A stretch of 64,000 nucleotides of DNA from Tricharina praecox (GCF_024521635.1 NW_026250413.1:1-64000); one strand, 5' to 3'; positions 1 through 64,000 are shown, counted from the first letter of the stretch. The notes: generated by a model from the letters alone, not told the origin. Numbers and translations are program-made.

Positions 1-181
1 ACGCGCGCGAGAATATCCGTTGCCGCAGCCCGCTGCCCTTCTGCGCGAGCGACGCATACCCCATCATTCCTATCTCCACCACCGGTCCCGTCACGTCGGA
101 TTTGCCAACGCCGAGCGTGTACAGCTGCTGCGAGAGGACGAGGCATGGTAGTAGGAGGAGGGGGAGGTGGGAGGGCCGCAT
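1..181 (-). CDS. Neutral/alkaline (non-lysosomal) ceramidase, 5' end (runs off window start)
   Basis: Manual translation from ATG at 181: MRPSHLPLLLLPCLVLSQQLYTLGVGKSDVTGPVVEIGMMGYASLAQKGSGLRQRIFSRA. Signal peptide followed by the neutral ceramidase N-terminal motif G-x-G-K-x-D-[IV]-T-G-P...MGYA...GLRQR-x-x-SRA. Not in the ORF track. Confidence 0.88.
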   Translation of the reverse strand, partial: MRPSHLPLLLLPCLVLSQQLYTLGVGKSDVTGPVVEIGMMGYASLAQKGSGLRQRIFSRA

Positions 182-965
182 TTTCGATATGGAGTGAGAA
201 TATCAATGTCAACGGCGAAGGCGGGCGGGCCAGGAGGACTTTATATCCGGAATCCGGATAGCTAAGCTGTAGGTACTAGGTATGTATGATATGTAGGGCG
301 GATGTACCCCTGCCGAACGGGAGTGTAACTATCACTCTGCACAGTGCACACCCATGGTCGGTCTCATGACGTACGTCCCTACATAGAGTAGATACGCACG
401 TAGCCGCGGGGGCCCGGGGGGTCGCATGATTTGCTGGTGGCAGTTATCAGATTGCGACGTGCGGATTTATCTCTCCACGCGACCAATAAGCACTCAAAAT
501 AGGGAAAAGACATATCCTTACTTCGCGAGTGGCCGCGTGGAGATATTAAATTTTCCTACACTCCTGCCTCCTGCGGAATTTTGGAGAGTGGATACCGAGA
601 TCGATGGTTACATCAACTCGGTACCATAGAGTGGGTTTGTCCCTCCTGTTGAACGTATTCAAGACAGTGTCACGATCATATCGAAAGAAAGAAATGGTAT
701 CCCGTATATTCATACCCACCAACCCCACCAACCCCATCAACCCCACCAACACATCCGACCTCAGTCCCTCCCAAAGCCATACAGAACGGTGCAAAAAACA
801 AGGGAGAAAATAACATCAACCGTAACGAAGTAGTGTATGAGCCCCAAAATTCTCAGCGGGCAACCAAGTTGAACATACTGCAAAAAGGGGAGGGAATCGC
901 CGCATCCATAAACAAAAAACGAAACGTTCACCGCACATCAACCAAACAGGGTGTCAAAATACACA

Positions 966-3952
966 TCAAGTAGTCGTTTTCTTGCCGCGCTTCCCGTAGT
1001 CTGCCCGGCGGAACGGGTGCGCCTCCGTGTTCAGGACGTACTCGTCGAGATCTACGAGTGAGGGCTCGGAGAAGAGCAAGTAGTAGTATTTAAGGGTTTC
1101 TGTTCACGTCGTCAGTGTCTTGTTCGCCGAATAGGTGGGCAAGGATGTACGCACCGCCAAACCAAAAGCTCTCCATCGAATTCAACCAGTCCCAGTCGAT
1201 ACTGTTGGGATCCAACGAGACGTCGGCGACCGCGCTTGCAGGTCCCTTTCCGCCGCCTTCGACGCCGACGGCATTGATGACATGCTCCCACATGTTCCAA
1301 CCCTTATCGGCCCACGCCTTATCCGCAGAGATGCGGTACATGTACCAGACGCTCTCGATGGCCTCGGGGCGGAGGATGTACCTCCTGTCGCCAATGCTCA
1401 GGTATCCGTCCGGAAGATCATCGGCCGCGATGATGGCTTCGGCGTAGTCTCTCGCGGTTTTGGGCTCCTCCTCGGAGTAGATTGGTGGGCTGCGCTTTCC
1501 AGGCTGATGGACGGGAGTGGGATCGTCCACATCGGCGGCAGGCGGAGGCACGGCTGCATCGGGATTTTCCTTCTCTTCGGTCACATCTTCCGTTGCTCTC
1601 GCTGGGACGTCCTTTCCACCCACGAGGATGGCCTCGGGCGACGTATGCCCGTACTCGGGCTCGTTCTGCACCTTGACGAACTCCTCCGATGGCTCGAGCT
1701 GCTGGACCCACGCGTCGCGAGAGTAGACGCAGTTGGTCTTGTCCTCGCACGCCATGACGCGGAACGATTCAGCCATCACGCCGCTGCGCATCGAGTCGTA
1801 GGCCCAGACACAGCCGTCCGTCAACTTCGAGCCGACTTCGAGGTCCTTGGGGCGGTCCAGTGCCATAGCGCCCATGGCGAACATACCGCCAGCGAAGCAG
1901 GCCAGATGCGAAGATTCCGTCTCGAATGAGCGGTGTCCACCGATGCGCTTGACGTTGACTTTGCCGGCGAGAAGGATATCCGGGTTGCCGGGAGCACGCG
2001 GGCGGTAGGTGAGTTCCGTCGCAGCGATGTCCGCAAACTTGGAGTACATCCTGTTGTATTGCTCGTGTCCACCGATCAACAAGTATTGCTGTTCAACTGT
2101 TAGCCATCCCCGCCCCATCACCAGGGGATAGGAGCTCACGAACCTTTAACAGATACTCGTACAGACTGTCGATCATGGCTCCAAGACCGTACGTGTCCTC
2201 CCTCCCGAGGTGTGGTGATGCCAGCCCCTGTCCCTGGTCCTCGCAGTCCTTCTGGGGCGCCTTCTTCGTGGGATTCAACTGTTGCCTCCCAATCTCGGAC
2301 GATCTTCCGGTAGGCTTTTCCTCCTCCTCCTCCTCCTCCTCGACCTCGACGCCGGCACCGGGGGCAACATTCTCCCGCTTGGCGTGGTGGATGGGCGCAT
2401 CCGCGGCATCAACGGCGACCGGCGGAGGCTGCACCGCAGCTTCGGACGCCGCCTTGTGGGGGATGGGTTTCTCCACCACTGGGTGGACTTCCTTTCCGGT
2501 GCCTCCTACGACTCCAGCAACCTGTAGAGGCCTTTCGACGTCGAGCTCGGCAGGCTCGGTCTCCGACTTGACCGCCACTGGGGTGACTTCCTTTCCGGTC
2601 CCGCCTACGACTCCCGCAACCTTGAGAGGCCTTTCGACGGCAAGCTTGGCAGGCTCGATAGGCTCGGTCTCCTTCGTTGCGGCCGGCGCAGCCTTGGTAG
2701 TGGTGGTAGTGGGGACCTTTTTATAGCTGATGCGCTTGCATCCACTAGCGTCGATGTAGAGCGGAAACAGGCCAGGGAATGACGTCTTGTCCTGATACTC
2801 CTCCAACGCATCTGTAATCCTCGCCACGGCGTCGTAGTACGTTTCGTTCCCGGTGATCTGTGCCAGCCGCGTAAACTCCATGGACAACGATCCCAACTCT
2901 GCCGCGACGGAACGACCATCGGCTCTAGGATGCCTCAGGAGATCCCTCTCCCGCCATCCGAAAGCCAACAGCGGCATGCGGTTAGGCGTGTCGAAGGTAC
3001 CCATCAGCACGTTCGCCAGCTCCACCGCCTTGTCGAGCAACACCTTGTACTCAGGATCGTGTCCGGTGAGATCGTACGCGGCGACGAGACCGCCGAGGTA
3101 ACGGATCACCGTCTCGAACACCCGCATCTTGCGCATAGTGGTGGTGGTGAAATCAATCTTCGCGACGTAGCTCACCGCCTCCTTGAAGTCCTCCTTCAAA
3201 TCCATGATCCACAGCGTATCCAGCGCGTCGACCAGCGTCGCACCCCATCCGCCGAAAGGATCCTTGAAGGTGCTCGATACGGGGACGAGCTCGTCGTGGG
3301 GGATGGCATGGACACGGTACGCGTTCCAAGAGACGAGGAAGGCATCCTTGACCGACTTCTGCCTCGCGAGCCGAGTCTTCTTGTCCTTCTCGCTTTCCGT
3401 TGGGAACTGAGCTTGGATCTGCGGGATCGCTGCAGCAGCCGCGGGAGGGATCTTGATCAACGACGACGGGAGCGGGTAGTGCGGTTTCGGGAAAGTGTAG
3501 TGTTCCTCGAGCTCGGGCAACGAGTGCTGATCTGCCGGTTCACCGTGCGAGTGTGTCCCAGGTTGCGCGGGCCTGTCTGGGATCGTCTTGGGCGCGGGGG
3601 TTGCTGTGGCAGTCGTTTCCGCTGGGACCTCGACCGTTGGCTTCGGCTGTTCGACTTTCTCCTTCTCCTTCTCCTTCTCCTTCTCCTTCTCTCCCACTGC
3701 TTCGGGGACGGTGACGGTGCCCTGGTGAGGGGGTTGGTTCACCGGGTCGGTCTTGACCTCTGGGATTGTGGGGGGAGGAGGGATGACGTGCTCATGCACT
3801 ACTAAGGGAGTGTGGTCTTTCAAATGGTCGGGCGTGAAGCGACTCGTCGAGGATGTCGATCGGAGAGACGCGAATTGGTACAGTCCGACGATGAGGAAGA
3901 TGGCGACCGCGATAGGCACTCGGTGCCGCCGGAGACGCATGAGGGACATCAT
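966..3952 (-). CDS. Class I alpha-1,2-mannosidase (GH47), type II membrane protein; 3 exons (3952-2144, 2088-1155, 1099-966)
   Basis: N-terminal TM anchor ([16 protein letters not shown]). GH47 motifs [91 protein letters not shown]. Two 55-bp GT-AG introns (2143-2089, 1154-1100) join the ORF-track frames. Confidence 0.95.
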
Positions 3953-4483
3953 GATTGAATGGGGATCCGTTGAGCACGGTTGCCCAGGGGGTCTGAGTGG
4001 AACGTGCCCAGAAACTAACGCTGGGGCGATGTGGGGTGCGGGGTTGGGGGGTCCTTGGTAAGGTGGTTTCGAGCACTGGGGAGAAAGGAAGAAAGGGGCA
4101 GCGAGGTCGTGGACGTGGTCGTGGGAGCTGCGGTCCGGATAAGGTTGCGGGCTAGCCGAGTGGCCCCGATCGAGCGAAGCGGCCATGACTAAGCCGGCAG
4201 GCCATGCCGAGAGCGTCGGAAGAATCACTCCACAGGCTGTCACTCGAGGTACCGTTGTACCTGCGTATTTGCAAGGCACGTGGCATGTAGATGTAGCTAC
4301 GGCACGTTTCACAGAGTGGCGATTGAGATAGGTAGTAGACCAGTCATCAATGAGCGTCACCGGAGAGGAAGAATGTGTATTTTCTACCTCGAACGACTGA
4401 ATATACAAGTAGTACCAAATTACCAATGTGATCAATCGCAGTAAACACAATGATTTTTTTGCACTTCTCCCATTCTGCATCCT

Positions 4484-5188
4484 TCACTCGCACCCGCCGT
4501 ACATCTCCCTGAGCTTGGGCTCCTTCTCGCCCAGCTGACACACCGTCCTCCAGGCACCTCTGGAGTACGGAAGATTGAAGACATCAGTCCCGTTGACGCC
4601 CTCCTGCTTCTCTAGCAAGAAGTCGATCACGCCCCTCTCCTCGTCGTCCTCCGACATAGTCTGCAGCCCGTTCGCCTCGTTGTTGCCGAGACTCAACGCC
4701 GCCTCGACCACGGGCTCCATCTCTGCGCCCACGGCCATTCTCCTTCCATCGCACGTGTTGATGCCAAAGTACCAGAACCTCAGACTGGCAGGCAGATAGT
4801 CGTTACCGCTGCCACTATCCCGATCGACGAAGCATTTATTGATGACGTTGTTGAGCTTATCCTCGAGCAGCGCGCATTCCACCATGACGTTGTTGTTCTC
4901 GGCGGTGACGAACGCAGCAACGCAGAAAGTGCCGCCCCACCGCACGCTGAGCAGCCCGCCGCGGTAGATGAATTTCCGCCCGCGGTTGTTCAGGCAGCTC
5001 GCGTACGCGAGCAGCTTGTCGCGCGCGCCCTGCGCGCACCACTCTTCGCTCGACCCGCACGACTGCTCGCATGTCGCCTGGGTCTGGCGCGCCTGCAGGG
5101 TGGCGGGTATCCGAACGGCGGCGCCGGTGACGCTGGCGACGCTGGCGATCAGTACGATGAGGAGGGCGACGAGGCGGAGAAGAGCCAT
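4484..5188 (-). CDS. Small secreted cysteine-rich protein (234 aa), effector/toxin candidate
   Basis: Intronless ORF from ATG 5188: hydrophobic signal peptide MALLRLVALLIVLIASVASVTGA, then LQARQ pro-peptide-like site, 8 Cys in a ~110-aa domain, GRR, an acidic spacer and 2 more Cys. Confidence 0.75.
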   Translation of the reverse strand: MALLRLVALLIVLIASVASVTGAAVRIPATLQARQTQATCEQSCGSSEEWCAQGARDKLLAYASCLNNRGRKFIYRGGLLSVRWGGTFCVAAFVTAENNNVMVECALLEDKLNNVINKCFVDRDSGSGNDYLPASLRFWYFGINTCDGRRMAVGAEMEPVVEAALSLGNNEANGLQTMSEDDEERGVIDFLLEKQEGVNGTDVFNLPYSRGAWRTVCQLGEKEPKLREMYGGCE

Positions 5189-8002
5189 GGTGTGACCGGT
5201 GCGAAGTGAACGATTCAAAACACAGGAGGGAAATTATGGTTACTGGTTATTCGGTTGGAAGTAAGTGAAAAATTGCTGGTTACAGATCAACGAGAGTGGA
5301 TAGGTGCGATGGGGGAATGTGCGATGTGGGATGGGGGCCACTGCCGATTGAGGGATGGATGGACAGTGGCTTTATACAGCTCAGCTGTTGCCGTAAGTTA
5401 TCATCGACTCGCTTCTGGCCCTCATTGGAGGATGGACGGCGGTCTGCTCATCCCAGCGCTTCCTTTGGCAGCTACAGACAGGCGTTAGGGACTTGGAGTA
5501 CACACCGTCACCCATCACCATTACCACCCCACCTCCGCACTTTGTCTTCACACGTCCTTCCCTTCGTCCCCTGTGATCCCGGACGGAATCATGCCGTGTG
5601 CATCCATCCCGACGACAGAGCTCCCAGGCAACCAGGCAGAAGTTAGCGCGAACTCGAGTGGCGGGAATTTCCCGGTTGCAGTAAGGGCTCGGCGGCCACC
5701 CATTCCTGGTGCGTACACTCATGATTGCGTTCGACAGACATGTTTTTAGGTAGGTCCTCTCGACTCTCAAGTCTCGTCTCGAGTCGACGAAGGATCTGGG
5801 ATTCACATGCACCTATTCCTGTTGGCGGGGGAAGAGGGGAGGAAAGGGTGAACTCCAGGGGGAGAGCCCAGGCACACGGCCAGGACCACGACGACCACGA
5901 ACGATCAAAACAACAAGGCCAAGGACCCGGAAGGGGTTTCCTTTGTCGCACGAATTTCTTTACAAAACTGAGCACGGAGATAGGGAAGGAGGGTGGCAGG
6001 CGGCCGGGTGGAGGATTTTCTTTGTTAGGTTTTTGCTTTCTGCTTTGCGTACTTGTTTCTGTTTTGCTTCTGGTTGTTGTACTTCCTTTCTTTATCTGCC
6101 ATAGCCTTAGGGCTCCAAGCTGTATGAACAATGAATAAATAAATAAATAAATGCACCTATTCCTGTAGCCCGCACCACTCGTCCGCATGCTCGCGAGTAG
6201 TCGCTATACCTGAAACCAAACCCGGGTCCGGGTCGCACTCGATATAGGCCTCGATGTATCATATATCTGGAGTAGGTCATAGTAAGAAAGTATGATCCCC
6301 GCTGTGCCACGCGCGGGTACCCGCCTTTCACCAACCCAACCTTCCTTCCGCCGCTGAAACTCACGATTCACCAAGCATCATAGCCGCACCGCACCGCACC
6401 ACACCCGCACATGTGTGGCGACGACGGGACCGGAGAAATCACCGTGGATAAAAATACGAGTGACAGGCTACAGCCAGCTACAGTTACGCACGGTGGAATG
6501 TCCGGTTGTCCGTCCACCTCCATTCCTCGCTATTCCGCTCGGTCGGCTGGATGACCGCATCCCTAGTGCTAGGATTGAGACGGAACCGTCTTCCTAAGGA
6601 TCGACCGGTACGGCAGGTGTTGTGGTTGTTGTGGTTTGTGTGTCGCCTAACTGAGCACTCGAGGGAACGCTCGTCCCACGACACCGAGCAGTGGAGTGAG
6701 GGAAGCCTCGTCCCATATGGGTACATACGGCACACCGTCGCCCAAGTTCCGAATCGAGTCAGATTGATCTTCGAGGTAGAGTACACACATCCTACACATG
6801 CTTTGTGTATTCCACTGACACGTCGAACCAGCCATAACCAATCGGCAAGCCCTCGATGAATCACGCGCGATGATTGGCGGACTGGATTTCTACGTCAGCG
6901 GAGAAAGGTCGTTCCAGCCCGCTGGTTGGCCAGCGGTTTCCGCACGCCCCCGGGGGGCGCGGCCAATAGCGACTCGGAGAAGCCACTTCGCTCCCACGAT
7001 TGACGCGCTGCTGGGAATTTCAGCCAGCCTCTCACGAAGTTTGTTTCTACCCTTGTCGGGCTGAGTACTCTTCCTATCGGAAGATCGAGGCAAGGAGTGG
7101 GCCACCGATCCGAACACCACCAGCGGGATGCCATTGCGTCTGGGCAGTGGTGGCTCGACGAGGCATCTGCCATCTGCATCTACGCGGCTTTTCTTAGATG
7201 CCAATCAACTCCATACTTACCATCGCACTAAACACCACTCCTGCATCCGCGATAGCCGCTAGGTAGGGGCCTTGTTCAGCTGACGACCATGGTACACATA
7301 TCTATCTGGGTATGCCCTAGCGCGGATCCGATATTGGAGATGGGTCTACCGTCTTACCACGCACTGTGGCGCGGGCCTTTATCGAGAGCAGCACTCCACC
7401 GTACGGGTACATCATAATCGTTTTATGATCACCGAGCCCTCTTGAGGCCACACGTGCCACCCGTGCCATGCTAGCACATATGATACGATACATATCCCCG
7501 TGAACTCCCCAACGATCATCCAACCTCCCGTCGATGAGAGTGGGCAGTGGCCACCATCCGTCTCTCCCACCGATGACGTTTATCATAAATCTGACCAGCT
7601 GCCCTCTCCCCTCTCCCTCCCTTCCCTCGCTCCCCGCATTCTTCTTTTCCCCCGCTCACCACCATAGGCCTCCGCTCCTATCCACCCACCCACCCACATC
7701 AATCCTGCTTACTTACATATGATAGTAGAAGTACCTGCTTCCTACCATTCCGATTCATCCGGTTCATCCGATCCATCCGACATCGTTCCGGCCGATGAAT
7801 ATGACTTCGCTCAAGTCAGTGATTAGCGAGTCTAGGGTACATGATGAACATTCCCACATACCAAGATGTATCTACCTACTCGACGGTGCTCTGTCTGTCT
7901 GTACCGGTTTTCCCGTCGCCTCAAGCGTCATCCCCCCCTTACGCGTCGACTCGGGACATAGTGGGCATGGGCACACGATCGAAAGGGAAAGGGAAAGGGC
8001 AG

Positions 8003-8039
<37 letters not shown>
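8003..8039. repeat. (TATC)n microsatellite
   Basis: About 9 perfect TATC units. Confidence 0.95.
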
Positions 8040-8040
<1 letters not shown>

Positions 8041-8147
8041 GCCGGCTGGCTGGCGAGAAACCGGTCTACCTTCAAAGTCCACCCCCCTCCGACCTCGGGA
8101 GCCCGAGCCCGCCAGAACCGATCGATCAGCAAACTCAGCCCTCCCCA

Positions 8148-8582
8148 TCATCCTCTCCAACCCTCCCTCTTCCCCCGTCCCCCCCGCCTCCATTCCACGT
8201 CAACAGCCAACGTCATAGGCTTCAGCGACCACACATAGAACTCCCCCAGCACCTCCTTCCCCGCCACCCCCACCTTCCCCACCTCCCCCCCATCTAGCCC
8301 CTCGCCGTACAGAAACACCCCCACCCGTCTTGGAAATAACACGCGGACTACGCTGCGGACCACGATCCGGACTACGCTGCGGACCACCCCTCCCCGGACA
8401 ACCCCGCCCCCGCCCCCGCCCCCGCCGCTTCCAGTGATGAGGAATATGCACGCGTATGATACGTATGATACTGCTATGCTGGGAAGGGTGATGAGTAGCA
8501 GTGTGCTCAGCCAGATGAATAGCAGCAGGAGCGAGGTGAGGATGGTCGTGAAGAGGATTGTGGAGAGGTGGGTTGGTTGCAT
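8148..8582 (-). CDS. Possible small membrane protein (144 aa), low confidence
   Basis: ATG preceded by A-rich context. Two hydrophobic stretches, then Gly-rich and VVRS repeats. No recognisable family, and could be low-complexity non-coding DNA. Confidence 0.25.
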   Translation of the reverse strand: MQPTHLSTILFTTILTSLLLLFIWLSTLLLITLPSIAVSYVSYACIFLITGSGGGGGGGGVVRGGVVRSVVRIVVRSVVRVLFPRRVGVFLYGEGLDGGEVGKVGVAGKEVLGEFYVWSLKPMTLAVDVEWRRGGRGKREGWRG

Positions 8583-11210
8583 TTTGGTTTGTGTGTGGTA
8601 TATGGTATTATGGAATATGTGGGGCAGGAGGAGGGGGAAGCGGGTGTGTGGGGGGGAAGAGAGAAGAGAATGTGGGCCGGGAGGAAGGGGGTTCGGGATG
8701 AACTAAGTAGTGGGGGTGGTTCATGATGCAGATAGGTGGGTTGGGTATGTGGAAGGGACTTCACACGAAAACTTTCGATGCGATTGAACCGTGAATACCT
8801 GCGATCACGATCCATCCAGCCTGTGTCACTCGAGCTGGCTCAAGTCGGGACTCGGGACTAACATTCCAACCTAGACTCCAGTGTCACAGCCGAGGCGGAT
8901 AGCAGGGAAAGCCACATCGGGCTGCTCGGTGAAAGTCGAGTCGGACAGTGGCGTGGAAACGGGGGGGTGTACGGGTAGATATTGCCATGATCTAGACAGG
9001 TCGCATGCAATCAATGATTAAACAAGAAGACTCCCAAGTCACAAAACTCACAACCAGCTGGTCGTGGCACAGTGGTATGTGTCAGTGCATATCCCCTCTC
9101 AAGTCCCGATCCGTCAGTATCAATTTACCGTCACATACCTACGACCTTGCTACTGTAGACTACGGTATGTCGACTTTTACGAGCGTTTTTGCACTTGGAG
9201 GGTTAGGGGTTGTTTGCTGGGAACGAGTGAGATAAAGTCAAGCACCATGAGCACTATGAGCCTTACTTTACTCGGCTGGCCGCTGGGCCGAAGGTACGAT
9301 ACTCTATACCGGGTGAACCGTGAACGAAAGAGCCGAGACGTTTGTCAGTTCTGTGCGTAAGAACACTGAAGTCATTAAAGTTTGATTCTCACTCCTCGTT
9401 CCTGCGAGTCCCCACTGCATGAGGTCCTGACTCCTGAGAAGTAAAGAGTTCTTGAACTCGACGGCATCGAAATCTCTTCCCGCATCGCCAGTCCGAAATC
9501 CACAATCGTGTCGGAGTCCCGCACTCAGCCCCCCTAGACAGTGAACAGTGGACAGGTGCTTGCAATAGTGGCCGGGTTCAAGGCTTCGGTTTCCGTCCTG
9601 ACAGCTCCTCGTCGATCGCGACGTGCATGGTAGACCTTGAAGATGAAGATGAAGATGAAACCGCGTCGAGTTGACTCGACTCGGCTCGACTCGGCTCGAC
9701 TTTGATGTGTCGGTATCTATCGATATCAATCCCAATCCTACCGAAGTCGTCTGGGAGATGTCACTCGCCCTCTCCCTCTCCTCGCCACTCTCTCGTGCGC
9801 TATGTTCTCTAGCGGGCCAGAACTAGTCTAGTCAGTCGGTGTGGAGTCGCAGCACTTGGACCACGGCACGGCCTAGTTAGCCAAGCTGCTAAGGACTTGG
9901 TTCCTTGGTTATCTAATCCGAGAAGAATCAGATTCCGCAGGGGGAGTCCCTGAAGAGCTCAAGGGGTCGTCCTCTGTTACGTAGGAACTAGTATCCTCCG
10001 TCGCGATCCTTCATCTTCTTCATATTCTTCATCGTTGACATCCCCAGACGCCGGAGTAAGGGGCATCCCGAAGGAAGGAACGGCGACGGCGATGGGCGTT
10101 GACGGTTGGTTGACGGTCGGTTGGGTGTTGCTTTATACGCAGGCAATGTGCATGCTGCATGCACTTTGGTTCCGTGAGCAAGCTTGACCTGCGTCCGTCC
10201 CCCGCATCGATGCATGCGCGCGCGATGGTTGGATTCGAATCAAAGTGAAGGAAGTGGATTGGAAGTGAAGGCGGGAAGGCGTGAAGGCGGGAAGGCGCTG
10301 GAGAATCGTGGAGGTGAGGAGCTTCACGTCGGTCGGTGGATAGGCACATCGCGGGGGGGGGGGGGGCGGGAGACCGTTCATCGTCATCATCATCATCCAA
10401 CGTTTCCCTTCACTTTCCCCTCGGCTTCCTTCATCTCCATCAGGCAGCTTCCTTGTTTCGTTTCGTTTCTTTTTTTTTCCTGCAGATTAAAGCTGCGCGG
10501 AAATGTGCATAAGCGAGTCCTCTCTTGTCCTCTCGGTTCGCCCCTCGAGTCTCGACTAATCCCGGAGTCGCCTACCTCGAAGGCGGATTACAATTTAACA
10601 ATTTCGACAATTTTACAGCTTCCAGCTTAGTTACAGCCGTCGCGGCGGACGTGGAGAGAGGGTGAACACAGCTAGAGCTCTTTAGGAGGGAGATGGTCGA
10701 ATGAAATGATGGATGGGACGGGGCAGAGTCGTGAAGGAGGTGGAGGTGGAGGACGAAGAGGAGAACGAACGAATAACGAATCAAGAAAGGAACCCCCGGT
10801 CCTCCTCTTCCAACATCCAACCAAATTCCTCTCTACCCTCCTACTCCTTCTCCCCGTTCTTCTCCTCCCATTCTCACTACCACCACTCTTCCTCCTCTTC
10901 CCTCCTTTCGCTCGTTCTCCACCATTCCTCACACTCTTTTACCCCCCTCCCCCTTTCTTACTCCTTGAGATCGCATTCCGCCTCGACGCTCTTTATTGAA
11001 GCCGAAAACCCCCCACCCCCCCCTACCACACCATCTTCCTCCCCTAATCTCACTGTCCACCCCATCTCCTCCCTTCCCTCCCCTTGTTCGGTCTATGCAG
11101 GTACACCCCACGACTACCAGTTCCGACAGCTAGAATCCATAGCTCTCGACGCGACACCTGTCACCACCCGAACGAAAGACCACAAAGAACGATCACAAAG
11201 AAGAACCGCC

Positions 11211-12890
11211 ATGTTTTTCTGCTGCAACAAATCGAGCGCGAAAGCGGACAGCGCCGACACCCGGGAGCTCCCGAGCGACACCGACGCCGAGAAGCGGCTG
11301 TCCGCCGCGACGCTGCAGAACGTCGCTCCCTCGGCAGTGGCCGACTCTCACAACACCAACACCAACGATGTCAGGCCACCGATCGAAGCCTCGCCTCCCC
11401 CGCCCCCGACAGAGACGATGGACTACGCGCGTGCGCGCCGCGAGGCTGAGGAGCGTGAGCTCGACCGGGTGAGGTCCGAGATCTCGGGGCTGTCGATGGT
11501 GCGCGAGGAGCGGGAGTCGGGCGCGTTGCGGTTGAGCATGGGTGCTATCGGTTCCGCGGAGAAGGAGAAGGGGTTCCTCGGGCTGCCCATGAGCCCCGGA
11601 TTGTCGTCGCCGAGGCTGAGCGAGCAGAAGGAGGCGCAGGATGAGGATGATTGGGCCCGCGTCGTCATGGAGAGCGTTAGCAGGGCTGGCAGCACTTATG
11701 AGGGCGATAAGAGTCGGCCGGTCACGCCGGAGGTCAGAATCGAGCCGCCGGAGCAGGACGTGCCCGACAGTGTGCCTTCGTCGCCGATCAGGGAGAAGGC
11801 GGTGGAGGAGCCGAAGGAGGTGGTTAATGAGCAGGAGGTGAAGGAGGAGAAGAAGGAGGAGATCGTGATGAAGGAGGTCGAGGTCAGGGATGATGCCTCG
11901 ATCTACATCACTTCGGAGGCGGCCGCCGCGTTCATCAACTACAACTTTGAGACTCTCCCTCCCGTGCCGTCCATCCACGAGCAAGAGCCCGAACAGGAGG
12001 AGGAGAATGTCGTCGAGCCCGAGCGCGCACAGACCCCCAAGCCGCCGATGACTCCCGTTCAGGATGAGCACACTTCGCTGTACATCACTCCCGACGCTGC
12101 TGCCTCGTTCATGAACTACGATGCTTCCCTGGCACCGCCCACTCCCGCTGCATCCTTCAGCGGTGAGGGTAACGATGCTCCCAAGCGCATCTCCGCCCCC
12201 GTCCGATGCCCGTCCCCCGCCCCCTCGTTCGCCATCAGCGATTACGAGTCCGACATCCGCAACTCGAAGCGTGCCTCGACCCTGTCCACCATCTCGACCA
12301 TCGCCCAGGCCGCCGCCTCGGCCGCCATCGAGCGTCACTCGATCGCCGGCAACCGCATGAGCAGCCTGAGCACGTACTCGACCGCATCCTTCTACTCGAC
12401 CCGGCCCTCGTCCCCTGCACCCCCGACTAACAACCGTCTCTCGCTCCTCCGCTGTGCATCGCCCACCCCCTCGCGCCCCGACACTGCCAAGACCAACTCT
12501 TCCAAGAAGTCGAACGCCCACCTGCTGCCCTACCTGTCCCCCCTGACCGCCCAGCTTCTACCCCGCCTCGACAAGCTGCTCTCGACCACGTCGATCCTCT
12601 CGGCCTACAGCCGCTGGGAGACGGCCATGAGCCTCCGCCGCGAGGTTCGCGCCTTCGTCGCCTCGGGTGTCGACGACTTCCTCGACGAGGATGGCGAGAT
12701 CGAGAACGATGCCGGTCTGCGCAAGGCAGTCGACGCCTTCCTCGCACGCGGACAGCGTGTCCAGGACGCCGCCGTCAACGATGGTGACGACTCCATGAAC
12801 GATCCCCGTATGTCCGGAAAGGGCTTTGGTGATGTCCGCGCTTTCTGGGCCGGCGACAACGATGCGAGGAACAGCCTCACTGCTGTGTAG
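11211..12890 (+). CDS. Hypothetical protein (559 aa), mostly disordered, with a C-terminal helical domain
   Basis: Long ORF with strong C/G third-position bias from ATG 11211 (context GCC ATG; MFFCCNKSS). Glu/Ser/Pro-rich, with an internal repeat SIYITSEAAAAFINY / SLYITPDAAASFMNY. Confidence 0.8.
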   Translation: MFFCCNKSSAKADSADTRELPSDTDAEKRLSAATLQNVAPSAVADSHNTNTNDVRPPIEASPPPPPTETMDYARARREAEERELDRVRSEISGLSMVREERESGALRLSMGAIGSAEKEKGFLGLPMSPGLSSPRLSEQKEAQDEDDWARVVMESVSRAGSTYEGDKSRPVTPEVRIEPPEQDVPDSVPSSPIREKAVEEPKEVVNEQEVKEEKKEEIVMKEVEVRDDASIYITSEAAAAFINYNFETLPPVPSIHEQEPEQEEENVVEPERAQTPKPPMTPVQDEHTSLYITPDAAASFMNYDASLAPPTPAASFSGEGNDAPKRISAPVRCPSPAPSFAISDYESDIRNSKRASTLSTISTIAQAAASAAIERHSIAGNRMSSLSTYSTASFYSTRPSSPAPPTNNRLSLLRCASPTPSRPDTAKTNSSKKSNAHLLPYLSPLTAQLLPRLDKLLSTTSILSAYSRWETAMSLRREVRAFVASGVDDFLDEDGEIENDAGLRKAVDAFLARGQRVQDAAVNDGDDSMNDPRMSGKGFGDVRAFWAGDNDARNSLTAV

Positions 12891-13375
12891 TGATGTGACG
12901 TGATGTGACTGTGATTGTGTCTGCCCCCCTCTCTCTCGAATCTCTTTTTGTCTATATTCCGCCCATCTACCTGTTTCTTGCTCGGTGATCGTTTTTTGGT
13001 GTGGTTCTTCGTCCCTTTCCCCTTCCCTTCTACAAGCGTAGATCGGATGGGCACAATGATATGCCTTATTCCCCCCTTCCTCATTTGAATTTGAATTTTT
13101 TACTTCTCGTGCAAAGAGGCGTTTTATTTAATCTAGTTTTAGTTTTTGTGTTTCCGTCTCCCGTCGCTGTGTCGTTTCCTTTTTTTTTCTTTCTTTTTTT
13201 TCTTAACGTTCGTTCTAGCTATACCTACCCTACCTACTAGGAGCTGTACCTATGTGCTTACTTGGTTGTTTGATCTGCTGTGTGGTTGTTTGATGTGTGT
13301 GGTGTGGTGTGGTGTGGTGTGCGGTGTGGTGGGTGTGGGGTGTTGCAATTGCGTTGACGACGTTGAATGATATGC

Positions 13376-13520
13376 AATTGACTTGATTGAACTTGGATTG
13401 ATAGGGTTGATTTGACTTGATTGAAATTGACTTGGCTTGATTGACTTGGATTGAACTTGACTTGATTGGATCGATTTGACTTGAGTTGACTTGAGTTGAC
13501 TTGACTTCATTGATTTGATG
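13376..13520. repeat. Degenerate (TTGAC/TTGAT)n pentanucleotide repeat
   Basis: Tandem TTGAC/TTGAT/TTGGA units in the 3' flank of the preceding gene. Confidence 0.85.
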
Positions 13521-16500
13521 GGCGGTTTCGATGAGGGGTACCAATGTGGGCTTCGATGGGCTCTCATGACCGGAGTGTGGGCGTGTAAACATTGGGATCA
13601 CTCGGAAATCGTCGGGTACTGGTAAATGTAAAGTGATAAGACAAGCGTGTGCCCACTGCCACCGTTGGAATTCCTTCCACCGAAGCACCAGCCTACGGTA
13701 CCCCCCGCGAGCTTGGATTGGGTTGGTGGGGATTGTGGGATTGTGGGATTGTGGGATTGTGGGGGATCGACGGGGAGCATTCCGTGGCCTACAGCGGGAA
13801 TGTTTACTCCGCCGAAGTGGCATGGCAGTCAACATTCCAGCTGGAACGAAACAACGATGATCAGATAAGCTCAATTAAGCTACACAAACTCATGAAACTG
13901 TAAGGTTACTGGTATCCATGCTCCCACTCGTGCCGAACGAGGCACGAGTGACGACTGCCCAGGGCGCCGGGAAGTGGGAAGTGGGAACTACATTCCTCGC
14001 CGCAGTGCCGCACAACCGAATCGCGATCCACAGAGCTGGAACTGGGCGGAGATGGTATTGAACAGAGTTGGGAACAATCATCCACCAGTACCACTCGCCC
14101 GAGTTCGCGACGACTTTTGAGTCTCGCCGGGTGTGTGGGTGCCGAGTTCCAAGTATCAACTTGGTCTCGAGTAGGTCCCGAGTATTCAAATTCAATACCT
14201 ATTGGCCCTTGGGGAAGATGACTTCTACACTTTGAGAAACAACAAACGCTGCCAGCCTGCCGGAAGGCCGAACTTCGAAGCAGCATGCATTCCAGCATGT
14301 ACATACTAAAGGAGTGGTCGACGACGTCTCAACGCTGAAGGGTCATCGCAGTACTGTCTACTGTCCGTGTTTGTCCACCGTCGGCCGTGAGCGGAGCCGT
14401 AAGGATACAACACGTCCATGACTCTGTGTTTGGGAAGTTGGAAAAATCGTGAGCTTGGAGCGAATGCTCTCGCGGACGTCGTGGCTGGTACATAGCCTGG
14501 CAATAGCTCCTGCGCGGTGGCAGTGGTAGGGACTACCCCGGCTATGGACCGTGCATGAAAAGTGGAGGGAGTGAGTGAATGATGATCTGGTAGGTATTTC
14601 CGTCACGAACGCTCCATCTACATGATACAAATCGGCAATCCACACTAGACCCCACGGAACTAGCGTGCTTGACCGTGCTATATACGCACGTGACAGTTTC
14701 CCCCAGCGCAAGTTTCCGCCGCCCTCGAAAGCGTTGCTCAACAATTGCAACAAGAAATGAAATGAAAATAAAAGAAAAGAAAAGTGAAGCTACGAGCCGG
14801 TGGCTTCGTCAACAAATCAAATACATAGTACAATCAACACTACAGCTTAACTACGTTCAACGACTGCGTCCTTCTCCTTCAATAGCTTGTCAGCCCTGTG
14901 CCGTGCACGCCTTTCCTCTAGACGGTGGGCTCGCCTTTCCAACCGAAGACGGGCTCGGTTAGCCGCTTTGTTGGCTTTGCTATCCCCTGTGCCCTGCGAG
15001 GGTTGGTGGGGTATGTTGGACTGACAGAGCTGGACTTGCAGAAGGGAGGGCGAGGGGTTGAGACTCGGTTCCTCTCGCAAGCTCCGCGAATGACAACGGT
15101 AGCTGAGGGTGAGGCTGGCTGTCCGGTTGGTCAAGTTGGCCAATGCTTGTGTAGTGAAGCTGGCCCGGGGTAGTGTGTTGGGAGGTGGAGAATTCCAAGT
15201 AGTCCCGTCGGGAGGCGTCCAAGGCGTTGCAAAGAAGACGACCGACTTGCAGGATAGCTTGGTCTCCCCCGTTGATCGATGACTTAGGGAGCTGCTGGGA
15301 CGAGTTCGAAGCTATAAGGAGCCGCTAGTATGAGTACGAAGCTGTATGATGAGGGAGAAAAGGGCACCGCGTCTAGAGATGCGACTACGCAAGTGACGAT
15401 TGGGATTGAGCTGGCTGGGTAACTTACGGTTCTGTTGAATGTCGCGAGGCGGATTCTTCTCCTACTTGGCGGGCATGGCCTGAGCTGGAGAGGAGGTAAC
15501 GACGAGGTTACCAGCTGGTACCGAAGCACCGGGGGTGAGCTCGGCCATTTTTGAGGACTAATTGAATTGATTTGAGAAAAAGGGAAAGAAAGAAAAGCTA
15601 TTTGTGGCCTTCAGGTGGAGAACCTCGAGTACGGTACCTCCGCGATGATGGATGGCGGACGAGGAGTAGAAGAAAAGAAAACAACCGGTCAACAAATAAA
15701 ACAAGAGCTCCTCGAACGTTGAGACCACTGTATGCGGTCTAGCCCAGTCGGCGAAAATTGGCCGCTCGTATGGCTCCCGTGCCCGCTCTCAGCTCCCCCT
15801 GTACCTGTCATCAACTCCTCCTAAACCCGCTCTCAACTCGAACAATAGCACCCCTGTCCGTCTGCGATCACGCCCCCGACCGAGTTGGTCTCACCGAGTC
15901 CCGTACCAGTCACCACATCTTGGCACTCGGTCTCACTCAGGTCTGCAACTTCGGATACAAACGGCACTACCAAGCCGCCATTTGAGCTGAGTATCACAGT
16001 ACGAAAGGCGGAAGTGACTCTTGTGTGGTTTGGTAAGGAAGCTCGACCGATGGTGGGGCAGAACCCGCTCGTTGTTGTTGCCAACTGTCATGGCTATGGA
16101 CCGCGCGTGCACGAAAAACGAAGTGAGTGAGAGAATAATGATGATCTATTTGTGTCACAAGCGCTCCATCTAAGGTTGGTCTCGCTCCCGAAGCTTATAG
16201 ATAGCTACGTCACGCTGCACTCCACGTGACTAGCTTGCTGATTCGTGATACGCACGTGACCGCGGCCGTCCGGCGCCGGTTCGCAGCTGCATCGGACAGC
16301 TTGGAAGCTGTGGAGCGATAAATATTTTCTTTCAAAATTGACCGAAATGACCGGTGGATGGTGGTAGACATATAGTACATACAATTGGCGGTATCGAGTC
16401 TGAGATTCCGTGAGATTCCTGGAAAGGAAGGAAGGTGATCTGGAAGTCTCGAGGGTGCCGAATAGGTAACTTGGTGGAATGCTCGGTGGTGAATACTATA

Positions 16501-16711
16501 TCCAGTCGTTGGACATGTAGTTGAATAAGTACGGTCGGCTTGTCATGGAGCCGTGGTCTGCCAATCTTCGCCTTTCTTCGCTTTTCCTGCGGGGCTGTAG
16601 CCATTCAAGATTTGATGATTAATAATCAGCTATTCGTCGTCGCGGGCATAGATGGCAGGTAGATACGCTCCTCGTACCACTTTATAAGCATCGAATTGAT
16701 GTATCCAGCAC

Positions 16712-16865
16712 GGAAAAAACCCCGCGTGGTCTAGTCGTTTAGGCCACGCAATCAGCGAGGGGAGCTGACGGAAAGGTCCCAGTTCAACCTCGATAAAACG
16801 ACCTGTCTATTCAGCTCTTGGGGTTTTCAAGCCACCCGCCGGGGGTGGTGACGGTTTTTGTTTTT
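16712..16865 (+). ncRNA. Putative Pol III structured RNA / SINE-like element, copy A (type I)
   Basis: TTTATAA at 16681; starts GGAAAAAACCCC; A box TGGTCTAGTCG; B-box-like AGTTCAACCTC at 16781; GGGGTTTTC closes the 5' stem; 3' hairpin GCCACCC-GCCG-GGGGTGGT followed by TTTTT. Confidence 0.6.
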
Positions 16866-18624
16866 GTCATTGTTTTTGGCAAGACAGGTGGAGCACAGTA
16901 TATCACTCGGTATAAGGATGTCACGGGATGGAGTCCTCAGCCTTATGTACGATCTTCGACTCCGAGTCGCAACGTCGGGCCAGGTGCTGGGGAACAGTAA
17001 GATCTCGCTAGGCCGTACGCATGAAATAAGGTATTGGTACTCTGCTGGGGCGGGTATAGGGAAGTTGTCGGCGTGTGGAGTGGGAGGACACCGGGCGTGA
17101 GAATATATTACTCCGCGATATATCAGGCGCGGCGACTTGTGTCCGGATGGCAGGCCGTGGGAGCACGTGTGCAGCGAGCAGTGATTGCGAGCCTCGCTCG
17201 AGTATGAGCGGAATTTCTTGAGATGGCGGGATCCCGGGGACCTGTGCCGATGAGTGGTTACCACTGACGAGTACAGCGATCACCTCCCATCCATACAACT
17301 TCGATTCTGGACGAGCCGACTACAGCTATACAGCTACAACTATACATTGTAATCGATATATGGTCGATATACGCAATAAACAAGCTTATTTCGACCGGCA
17401 GAGGGAGGGCCAGGCGGGCCGCCGGAGGCCCGGGAAACAAACCGGCCGGCGGCCGATATTAACATATTAACGGAGAATCGCTGCGGAGGACGAGTAATCT
17501 GCTGTATACTTAAGTACACTACGCCGTACATAAAGCACAGCTAAATCCCTTCGGGTCCCCCAACGTTGGAGCTCTTTGAGAGTCACGAATCGGCATTGCA
17601 CACCAACCAGAAACGTCAAACGAGACCAACGGACTTGGAAACACGGATATCACCAACGAACACGGATCTTCGAAGGGCCCGTTGAGTGAGCTGCAGAGCA
17701 GAGATACTAGCCGCCACGGAAATAGCGAGAAAGAGAAAGCCGCCTCCGACGATCGGGTCACCCCCTCAGTGCACGCCGACGGGATCACGCTCGATGATCG
17801 ACAGCTCGTTCGCATCGATACAGCGCATGCACGCATGCACGAGTGCTCACGTTCCCTCCTCGAGAGTCGACCGACCCAAACCCGACGGACCTATGATAGA
17901 GTACCGCCGACCAGCGCCATCCCAGCACAGGATATCACTCGCCTCTCTCACCAACGGGCATATTATCCGGCCTCCCATGGCACGCCGGCGATCCGGTCTT
18001 TCCACGCCGCCCGATCCCTGCCCCCGCGGAGCTCAGGCCCGAGATCCCGTTGTCCCGAAATCTCGCCTGGCGCCGCGTATCAGAATGATTGGGGGGTTCT
18101 TACTACACCGTTCTATACCCACACGCTACCGCGGAATTTGTCCTCCAGCTGCCAGCCACTCTAGCGGTACTCTACCTGTCACGCCCGGGCTCGGAGTACT
18201 CTAAAGGATGCGGAGTCCGGATACGGTGGTGCAGGTGCAGTAGGTACGTAACTATGAGCGAGCGAGTGTTGAATGGCGGGTACGGACGGACGGACGGCAT
18301 TACGAGGTGACGCATTACTATAAGTGCTGTACTATAGTTTCCACTCGGAATCGAGATGGAGGTAGCAGCAGAAAGATGTTCGTGCACGCTCGCCCGCGGG
18401 AGGGGGGAGAAAGCACAGGAGCAACAATTCTTCACGGCAGCTTGGAATCCTGGGATTCGCAGTCACTCGGATTTGAAGATGGGTGTTGCGCAGCGGCAGC
18501 AACAGTCCGAGCAAAGAGGGTCCGCCCGTCACCGGGAGTGCTAAGGCTAATGGTTCACCGAAGAAAAGTGGTACATACTACTGGCTGAACGAACGCCGAA
18601 GCCGGCGCGGACTTTGAGCAAGTG

Positions 18625-18880
18625 TTCGACATACCTAGTCCACCCGTCCTGAGCCTCGGACTTGACTGGACTGTATCTTGGCAGTCCGCCCGAAGGCGGT
18701 GCTCGGACAGACTAGTCCAAGATAAATCGAGGCCAGGACGGACTGCAGTCCGCACCCAGTCCACGAAATGCATGGACTAGACGAACTGCTTTTACGCAGT
18801 CCGTCCTAATGGCCGGACTGGACCGGATATTGGCAGTCTGTCCAGTCCGGACTACAGCACGGACCGGACTATGTCTCTGC
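18625..18880. mobile_element. Degenerate non-autonomous DNA transposon (MITE, hAT-like subterminal repeats)
   Basis: Dense GGACTG/CAGTCC motifs in both orientations. Right end GGACTATGTCTCTG; left end only weakly matching. No TSD identified. Confidence 0.45.
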
Positions 18881-19170
18881 TTTGAAAATGACGAGCTGGA
18901 CTCAGAACCTCCTCGGAAGACTGCCGGAAGCCACTGTGCTATCCTTATCGCGGACGGAATAGGTTCAAATCACTGATTCACTGCAGCCATCCGAGTTTAT
19001 AGGTAAGGAAGCAATATATAGATTATCGCCACACGATCAAACATTATTTACACAAAACAACAACCAACCATGCAAGTAATGCAACACACCGATCTATCCT
19101 CCCATCCAGCGGGCAAAGGAAACACGACCCCCCCTTTTCAACTCCTACCACAAGACTACCTCACGGACAC

Positions 19171-20373
19171 TTAAAGAGTGTAGCAAGTGGTCCTCTGGAC
19201 CTCGCACATGGAGAAGTCGACGGCACCTCCCTTGGCGCTCTGCTGGCTGCGGATGCACTCGTTGACGGCATCGAGACACTCGTTGACGGTCTGGGACGCG
19301 TTCTTGGCGGTGGTAGCGGCAGCGGCAGCAGTAGTGGTGCCACGGGTGAGGGTAAGAAGAGTGGTCGCCGCGGTGGTGGCAACGGGAGCCGCGGTCGCAG
19401 CGACGGTGGTGGCAGCGGTGATGGTGGGCTTGGCGATGGAAGTGGTCGCAGCGGTGGGGACAGCGGTGGTGGTGGGCACCTCAGCGTAGGCAGTGGTGGC
19501 GGGCTCCTCGACGACGGCGGTGGTGGTGGCCTCAACGGCAGCGGTGGTAGTGGGCTCCTCGACAACGGCAGCGGAGGTAGTCGGGACGACAGCAGCGCTG
19601 GTGGTGGAGCGCTCAGCGGCGGCAGAGGTGGTGATGGGATCAGCGACACTCGCGCCTCCGGTGTACACGGCCGGGCCGGGAATTGTGTAGGTGGTCAAGC
19701 CGTTGTAGATGTCGACCTCGATACCGGGGTCAGTGGCCGAGTACGCACCGGGGAAGTTGACGCCGGTCGGGGCAGCGGATCCACCACCAGTGATGACGAG
19801 GTTGGCACACATGGGGTAGAACTGGGCGCCGCCCACGGTTCCGGCGGAATGGAGAGCCAATATCTCGTGGCGGAGCATGTAGTTGCCCGCAGCGATGTCT
19901 GACGGAAGGGTCACAGTCCACTTGTTGCCAGCGGCGATGAGCGTGTCGGACGCCCAGGTGGTGCCGTCGTATCCGGCCTCGTCGATCTTAAAGAAATCGA
20001 GGGTGGTGGGATCAGCGGCAGAGCAGTCTCCATTGCAGTTCGCGAGGTAGGTCATCACGGGTCCCTTGTGGGAATCCGGCCACGTGGTCCAGGCGAACTC
20101 GACCTCGGCGCCGGCGGCGACGGTGGCGGAGATGGGCGCAGCGGTGGCGGCCTTGTTGCAGACGATGTCGCTGGAGCTGACATCCTCGACGGGGCCGTTA
20201 CCGGCGGTGGGGAAAGACCAGACGATACGCTCGGGAGTGGGGGTTGTGTAAGGGTCCTGGTAAGGCAGGTAGCCGCTGTATACAGTGCCACCGATGGTAA
20301 GCTCGTTGACGATTCCGTGGGCGGCCGAGAGGGCAGCGGCGCCGAGGGCGGCGAGGATGATGGACTGCTGCAT
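19171..20373 (-). CDS. AA9 (GH61) lytic polysaccharide monooxygenase with Thr/Ala linker and C-terminal 4-Cys module
   Basis: Signal peptide then His1 (AA|HGIV); NGPV, SHKGP, FFKI, RHEILALH and GAQFYPMC AA9 motifs; intronless. Confidence 0.96.
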   Translation of the reverse strand: MQQSIILAALGAAALSAAHGIVNELTIGGTVYSGYLPYQDPYTTPTPERIVWSFPTAGNGPVEDVSSSDIVCNKAATAAPISATVAAGAEVEFAWTTWPDSHKGPVMTYLANCNGDCSAADPTTLDFFKIDEAGYDGTTWASDTLIAAGNKWTVTLPSDIAAGNYMLRHEILALHSAGTVGGAQFYPMCANLVITGGGSAAPTGVNFPGAYSATDPGIEVDIYNGLTTYTIPGPAVYTGGASVADPITTSAAAERSTTSAAVVPTTSAAVVEEPTTTAAVEATTTAVVEEPATTAYAEVPTTTAVPTAATTSIAKPTITAATTVAATAAPVATTAATTLLTLTRGTTTAAAAATTAKNASQTVNECLDAVNECIRSQQSAKGGAVDFSMCEVQRTTCYTL

Positions 20374-23311
20374 TTTTGGAAGGGAAGATTTAAAAGAAGG
20401 ATTGACTGAAAGTGACAGTCTTCGGTGTGATCAACACGAGAGAATGATGGATATGCGGACGGAATGAATGTTACGAAGCTATCAAAGCTTGCAAAGGGAA
20501 AGAATGAAGGAAGATGGAAAGGACGAGTGATCGGTGGTGGTGAAGAAGGAAGGAACATCTCCAACCTCGAAGGTACCGAGTCGTACTTATACTGGTACTT
20601 CGTATTCTCCCCTTCTCTCCTATTACCTCTCCGTCATCATCACTTCTGCCTCTTAACCGGTGCGCAAGGCGAATAGATTGTAACTGAAGTCAGTGCACCG
20701 TCAAGACCGTCAGTGGTTTCATGTATTCTTCCGTCGCTTCCTGGAGCGGGCATCTACGCCCCCGGAGGGCACATGCCAGTGAACTGTCAGTGTCCATCTC
20801 TCTACCCGATGGGACTCTTTTCCCTTCCGCCGGGTTGATGTAAGCGGCATGGTCGTCTGTAGTAGATTGAGGAACACACGTCCCCCTACTTGGCAGCGAT
20901 ATTAACCGCCTGATATAATTCCCTGGTTTGAATTCCCTAGTTTGCCTTGTCAGATCACATATAACATCGAGCGCGCGCATACGGAGGGGAACTGTACGCC
21001 TCCTTCCCTCTCGATCGGTACGAATGTACATACACGGCCGCAACTTTAGTATGTAGAGTACGCAGGTACCCGCCCAGCCAACTCGGAGCTCCACAAGCGT
21101 CAAACATCATTTTTCCCGTATGCAACTCCAGCTGCTCTTTAGCCAGAATCAATCGCCTGCTTTCCATTTCCACCTCCCCTGGTTATGTACCCTCGCGACC
21201 CGCGGGCTTGCACGCCTGAATCCCAACCCGTTCCGAATTGATTGCCTAGCCGCGTGGTCGGACTCGGTACGTTCCGCATGGGGAGTGCTCGGGAGTCGGG
21301 ATTACTTTGTTGCGGAAAGGGGCGGCCGGTGAGTCGCCAGTTGGGGTTCTTCCGGGATTGCAGGGGTGGGCATCGCGGCGGCGGGCTGCCAAGAGGTGAG
21401 GTCTGCTCAACGTGAAACGCGCTCGGTAGCGGAAGAGAGGGGCTCATGGGGTCGTAACTAGTGCGGCCGGGAGAAACGGAACTTGGGTAAATGCACGAAC
21501 ACTGGTGGCCGACGATGCCGATCGTGGGGGGTTCCGAGTCGCCGCTTTGGCTCGAGACTTGGGTCGGCCCGTTAGGTTGGCTTTCGATGGATTTCCCAGG
21601 TTCCGACCACGATCGCAGCTGGCCGACGCGCAACTAAGGCCCATACAGTCTTCGATTTCCAATTGAGAGCTGATGGAGGTAAGTCTGTAGTTGAGGTTGT
21701 TTTTCGCATGCGCGCTGGACAGTGTGGGAGAAAGGAAAGAAGAAGAAGAAGAAGCGGAGGCCGCGATGTGGAACCCGTCCGGCATTGAAAATGTAGGCTC
21801 ACGAGCATGCGAAAATACCAGCAATATTAATGTCTGCTGGCAGGCCGCGATGCTCCGGGACATCAACTTTTGTCTCGTAAGCGCGCTTTGGCGATCCGGC
21901 GGCTACTTAGATCGACCGGTCAATCACACTTGACTAGAAATTGCCGACCAGCGACTAATTTGGTCCGCACCTAGACGACAGACATTTCCTTCAAGAAGTA
22001 GTACTAACTCGTCTCGGACACATGAAGGGAGGGTCAATCCAGCTACCGACGACATGTGTAGATGCTCTCAGTACCCCCCAAAATAATGACAAAGACCGAC
22101 AATCCACACATGAACTTCAACCTTCACGTCGTCAAAGGCTCGAGAAACCAACTCCGACCGACCACCCCGACCGCCGTAACAGAGATCATGATGGTGTCCG
22201 TGAACCTAACGAGGAGCAGTACTCGGACCAGAATGCCTATCCGCGCATGCGGCATCTCCGGAAGGAATTTGTCCGATATCGCCGCTGTATAGATACCATC
22301 TCTGCCGTTGCTGCTTCGGTCCGCCAGAAGCATGCTCAGATTCCGACGTTGATGGGTACGGTTGCCGTAGTGGGTTGAATGACACGGGCAACAGCTGTAG
22401 GTAGGAAGGTGATGGGTATTCCGCAGGGTTGTTCGATACCCAGGTCTCTGCGGTCCGTGCAAGGTGGACGAGCCGTGCGTTACATAGTTATAGCCGTTCT
22501 CACACGTAATAATGTATCTAGTGGTGGCTTATCACTGCCCACTGAAGAGCCGTGGATGCCGTCGCTCGGCGTGCCATCAAACCGTCAACGCACCGAGAAG
22601 TGACCTATCCGAGAAGGGCGTAAGGTGATGGCCACCTCGGCCCGTACAGTGCAACCTCAACGAAGTGCCGCGCGAGGGTGACCGTCTCCATTAAGTATTG
22701 ACGACGGCATCTAGGCAAACGTTGGTTTTGTGAGGGCTCTTTCGCCAATACCTCTCCAGGCGGGAAAGCGGCGGGTCAAGAGGAGGAGAACACACAAGGA
22801 GAAAGAGGAGGTAGCGGTTGATCGTCTATTGTGTAGATGATGAAGACAGAGAGAGAAGGCCTTTCACGTTCGCTCCCTCCCGGCTAGCTATCCTTCTCAT
22901 GATCCACACTAACTACATTCGCTTCCTCTCGCCGCCGACAGCTCATCCGTCACTGCCTCCTCTCGTCGGCAGCTTTTCCATCACCCCGGCACAACGTCTC
23001 GCATCGCAGGTTGAGGGAAACTACACTCCAACCCTCCGACTACCGACTCTATTTCATCCGCACACCTCACCTGTTGCCGTTGGTATAAAATTTAAGAACA
23101 CCATCACGTTTATCAGGAACACGAATGTGTCATCAATCTACACTACAGTCAATTCGTGATTCACACATTGTTTGTACCCTAGAGAGCCCGCCGCCCCATC
23201 TTCCAGTCTTGATCCGTCTGCATATCGGTTTACCTCCTGTGCAGGCGTGTCACGTGATACACCGAGTGATACGCCGAGTGATATCTCACTAGTGCTCCTT
23301 CCGTCACCCCC

Positions 23312-23469
23312 AAAACAAAAACCATCACCACCCCCGGCGGGTGGCTTGGAAACCCCAAGAGCTGAATAGAAAGGTCGTTTCACCGAGGTTGAACCGGGAC
23401 CTTTGCGTCAGCTCCCCTCGCCGATTGCATGGCCTAGCTAGACCACTAGACCACACGGGAGTTTTTTCC
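23312..23469 (-). ncRNA. Putative Pol III structured RNA, copy B (type I)
   Basis: Minus strand: TTTATAG upstream; GGAAAAAACTCCC-GTGTGGTCTAGTGG (A box)...GGTTCAACCTCGG (B box)...GGGGTTTCC, 3' hairpin, TTTTTGTTTT. Closely similar to copy A. Confidence 0.6.
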
Positions 23470-24769
23470 GTGCTGGATACATGAATTCGATACCTATAAA
23501 GTGGTGGGTCTAACCCACGCGACGGACAAGCTCCGCCACGAAACTTTCTACGCTCGAATGAATGATAAGAACAGCGCAGTAACCACGGCTAGGCCAACGG
23601 GCTATTCGGCGTCACACAGCTGGTAAGTATCGTTGTCCTTTGCCGTCCTTGGATGTTTGGACGGCCTATGGTCTTCCTACAGCCGGTACGCTTTGCGCTC
23701 CCATTCCATCCTACAGTATCAGGCCTGGCGCGCCGCGGATACCATCTATTGAGCACGCCGGTCAGCCATATGAGCTCCTAAAAGCCATATATTATCAACT
23801 GCGAGTGATACCGTCACTCGACGTCGGGTTGCTACCCCCAGTTTTCCACGCTCGACACCAGTTACAAGGTAGGTATTCCTGGGTTACCAACTTGCTGATC
23901 CGTCACGGATGCCCGGCGCCAATCTAAGCCCGCCCACACACCGGGGCTTGAAAGGGGATCTGCTCGCCCACGTCTTCCTTTCACATGTGATGTATCATAT
24001 GTACGAGCTATTCCGTATGCGCAGGTTTAGGGTTTTCAGTGACCGTTGTTGTAATATCTCACTCGTTGCTTAACAGCCGTTTACGCAGTCATGACGTCGG
24101 GAGCACTGGTCGCCTACCAACCTTCTTTTATGTATTCTCTCGAGGCTTCAGACTCTCACACTACAACAACAATATACTTGCTCACACATTCTAGCAACCG
24201 TCTGCTGTCATGTGCTCACGCGATGACCCATGAGTACTGGTAGATACATTGTAGGTGGGTACTGTGGGACACAGCTGAGACCGACGACTTGGCGGTCGGT
24301 TTCCATACCTGCGCTGTGGACCTGGGAGGGACCTACTGCAATAAGATGTCGTAAGTCGGTTGGGACCCGCTGCATTGCGTGTGCAACCATGTACAGAGGT
24401 CTTTTGATTTGAGCAGAGAGTAGGAATGGCTGATGCACGAGCGGCGAAATTTCGCCGACCTGGCTAGACCCGATGCAGTGGGTCCAAACGTTGAGAATGC
24501 TCTTGTATATATTGCCGGTGGGTTGCTTGTTTTCTCATTATTTCTTTTCATCGTTCTCATTAGTTTGCTTTTCGTTGTGGTTCGTCCTCAGGATCTCGCG
24601 ATTCAACTCGCGACCTTCTTGGATCTCCTGAAGAACATAGGAGGCTCCTTTTCTCTACTTGTCGTCTTCTCTCTAGTGAAATACAATCGGTCCCCCATCT
24701 CTTACCGAAGTTGCCAAAGGGTCATCACGGCCCCAGTGGTGAAGACTTGCTTCCGCTGTTTTCCAGAAT

Positions 24770-25450
24770 GCAATCTGTCGAGAGAAACTCACTAATACGT
24801 ACATCTTCGGTGCTAAGTCTTCAAGGTCAGCACCAATCTCAATTGCTCGAAAAGAAGTAGGTTGTCCTCCATCAGCATTGAAACTCCCTACCGTATGTAC
24901 CTCTCAAGATGCTACAAAGTCTGCGAGCATACACGCAAAACACTGTGAAAACCGATTCCTGAAGAGGAACTTACTTTCGCTGTTTTCGCTTCTCACCGTG
25001 TCGAGAGAAACTCGTTAACATATGCATCTTCACTTCAGCTTTGACGTCATCTCCAACATCGCTTCCTCGAACGTAAATTGTGCGTGTCCTTCCCCTATTC
25101 CTCCCCCCGACTTCGTAGGATGGCGATACACACACCCCTGTGGCGAAGTGATGGAGGAGCTCTCGGTGAAAGGAAGAAGTGAAGGAGTACTCCTGTCGGG
25201 GGGAGAAAACGAATGTGGTTAGTAGCGGCGGGCATCAACGTTGGCAGGCATGGCGGGGTCTTCTTCTTCTTCTCCTTTGTCTTCTTCTTTCTCCACCATC
25301 ATCTACAGAATATATATACGATCAACCTCTATCTTCTCTTTCTTCTGTCTTCCGTATGTGCCCTCCTCTCGATCCCGCCTCCAGCCTGGAGGGGTGTTGG
25401 CAAAAGAGCCGTCTGCAAAACCGCCGCGATCCTCCAACCCGCCGAGATCA
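24770..25450. repeat. Dispersed repeat family 2 (degenerate, possibly coding-derived), copy 1
   Basis: Colinear with 39340-40020, e.g. TCTTCAAGGTCAGCACCAATCTC...TTGCTCGAAAAGAAGTA and TCCTGAAGAGGAACTTACTT. Also shares CATCATCTACAGAATAGACGATCAACC-like and TTGGCAAAGAGCC motifs with 22730-22850 and 57200-58000. Confidence 0.75.
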
Positions 25451-28400
25451 AAAAGTGCCCCCCACCCTCGAGCAGGCGAAAAACGGTGTTACGCTCCTGG
25501 CACTCACGGCACACACGTCGCCGCCGTATCTCCGACGAAGCAGCCTCACCCAGCGCGCGAAGCTCAATTCTCGATGCAGCCCCCGGTTTCACTTGCTACT
25601 TACCACTGTGCTAGGAACACCCATGAGCGTTGCCACAGCGGGACCAAGACTGGGGGGCGGACAGGACGGTGCATAAGTAGACGAACCGTCTGCCGCAGGC
25701 CCGCGGAATTCTTTCCCACAGTACTGGGATCTCGCTGATCGGATACTCGGATGCTCGGAGACCAGGGTGCAAGCGGGCGTGCGATCGCCCTTGGGGTAGG
25801 TATCGCAAGATTCTGCGGAGCTGCGGCGCTGACGCCTCAGCGGCCATACTGCCCTGCCCAGCGTGAACCCGGAGTCACCGCTCGGGATCGCGAATGCTTC
25901 GGAGTCCGGCCGGACACGGACACGTGCCGGCTACCCCATCTATTCGCAACGTGACGTCTGACACTGCCGCGCTGGACTTGAAGCTTTGCCCGAGAACCGA
26001 CGGACTCGTTGGTCTGCCCACTGCCAGGTCGCAGCGGACATAAGGATATAGAGTACAGCTGTGGGCCCCAACCGGAGCGGGAGCTGGGGCTGGAGCTGGA
26101 GCTGGAGCTGGAGCTGGGAGGACCAAGGCAGGATGGCGGTCAGGATGGCGGTCCATGATTAAGTTACTCGGCGGCGGGAGGTGGGGGCGGTCCTTATCGT
26201 TGTTTTCGGCTCCGTGGCGGGCAATCGCGATGATCATCATCAGTGATCCCCAGTGATTCCTCCACCCTAGCCACTCATGGGACATCGGAACAAGTGACAT
26301 TCACTGTTCGCGATTGCCAGATGACCGCTCCCCTTCAACGGACAAGTCAGAGCGTTTCGACTGACCGATCGACCGGCAGACCGGCAGACCGACCACCCGA
26401 GCGACCACCCGAGGGCCGAATTTCGAAATGCCGACGTTGGAAAGAAAAAGAAAACAAGGAGAAAAAAAAGAAGAAAAAAAAAGCAAAATCCGACCTGAAA
26501 CGTTCCTCGCCGCCGTCACCACCGTACGATCATCACCACCGGTATGATCCTCTCCGGGCACCGCGAAGGAATGAAGGAAAGCTCGCGTATACTTTCTTCC
26601 TTCTTCCTTCCTTCCTTCCTTCGCGTTTCAAACTGATGACAGCCAACCAGCTACATACATACACACCTACATGCCTACATAGGAATGTACATACCCGTCC
26701 ACCAGCCGAAAACTGCCGCGGAACATCGAGGTCCAAGATATGTATGTACGGCCCGAGTATTGTGTTGTGTACCGTCCGCCCCCAGCACCCCCAGCACACC
26801 CCCAGTCCTGTGATCTCCAGTGCAGACATGCTACAGCTCTGAAACGAGCTAGAAGGTCGAAGGTCGAATTCGAAGTTCGTTTTCGGAAGTACATTTCTAG
26901 AAGGATATTTTGAGCTTCTCCGTTAGGGGTGATCGATAACGGTTGCGTCTTTCGATTTAGACTGCGGACTGCGGACGCCGGACAGACAGAGGTGTGGCGA
27001 GTCACGATGGATGAATCTTTCTTATGGTTTCTGGCTTCTGCTTCTGCTTCTGCTTCCCCTTCTGCGTCCCCTTCCTCTTCTGCATGGTAGCAAAGTACCT
27101 ACCGTATACCCAAGCAACTACCCAAGTACCCAAGTACCGGTATATACACACGAAGAAGGAAAAGAAAAGAAAAGAAAAGAAAAGCACAACCAGCCGCAGC
27201 GAATACCCAATGCGAATGTCATCACGACTCGCGGGTAATTGCAGCAACAGCAGCCGGCAGCGGGTTCCAGGATCATGGTTCATGTGCAGGTCTCTCCGGC
27301 CCGGCTTCGCGTCTGGCTGGTTGGCTGGTTGGTTGGTACGAGCGCTACTTATCTACAGTAAAGGTTCTAGAAGCTGGCCTCTCCATTCGTGACGAATTTG
27401 ACGATGGGATGGGTGTGGACAAGCCAGGTGGGTATATGTACCTGCTTGGGTACATAAACACGCAAGCAAGTATATAGGCAGGTAAGTACTGGTACCGGTG
27501 GTGAGTATGCAGAGTGTTCTTCACGAAACTCCACCCCCCTTCATCCCCCCGAACGACTCCGGTATCGACCTCGACGCCCGGACGTCCCCATAATCTTCAT
27601 CACCACCACCATGCTGTCACTCCAGTCTCCAATCGCCAGCCATGCCTGTCGTCTAAACGATCCCCCCACCAGCACCACCCACCACCACCAACTCGCGCTA
27701 TAGAGCGGTACCGTAGTTACCGGCCTACCTAGAACACTCTAGCGCGATCTCCACGATTAGCCTCCTCTGGGGGGCGCGCTGCCTCGGCTCTGTGGAGATC
27801 CCTGAGTGCCCTGGGTGCACTGGGTGGGGAAGAAGGCAGTGGCAGGCACCAATCGGACAATGGACTTTGGACTTTGGAGAGTTGGGAATACTGGTGGATA
27901 CTGGGCGCTGAACGCTGGACAGGACTCTGGATATGCACGGGAGAGATGCACGGGAGAGATGCACGAGAGAGAAGGCGATGCACACAGACTCACACACAGA
28001 GATTCACGGACTCAACAGTGCTTAGGGAAGGGGAAGGAGGAGGGAGATGGCATGTAGATACTGGTATGTACTGGTATACCGCACTCCAGAAAGGTATGGA
28101 GTAAGTAAAGATACTAGCAACATACTCGGGCAGATAATAGTGCACACACACACACGCCATAATCATTCCTCCGCATCATCTCGACTTCCAACTCCTGCTT
28201 CCTCTTCCCCCTCGCTGCAGCCCAAAGTTTGGTTGTCCAGTCTAAAACTCGCCTCCGATCGGATCCCCCCTTGCGCCCTCCAGGGCCTCCAGAGTCCACC
28301 TTAGTTAGCCCCGTCCCCACATCCTCCCGCCCACCCCAGACGAAAGCGCCCCCCAAAAAGACCGACTCAGCTTCTACTAGTAAATAGGGACCTGACCTGG

Positions 28401-28726
28401 TGTCTTTCGCTCCTACATACACACTCTACATACCATACCATACCGTCGCCCACACAGTGCACACACAGATAGATATACCTACCGTAGTTACGCACGCCCG
28501 CCCGCGCCCGCGCCGTATCCGAAAGGTCCGATCCACATCCACATCCACATCCTTCGCTCGCATCACATCGAACCGCGACCGCGACCGTAGCCAAACTCGC
28601 ACTACACGAACCACCACCACCACCGCCGCTGCCGCCGCCGATACTCCCAACGGAGATCGCTCGTCACCCCTTATCTCCGGCACATCGCCCTTCCACCCCC
28701 GGATTGTCGGTCGGAGTCAACCCGCG

Positions 28727-31700
28727 ATGCAGCACCTCGACGGCGGAGGAGGCGCAGGAGTGGGAGTAGGAGCAGGTGGAGGAATCGGAGGAGGAGCGGG
28801 AGGAATGGACGTGCGCGGGATGACATCGGACACCTCATCGACAACGACGACGACGGCGACGACGGCGACATCATATCTCCCCGCGACCGCCGGCAACATC
28901 GCGCGCAACAACGCCGTCACGTCGCCGCCGTTCCTGCACGTCATCACGACCGTTTCCGAGAGCGGCAGCCACGACTACGACGATGGAGACCACATGATGC
29001 ACTCGCACGGCGGCGGAGGAGGCGGGGCAGGGGGAGGCGCGGGATCTAACAGTCCCACTGATGCGGTGCCGACGTTTCCGGGAGCGGCCGCGTCGAACGG
29101 CTCCGGCTCCGCGACAAGTGGAACCCCGAAACCGAAGAGGAAACGGAGCATGATCGCTTGCAAGAACTGTAATGAGCGCAGAGTCCGCTGCGATGGTGCG
29201 ACCAATGGGTGCGTAGCGTGCTGTGATTTTTCTTCTTCAATTTTTCTTTTTTCGTTGCCGCCGGTCGATCGCTTTCGTCCAATGATTCGGATCGGAGGCC
29301 GATGGCGATGGTGGTGGTAGTGGTTGTGGTGGCGGTGGTTGGTGGTTGGTGGTTGGGGCGGGAGGGACCCCGGGGGAGAAGCGAGAGCGAGAGCTAATCG
29401 GCAGAAACGTGGGTTAGTCTTCCGTGTTCCAATTGCAAGCACGCAGGGAAATCCGATTGCCAGTTTATCGAGTCGAAGAGAGTGAGGTTCGTCGCGTGCA
29501 CCCGTTGCTTCCCTTCCCATTCCCTGTTCGACGCTTACGATCCAACAGAGGCGCGAGAGGCCGCTTCGAGAGCCGCGATGGAGATTCTACTTCTCCCACC
29601 ATCGGCTCGAAACGACTGATGACTCCGTCCGGCGGAGGTGGTGCGCCCCGGAGGAACACTACCCGACGCCATTCCATCAGCGGCACCGACGGCGAGGAAT
29701 GGCGCAAGCTCCTCCAGAACTCTGCGTCCGTCCACCGTTCCACGACGGGACCGGTTACGTATCTCGGCGAATCGTGGCATCTCTCGTGGGTCGTGCAGGA
29801 GCAACTACCGATAGACGAGAAGCCGCTGCACATGCCCACGCTGATGATGGAGGACGACGGCGACGTGCACAACCGCGTCAACAAGGAGCTGTGGGAGAAG
29901 GGCGCTTACGTGCTCCCCCGCTACGAAGTGCGGGACCTGCTCATCAACCAGTACTTTGAAGTCTGCCATCCAAACTATCCGATCCTGTGCAAGAACACGT
30001 TCCTGCAGTCGCTGCAGATGAACACCTTTTCGCACCAGCTGGTGCAGGCCGTGCTCATGGTCGCCGCCACCCACTGCGACTGGGCCATCCTCCAGCGCGC
30101 GGGGTATGTGTCGAGGCGGGAGGCGATCGAGGGCTTCTATCGACGCACTAGACTGCTGTGGGATGGAGATGTTGAGCCGGACAAGATCACGAATATCCAG
30201 ACCATGTTCCTGATGCAATTTTGGTGGCGCGCGGTGACGGACCACAAGGACCCGCTGTGGTGGTTGTCGGGAGCCATCAGGATGGCGCAGTCGATGGGAC
30301 TTCACAGGTCTGCGGAACGGAGTCGGTTGAATAACCGTGATAAGAGGATATGGAGGAGACTATGGTGGTTGCTATTCGTATGTCCCTGTAGATTCTCTCG
30401 GCCGAAAGGCGGTGTGCTTATCGTTCCGTATCTGCGTGATAGCTTCGGGACCGGCAGGCATCCTCGCATTTCGGGAAACCGATGATGATCGACGAGAAGG
30501 ACTGCGATGTCGAGCCTCTGGAGCTCGAGGATCTGGAGGGCGAGGTGGACAGAGTGCAAGCTCTGTGTCTGCTTGAGCAAGTCAAACTCGCCAAACTCGG
30601 TTCGCTCCCCCCCCCTTCCCGGTATTGACGCCCGGCAACTGACGGTTGCCCGCGCAGTAAGCGGCATCACATCCTGCGAGTTCTCGCCTGGCGCGGCCCG
30701 CGACCTGGTGGGACGCATGCAGCTACGCGAGAGCTGTCACCACCGCCTGAGCGAGTGGCAGCAGGGGCTCCCGCCGGAGCTCGTGTACCAGTCCAACAGC
30801 AAGAACCTGTGGGCCATGTGCTTGCAGATCACGTTCCTGTCGCAGCTGCTGCTGCTCAATCGGCCAGTCATCTACACCGACATCACGCTGCCGGATAAGA
30901 TCCGGAAGCCGTCCGAGACGATCGCCGGAAACGCGGCGGACGCCATTACGAAGATATCGGACGACCTGGTCAAGATGTGGGGGGCGCGGTACATGTCGCA
31001 GCACAGGTAGATACACACATCCCTTGGTCCCTGTTCCGAGCGGCAGCTAACGCACAGCGCAGCATGTCCTGCCTCTTCGCCGCGATGACCGTGCAGATGA
31101 TCAAGCGGCGGTCGCCCGACCCCAAGATCTCTCTCGACGCCGACCGCAAGCTGCGGCAGAACATGAAGAACCTGGTACAACTCGACAAGATCCTGCCGAT
31201 GGCGGGCTGGATCCACCGCCGCTACTCGCGCATCCTCGAGCGCGAGGGCGAAGACGACGAGGCCCGCAACGTGTCTATCTCCCCGCCGAACCTGACCGGC
31301 GACGTCCTCGCCGCTGTGCCCATGCCTAACATTCTCGCGTCACAGAGAACACCCCCGATCCCACTGCCACTGCCCCTGCAGCAGATGGGAACTATAAAGG
31401 AGGAGGATCCGCTGAATGCTGCCGCTGCCGCGGCGAGGAATGGCGCCGGCGCGGACGATGAGTGGGGCGAGGACTGTGGGCCGATACTGAACCTGGAGCA
31501 CTCCCTGACCGCGTCCAACGCCCAGCTGGAACATCACCTCGGCAACGGCAACGGCAATGGCAACAGGCAGAGTGAGTTCCAGCAGCACCTCCAGCAGCAG
31601 CAGCAACACACACAACAGCAGCAACACGAGCAGCAACAGCATCACCAACAACAACAACAGATACAGCAACACGAGCAGCAGCAGGTACAACAACAGCAAC

Positions 31701-31840
31701 ACGCACAACAGCAGCAGCAACAGATGATGCCCGAAGCTGCCGCGATGCAGCCGGAGATATTCGATTACCACTGGTTCATGGAGAATATCGGAGACATTGC
31801 GAATCCTTTCTGGTGGAATCAGCAGCAGGAGCAGCGGTAA
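28727..31840 (+). CDS. Zn(II)2Cys6 transcription factor with fungal-specific TF domain (CTF1/Far-like architecture), poly-Q C-terminus; 6 exons
   Basis: Spliced zinc cluster ACKNCNERRVRCDGATNG|LPCSNCKHAGKSDC. Middle homology region YFEVCHPNYPIL, AIRMAQSMGLHR, WRRLWWLLF|LRDRQASSHFGKP. GT-AG introns at 29209-29417, 29487-29548, 30378-30442, 30600-30657, 31007-31062. Confidence 0.93.
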
Positions 31841-33385
31841 TGCAGGGGGTTGTGGGGGTTGTGTGTATTTTGTACTGTACTACTGTATGTTTATCTGTAT
31901 GTTTATGATGGGCGGAGGGATGGAGCGGGTGTTGTGTTTTGATGTTTAGCTATGTTTATGCATTTGTGTTTATTTACGTGATGTTTATCTGTGTTTCCTG
32001 GCGTATACGTGTCTGTCCATCTACCTACTCTACCTACTATAGCTGCTGTACCTATTGCGATACCTACCTGTACCGTTCAACCGTTTCTTCATGTCGACAT
32101 ATATGATAGGTACGATATGTAGATGTTCGCCAATGATGCTGGTGACGCCCACAAGATAGCTACAGGATAGCTACAAGATGGTCACCGTATTGGCCGCGCT
32201 CCCGGCGCCGCCGTCGACGTTCACGGCATATTATTGCCACAAACCTCTGTTCGCCCAGAATCAACCTCCGCCGCCCTCGTCGCCACCCCCGCCCCGAGCA
32301 TTCCGGCAGCCCCACACCCACGCGGCACCCACGCCGCCCTCAGGCTGCCCAGAGATGCACGGGTGATGGAATGAGGGGAAACTGGGATCGGATCGAGCCG
32401 GAGCGGAACTGCGAGAACAGCTGGGAGCTGGAAGAGCCGTGTCTCCGGTTGCACAAGTGTGTGTGTGTGTGTTACTCGCGTCCCGGCCGTCCATTAGTCC
32501 ATCGTACTCATCCATTCGTGCGTCGTGCGCCTTGATTGCCGCTGTCTCGAGAGTCGATCGAGAGTCGAGACTGGGGCGACGGGGGGGTTACGAATCGAAA
32601 GTGGAAACCCCGCCGCTCTGCATAAAGAAGGACACACGACCGTATCACGTCCCCCACTATGTGCATTGTATGTGGCCTGCTCAGTGCTAAAGCCGAGGTT
32701 TTGTTGCTGCACGTCTAGTCTCCAGACTCCAGACTGCCTATATCCAGAACGGAGGAGATTGTAGTGTCAACACCGAACACTGAACAGTGCACTCAGCACT
32801 CAGCTATGCACGTCAGACGGACCAGCAGATCTGTGTGTGCGCACTGGGTGGGCACTGAGTACCTAGGTGGGTGGGTTCACGGCGTACACAGTACCGTATG
32901 TCGCGGGTGAACGACACGGCATAGCAGGACTTCATAGATAATAGGGCGGGAGTGGCGTATAAATCACATGCGACCAAGTTGCAAGTTCCGAGTTCCGTGC
33001 CGACATCTCCGAGTGGCCGAGTGGCCGACTGTTGCCAGTTGCCAAGATTCTCGGAGTTCGGAGGGTTTGAACACACAAATCAGAGAATATACAGAGTACG
33101 AGCTGGGAAAGGATGACAGCGATAGCTGCTGTCACAGGTAGCTTGGAGATGACCATAACGAGCCCCATCTACTCAGAACATCACATCTTTGAAACTGAAT
33201 ATCATGATGCATATATTGTCCAAACAAACTCCAAAACCGTCCCTTCGTGTCGTCGGTAATACCAATACCAACACCCATTCCAACACCCATATTCGTACTC
33301 ATATTCATAAAGCCATAAAAAAACGCTGTAGCGTAGAAAGAATAAGGGAAAGATTGCCGTAACGTAAAAACTCGCTTCTCGTCCC

Positions 33386-33465
33386 TCGTCGTGGGGGTAT
33401 CGTCGTAGGTATCGTCGTGGGTATCGTCGTGGGTATCGTCGTGGGTATCGTCGTGGGTATCGTCG
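33386..33465. repeat. 12-bp tandem repeat (GTATCGTCGTGG)n immediately 3' of the DUF202 stop codon
   Basis: About 6 units directly visible. Confidence 0.9.
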
Positions 33466-33467
33466 CA

Positions 33468-34019
33468 TTACTTCAGCCGCACAACTAACACCAGCAGCAC
33501 CGAGTACGCCGCAACACTGATGCATGTGACGAGTGTGACGACCTATCTGGGCGGTTAGCACAGGCCACAACGCCCCCTCTCTCCCCACTCCCCACGGCCA
33601 CTCTCCCCCCCATCGTAAAGCACAAGCAACACAGGCAGCACTTACATTCCCACTACTCCTCACCCTCCTCCCCTCACCCTGACTAAAGAACCTCTGATTC
33701 CCGCCCTTCCTCCTCAGCGCCGCGGCGGCCAGAATACAACACCCGAAAGTCGCAAACAGCGCGCCTATCGGATAGAACTCGTGCGTGAAGATCTTGAGCA
33801 CGACAAGCGCAAAGCTGAACTGGCTCAGCGCTGTGCGTAAGTATGCGCCCTCAAATGTGCGCTGCTGCGCCCGCAGCTCGACGAGCTCGCTTTGTGTGAG
33901 ATCGACGGATCGTGCCCGGTGGCCCCGGTAGCGGTAGCGGAGGGATGCGTTGGACTACATATCATGAAGGGTCAGTGGTGAGGGGGAGGAGGGGGAGGGG
34001 CGGGACGGACCTCGAACAT
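33468..34019 (-). CDS. DUF202-family small membrane protein; 3 exons (34019-34011, 33954-33646, 33542-33468)
   Basis: Spliced translation MFE|SNASLRYRYRGHRARS...ELRAQQRTFEGAYLRTALSQFSFALVVLKIF...RSSGN|VVTLVTCISVAAYSVLLVLVVRLK*. RTF-x-x-x-YLRT motif plus 3 TM helices. Confidence 0.8.
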
Positions 34020-34475
34020 GTTTTTGTTGTTGGTCGTTAGTGGCGGGTGGGCGGCGGGTGGTCGACCGTGGAGCTCGGGGTTGGAGCTCGGAATGGTGGA
34101 GCTCGGTGGTGATGAGACAGCTACATATGGTGAGGTGACTAGTACCGTGCGCGTGCGGCATGGCGTCACATGCCGTTGCTGTGGCGCGGCCGCAGCTGCA
34201 GCACCAGCCACACAGACAGCCACACAGCTACCAGCCACCGAGTGATATCACGTCACGTCTTGTAGTCGGCAGTCGGCGGGCCCTCGCTGTGAAGAGTGGA
34301 ACAGTGAAACAGTGAAAGTCTAATAGGTACAATTTTAAATCTAAATAATGTATGCATACAAAAATATACGATCCCTCCAATGCTATATCCACGATGCAAC
34401 TCCCATCCCTTCTCTTCCCCCCTCCCTTCCTCCTTCCAATTCTCCCTCCGTCTCCATCTACGAACGGCTAGCCTT

Positions 34476-35639
34476 CTAGTAGCAAGCAGCCCTCTGCGCC
34501 TCACAGCTCGAAAAGTCCACAGCGCCACCGCGCGCGCTCTGCGCATTGCGGATGCACTCGTTGACAGCGTCGAGGCACTGGTTGATGCTCTGCGAGGTCT
34601 TTGTCGCGCCTGCGGCGGGTGCGGTGGCCGGGGCGGTGGTCGACGTGCGGGTCTTGGTCATGAGCGTGCTAGGGGCCGCAGTAGTGTAAACGGGAGCCGC
34701 CTTGGAGGTCGTAGTGTACATGGGCTTGGTCACTGAGGTGGACGTGGGCTTGATGGTCGCGGCGGTGGTGGTGTACACCGGGACGGCGGCGGATTTGGTG
34801 GCGGTCTTGACGGGGACGGCGGTCGACTTGGTGCTCGTGGGCTTGACGGACACGGCGGTGGTGTACACGGGCACGGCGACGGAGGTCGAAGTGGAAGTGT
34901 AGATGGGTGTTGCTACCGCGGTGGTGGTAAGGACCTCGCTCGTGACCGGGACCTCGGTGGTGGCCGGGACCTCAGTGGTGGTGGGGTAAGCAGTCGTGGT
35001 GGGGACAGCAGTCGTGGTCGGCTCAACGACAACAGCGCTGCTGGACGGGGTGCTGCCGGATCCTCCAACCACAAAGTCGACACACCCCTCGTAGGTCTGG
35101 TCGACACCGGGGGGCGCGTACCAGAACCACTGGATGACACAGTCACCAGCGGTAGTGCAACCGTCGAGGTCGGCGGGCACAGTGATCTCAAAGCTAGTCT
35201 CGTCTGCGGTGACGCCGGTCGACGTGCTAGCGTACGACTCCCAGGTCTTCAGCGCAGTGCCGACGACGCTGTTGCTCTTCGTGTTGACGATGGAGACGTT
35301 TGCGTAGCCGGTGTGGGGCGCGCGGATGTCGACCTGCATCTGGATCGTCTCGCCGGGAGTGTATGTCTGCACGTTCGCCGTGTTGTCGTCGAACTGGTAG
35401 CCCTTGCATAACCACAGGTTGCAGGCGTCCAGGTCGGTGATCGAGCTGGCCGACTGCATCAGCAGCTGGATCGGCCCCGCCTGGTCAGCCTTCTGGTTGT
35501 TGTAGATGGTGTTGCCGCAGGCGGCTTCATATGCCGTTCCCGGCGTGCGCGGGGTCGGGCTGACGATCACACCGTGGGCCGAGACGGAGGAGAGGAGGCT
35601 GGCGAGGGCGAGGAGAATGGTGGGGGTGGTGAACTGCAT
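34476..35639 (-). CDS. AA16 LPMO/copper oxidoreductase with Thr-rich linker and C-terminal 4-Cys module
   Basis: Signal peptide then His1 (VSA|HGVIVSPTPR); AA16-type motifs ACG...YNNQ, CNLWLCKGYQF, DIRAPHTGYANVS, CVIQWFW, DQTYEGCVDF. Confidence 0.92.
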   Translation of the reverse strand: MQFTTPTILLALASLLSSVSAHGVIVSPTPRTPGTAYEAACGNTIYNNQKADQAGPIQLLMQSASSITDLDACNLWLCKGYQFDDNTANVQTYTPGETIQMQVDIRAPHTGYANVSIVNTKSNSVVGTALKTWESYASTSTGVTADETSFEITVPADLDGCTTAGDCVIQWFWYAPPGVDQTYEGCVDFVVGGSGSTPSSSAVVVEPTTTAVPTTTAYPTTTEVPATTEVPVTSEVLTTTAVATPIYTSTSTSVAVPVYTTAVSVKPTSTKSTAVPVKTATKSAAVPVYTTTAATIKPTSTSVTKPMYTTTSKAAPVYTTAAPSTLMTKTRTSTTAPATAPAAGATKTSQSINQCLDAVNECIRNAQSARGGAVDFSSCEAQRAACY

Positions 35640-38600
35640 TTTTGTAGTGGAAATTGGGGATTCGGTTTTGAAGTGATTGTGGGGTGAGCGCAGCTCGGTG
35701 TCAATTAATGATAATGAATGTGGAAAGAACGGCTGGCCGTTGAAGAAAGAGGGAAAGAGCGAGGAAGAAAGAGAGTGATCTGATGTACCGAGTGGATGAG
35801 GAGAGAGACTTCGAGATATCGGAGCACATGGCCATACTTATACGGCCGTCCAGCAACTCCCCACGACTGCTATTCGAAGACACAGGCCGTTCCTCTGGCC
35901 CTGGAGTTTCATCCGCACATGGACTCTCGCCTCACGGTCCGCCGCGTGTACGCAGTTTATCCAGACGAGTGACCGCCTTGAATTCGATTCCGCCGACCAG
36001 ATCATCAGCACTACTGCTAGAAGGTAAAAGATAGATTGAATCCGAATGCGTGTATATTAAACCAACCCACTGAGTGCACCCCATGTGTATGTACCGCGCG
36101 CCATCACACCGTTGGTACCTGGGACCAAACTTGGTTTATTGGAAACGGGAGACGTTTGGAACTGCGGGCTAAGTGCGGGTAGGATTGCTTGTGACGGCCT
36201 GCAGTCCGTACCGGAACGCCACGCCCCCCTACGCCTGCGCTAATGGCGGCGGCATACCGGATCAATGGCAGCCGGGAGCAGAAGAACCCACATCCCCTCT
36301 CCAAATCTCCTAGACTGCGACGGGAGCTTCGATGCTGGAATGGTTGTAAATGCAGTCCCTTGTGGTCCACGGCCGTCTTGGGGATTGGATGTTCTGGAAA
36401 CAGGCATGGTAGTCCAGTAGGAAGGGAGATGGTCCATTTCTCCTCATAGATAAGAAAACAGCCCAGGGGTTGATCACTGAGCTTCGAGAACAATAATGAC
36501 ACCGGCGGCCGGGAAAAGCAGCTGCAAATGCCTTTCCCGCCACCGCCCTGCTCTGTGGAAAGGAGAAAGACAATCCCAACAGGTCGGAGCCCGTGCGTAC
36601 CGGGAAAAGGCAGAGAAATTAAAGGCTTCTGCATGCCATCGAGCCGACCAAGCGAGTAAAGTAGGTATAGCATCCAACCCCTACAGGCGGAAAAAGTGTA
36701 ACCCCGACCCAGGTTCTTCGTTCGGGCGCCTCCCTAGACGCTTACTGGCGGGTGATGTCAACATGCAGCGGTTTCGCCAACAGAGTGGATTCGGTAATCA
36801 TGCTTCCCCCTTTTGGTCGCACCTTATTCCTTCCCGCTGTCCCTTCGAACGTAGTTACTAGGAAGGCAGTGTTGACTTCGGGACCAATGCGCACTTGATG
36901 TAATTCTCCGAATGGTCCCCTGTCATTGCAGCGCCGCGGGTTGCGATGGGTGTCTTGGGTACCTGTCGTTCTGCGGTACTTTGGCCTGCATGGGCTTCGA
37001 TAGCGCACTAGATACTCCGAATCTCGTCGGGAAACTCTATCAACCTTCGTTTCTGGAAGTCTTCCGAGTTCTTGGCCGTTGCGGGGGCTGATTACTCGGA
37101 TTCAACTCTCGGGACCGAATCGTTTCCGCACGTCCGGATGTCTTTCCGGGTAGGTAGCCCTCCGTTGGCGAGTAAGACGGACGAGCCGGACTGAGTGATG
37201 CTTCAAGATATACCTTATATTAATCCGAGCCGAAAGCGGCCCGGATCTCAATCCGCCGAGTAAAAACGTCGGCCACGGCGAAGGTTTCCGTACGACTACT
37301 CTGGGGGTGAGAAGTCTGATGGAAGCGCCGGTAGAGAGATAACGTCGAGAAGCAGCTGTCCAAAGCCGTACAGGGTGTCGTGCAGGCGATGTGGGAGAGT
37401 ACTGTCGTGTGAGTGTCTGCCTCCGCACCCAGTCAACGTCGTTCACGGCGAAGATTACATATCGGTCGCGGAAAATAAAGGGACAACAAACCACTTGTGT
37501 CGTTGCAGGGCCTTATCCGGTGAGACATGTAGGCGCTCGGATCGGTTGCGGGAAGGACACCATGCCGGTCGGGAGCGGACTCCTAGTGGCCGCCAACTCC
37601 GAGACAAAACCGGCTGTCGAGGTCAGATTCTCTCCATGGTTCCCATATTCGCCCGTGTATCTGCCCGTATTCTCCGTATCGTGTACCGAATATCCGGATT
37701 TGCTGAGGTCGATGTCGCGCTGTGGAAAGTTGTCGGCGCTCATTTCGGGATCCCTTCATCAACGGTACACCGATAGCGAGCGCCAGACGTCGTGGGGGTC
37801 GTGAGAGGGCCCGACCGTGATGAATGGCGAGGGCCTCCTCTTAAGCTGGTACAGCGCGGCACACTTTTCGAGCCAATTTCTTTCGCGGCCTCCGCAATGT
37901 CTTCCGTTAATATCGGCGTTCGGGATGTTTCCCGGGCATCCGACAGCCCGATCACTATCGGCGCCACAGAAGTGCCCGCCACACCCCCGCCACACCCATA
38001 CGATGCAGTCTCCCGAAAGCTGGCTACGTAACTGCTAAACTAGGAATCGGAACAGAAGTGATACATGTAGAGTACGTGGTTTCGCTATCGAAGACTGGAA
38101 CCTGCCAGTCGAGAGCGCTCAGTGACATTCTCACTCGTCATCGTGTGTCTTCGTTTGCAATGATTGCCACTCCCACACTCTTGCTCTGGGTATCACGCTT
38201 CACGCGAGCGATCGTTGCTTGATTGCAAACCCCCGATCTTACAGCCCAAGTACTTTCGTGCCCATCCGGATTGCGAGGGACATCGTTGATCTCCCCAAGT
38301 TGCGTTGTTTGCTACCAGTGAAATGTCATTGCCGGCCTGATCGCTCCATGGGTTGCGCATCGCAAGACTGTCCGGTAGGGTGGCTCTGCTGCACGCTGTT
38401 TGTGCCTCCTGTACAGAGGAGAGCGCTCACGATGCGTTCCTCTTCGCAGTGTCGGTGGCGATCGATGCACTCCGAGTTCGACTCGACGGCATGGTTCTCT
38501 GCGTAGAACCGAGTTCGCCTCCCCATTCTGCAGTCGATCGGGCCCCATCATGACGGGAGCTCACCATCGTAGTCGATACGAGCAGTGACATTGATGGGAT

Positions 38601-39179
38601 GAATCACGATTGAGCGCATGTAGCAAACCACATTGGGAAAATCCACATCCATGCACTGTCACTCGTGCGCTTGGAACTCTCATGCACGGTATTGAGGTTG
38701 CACATGCGCTCGTATTGAGGGGACCTGGAGGGTCGATCAGGCCCGTGGCAACCAGTTGTCTTTTGAAGTGATCGTTGCCATCGTCGTCGAGCCGACCTGA
38801 TGCGGTCGGCCCAACGTTCTGTTTTCGCCGCCCACCCTTATTTAAAGGGGGTCGTCGTCCTGTTTTCGTTCTCTTCTCTACATCTATCTCCTACTCACTT
38901 TTCTGTCGGTCGTCATTCTGCGATTGGGTTTGATCTTTTCTTATTTTCTGTGTCGCGATCTCTTCAATTGTCTCGAGTTTCCTGCTGATGGTGCGCTCTC
39001 TTACATCGACTCTTTTCTCTTTCTCAACCACCCTCTGTTTCGGGGCTTCTCGGTATACAACCACTGCTCGACCCTCCCTTCCTCCCTCCCCCCTCTGCTG
39101 GTTGCAAACTACACAGAAACTCGACAGTCTAACTATCCTCCGAATCCTCCGAATCCCAGCTTCAAGGTCGTTTTCCAGC

Positions 39180-40020
39180 TTCAATTCCTCGAACGTAAGT
39201 TATGCGTGTCCTTCTACTGTTCCTCCCCCCGACTTCTTAGGATGGTGACTATGGATTTCAGTTCGACGTCTGCTACTCACCTAGCATGACACTGTTGAAA
39301 AATCAATATCTGAAGAAGACCGACTTGCACTGATTTCCCTAAGGAAATCTGTCGAGAGAAACTCACTAATACGTGCATCTTCGGCGCCAGGTCTTCAAGG
39401 TCAGCACCAATCTCCATTGCTCGAAAAGAAGTAAGTTGTCCTCCATCAGCATTGAAGTTCCCCACCATACGTACCTCTAAAGATGCTCTCAAATAAAATG
39501 TTGTTTGGAAGTCATGTGAGCATACACGCCTGACACTGTGAAAAACTATTCCTGAAGAGGAACTTACTTCTACTGATTTCCTTTTCCATCTGGTCGAGAG
39601 AAACTCGTTAACAAATGCATCTTCAGTTCGTCTCCAACCTCCGAGTAACTCGTTTCCTCACGTAAGTTGTGCGTGTTCTTCTCCTGTTCCTTCCCCCGAC
39701 TTTTTAGGATGGTGATACGCATGTCCCTGTGGCGGAGTGTGGATTTGGTATCGGTGAGAGGAGGAAGTGAAGGAGGACTCCGGTCGGCAGGAGAAAATGA
39801 ATGTGGTTAGTAGTGCGTATCAACGTTGGCGGGCATGGCGGGGTCGACCAACTGGGTCTCGCGCGGTTTCTTGTTCTGATTCTTCGTTCTTGATCATCAT
39901 CTACCAAATAGACGGCCAACCCCTCATCTCCAATCTCTCCTCTGTGTGCGCTCCCTTCCCCGTCCGAAGCCCTGTCGGCCTGGAGGGGCATTGGCAAAGA
40001 GCCCTCGCAAAACCCCCTCT
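39180..40020. repeat. Dispersed repeat family 2, copy 2 (internally duplicated)
   Basis: Homologous to 24770-25450. Internal duplication: TCCCCCGACTTYTTAGGATGGTGA at ~39225 and ~39693, GTCGAGAGAAACTC at ~39351 and ~39593. Confidence 0.75.
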
Positions 40021-42952
40021 GATGTCTACTACTCAAGTAGCTTGGCAGTGTCGAAAGAGCAAGATCCGAAGAGGACAACTGGCACGTACTATCTACTTGT
40101 TCGCACCATTCGGAGAGAAAGCTACCAATAATGTTCCAGCAAGCACCTTGCCCGATCGAACGGACCATGGACAGACAGCCATGCGTGGTATCTTTCGGTC
40201 TCATATTTGCCGGAACGTGCAGAGTTTCCGAAGGCTTTGCTCACTGGAGCCGCAGTGGCCAACGACTACCGAAGGCGAGCGAACAATTCCCGTTCGATGT
40301 GATTCAACGTACGAAATGATGACTTTGCGATTCTCGCTGCAGATCTCACGAGTCACGATTCCTGCTGCGTTGAAGGCCACTCGCGTCGGCTCGGCCCTCG
40401 GCCTCTGCGAAGGGCATCGCCTTGGATGTCGCAGCCGTCGCGGCGGTTGGGTGGGATGTGGAATGTGGGCGTCTGTGGATGTGAATTCACTCACTTAATC
40501 TCACTCGGCTTCGAGATAAGTTCCGAATATAATCTTGATTTTGGGCCGTAAACGGAATCGCAACTTGCGCATTACCCAATGGCAGTACGTGTGGATGAAG
40601 ACTTGGATCGATATCCAATACCATTATATCAGTCATCTACTGACTTCCTTGCCAGCTACTTTGGTTTAATCCTAGATGTAGATACTGCTAGAGCTTCGGA
40701 CACCGGTGGGATGAGAACGTAAAGGCGCCCAGATGCTTGGATCTTCGGTGGCCGATTTCTTCATTGAGACTGTATGTGACTGCAACACTCTACTAGTAGG
40801 ATCATTTCTCTCTGGCTTCCTCCGTGCCAAACGCTTCTCTGGGCGAGCTGGAGTATGTAGGCCATGATCTACGAAAGTTCTGCATCTCCGTTCTCCGCCC
40901 CGTCCGACAACGAGAGTCGAGACCATCGCCATGTCCTGTTCCCCCACGGGTGCGATGCACCTCTTGAATCTTCTCGTAGTAATACTTCGGACGTTGACTA
41001 GGTAGCAAACATCCAGACAATCCCTCTCTCTCTCTCTCTCTCTGTCCCGCCTCGTATTCTCGTATTCTCGTAACAGGTGCAAGACACCCGGCCCGATCCA
41101 TCATCCCGCGGAGTTTCGACCTAGTAGCAGAGCTGGTGGCGGCAATCGTGATCTCAAGGTGGGGGTTGGAAGTTAGAGCCGGTAATGCCGCTGCAGTGCG
41201 CGGCCAATAAGGAATGGCCATCCTCGCGCGGTGCTTTGGTCGGGCTGCAGCCACTGGTATGTGGATGGGTGTATTCACGACACGGTGCCGCCTGTAGGAT
41301 GCTCTGCAGATGACTCGGAGAGAGATCACCACTACAGGTTGTACCTATGGGGGCCAGAACAAGCCAACCATAGAGTCTTGACTCGTCCTGTAGATCGTAA
41401 CTCGGGAATCTCGGTCCCAAGACGCATCAGCAGCAGCAGGCGAAGACCTGAATGAGAATGGTGAAAACCTGGGGCTTTAGCACGAGCGCGGTTATCCAGC
41501 GTGCAGCGAATAGCGAATATTGCAGAGAGGGAATGAGTGGAAGCAGTCTCGGGGAGACTCGAGAGGGCAGTGTAGGAATAGGATCGTGTACGGCGGAGGT
41601 ACCTATGAGCCCTTACAGACGGGGAAGGCGGTCGGCCATTGACATCGCCATCAGCGGGTGGTAGTGCTAAGTGGGTGTATAAGAGCCGAAAGGGGGATGG
41701 AGAACGGAGAGGAGAGGTCGCCGTTATGATAGGCGCTGGGATAGTGGGCGATCCGTTTCTTTTACTTGGAGTTCGCGCAAGCCGGCACGGCAGAGCTGCA
41801 TGCTTCTAAGCCGGCTCGGTGCCACTTGAGTCGGCCGGGTAGGTCGGGCCAGATGGTGTATTCGGTGACAAGAGACTTGGAGCATTCAATCGATTCTGGT
41901 GTCTACTATCATAGGAGCCGGTAGTTAGCCCCCTCGACTACACAAGAGAAGGCTATGAAAACGTTGGATGTACGTTTCTCGATCGGGCCGTCGATCCATG
42001 GCGACATTGACCAATGCACTGGAAAGTGGACACCAGATGCTCTGTTCACATCGCAGCTTCGGCGTACTGCAGTGCAGTTTCCTAGATACATAGTCCGACG
42101 TATCCCCACCTCGGCACGGCGACATCGGCGTCCCCATTGCCGACCATAGATATCATGGCATATCTCCGTGCCGCATGGGTCGCGTGCGGGATTCCCACGT
42201 GCACCTACTATCGACTATCGCGGAAAGCCCATGGAACTCCCATGGACGACCCACGGGGCCACAGCTTCTTTCCACTCATAGGTGGAAAAGTTCCTTCTCG
42301 CTTTCACCGGCACCGTGGCACAAACAAGCCTTCGTGTCACCGCTGTGTGATGCACTGTACTTGGGCGTGCATAGGGCCCGAGTGCGGGGAATCAAGCTTC
42401 ACATGCGTGCAGGAACGAGGGAGATCAGGGGCTGCGGATGGACTGTGCGTGCCGGCGGCACTGTCGGTGCGGCACTGGGGGAGAGTGAAAGTGGTATCGA
42501 ATCTCGATTGACCAACGCCGCAGCCATAGCCGCCTCTATTGCGCGGCCAACACACGTGGAATGGCCGTGCAAGCATTCGATATATTCGCCACTATACACC
42601 CGACCTCGGAACTCTACCACCAGCAGAAATGGTTGCAGGCTTGCTAGAGATCCATGAGCCTTCGGCTCCGCGTTACAGCCAAGCCGTGTAGATTGGATAT
42701 CGTTCTACGGGCCTATGGCTCCGCAGGATAACTTACCACTGCGCGGACTGGCTGTGTGTTCTTCGATTGTGGTCGGTATTCCTGTGCTGGGATCGATTGT
42801 CGTCTATCGACGAGAAGGATAAGAGAAGGGTATATAGCCTCCCCGCTGCCCGGGAGTTTTGTTTCCCAACCGGTAACAGCGTCTTTGCACAGTACCGGCC
42901 CTTTTCTTCTGTTTTATACACACTCGTTCCAGTTCCCAACATCGCAACGACA

Positions 42953-43910
42953 ATGCTCGGCCAACTCATCATCCTTGTCACCGCCTTTGCGGCCACCGTC
43001 TCCGCGACGCCGCAGATGCCCGAGCTCCCCGAATGGTTAGTCCCTTTGCTTTACGAGACTCAACTCGACTGACTCGTCCAATATAGTGCAACCACCTGCG
43101 TGATCCCAGCGATCCTAGCGTCGGGCTGCGGCTTCAGCGGTGGTTAACCTGTTCCCCGATTCGCTTCCCGCTCGCACACACCTGACACATTATACCTGTA
43201 GACCCGGCCTGCCTCTGCATCGATGCAGGCCTGAAGCAGGCAACTACCACCTGCCTGCCCTCGACCTGCCCGGAATCCGATCTACCAACCATCTACGACT
43301 TCGTCAACAGCATATGCGAGGGCCAACCGGGATCCCCCATCGGCGGCGATGCCGCCACGTCCACGCCCCCGGCGACTAGCCGCAGCCCCACCTCCGCACC
43401 GCAGCCTCCCGTGCTCGCTCCTTCCCCACCAACACCACCACCCAAGCCCACCGCCGCCGCGCCTGTGCCCGAAAGCGGGATCACACGCACGCCGGTCGAA
43501 GAGCACGCCGGCCACCCAACCGTGAACCCGTTCCCGTCCCCGCCACCGGCGGTGGTGCCGTCAAAGCCCCCTCCCCCTGCCGCCGCCAGTCACAGTCCCA
43601 GCCCATACCCATCCTCGCCCGCGCCCCCGGCGACCCCATCGAAGCCCTCGACCACCACAGCGAGCGCCTACCCGCCCGCACCACCCACGTCCGGAAACTC
43701 TACGTACGTATCATAGTCCCGAATCCCAAGCCACATGTCCATGTCCATGTCCTCCTTCGACTCACTCGACTAACCAACGCTTCGATGTGCAGCACGACGA
43801 AGCTCTCGGCTCCCGTCGAGACGTATATAGGTGCTGCTGGCGCACTGGGAGTGCCCGCGGCGGTGGTGGTGGTGGTGTATGTACTGGCGGCTGTGGCGGT
43901 TGTGTTCTAG
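42953..43910 (+). CDS. CFEM-domain, Pro/Ser/Thr-rich, GPI-anchored cell-surface protein; 4 exons
   Basis: Signal peptide MLGQLIILVTAFAATVSA. Spliced CFEM pattern LPECATTC...SGC...DPACLC...TTCLPSTC...NSIC. Pro-rich stalk. Last exon ends GAAGALGVPAAVVVVVYVLAAVAVVF* (GPI signal). Confidence 0.88.
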
Positions 43911-44373
43911 GCCGACAGTGCAACTCTGCGGATAGTTTCGGATTTTGGGGTGAATATAAAGTGGTTTAATGGTAGTTTGCCCGGTGCCAGAGTGCGTGCT
44001 GTGGTCAGAGGAAAAGAAACAAATGGATTCGCATTCGACACCTGAGCTCCGTTCTGCTCGCTTTACGCTGTGATGCTTCAGCGTACATAACTTGGGCGTT
44101 GCTCGAGCGTGTTCACCTCACCCACTAGAGTTAACCCGAGAGCACCCCTGGGGAAGCTGGTTCCAGTATCTACGATCAGCTCCGAACACCACTACGAGTT
44201 TGTTTCGTCGCTGCTGGGTGAATACTGTATGTAGTTTGTGCGGGTATAATGGCGGCGCTGAGAAATTCCGGTTGGATAGACAGGACGTAGTTGACATTGT
44301 AATACGTATTTGGGCATGTTTCGACCGAGCTCCCTCCTGCCCTCTTGCCCCCTTGCCCTCCACACTCCCACAC

Positions 44374-45977
44374 CTACTCCGCCTCCGGTTTCCTACCATA
44401 AACATGCCACCTGTCCAGCACAGTCCCATTAGCAACCCATCACACCCATCACACCCATCACACCCATCACACCGCATCACAACCCATCTAGGTGGGGCCG
44501 TTCTATTCCACTTACATAACCTGATAAGCATGGACCTTCCTCCCCTCCACATCCTTATGGGCAGCCTTACACAGCTCGAGGACCTCCTCAGAGGTCATTC
44601 CGAGATACCTCGTCATCGGCGCCATCGCGTAGGCCTCCAGGCCCGTAGCACTATTCAGCGCCACGATGAACCCCGCCCGCTTCATTTCCGCGTTCTTGGG
44701 CCAGCCGCCCCAGGGCATTTTGAAGGGTTTCGTCTGTCTCTGTCAGCAGTCGTAAAGGGACGGGGAAGTGAGGGGGTAAGTACAACGACGTCGACGAACC
44801 CCGCCGCCTCGACCATGGACTTCAGCAGCGAGCCTGTGGGCTGGATCAGGTCCACGCCTACGCCTGAGATCGCCTCCACGAAGTTGGCGAAGTAACGCTC
44901 CAGTGCGGACCCTGCGAATGTGCCGTCGTCTGAGTGTAATGCCGTCTCGACTTCGGCTAGTTCGATAAAGCCACCGGGTTTCGTGTGGCTGGGGGGGAGG
45001 GGGGTTAGCGGGGAGGGAGGGGGGAGGGAGCGAGGGAGGGGGGCAGCGACGAACCGGTACATCTGCCGTAGGTATTTGGGCCAGTCACGGATACTCTGTG
45101 CGATGTTGCGCGAGTGGACGAAGTCGAAGCGGTCCTGTTCGAGGAGTCAGCCAGTCCGCGGTCACTGCCGGTGGTCGGAGTGGGGGCATGGCTGCGGTGG
45201 TGTGTATGCAGGTAGTACATACCTCTTGGAACGTCCAATCCCTTTCGAGATCGTCGACCTCGAAGCGGACATTTGGCACGACCCAGTTCGGCTGGATGGG
45301 GCTCAGATCGACGCCGATGACCTCGGCGGACGGGAACATCTCGCCGACATCCAGCGCCCAGATGCCGGTGCCGGTGCCGCAGTCGAGGATGTGCTGCGGC
45401 TTGTTGGCGATCGGGGCGACGAACAGCGCGCCGCGCAACGTGAGCAGTTGCAGGTGGTGGTACATATCTAGGCTGTTTTTTCACGGGACGTTTAGCTGGG
45501 GGGAAGGGCCATGACGGCAATTGGAGTAACGCACCGGTCTTGCTCCTTCTCGTCGTTCGGAAGCAGGTACTTGCCCTCCTGCAGCCGGTGGTAGCGCCGC
45601 CCATTCTCGTAGACGTAGTCGACTATCGATGAAGTTATGCTCTGCGTCGAACTCTCCCTACGCACGGTGGGTCTCAGTCGGCGCACGTAGCGTTACAGCC
45701 GTCGCCCGTAGATAGGGATGTATGTAGGTACATACAGGCTGGTGGAGTATTCCAAAGAAGTTTCTAAGTCGACTTCCAGCTACAATCCGTGAGCCCATTG
45801 AACGCCAGCGGGGGGGCAAGGAGAACTTACGGAGGGCTGATCGATCACTGCCGCTGCTGCTGGTGCTGCCATGTTTCCTGCGTGTTTCACGGTGGGTGTC
45901 CGACTGTAGTCTGTCGGGCTGGCGGGGGAGGGATCGTATGTAGTTCGTTCGGCTTCCGGGGATACCGACGGCGACAT
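44374..45977 (-). CDS. LaeA-like (TAM-type) SAM-dependent methyltransferase, multi-exon
   Basis: Motifs YENGRRYH, YLLPNDEKEQDR, ILDCGTGTGIWA, IGVDLSPIQP, FEVDD, PGGFIELAE, MPWGGWPK, HVYGRKP. TATAAATA about 45 bp upstream of ATG 45977. The start codon could instead be the Met at ~45872. Confidence 0.9.
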
Positions 45978-48648
45978 GTGGGACGCAGTCAAAGCGTCAA
46001 AGCACACGGCGGCAACATCGTATTTATAGGGGAGGGGGGCATAGTTGGTCCCTGACTCTCGCGCAACGTTGTGGGCATCCACACTCGCACCTGCCTAACG
46101 GACAGGCGAGAACAGTGGGAGACCCGCGACAGGCAGGTGGGCAGGTACGCCGAAAGTACTTACATGTACACACCGCTTACCTACTCCGGCCAATACTGAC
46201 GGTATGTATTCTACTCTACTTTGTCCCGGTCCGCTACCACTACTCTATATGTAGCAGCCCCCAGCTTGGCTCACTCGCGTGCTGCGGCAGTGCCCAGTGC
46301 CGGCTTCCGCTCCTCACCTGTTCCCAGGCTGGCGGCTAATGTGCGCGATTGCGATTGCGACTGCCGACACGAGCGACCGCCGACATCTGCAGTCATAGTG
46401 GAGTAGAGTTGGCGGGAGACGGGCTCAGGCTTAGGCTTCAGCTGTTATTGCTATCTTCAAGTGGCCGAGCAGTCGCGCTCGTTGCGCGCGCAAAGTCCGG
46501 CTTGCGAGTAGGTATGTAAACGTGGCTCTGCGAACCATTAATTACCGCGGCAGCTGAGTACTGAAGTATGTATTGTACCTGGTAATTCTTCCGCTCGCAT
46601 TGATGTGCTCGCAGTGGCAGGCATAATACATGCACTCGGGTGTAAGGGTAAGTGGTGCCTCACTTTGCACTTATAATCCGTAATGGTGGTGAGGCACAAC
46701 CTATCGACTGTTCCCGGTACCTCTTCTACACCTAATCTATCCTCTATCACTCTTCCGGCGGGGGGCCAGGCTTTCCATAACCACAGCCGATCACTCGTTG
46801 ATTTCCGATCACTTGATGATTCGATTCGGACCATTCGTTCATTTGATCACCGCAGTCAGCGATGCCCCACGTTGGTTGCTAAGACGAGAGAGGGTCGCAT
46901 CCAAGACTGAACTGAAGATAATCGAGGTTGAACGTTGTCCAGTGCCACCGTGTAGCTCGTAACCGACGTATGGTATTGCCACCAATCATTGCACCAATCC
47001 GGGTCCGATTTACCATCGCACCGCCACCGGCAGGACCTGTCACCTGTGCTATCCATTCCTATATTTCTTGGTGTCACAAGTCATGACTGCCTGCTATAAG
47101 CCAGCTCTCGACCGCCTCCACTGGCCTTTCCTATATTAATCCGCCCCGGCGGCCACTAATGCGAGTGACTCGCGGTGCGGCACGTTGCATTACTGGCATA
47201 TAGTAGATCCCAGGTCCTCATTGGCACCTGAAAATATAGTAGGTACTGCATCTTGCCTTCCTAGTGCCGGCCTCATTTTCCATCTCCTGCTTCGGATCTC
47301 ACTCGGTGCGTATTTTCGACAACTGTAGTTATTGGGTTGCATGCGACCCTTGGTGTCGCTATGCCGCCGGCGCCAACTGCCCAGGCCGCTTGTATCGTCC
47401 TCGATGGGCCCCAAGCATCTGAGCTGCAAACGTAGAATTGCAGTGTGATCGCTACGATCTCAGAATAGCAGCCATCACGCCTCAAACCGTGGATCACGTC
47501 GTACCTAATGCGCAGCCCTAGGAGTCGGCTTCCGTCGGCGCCAGAGTCGTGTGGATACGTGCGCTCTCCTAACTACCGCTGGACCGTGGTGCCCTTTGCC
47601 GATTCGCTTTAGGCTTTAGATCAGAGACCTGACCTATCCATGATCGTTACCGGCACCCGTATTGGTCGGAGAACCGGGACTCGTCCAGTGTCTCGGCCAC
47701 AAGCGGCACATAATCAACGTCGAACAAGCCGCGTCATCCATGATGTTCATGTGCGTGCTCACTCGCGCGAGGCGGACGAACTTCGAAGCATGTAAGGTGG
47801 GGGGTTGCATCGGTGTTGAGTTTCACGGAGTCGGCGTGAAGGATTCGATTTTTGTATTACTTTTCCAACAGAGAGGGCGCCGGCGATCTATATATTGTAT
47901 AGGTACTCTCTACCTCCATGAACGATCCACGTATGATACATACCAATAGTGCTGGTTTTAAGGGTGGGCTTCGGAACTACTTCCAACAACCGGGGATGGA
48001 TATACCACCCGAGAGGGCTGACGAGCGGAGAGGGCTGGGCGGAGAGCGATATGGAACCGGTATATATCGAGCTCGCGGCCAGAGGTCGGTGACAGCTGGG
48101 TGGAAAAGGAAATGTAATCTGCCATGATCTACTAAGCTCGAATGCAATGATGATTAAACCAAAAAAGGATGCCCCACTCGATGCGCAGGGAGATCATGTT
48201 GTGCCTGGCGAGACGTTCGTTCGGCATATATCCGTATCGTATCGGCTACCTGAGGCGTGGCCTACGATGCCAAGTGGCGGCTGGCCGACGACTGCAGGCT
48301 GCGGGGTCAGGGTCAGGGTCAGGGGTGTCTCTCCGCCTCGCCTTCCCGCAGCAAGTTCCACAGCGTATCGACGTTCTAATGCGTTGACGATGATTGGGCG
48401 CCTTAACCACTCGCCGATCGCAATCGCCCCGTCCGGCGCACTATGATGCCCAGTCCGTATGTCATCACCCTGTCGCCGCATGCAAGCCCCGCAGCTGATG
48501 ATCACGAGAAGTGCGGGGTACGTCGTGCAGGCTGCCGCCGTTGCTGGCCGATAAATAGACGGTTCTCCCCGCGCGCTGCAAGAGACATCCATCCATCGAT
48601 AACCTGCCCCCGCAAACCCATCCATCAATCCGAAAACCCATCACCGCA

Positions 48649-49316
48649 ATGACCGAATTCACCAAAGTCATGTCCGTCCCCATCCTCCCGGGCCTCAAGG
48701 GCACCGGCGAGCACGACCACTGCCCCGCAAGTGCCAACCACGGACTCCCGGGAGCATGGTGGGGCATCCACGTCGAGGACCCGACCAAGAGCACCATGTT
48801 CGTCAGTACGTACCCCTCCTTCCGCTCACCCCCCCACCCCCGCCAACATGCATCCCAGACTACGAGACACCGGATGCGTACGCCGCGTTCCAGCGCTCCG
48901 CCACGTGCTGCCCGGAGCTGCAGAAGGCGGTCTCAGTCCCGCACGAGGCAACGTTCGACGCGATCCTCTCTCCGCCGGCGGGCAAGGTCCTGGGCGCAGC
49001 GCCGATCATCGAGGTGGCGAAGTTGCAGCTGAAGGCGGGCGTGACTCGCGAGGCGTGGCTGGCACAGATGGTGCTCATGCAGAAGCTGCTGGATGCGATT
49101 GACGCATGCAAGGGCTATGCGGCTGGGTTCGTGGAGGGGAACGATGACTACCTCATTCTCGTGGGATGGGACACTGTTGAGTCGCACACCGAGTGGATGA
49201 AAGGGGAGAAGGCGACCCCTGGTTCGCCGGTTCATGACTTTGGAGCTATGATTGAAACCTCCGAGATGCATCATATCGCGATCAGAGAGGTCATGCCCGG
49301 TGCGAGCAGGCACTAG
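48649..49316 (+). CDS. ABM / dimeric alpha-beta barrel protein (putative monooxygenase); intron ~48806-48858
   Basis: WGIHVEDP...(intron)...YETPDAYAAF and second-repeat motif LVGWDTVESH, typical of fungal tandem ABM-fold proteins. Confidence 0.75.
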
Positions 49317-49789
49317 GTGTGAGGATGGCAACGTGGGGGGGAAGGATAACGGATTATGATACCAATCGATACCTCTCGTCTTGATGATTTTCTCCGCGTG
49401 AACTGGTGATCGGAACATGGAGGGTACTAGAAGTGATGGCTGATGGTTTTAAATCTCGGTAAAGGAAGTTAGATGAAGACACGTTATGGGATGTACTTGC
49501 GTGCCAACATGTTGGAGGGCCCAAGTCCCCCATTCCGTGAGATTAGCCCGCGGCCGAAACCTCCCATCCCGTACAGTCATCCCCGGGGCAAAAAAAGAAC
49601 GAAAAAACGCCTCCGTCCAGGCAGCGTGATGAAAGGAACAGCTTTATTTCGAGATCGGTTGGTGCGTGCCCGCCGGGGTGCTGTAGATATTCGGCAACTA
49701 CTCCAGCCACAGCCACACACATTCTGTGATGTTCTTTGTGAAGACGGGAGTGAACGGCGCACGCCGTCCGACCAAAAAGTTTTGATTAT

Positions 49790-51996
49790 CTATAGTTCCC
49801 ACGGTCTACCATTATGCCTTACAATATCCTCGGGCAACACATCAGCCAGTGGCTCTACCACCTTATGTACCAACCCCATCCAATTGTCCACGGTCTCCCG
49901 ACGTTCTGCTTCCACAACATGGTTTGCTTCCATCATGTCATGGACGGCGTGAAGCTGTTGAGTAAGACGTTCCCTCAGTTGGCGTAACCGAAGAGAGCTT
50001 CTGGCTCTGACGCTTTCCACCTCTGGTCGTTCCTCCGACTCCACTGGTGGCAGCGCATGTCCCATCGTCTCGTAAACTTCAAACCCTCGGTCCGCAAACA
50101 AAGCGACATACGTCTGCCACCGGTCCTTAGTGAGAACCTTCGTTCTCGAATCCAGGTGAAATATGTGGCGGCAAGGAAGCAAATATTGCCGGGAAAACCT
50201 ATTACAGTTAATTTCATATCAACTTCATTCCTGTAGTGTTGACCTACTTGCAATGACACGTTAAATCTTGGTCAAAAACAGGAGCCTCCTTCCCCTGGAC
50301 AATTCTATCCATGACGCCATCAACCTCCGGGCGCAGTAACTTTTGCACCGGGCGTGGAAATAACCCGACTTCTGGATACTCGCAGTTGCCGATGAAGTAA
50401 CCATTGACACGGAAGTCATTCAGGGCTTTCTGTGCGGTCGAATCTCGGCATTCTGCTTGTTGCATGATGTCGAGAATCATGTCCTTGATGCCTAGATTTA
50501 AAAATTGTTAGAATAATGTAACAAGTCAAGTTTAGAAGAAAAATTACCATGAATGGTTGCGTCGACGTTTCCTAGTCCAGCACGAGCTTCCAGTTCACGA
50601 TGCCAAGTATCCACACCGTTTGTTGACATGATCTGCTGAAGAAGAGGACTATGAGAGCGCGCATACATGGCCCATTTCCGGGTGGTATCCAGCCAAGACG
50701 TGCGAATGATATTCTTGGTTACCTCGTCCTGTGCCAGGTAGATGGCTTCTCGGCACAGGTCAAGACACCGGTTACGCGTCAACGCGTACAGCGCTTTTCG
50801 TAAAGCATTGAGAATTTGCTTGTCAGCTGCGGACTTGAATCGTGTGTCAAGAGTACGCATCGTGTGGACGGAGCAGAGGAGGTGCTCGACGGCCTGTTCT
50901 CCTCCTTCGGGCCCGGGAAACGCACGTCGAACAGCGAGCTGCTCAACAGCACTATCTTCGCCAGTAAGAACATAGCGAGGTTCCCACCCACACCATTTCT
51001 TGAAAGTCTTCATGGCAAGAGCGAGAATCTCGGGATTTTCTCCCTCCACCACACAATGAGTACCGGGAATCCATATTCCTTGCTCGTTGCGAACCAGAAA
51101 GGAGAACACATTGTGGCCCCACGTAGTAGTCTTGTTGGTGGAATCGAATTGCGTAAAATAGCCCCGTCTTTTGAGGGCCTGAATACGCGTCGGATGCGCA
51201 AAGCAGAGTCCCCAACGAGGCGCACCCTCCGCATCCAACACAGTAAACTCCTCATGTAACCATCCTTTCTCCCCGAGAAAACTGATGGCATCATCAATCT
51301 CCTGCCGCAAGGTAGTAGCCCGATTCAAAGGTATACGATCATCCACTCGGTGGACGCGTCGTGCCACTGCGTTTTGTACGTGTTTTCTAATCAAATCAAT
51401 TAGTATATTAACCAAAATACTCGCTAAAGTTTTTCATGTTCTTACCGGGTCATGTGCGCTCCACCGATCGCGATAAGGCGTTCGGAGCCCTGGGGTGTGC
51501 CGACTCCTTTCAACGTGTTCATCACTTGTGCGGGCTGGTAACCCTTCAACGCTTCCGCTGCCGCCACTTGAATCGCGAGCACCGACGGTGCAATCTCCCT
51601 ACTTCTAGCCAGATCGTGCAGGTGTTCTTCCGCATCCAAGCGTTCGACCGTGACAGTGATTGGCATTTCGATGGTACGCGTGACTTTGATCCGGACCTGG
51701 CAAAGCCCCGGCTGTCGCACTGTAGTTCCGTATCGCTTCTTCACTGACCCCGGATCCTTCGGTGGAGGAGGTTTACCGCCCTTCTTACTCTTCCGCAATC
51801 GGCACTCGTATCGCTGTACCGTGACTTCGCCGTTCCTCTGGATTTTGCTACCATTGAGCTTCGTGTACACCGTACTCACGAGTGGCCAGTACGTGTCGAA
51901 TTCTTCGCCGGTCAGAACAACAGGCGCGGTGAGATGGAACAATCTATCGCACCAAAACTCGGCGTTCTGGGGAATGGGAATCAGAGTTGAAGTCAT
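49790..51996 (-). mobile_element. Mutator-like (MULE) transposase gene with C-terminal SWIM zinc finger, 4 exons
   Basis: N-terminal YECRL...C..RIKV...H.H domain; FDSTNKT, LLCSVH, STNGVDTWH; SWIM CHC..FSRQYLLPCRHIF. Frames joined by GT-AG introns near 51445, 50547 and 50247. No convincing TIRs seen. Confidence 0.88.
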
Positions 51997-53725
51997 GATG
52001 GTAAAGTAGAAGCAATAAGGTAGATGATCTCGTGTTTGTAGTAGGCAGGTAGCAATGGGGATGAAGGAAGTACGAGGATCTGGTGGTACTTTACCGCGTG
52101 CCGTGGGCGTTCACTTCTATTTTCCACAACCAACACAGCAGCCAGCAAGGCACGAGATCGGGCGCTGCGTGCCTGCAGGGATGCTGTATTCGGCAACCAC
52201 TCCAGCCACGGCCACAGCCACACGTATTCTGGTGCACAGACTCCAGAGCCCAATCTACGGATGCCGGCGGTGATGTGACGGTTACGTCGTGTCACGTCTC
52301 ATCACGTGAACTGACGGAGATGCAAAATTCATGACGGAGTTCAATCACCCTCAAGCAACTCAAATCGCTCGGCTGCTATGTAGTCCTCCTACTCATCTGG
52401 TGACTACGGGGGAGAGCCTCGTTTGTCATCTGTGACCAACCGCACATATCATGCAGAATGCGCGGAGTTGGGTCAACTTTCAAGAGGAACGAAGAGCGAC
52501 TATTAAAATCCGTATTCCCCGAAGATGTTTTCCGCTCCACCTATCCCGGCTGAAAGGGGAGCAGCGCCTACTTTGGGAGAAGAAGCCAAGAATGGCACCG
52601 AGGGAAGGGGAAATGATACTGTTGAGCTTAGGCCTGGGAAATATAGTCCGTCCGGACGGAAGACTATTGGGGCCCCGCAGCGCCGTCCCGTCTGGGGCGA
52701 GGATTTGGCCAAACGAGTCGGGCTCCGTCCCAGGTCCAAAACGCCCGGGGCCCGAATGGAGCCTCGTGGGGCCCGGACATTTTTAGTGCGGAAGCGGCCG
52801 GCATCCTCAATCCCAGCACCATGGCGCGGCTCGCCGAGATGGACTTCGGCGAGCACACCACGCTCGTCGAGGGTGTGCGCTTCTAACTCCTGCCGGGAGG
52901 GACGACGCGCGCCCCGCGCGGCGTGGTGTCCTTGAAGATTACCGTGCCCGCTGGCGTTGAGGGCGGCCAGTGGCCCGAGGAGATGGACTTAGTGGAGATG
53001 ATGGGGGGGAGGAGGCGCGGGAGGAGGTGCACCAAAAGTAGGCGCAGCACCAGGCGGAGGTGCGGGACGAGGAGGAGGAGGAGCAGCTAGAGCAGCAGCT
53101 GAAGAACGAAGAGAAGCAGCAGGAGGCGGAATCGGAGGAACCGGAGGAAGAGGAGGAACTGGAGGAAGCGGAGGAACAGGCAGGCAACACCAGCCGCCGA
53201 GGTTGTGTGGTGTGATAGAAAATGTTTAAGCAGTAACCACCGTCTAAACGGGTTTACTTTGGTAAATGCCCCAACAGTGGTTACTTTCTTTTCCATCTTC
53301 TTTCATTTTTTCTTCTCGCGCCGCATCCGAAACGGCTGCATGATAGAAAGCACGAGTGAGCAATGATGCACGGCTGCGTCTGCGATCCGGCCGGAACTTC
53401 AAAAAGTGACTGTTGATCTTCAATTGGACCCACCGACGTATCACGCATTCAACTTTAAAACTTCACTGATTCGCCTTGAATCCTCCTCGTCTCCCCACCC
53501 AACCCCCCCACGCGCCTCATAAATAACCCTCCCACCTCCGTCCTGCCATCCTACTTCATCTCTCACCGCATATCTACTATCTGCACACGCCCAGGACGGT
53601 ACGCACAAACGCACAAACGAACGAAACAAAGACATCGATCAATAAACGAACGAAGACATCCATTCACAAATCCCGCAGCGCAATCATCGAAGCACCTTAA
53701 ACAACCACACCAAGTTTCAACAAAT

Positions 53726-53953
53726 ATGTCTGGAAATCCCGTCAACTGCAAGATCTGCTTCAGCCCGATGCCTTCCACGACGGGCCCCACGCTGCAGCCC
53801 TGCGGCCACAAGGGCATCCACGACGTCTGCTGGGCCAAGAAGACGCGCGACGGCACCGAGAAGACGCCACTGTGCCCGGTCTGCGGCAAAGAGGTGGAGT
53901 GGGTCGTGAGAGCCAATATCCAGGTCGTCGTGGGTAGTGATGATTACCTGTAG
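53726..53953 (+). CDS. 75-aa RING-H2 finger micro-protein, copy 1
   Basis: C-x2-C-x14-C-x-H-x3-H-x2-C-x14-C-x2-C. Strong codon bias, CATAAATA upstream (~53517), and a conserved paralogue at 59996-60223. Confidence 0.8.
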   Translation: MSGNPVNCKICFSPMPSTTGPTLQPCGHKGIHDVCWAKKTRDGTEKTPLCPVCGKEVEWVVRANIQVVVGSDDYL

Positions 53954-54404
53954 AGTGTCAGGGGGGGGGATTTGGCTTGTACTATATGGAGTTTCGCTTT
54001 AGATACTTGGGGGCATACGCTGCCTGCGAAGCTGCGCTTGGATAGCTGAATATCAAATCATCGTTCTGAAACTTCACACACGTAGTTAACGGTTGCGAGT
54101 GATCTCCTATGCATCATCCATTTGAACCCGACGTGAAGAATTTGCCGGAATACTATCAGCAGTGCTGTGCTCCAAATGGATCGAGTATGTACCTACATAT
54201 ACGGCTTCCAGAGAATATGTAATCACTAAGCTGCAATAAATCGTCGACGAGGCTGTAGCCTGCCATGTCAGGTACTTCCCCACCTGCTAGGCATACTAAC
54301 GGCAGCAGCTGATGGTACATGCGATACACGCGCAGAAGCCCCCACGCAGTTGAAGGTGGCAATGATGATGCAACAAAAAAAAGAACTGGACCGTGGCTCG
54401 AACC

Positions 54405-54516
54405 AAAAACCTTCACCACCCCCGGTAGGTGGCCTGGAAACCCCGATAGCTGGACATCGGGGTGTCCAGCTAACTCCGCCGGGTGCGTGACCACTCGGCC
54501 ACGCGGGGTTTTTTCC
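54405..54516 (-). ncRNA. Putative Pol III structured RNA, copy D (type II)
   Basis: Minus strand: TTTATAG upstream; GGAAAAAACCCCGCG-TGGCCGAGTGG (perfect A box); hairpin TAGCTGGACA/TGTCCAGCTA; GGGGTTTCC; 3' hairpin; TTTTT; then GGTTCGAGCC (B box, 54404-54395). Confidence 0.62.
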
Positions 54517-55139
54517 GTACAAGAAGTTTGAACTCAAAGCCTATAAACTGGTGGGTACCCCGTGATCTACAATAACAACAACGAAGTTACGCCCGCAAAA
54601 TTGGAGCGTCTAGATGATTGTGCCATCTCACGCCGCGGTATCAGCCATCACAACACCGTCAACAGCTCATCGCATCCACTCCACAGTACCGAGCTCATGG
54701 AATCACGCTCGCCATCCATCGCGAACAAATCCACCACAAGCCAAATCCAAATCTGCGGCAAGGCGAGGTTATGTGCGTTCAACGGCGATCGCCGATAAGG
54801 GTGGGAGAAACGAAAAGAGAAATCGTTTCTTTGAGCTGCACCCAGACCACGCTAGCCCATGGACAATACCCATATCCTCACATTCAGACGTTTCGAGAAG
54901 CTACCGGTCCGCGCATCCATATGATCATGTGGGTTTAGATGAAGGCCCGGCCGCAGACCGTGCTGCCATCAGCAACACCTTGTGGCCCGTGCATGCTGTA
55001 AGCCATGATCCTTCATCTCCTGCCCCAACGTCCGTTCCCTGTCCGCAATTGAGTTCTACGGGCATTCACTCAATCCATCGTGGAAGTGGGTACTAACTAT
55101 GCTCACGCGATGCGATCATGGCTATCACTCGCACTTATC

Positions 55140-55249
55140 CCCCGGGTCCCGGTGGGATGGCTTGGAAACCCCGATAGGTAGCTGGACCGGTGCCGCTGTC
55201 CGGCTAACTCCGCTGGGTGCGTGGCCACGCGGCCACGCGGGTTTTTTCC
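55140..55249 (-). ncRNA. Putative Pol III structured RNA, copy E (type II, 3'-truncated)
   Basis: TTTATAA upstream, GGAAAAAACCC-GCGTGGCC/GGCCACGC hairpin, AGC(C)G/CAGCT stem, GGGGTTTCC. Lacks the terminal T-tract. Confidence 0.5.
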
Positions 55250-55538
55250 GTGCTGGCGATATGAACTCGAAAGTTATAAACTGGTGGCAGTGGGTACCCC
55301 GTGATGGACAAGATGGATAATAACAACGACGATGGCACGCCTGCGGCCCGCCAGATCGTCGGCTGGCATGACAGCAATACACAAAGGATAAAGCAGCAAA
55401 TCCAAGCTCTTCACAAAAAATTCCATCCTGATTCCCGCACCCAGATAGAAAGACAAACAAGCAAAACATCGCGCATCGCATTTCCGCCGCCACGTCTTTG
55501 CCCACTTCACGCCTTTCTTTACCCCACCTTCCTACCTA

Positions 55539-55702
55539 CTGTATAGTGAAGGGGGGGGTAAAAATACGCTTTTTGGCGTATCGGTACGGTCAAATAGCGT
55601 ATAAATACGGTCAAAATACGTATTTTCACCGTATCGATACGCTTTTTTCTGTATCGGTACGGTCACAAAGCGTATTTTTTTACCCTCCCCTTCACTATAC
55701 AG
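55539..55702. mobile_element. 164-bp MITE with TA target-site duplication (Tc1/mariner-type)
   Basis: TIRs CTGTATAGTGAAGGGGGGGGTAAAAATACGCTTT ... AAAGCGTATTTTTTACCCTCCCCTTCACTATACAG, flanked by TA at 55537-55538 and 55703-55704. Internal GTATCGGTACGGTCA repeats. Confidence 0.88.
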
Positions 55703-55748
55703 TAAGTATGTACCTACCCCCAACCAATCAATCAACCAACCAACCAGC

Positions 55749-56568
55749 CTACGCCCTCTGCAGCCCCCCAGCCCACTCAGCCCAGTCCAAGCACTTCGCC
55801 GTCCTCGGCGCCACATCGCTAACGTCAGCCACGAGCCTTGTGAACCTTGGTAGTACCGTCCGCATCTGCGTCGTACGTGCGGGGATCACTTTGCGGCGCC
55901 ACCGGGTGCCCGCGTCCTGCACAATCCATAGGAAGCGGAAGTCCGTACGGTCGCAGTGCAGGTGGGCGGTCCACGCTTTCCAGTTGCGGAGGAATGTGTG
56001 CTCGGCGGCGGCGGGGGTGGTGGTGGGGGTGGTGGGGGTGAGGGTGAGGTGGAGGCCTACGACTACGGCTTTGCTGCTGGTGCTGGTGCTGGTGCTGGTG
56101 CTGGTGCTGGTGCTGCGGGCTCAAGCTCGGTACACCAGGATTCCAGCCACGGCGGAGGCGCGGGAGGTGGTGGTTGAGGGGATGTACAGGATCCAGCCGT
56201 CGAAATCATCTCGCAGCGGCGGGGGAACGTCTCCTGAGAACACGCGATGACTCCCCGCCTTGTTCGCGAACTCGGCCAGCGGCAGGGCAGCCTTCGTGCA
56301 GGATCGTCCGGAGCACGAGGTACTCGACGCAGAAGCCCATGGCGGCTGTGTTGTCGCCGCTGAGGCGTAAGCTAGCCTCCCACTGTGGGTCGTCGACGTC
56401 GCGGATGTCGATAACGCCCATAGCTAGAAGCAGCCCTTTCGCTACGTGCCGTGCGAAGCCGCGGGTGGCATGGCCGATGCCGGATCGGTCGACGAAGAAG
56501 TAACGCCAGTCTAGCCGCTTGGAGCCCGTGGTGGACACTTCGCGGTTCAGCAGACATGCGAGCACCAC
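55749..56568 (-). pseudogene. Remnant of a Crinkler-like gene (C-terminal PD-(D/E)XK-type domain)
   Basis: DWRYFF...N.AAMGFCVEYLVL...I...G, then after a frameshift FDGWILYIP...AVAGILV..*..AVVVGLHLT...AEHTFLRNW...FRFLWIV. In-frame TGA at 56123-56121. Family assignment is from motif recall only. Confidence 0.5.
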
Positions 56569-56853
56569 CGACGTGCAACTACACCGCGAATAAGTCAGTG
56601 ATTGGTGTGTTTACGCACGGCACTCATGCTCGGCGAGAACAACTCACGCCTTCATCTTCTCGCTAGACAACCGTTTCGCATTACTCTCCCAGAACTCAGC
56701 GATGCTCGCGATCAACGTGCGCACTTCAGCGGACCTGCAAGCACCGTCGTAAAGCTGGTCTATTACTCAATCCACAACAACCTTTCGCCACGTGCACTGG
56801 CTGGGGTCTGTCACAGCAGCCGTAGCAATTCCAGGCTCCAGCTCTTAGCCCTA

Positions 56854-58871
56854 GGGTACAAGGAATGAGTGAATCACTCATTGACTGCACCCGAAATGTC
56901 GCAGAATGAGGTGCTCCTCATTTGGTGACAGAGACGCACCGTGCTAGATGCATTATTGCTAGTAAATGCAGCAAACTCGCTCGTGCCGATTGCAGTGATG
57001 TTAGTAAATGCGAATCTCATAGTTAATACGTCGATGGTGGTGGTGATGAATGCGCCATTGTCATGGAATGCGTTGTGGTATGTATAAGAGTACTACCTAG
57101 TCGGCGAGAGGAAACCGATGTAGTTAGTGTGGATGGTTAGGGCAGCTAGCAACGGGGAGGCAGCGAGGAGGCAGCGAACTTGAAGGCTGTCCGAGAGGCC
57201 TCATCTCTCTCTCATATCATCTTCATCGTCGTCTACAGGATATACGCCTCCCCTCCCTCTCTCTCTCATCATCATCTACAGAATAGACGATCAACCCCTA
57301 CCTCCTCTCTCTCCCGTCATCACCATCCTCTACAGGATAGAAGATCAACCGCTACTGACGTCTGCCACCACCATGAGAGGGGCATCTGTTTGTACGATGG
57401 GTAGATGGAGGTTATGATAAGATAGGAGGAGGAAAAGCTCGTGGGATCGGTGGGATCGGTGGGATCGGTGGGATCGGTGGGATCGGTGGGATCGGTGGGA
57501 TCGGTGGGATCGGTGGGATCGGTGGGATCAGTGGATCCGAATGGTGGTGTCAGCCGGACTAGCCGTATCGAGTGACACCGAACGTTGTAGGCAGCGGAGG
57601 AGAGCCATAAGATAGCTCCTCAAAGTTGAACCTACGTCATCCTTCTCTCTTCATCATCTAAGGAATAGACGATCAACCTCCACCTCCCCCCTCCCCCTCC
57701 CCGCCTCTCTCTCTCGAGCTCTATCTCTCTCTCTCTCGAGCTCTATCCCTCTCTCATCGTCATCTACAGAATAGACGTCTCCTCTCTCTCTCTCTCTCTT
57801 CATCAACCTCTTCCCCCTCTCTCCCTCTATTGTATCTACTGTAATGAGAGCACTATATCCACGGCGAGGACAGTCTTGCGAGGGCTCTTTGCCAATGCCT
57901 CTCCGGCCTACCCCGCCATGCCCGCCCCCCCCGCCATACCCACCAATGTTGATGCCTACTAATAACCATATTCCTTTTCTCCCGCCGACACCTCCTCCTT
58001 CACTTCCACATCTCGCCAACAGCTCCTTCTCTACTTCCCCCACTTCCTCTACCCGCTGACAGCTCCTTCTCCACTTCCTCATCTCGCTGACAGCTTCTCC
58101 ATCACTGCCTCCTCTCTCTGACAGTTCCTTTATCACTGTGTCTTCCTCTTGCTCCCCCTATCGCTTCCTCCTGTCATCGATAGCTGCTTCTCCACGTCCC
58201 CCACTTCCTCCTAACCAACAGCCCCCACCCACACAGACAACTGATCCACTACTTCCACAACAGTGTGGTATTCGCTACAAGACTGGGTTGATGTTGTAGG
58301 ACTGCATAGGAGGACGAGGCGAGAACAGCGAGGCCAGCGTGGTATCCGCAGTGAGATGACAGTGATATCCGCGGCGAGACTGAGCTGACTATTCTACGGC
58401 CGCATAAGAAGACATTGCGAGGACATCGCCGAGAGAGGGTGGTATCCGCGGTGATGAAGATCTGGTATCTGCGGCGGAGAGACTGTGGGAAGACCGAGGG
58501 CTGACCGCCAGCGCAGGACAGCGGGGAAAGCGGGGAGGAGAGGGTCTATCTGTGGTCGGTGAGGGCGGTACGCTGCGGCGCAACGTGAGGACTGCATAGG
58601 AGAACAAGGCGTATAGTACCACATGTGAATGTAACGCATTTTATAACACTGCAAATTACCCAAAATATCGCATTTTGCAACAATACCATCTCAAAACCCA
58701 GCGCATTCTGCGTCTTGTCGCATTCATCATTATGCTGCATTGAGTGACATCTCCGTTAATGCGACATCTTGGACCTCATTCCATTCACTAATTGAGTGAA
58801 CTCATTTTAGGATGGTGTTTCTTGCGACCTCATTGACCATAAAATGCTGGTTTCCCTCATTACTTGCACCC
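56854..58871. mobile_element. ~2-kb non-autonomous TIR element
   Basis: Ends GGGTACAAGGAATGAGTGAA and (reverse complement) GGGTGCAAGTAATGAGGGAA, 17/20 identical. Both junctions read CCCTAGGG (TA or CTAG duplication). Subterminal AATGAG/CTCATT repeats at both ends. No transposase. Confidence 0.75.
57441..57538. repeat. 9-bp tandem repeat (GTGGGATCG)n
   Basis: About 10 near-perfect units. Confidence 0.95.
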
Positions 58872-59418
58872 TAGGGTAGGAGCTATGATGGACCCGCCAT
58901 GTACAGTGCGCAGCCGGAACGAGCGCCAAGTGTTCGAAATAAACTTGTCGAGTGACCACTGACCATAGGTATCGCCGGTCAGTGACTTTTGTGGTATGAT
59001 CATGTTTCTACGGAAATCTACTGTATCGGACCCTGTGAGGAGGAAAGATAACAGATCTCATGTTACTGGTGATCTCGCGCGCCACCATGCTTGGCCCGAG
59101 TGATCGAATAGGTACCTAGATTGCCCTCGTTCGTGGCCTTGGGGTATTTATATTCGCCGCAGCCTGCAGGATTTGTTCGCGATGGACGGCGAGCGTATTC
59201 CATGAGCTCAGACTATGTAGTGGGTGCTATGAGGTGTTAACGGTATTTTGATGTGACTCGGAGCGTCTCGCAGGCGATACCGCAGGTCCGCAGTGTGAGA
59301 TGAGCGAATCATCCAGACGCTCCGATTTCGCGGGCGTGACGTCGTCGTTGTTATTGCCCATCTTGTCGATCACGGGGTACCCACCAGTTTATAACTTTCG
59401 AGTTCATATCCCCAGCAC

Positions 59419-59558
59419 GGAGAAACCCCCCGCGTGGCCGGGTGGTCACGCACCCGGCGGAATTGGCTGGACACCAGCACCGGTCCGGCTATCTATCGGG
59501 GTTTCCAAGCCATCCCACCGGGCCCCGGCCGGCCCTGGCGGGGGTGGTGAAGGTTTTT
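59419..59558 (+). ncRNA. Putative Pol III structured RNA, copy F (type II)
   Basis: TTTATAA at 59388; GGAGAAACCCCCCGCG-TGGCCGGGTGG; TGGCTGGAC/GTCCGGCTA stem; GGGGTTTCC; expanded 3' GC-rich hairpin; TTTTT; then GGTTTGAGCC. Confidence 0.6.
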
Positions 59559-59995
59559 GGTTTGAGCCACGGGTGAGGTGTTTTGGTTTTGTTTAAGCAT
59601 CACTGAATTCGACGTTAGTTGCCAGTGGATCATGGCAGATTACATTATTACATATGCGTCTCCACCCGGCCGGCTGTCACCGCACAGACCGCTAGCTACG
59701 AGCACGATTCCAGCTCCCTATCGCTCTCCGGTCAGTCCTCCCTACCAGTCAACCGTAAATGTACATACTCGACCCATTCGGAGCACATCACTGCTTACAG
59801 TATTGCGGCAAACTCTTCACGTCGGGTTCAAATGGATGATGCATAGGATATCACTCGCCACCGTCTCGCTTCTGTTGCAGAACGATGATATCAATTCAGG
59901 TACCCAACCGCTGCTTCGAATTTAGCATATACCCCCCAATTATGTAGAACAAAACCCCCTAGGCTGCGCCAATTTTCCCGCCGACACGCCACAGG

Positions 59996-60223
59996 CTACA
60001 GGTAATCATCACTCCCCACGACGCCCCGGATATTGGCTCTCACGACCCACTCCACCTCTTTGCCGCAGACCGGGCACAATGGCGTCTTCTCGGTGCCGTC
60101 GCGCGTCTTCTTGGCCCAGCAGACGTCGTGGATGCCCTTGTGGCCGCAGGGCTGCAGCGTGGGACCCGTCGTGGAAGGCATCGGTCTGAAGCAGATCTTG
60201 CAGTTGACGGGATGGCCGGACAT
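59996..60223 (-). CDS. 75-aa RING-H2 finger micro-protein, copy 2
   Basis: MSGHPVNCKICFRPM...; 9 nt differences from copy 1 (5 synonymous, 4 non-synonymous); all Zn ligands retained. Confidence 0.8.
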   Translation of the reverse strand: MSGHPVNCKICFRPMPSTTGPTLQPCGHKGIHDVCWAKKTRDGTEKTPLCPVCGKEVEWVVRANIRGVVGSDDYL

Positions 60224-61693
60224 GTTTGTTGGAACTTGGTGTTTAAGGTGCTGAGATGATTGCTGTAAGGGATCGATGGTTGGTTGGCTTCGTCCGTTTG
60301 TGCGTTTGTGCATATCGTCCTGAGCGTGTGTAGATAGTAGATATGCGGTGAGATATAAGGTAGGATGGCAGGACGGAGGTGGGAGGGTTATTTATGAGGC
60401 ACGCTGGGGGGAGGGGTGGGGCGAGGAGGATTCAAGGAGTATCAGTGAAGCTGAACAGTTGAATGCCTGATACGTCGGTGGGTCCAATTGAAGATCAACA
60501 GTCACCCGCTTGAAGTTCCAGCCGGATCGCAGAAGCAGCCGTGCATCATCGCTCACTCGGGTCACAAATCGATCTGGTTGTGCCGATGCAGCTACTACCC
60601 ATTGCATAGATAGGTCGCACTCAATCAATGAATGAAGAAAAGAAAATACTACCCACTGCATATGATGGGCTGGAACAGCAACGTGAGACTAATCCGTCCA
60701 GGCCGAAAATCAGGGAAGCCGTGTGTGTAGAAGGGACTGTAGAGAAATTTTATTGCACTACCCCGTTTAAACATCCTGAAGCCTATGTAGATACATTGTG
60801 AATATCGGCTGATGGGTGCACGTACATAAGGCCCGGCGCTCAGCTGCATACTAACATGACCAATCCAATATAATCCGCCTAACGGGCAAGGCTCCGTGCT
60901 ACAGACTCTGTCGTCCGACCTGCCTCCTCGATGATGCTCGGCTGTATCCGCTTTCTCGCCCTGAAGGGTGGCTCTCACGCTCTCCCGAGTCCCAGTCGAT
61001 TGCCGAGATACCTAAGTATCACTCGCCGCGTGATATCGCGTGGCCAGCCCGGGCCCTGTTCGTGTTCGGAGTCCGGATTGGGTTAATAAACTGCAGATAT
61101 ATATATCTCTCGCTTTTGTTCGGATTGGATTGGGTGCTGAGACCAACCGTTCCCAACCACGAAACCAAGAACTCTCCGTCTTGATCCGGTGTCCCCCCCG
61201 CCTCGTGGCCCATCCAGTCTCGAGTTTCCACAATTCTCGGAGCTTCAGTAACTCCAACACGTTACGCCTCCCTCATCGCCACACACGTGACACACCTTTC
61301 GTTTTCCACATCAGCCTTGGTAGACCTATTAGGCTATGCGAAGTGGGGATGTATGTAGCGAGAGATGTGTTTAGCAACGGGGGTGTAGTGTAGAATCATG
61401 GCATCAGTTGGATGATTATTCGCTAAGTGATGTTGCTGGGGTGGTGATGAATCATGATGTTCTTGGTGGGTGCTCGTGGGCTAGGGTTCCTTTTTACTTT
61501 TGTTTAATCATTGATTGCATGCGACCTATCTAGATCATGGGAAATATCCCCTCGTCCTTACCTCAACAGGTGGAGAGAGAGAGAGAGCTTCAGTTTATTT
61601 CGCATGCAGCCTAACATCTCCACGGGTGGCAGCGCAAATCGCGTCACGTGATAGCCAGTACCGAGTGATATCCTGTGCTCCACCCGTGATGCT

Positions 61694-61853
61694 AAAACAA
61701 AAACAAAAACCATCACCACCCCCGGCGGGTGGTTTGGAAACCCCAAGAGCTGAATACATAAGGCATTCACCCGGTTTTGAACCGGGGACTTTTCCTCGGC
61801 TCCCCTCGTCGATTGCGTGGCCCTAGACTACTGGACCACGCGGGGTTTTTTCC
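61694..61853 (-). ncRNA. Putative Pol III structured RNA, copy C (type I)
   Basis: Minus strand: GGAAAAAACCCCGCGTGGTCCAGTAG; perfect tRNA-like T-arm CCCGG-TTCAAAA-CCGGG; GGGGTTTCC; 3' hairpin; TTTTTGTTTTT. Upstream box is degenerate (TTCATAA). Confidence 0.58.
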
Positions 61854-63285
61854 GTAGCAGAGACAGGAATTTGAAAATTATGAAGTGGTGGATGCCCCGC
61901 GACAGAAAGAATAACAACGACGATGAAGGAACACCCGCCAGGCTGGAGAATATTGTGTTTCCCCGCTACCCCCCGGGCCCCACAACTGAGCGTCTAGATG
62001 ATCCTTCCATCTCACGCTGCGATACCTATATGATATGATAAGGTCAAATGCTATGATGATTAAACAAAACAAAAAGCTGCGATATATGTCACCTGCTTCG
62101 ACGCTCCGAGACACTGGCCTCTGAAAAGGGGATGTGCTCTCGAAGAAGCGGAGTACGTACTTTCGATACCTAGGCCGACCCGAGAATACCTAACACACTG
62201 CAGGAATTGCACCGGACACTGTACTTTGTTCTTCACCCGCCCTCTTCCTCTGCGCGGTGTGTTCATCACTTCTCGGTGCCAAGGGCCCAGGCGGAGGGCG
62301 CCGCGGGAGACGTACGGGCTTAAGTCCACACCGAGCCTGCTGCCTGGAGTCTGGACTGTAGACAGTAGCTTCGGAGAAAGGTCGCGCAGCCGAGCCAGGG
62401 TGGAGAGTCAAAAGCCTCGGTATTTAGAGAGAGAGAGAGAGAGAGATCTTCCTGTTTTATTTTGCATGCAGCCTATCTAGACTATGGCGAACCGACGAAC
62501 TTCTTTCCCTACCCTCCGCCCCCGGCCTGTCCCAGAAATGTAGATATACTGTAAAGACTGAAATGGGCCTGCATGTCCACCTCTTCCCCACCTCTCCTCT
62601 CTCCCCTACGGGCTGACTCGCCCACTCTTCCCACCTGCCTTCCGTCCCTTCTATTGAAGGTTTTCCGAATCCTTTATATGAGTCTGGCGTGCCTTTTGCG
62701 GCCTGGAGTCCCTGTTCCCGCCAATGAAGACGGTTAGCCAGACCCCGCCCCTGCCGCTAACTTTATCAGCCCTCGCTGGGACGCTTCCCTCTCTTCCAAG
62801 TCCCGTCCCTCTTTTCTCCGCTTTCCTTTTCCGCTTCCTCTCAAACAAATGGCCACACGTTTCTGTGATTGGGGAGAAGATCTCTTGGCGCGAGTGATCC
62901 AGAGTGAGGCGTCGGTAGGTACCACCGTCGGTCCGCAGGGAGCAGACAATGATGGCGATTTGCAGCAGCCTCGGTTTCAGGCCTCTGGAGTTTTTTTTAG
63001 AAACAACTCGAAAAATAAAAGACAGATTCACCTGATGCCTGCACAGGCACATCCTCGGAATGAGTGATTTTCGGGCGACCCGCGGCTCGTATCCCATCTG
63101 CCCGCTTCGGTCACGGGTAGCCACTCTCGGCAAGCCGCAGTTACGCCCATACGCACACGCACCAACCCGAGTGGGCAGAAACAACATAATATGTACTAAG
63201 AAAACCAAGAAAGGTCAGATCCAGTTAAAAGACCTCCGTCTCCGCCCCCACCGTCCCCTCCAGCTATCCATCCACCGTACGTGCA

Positions 63286-64000
63286 ATGTTTGACTGGAAG
63301 ATCATCATCACTGCTGTTGTGCTCTACAACGTCCTCGTCGCCATCCGTCGGATATGGTTCCACCCGCTCGCTCGAGTTCCCGGGCCAAAGATTGCCGCCG
63401 CGACGTATCTCTACCATGCGTACTGGAAGGTCTGGCGAGATGGAAGGTTCCTGTCGCAGCTCCCTGAGATGCACAAGAAATAAGGTATGCCGCCGTGTTC
63501 TGTTTGTTACCGATGTGGACGGCTAAGTCACGTGGTTTGAAGGTCCGGTGATGAGGATAAGTCCCACCGAGGTGCAGATCAACGAGCCGGAACTGTACCA
63601 TATGTATGTGTTGCGTGAACCCTCTTCCGCAATGGTGGGCGGGGCTGACCGCCGACAATGCACAGCGTCAACCGTCTTCGTTCGCCCTACAGGAAAGATC
63701 CGGTAGTGTATTCGTGTCTCGGGCTCCCGCACGCTACCGCCTTCGTCATCGACCATGAACGTCAGAAGCGTGGCCGGGAGATGTTGCACCCGATGTTTCC
63801 GAAGCGGGCAATCAACGATGCGACGGGTCTCATAAATTCCATGGTGGAGAAGCTCTGTGTGCTGATGGAGAGGTTCGCGGACGAAAAGAAACCCGTGCCG
63901 ATTGCAAATGCATTCTGCTGCGTGGTGAACATCATCTCGGCGTACTCGTTCGGCAAGCCTTGGGGAATGCTGGATGAGCCGGGCTTCGACAGTCCCTGGG
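63286..64000 (+). pseudogene. Cytochrome P450 (CYP58/trichodiene-oxygenase-like N-terminus), 5' part, with premature stop
   Basis: TM anchor, HPLARVPGPKIAAAT, then MHKK*|GPVMRISPTEV. TAA at 63481 replaces the Tyr of the canonical KKYGP motif. Downstream exons remain open to the window end. Confidence 0.75.

Follow-up and report, generated by a model that had tools for sequence, protein, structure and literature searches.

The window analysed here, 64,000 nucleotides of the ascomycete Tricharina praecox (GCF_024521635.1 NW_026250413.1:1-64000), contains six copies of a short repeated unit, three of a long subtype (type I; copies A, B and F) and three of a short subtype (type II; copies C, D and E). 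A sequence-only reading of this DNA had proposed a six-copy family of structured RNAs, and all six copies were borne out at their positions (Table 1). Their common motif, GGGGTTTYCARRCCAYC, occurs six times in the window and not once in 100 shuffles. A covariance model built from the copies finds just these six in the window, scoring them at 81-130 bits with the next match at 13.7 bits; the family itself is larger than six, as judged from variant contigs. No open reading frame is common to all copies, making the element non-coding. Copies C and D, which are 75-81% alike, form a direct repeat with a spacing of 733 bp.

Table 1. Copies of the repeat and associated features (window coordinates; starts are the proposed GG starts)
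Feature	Position	Strand	Parts and remarks
Copy A, type I	16676-16865	+	TATA 16681-16687; start 16712; P2 A-box-like hairpin 16724-16749; P1 3' strand 16820-16828; P4 16832-16848; T5 16855-16859
Block 3' of the T tract, common to three type I copies (GGAGCAC..TATCACTCGGTA)	16866-16912	+	From copy comparison
Copy B, type I	23312-23507	-	TATA 23500-23494; start 23469; T5 23321-23317
Left arm of inverted segmental duplication	53353-54732		Holds copy D and a 75-aa RING-finger ORF (53726-53953, +)
Copy D, type II	54405-54554	-	TATA 54547-54541; start 54516; T5 54409-54405
Copy C, type II, 3'-truncated	55140-55287	-	TATA 55280-55274; start 55249
Right arm of inverted segmental duplication	59169-60559		Holds copy E and a second RING-finger ORF (59996-60313, -)
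Copy E, type II	59381-59562	+	TATA 59388-59394; start 59419; T5 59554-59558
Copy F, type I	61694-61891	-	TTCATAA 61884-61878; start 61853; T5 61709-61705

Promoter-like and terminator-like motifs

A TATA-like heptamer occupies positions -31 to -25 in all six copies, confirming the box reported about 30 nt upstream of the GG; it reads TTTATAA/G in five copies and TTCATAA in copy F. The A box described in hairpin P2 is equally constant, with an A-box-like TGGYCnnGTnG from +15/17 to +25/27 in 6/6 copies. Compared with published cores for box A (TRGCY..YGG) and box B (GGTTC) (PMC10886601), and without a scoring matrix, the three type II copies contain TGGCC..TGG; the three of type I read TGGTC, which departs from TRGCY by a single letter, and the YGG end is present solely in copy B. 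GGTTC is found inside the RNA in copies B and F only, where it sits in a hairpin with a stem of 4-5 bp and a 7-nt loop (in copy B a T-arm-like hairpin of 4 bp containing GGTTCAACC, in copy F a T-arm-like CCCGG/UUCAAAA/CCGGG). In copy D it follows the T run. Copies D and E have a GGTTCGAGCC / GGTTTGAGCC motif just 3' of the terminator, with GGTTCGAGCC of copy D directly adjoining the T run. The T5 tract said to follow P4 is there in five of the six copies; the truncated copy C (55249-55140) diverges from within P4 onwards and lacks a T run.

The earlier proposal is supported in part: the layout fits a Pol III unit (TATA box, A-box-like hairpin, T-arm-like GGTTC/GGTTCGAGCC, hairpin plus T5), while covariation is thin and the family behaves like a repeat, as described below. 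Chance would hardly place TATA box, start, A box and terminator at such exact distances in 6/6 copies. If the units are transcribed, TBP/TFIIIB would bind the TATA box at -31 to -25, and TFIIIC the A-box-like sequence of P2 together with the GGTTC-type B box, which would lie in the T-arm-like hairpin inside the RNA in type I and just past the terminator in two type II copies. Transcription would then start at the GG and terminate in the T5 after hairpin P4; the product, about 110-150 nt long, would comprise a three-way junction formed by P1, P2 and P3, and a 3' hairpin.

Known RNA families, among them tRNA, 5S, U6, 7SL, RNase P/MRP, Y and vault RNAs and snoRNAs, offer no ready identity. Rfam at gathering thresholds gave 0 matches over the whole window, in line with the earlier failure to place the family; in E-value mode the best match lay on the opposite strand and scored 23.5 bits, below its cut-off of 65.7. 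U6 was rejected as not credible, the Giardia U6 model scoring just 16.4 bits (cut-off 100), also on the opposite strand. A tRNA was likewise rejected: there was no tRNA match in Rfam E-value mode, and ARAGORN found none at default settings; at relaxed thresholds its placements and isotypes differ among the copies. The relation to tRNA appears to hold only in pieces, namely the A box and the T-arm-like hairpin. String searches of the literature gave no match.

Fold and divergence of the copies

Stems P1 to P4 are present as had been claimed, with P2 paired in 48 of 48 cells and P3 in 40 of 42 when read in register. Overall, 92.4% of 171 pair cells are paired, against 38.6-50.6% when partners are slid, and folding z-scores are -2.8 to -4.0 in four of the six copies. 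Thirteen cells are G.U, three of them in P2 of copy B; P3 of copy E has two wobble changes. C x A cells number two in P3, one each in copies C and F, and five at a single doubtful P1 column. This excess of G.U over C x A on the sense strand argues for pairing in the RNA of that strand, not in DNA. The double compensatory change reported for P3 is real (G-C to U-A and A-U to G-C), with both pairs falling on one and the same type I/type II split. The covarying fold proposed earlier stands as a consistent fold with two compensatory pairs, while its other changes are G·U wobbles and true covariation is thin: in P2, four of eight pairs vary, always to G.U only. By our own count, about eight one-sided changes in P2-P4 keep pairing and two break it, in addition to the two compensatory pairs, so the stem changes seem to lean towards pairing kept. 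The apical part of P3 is 42 nt long in copy A and 12 nt in copy D, its structure in copy F is not conserved with copies A and B, and the P4 loop of copy E carries a 21-nt GC-rich insertion.

A possible, if doubtful, explanation for these features is that the units form a family of structured Pol III small RNAs with a function in the host, maintained by selection and multiplied by segmental duplication, the truncated and variant copies being pseudogenes; such a family would correspond in fungi to multi-copy small RNA genes like rodent 4.5SH/4.5SI, or to Y or vault RNAs. The fully paired P2 with its G.U-only variation, the compensatory P3 pairs, the invariant TATA and A-box positions and the lack of a match to known families all agree with it; the differing apical structure of copy F does not.

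The inverted duplication carrying copies D and E, 1.4 kb in length, allows the RNA part to be compared with its surroundings. Identity between the arms is 77-91% in the RNA part, with extra indels, 76-89% in the flanks and 98.7% in the segment of the RING ORF; the large indels between D and E are located in P3 and P4. The RNA part thus diverged at a near-neutral rate, about like the flanks, suggesting that constraint is weak, which speaks against a host function. In favour of one, our own reading of the alignments puts the change in the stems at about half that in the flanks. The 3' module of copy D is 85-87% like that of type I, which makes this type II copy chimeric.

Extent and abundance of the repeated unit

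The repeated unit begins at about -37 from the GG, TATA box included, with weaker similarity reaching -100 to -180. Homology starts at -35/-37 in all type I pairs and at -60 to -250 in the others. Copies A and B are 90% identical over -35 to +153 and have unrelated flanks. Copies A, B and F share -37 to -1 within unrelated outer flanks, so local duplication does not explain their common promoter. The spacer from -25 to -1 is conserved to the same degree as the RNA part, pointing to recent common descent and not to selection; this, too, counts against the host-functional reading. Downstream, the type I unit continues about 50-70 nt beyond the T tract (to about +215), and the shared block there (Table 1; ending near 61659 in copy F) makes the duplicated unit longer than the proposed RNA. 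The units have a T-rich, (GTTTTT)-like tail of variable length and no A-rich tail.

A different high-copy motif of 45 nt occurs on either side of copy F, as two inverted copies. These inverted motifs are absent at the other five copies.

The wider family was followed in a soil-metagenome DNA run (X1) that also contains the organism, at a depth of about 5-12. At 61733, in the 3' module, the letter common to the family is carried by 45 contigs with a summed depth of about 1125, a figure that does not equal copy number and to which related fungi may have contributed some contigs. Elsewhere, 26 contigs cover 54434, 18 cover 54496, 12 cover 61829 and 9-11 cover the body. The 5' part is covered by 12-18 contigs versus 45 at the 3' module, and only four (depth 27.5) extend to -4. 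Two RNA-like runs, X3 and X4, each include one contig (depths 34.4 and 39.1) covering family sequence that lies past a related copy's T tract; the equal depth suggests that a single contig probably covers the 5' part as well. These runs consist of assembled contigs, from which transcript ends cannot be read, and no discrete transcript with the predicted ends was seen, a point against the reading as a Pol III unit. An RNA-run contig also contains a deletion variant joining 61711 to 61834. The family resembles an interspersed repeat: the DNA run yields dozens of variant contigs, most of which cover just the 3' module, and some copies are truncated, chimeric or carry a deletion. Each of these observations goes against a selected family of host RNAs.

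Similarity that runs past both ends of the proposed RNA, weakly to -100 or -180 upstream and in type I to about +215 downstream, would also suit a repeat that spreads as DNA and is not transcribed by Pol III: a piece or module of a larger mobile element (solo LTR, TRIM of the Helenus kind, MITE or Helitron-like) or a repeated regulatory module, with TATA box, T run and hairpins incidental or serving Pol II. The inverted 45-nt motifs around copy F, RNA-run contigs that pass the T tract as read-through within a longer transcript would, the direct repeats C and D, and the existence of fungal TRIMs with tRNA-like LTRs (PMC10886601) are in keeping with such an origin, which we nevertheless think unlikely. 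No two copies share TG..CA ends and accompanying 4-6 bp duplications at homologous positions, and the repeat finder detected no terminal inverted repeats between unit ends. Direct repeats of 7-10 nt around the six copies are scattered and not homologous, leaving no consistent target-site duplication. The sense-strand excess of G.U pairs and the exact spacing of the motifs also disagree with a DNA-level module. A TRIM or Helenus element was rejected given the lack of recurrent TG..CA ends with duplications and a sole direct pair (C and D) so little alike; a MITE was rejected as the six copies have neither terminal inverted repeats nor target-site duplications.

Interpretation and comparison with known systems

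The best explanation for the six copies is that they belong to a larger interspersed family, with units of about 190-260 bp, in this ascomycete genome, and that each unit has the build of a full Pol III gene whose promoter is of mixed type. To the more specific proposal that it is a SINE-like repeat of Pol III type, related to tRNA and copied along with its own promoter, we give about even credence. The build of the units appears modular, with head, body and tail, as in a SINE-like repeat, and the family behaves more like such a selfish repeat than like a conserved cellular RNA; a conserved cellular function is most probably absent. Several features count against the SINE-like reading. The marks of a classical SINE are lacking, in that sequence 5' of the proposed start is conserved, no consistent target-site duplications were found and A-rich tails are absent. 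Models of tRNA do not recognise the element, and its stem changes lean towards pairing kept. A terminator of its own is more typical of a true gene, and the conserved block, which runs from -37, immediately 5' of the TATA box, through the terminator, is also the segment that selection would preserve in a functional gene. The last two points suit the host-functional alternative, for which this block would be the functional unit.

In a classical SINE, the upstream promoter cannot be carried along. Unlike one, the repeat would have multiplied as DNA including its upstream promoter, by segmental duplication, gene conversion or another DNA route. It is highly improbable that the family consists of classical tRNA-derived SINEs whose own Pol III transcripts were retroposed by a LINE, with upstream sharing due to local segmental duplication or a shared insertion target. 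The head/body/tail build, the variable T-rich tail and the 3' module far commoner than the 5' part in X1, as expected of 5'-truncated retrocopies, would fit. Against this stand the -37 to -1 region shared by A, B and F despite unrelated outer flanks, the lack of target-site duplications at the six copies and the fact that no partner LINE was seen in the window. Assignment to the tRNA-derived SINEs was rejected on similar grounds, the head not being recognisably tRNA and homology starting already upstream of the start.

Host recruitment of such elements has precedents: 4.5SH, BC1 and snaR in mammals are elements taken over by the host. By analogy, the units could be functional genes that encode a novel Pol III small RNA of fungi, with a three-way junction, 3' hairpin and oligo-U end, derived from a tRNA- or SINE-like ancestor taken over by the host, whose subtypes were kept in shape by compensatory change; we regard this as improbable. 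Its promoter would be a hybrid, with a TATA box at -31, an A box in P2 and a B box that lies within the RNA or, in the manner of U6, directly beyond the terminator. Should the RNA prove stable and conserved, it would represent a new fungal small-RNA class.

In filamentous fungi, SINE-like elements and Pol III small RNAs beyond tRNA, 5S, U6, 7SL and RNase P RNA are poorly charted. A repeat that brings its whole Pol III unit along, including the upstream TATA box, would illustrate how an element dependent on Pol III can remain transcribable in a lineage where that box matters. Under either reading, the six units would be compact natural Pol III promoter/terminator cassettes, and the covariance model from them may serve to annotate such repeats, now missed by gene and RNA finders.

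Mg-SINE and Foxy are other named ascomycete tRNA-derived SINEs. With the ascomycete elements of this class the family shares short non-coding interspersed units (140-490 bp), Pol III A/B-box-like sequences, a tRNA-related 5' part, low to moderate copy number and truncated copies. AfuSINE2 of Aspergillus fumigatus has target-site duplications of 4-14 bp and derives from recognisable tRNAs (PMC5063351). Unlike AfuSINE2, our family lacks such duplications, is unrecognised by tRNA models, has its TATA region copied along and ends in its own hairpin and T5.

Helenus/TRIMp3 elements, LTR retrotransposons that are non-autonomous and bear tRNA-like Pol III promoters within the LTRs, often occur as solo copies; they possess paired LTRs, PBS, PPT and 5-bp duplications, and fungal Helenus is reported from Pucciniales and a few Agaricomycetes, not from ascomycetes (PMC10886601). 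The family resembles them in having tRNA-like A/B-box sequences in a short repeated unit copied with flanking sequence, but paired LTRs, PBS, PPT and 5-bp duplications were not found around its copies.

The likeness to vault, VA and EBER RNAs suggested earlier holds for general shape, and extends to Y RNAs: these Pol III RNAs measure about 100-170 nt, pair their 5' with their 3' regions and finish U-rich, as the proposed RNA would. It is a likeness of shape only, with no Rfam match and with a separate 3' hairpin after the closing stem. The yeast U6 gene (SNR6) has a TATA box near -30, an intragenic A box and a B box downstream of the terminator. The family shares the upstream TATA and intragenic A box, and copies D and E have GGTTCGAGCC / GGTTTGAGCC past the terminator; in sequence and structure it is unlike U6.

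Rodent 4.5SH was amplified as a long tandem unit. The family differs from 4.5SH/4.5SI in lineage and sequence. The 4.5SH/4.5SI genes are SINE-related and multi-copy, with intragenic A and B boxes (PMC7279448, PMC10137851) and a TATA-like box at -31/-24 needed for efficient transcription (PMC7279448); TATA boxes combined with A and B boxes are also described for tRNA genes of plants and S. pombe (PMC7279448; PMC10137851). The TATA-like box of our family, at -31 to -25, occupies nearly the same place as that -31/-24 box.

The six copies and their surroundings

All six copies of the repeat family proposed by the sequence-only reading were confirmed in the window (see the table), which contains the 17-nt motif of the 3' strand of the closing stem P1 six times, against no occurrence in 100 shuffles. 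A covariance model built from the six copies, run with filters off, recovered the same six only within the window (81-130 bits), with the next match at 13.7 bits. Self-BLAST of the window splits them into two subtypes, a long type I and a short type II; identities are 90% over 194 nt for A and B, 80% over 241 nt for A and F, 83% over 199 nt for B and F, and 86% over 206 nt for C and E.

Copies of the repeat family in the window, with proposed start, strand and subtype
Copy	Start	Strand	Subtype
A	16712	+	type I
B	23469	-	type I
F	61853	-	type I
D	54516	-	type II
C	55249	-	type II
E	59419	+	type II

The promoter and terminator motifs attributed to the family are present as described. Counting from the proposed GG start, a TATA-like heptamer lies at -31 to -25 in all six copies, and an A-box-like TGGYCnnGTnG is found in the P2 hairpin of each, at +15/17. 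The T5 tract after the P4 hairpin is present in five of the six and missing from the truncated copy C, which diverges inside P4. Copies B and F have a GGTTC, the core of box B given in PMC10886601, within a T-arm-like hairpin with a stem of 4-5 bp and a 7-nt loop, a hairpin not present in the type II copies. B-box-like sequences immediately follow T5 in copies D (GGTTCGAGCC, 54404-54395) and E (GGTTTGAGCC, 59559-59568).

The reading's failure to match the element to known RNA families was borne out by Rfam, which gave no hit for the whole window at gathering thresholds. In E-value mode, three copies yielded weak matches only, mostly on the wrong strand and none to tRNA. ARAGORN reported no tRNA at default settings, and at relaxed thresholds its calls were inconsistent between copies in place and isotype. 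No reading frame is open across all copies; coding for an upstream N-rich "peptide" was rejected, as the frame is not kept. Four sequence strings taken from the element do not occur in the literature text searched, nor did we find a published description in the fungal SINE and Pol III literature, where the supplementary tables of PMC10886601 and PMC5063351 could list relatives. The 3' hairpin module gave 0 matches in a scan of prokaryote genomes and is therefore not a common bacterial sequence. The single match to the 5' motif in a metagenome contig (L001) was dismissed as fortuitous; it falls within a coding stretch that looks bacterial.

The window has a G+C content of about 55% and sparse long ORFs. 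Its genes encode a GH47 mannosidase, two LPMOs (AA9, LPMO_10), a fungal-specific transcription factor domain and a MULE transposase fragment; this content, together with the ascomycete origin of the closest atlas clusters of the AA9 protein, identifies it as ascomycete nuclear DNA. Ten ORFs near element copies were searched for Pfam domains, and none was found. The ORF at 50498-51415 (-), with weak matches to MULE transposase and ZSWIM RNaseH-like domains, is probably a degraded Mutator-like transposase. The LPMO genes at 19171-20373 (-) and 34476-35639 (-) have 114-160 nt in common at 70-75% identity, located at the low-coordinate end of each ORF, i.e., the C-terminal part; the former also contains a 24-30-nt tandem repeat encoding a low-complexity linker. 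Unrelated to the RNA family is a direct duplication of 520-540 bp: its two copies, 24741-25260 and 39315-39845, lie 14.6 kb from each other and are 80% identical, and part of a third copy is found at 39641-39715.

Fold and covariation

The proposed four-stem fold, P1 to P4, was recovered by single-sequence folding, with z-scores of -3.9 (A), -2.8 (B), -4.0 (F) and -3.5 (D), and weaker ones in C (-0.8) and E (-1.4). Copy F differs from A and B in how the apical part of P3 folds. Of the 171 pair cells in the model-fitted alignment, 92.4% hold standard pairs, compared with 38.6-50.6% when the partners are slid by 1-3 columns, and three pairs are altered on both sides. Two of these are the P3 changes named in the sequence-only reading (G-C to U-A and A-U to G-C), and both are real; they both separate type I from type II and therefore represent one branch of the tree. 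The third, stemming from the truncated copy, is doubtful. The covariation is thus real but thin.

In P2, all 48 cells are paired, and the four of its eight pairs that vary do so solely to G.U. The 3' strand of P3 was misplaced in C and E by a 4-nt insertion, so the alignment understates P3 pairing, and the stem was hence re-read in register: 40 of 42 cells are paired, with an identical C x A mismatch in copies F and C and two wobble changes in copy E. There are 13 G.U cells, against 2 C x A cells in P3 and another 5 in a doubtful column of P1, an excess that fits pairing in a sense-strand RNA rather than in DNA. By manual count, about eight one-sided stem changes retain pairing and two disrupt it, a lean that is suggestive, not decisive. 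Retained stem pairing would be explained by a family of RNAs functional in the host, the main rival to a SINE-like selfish repeat; this reading would also account for the match between the conserved block and the functional unit.

Extent, abundance and divergence of the repeat

Alignments of the copies show that the repeated unit extends beyond the proposed RNA. Type I pairs all start aligning at -35/-37, just 5' of the TATA box; a weaker similarity, interrupted by indels, continues to about -100 in every copy and, in D, E and F, as far as -150 to -180, while about 50-70 nt past the T tract are common to the type I copies. Copies D and E lie within a 1.4-kb inverted duplication with arms at 53353-54732 and 59169-60559. 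Between these arms identity is 77-91% in the RNA part, where there are extra indels, and 76-89% in the flanks; having diverged about as far as its flanks, the RNA part shows roughly the neutral rate of the duplication, with fewer changes in its stems than elsewhere. Copy D is a chimera whose body is type II and whose 3' module resembles type I at 85-87%. Each arm also contains a RING-finger ORF (53726-53953, +, and 59996-60313, -; zf-RING_2, 29.2 and 27.8 bits), a 75-aa segment of which is 98.7% identical between arms that are about 76-89% identical elsewhere, so purifying selection seems to act on the ORF.

Between the arms, 55413-58650 is CT-rich, of low complexity and expressed (depth 100-1000 in the RNA-like runs X3 and X4); its ORFs were searched for Pfam domains and gave none. 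Within it, at 57441-57537, about 11 perfect units of the 9-nt microsatellite (GTGGGATCG)n drive the summed depth of the metagenome run to very high values. One soil-DNA contig joins 53087 to 55348, omitting 2260 bp that comprise the left arm and copies D and C; the shorter side of the junction is just 27 nt, so the join could reflect either a variant haplotype or an artefact.

Six copies are what the window holds, but the family as a whole is larger and more repeat-like, judging from contigs of a soil-metagenome DNA run. This run covers the organism at about 5-12x depth and includes contigs of kilobase length that match the window exactly. In it, 45 distinct contigs show the letter common to the family at 61733, a position in the 3' module; their summed depth of about 1125 is not equal to copy number, and related fungi may contribute to it. 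A further 26 contigs cover 54434. In the 5' part, 18 contigs cover 54496 and 12 cover 61829; the type I body is covered by 9-11, and the position 4 nt upstream of the start by only 4 (depth 27.5). The picture is one of dozens of copies, most with the 3' hairpin module and few with the promoter region.

Runs X3 and X4 skip 56579-56647, which has CT..AC ends (GT..AG on the minus strand) and through which a DNA-run contig continues; the segment is spliced out, so both runs behave as RNA. Their assembled contigs cover the six RNA bodies at a depth of 0-7, from diverged contigs, against 100-1000 over neighbouring genes, although contigs of this kind reveal neither the ends of an RNA nor its strand or level, and RNAs that are short and lack poly(A) are readily missed. 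The RNA-like runs also contain a deletion variant linking P4 to the 5' end via 32 other letters (depth 29) and, in each run, one contig extending beyond the T tract of a related copy (depth 34 and 39). A 151-nt X3 contig of depth 2, matching 54396-54514 of a diverged copy plus 35 nt beyond the proposed start, is uninformative.

The window also has five occurrences of another motif, about 45 nt long (CCATGATCTAGATAGGTCGCATGCAATCAATGATTAAACAAAA and variants), at 8978-9029, 48124-48166, 60593-60646, 61497-61548 and 62030-62072. Two of its copies flank copy F in inverted orientation; the other five elements are not so flanked. Dozens of DNA-run contigs stop at its borders, and in both RNA-like runs the bins containing it rise to depths of 800-2200. 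The motif is either a short repeat of very high abundance or a segment shared by transcripts.

Nature of the element

A DNA repeat without transcription, for example a MITE, or a TRIM or solo LTR like the tRNA-like Helenus elements (PMC10886601), is less likely, since the defining ends were sought and not found. Consistent direct repeats (target-site duplications) were not found around the six units, TG..CA ends with 4-6 bp duplications do not recur at homologous positions of the copies, the window repeat search gave no inverted repeat linking both ends of a unit, and inspection by eye for Helitron-like ends or a PBS-like sequence after the unit gave no fit.

Several features favour a SINE-like selfish repeat over a conserved cellular RNA: its build of head, body and tail, how abundant the 3' module is, the existence of truncated, chimeric and deletion copies, and a divergence inside the duplication that is close to neutral. 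A classical SINE was rejected: the upstream promoter region is copied with the unit, target-site duplications are lacking, and the element has its own terminator. For the same reasons the copies here multiplied as DNA, which would have occurred by duplication, gene conversion or some other carrier. We consider a genuinely new fungal small-RNA gene family unlikely; the element is best filed as new among SINE-like, Pol III-type repeats, in a variant form carrying its own TATA promoter.

The fixed spacing of the TATA box, start, A-box hairpin and hairpin-plus-T5 in all intact copies, and the existence of known mixed-promoter genes, make it likely that the element forms a Pol III transcription unit, one whose promoter is of the mixed type. 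Yeast U6 has a B box downstream, which the motif following the T run in copies D and E resembles. The rodent 4.5SH and 4.5SI genes, which are SINE-related, require a box at -31/-24 in addition to their A and B boxes (PMC7279448, PMC10137851).
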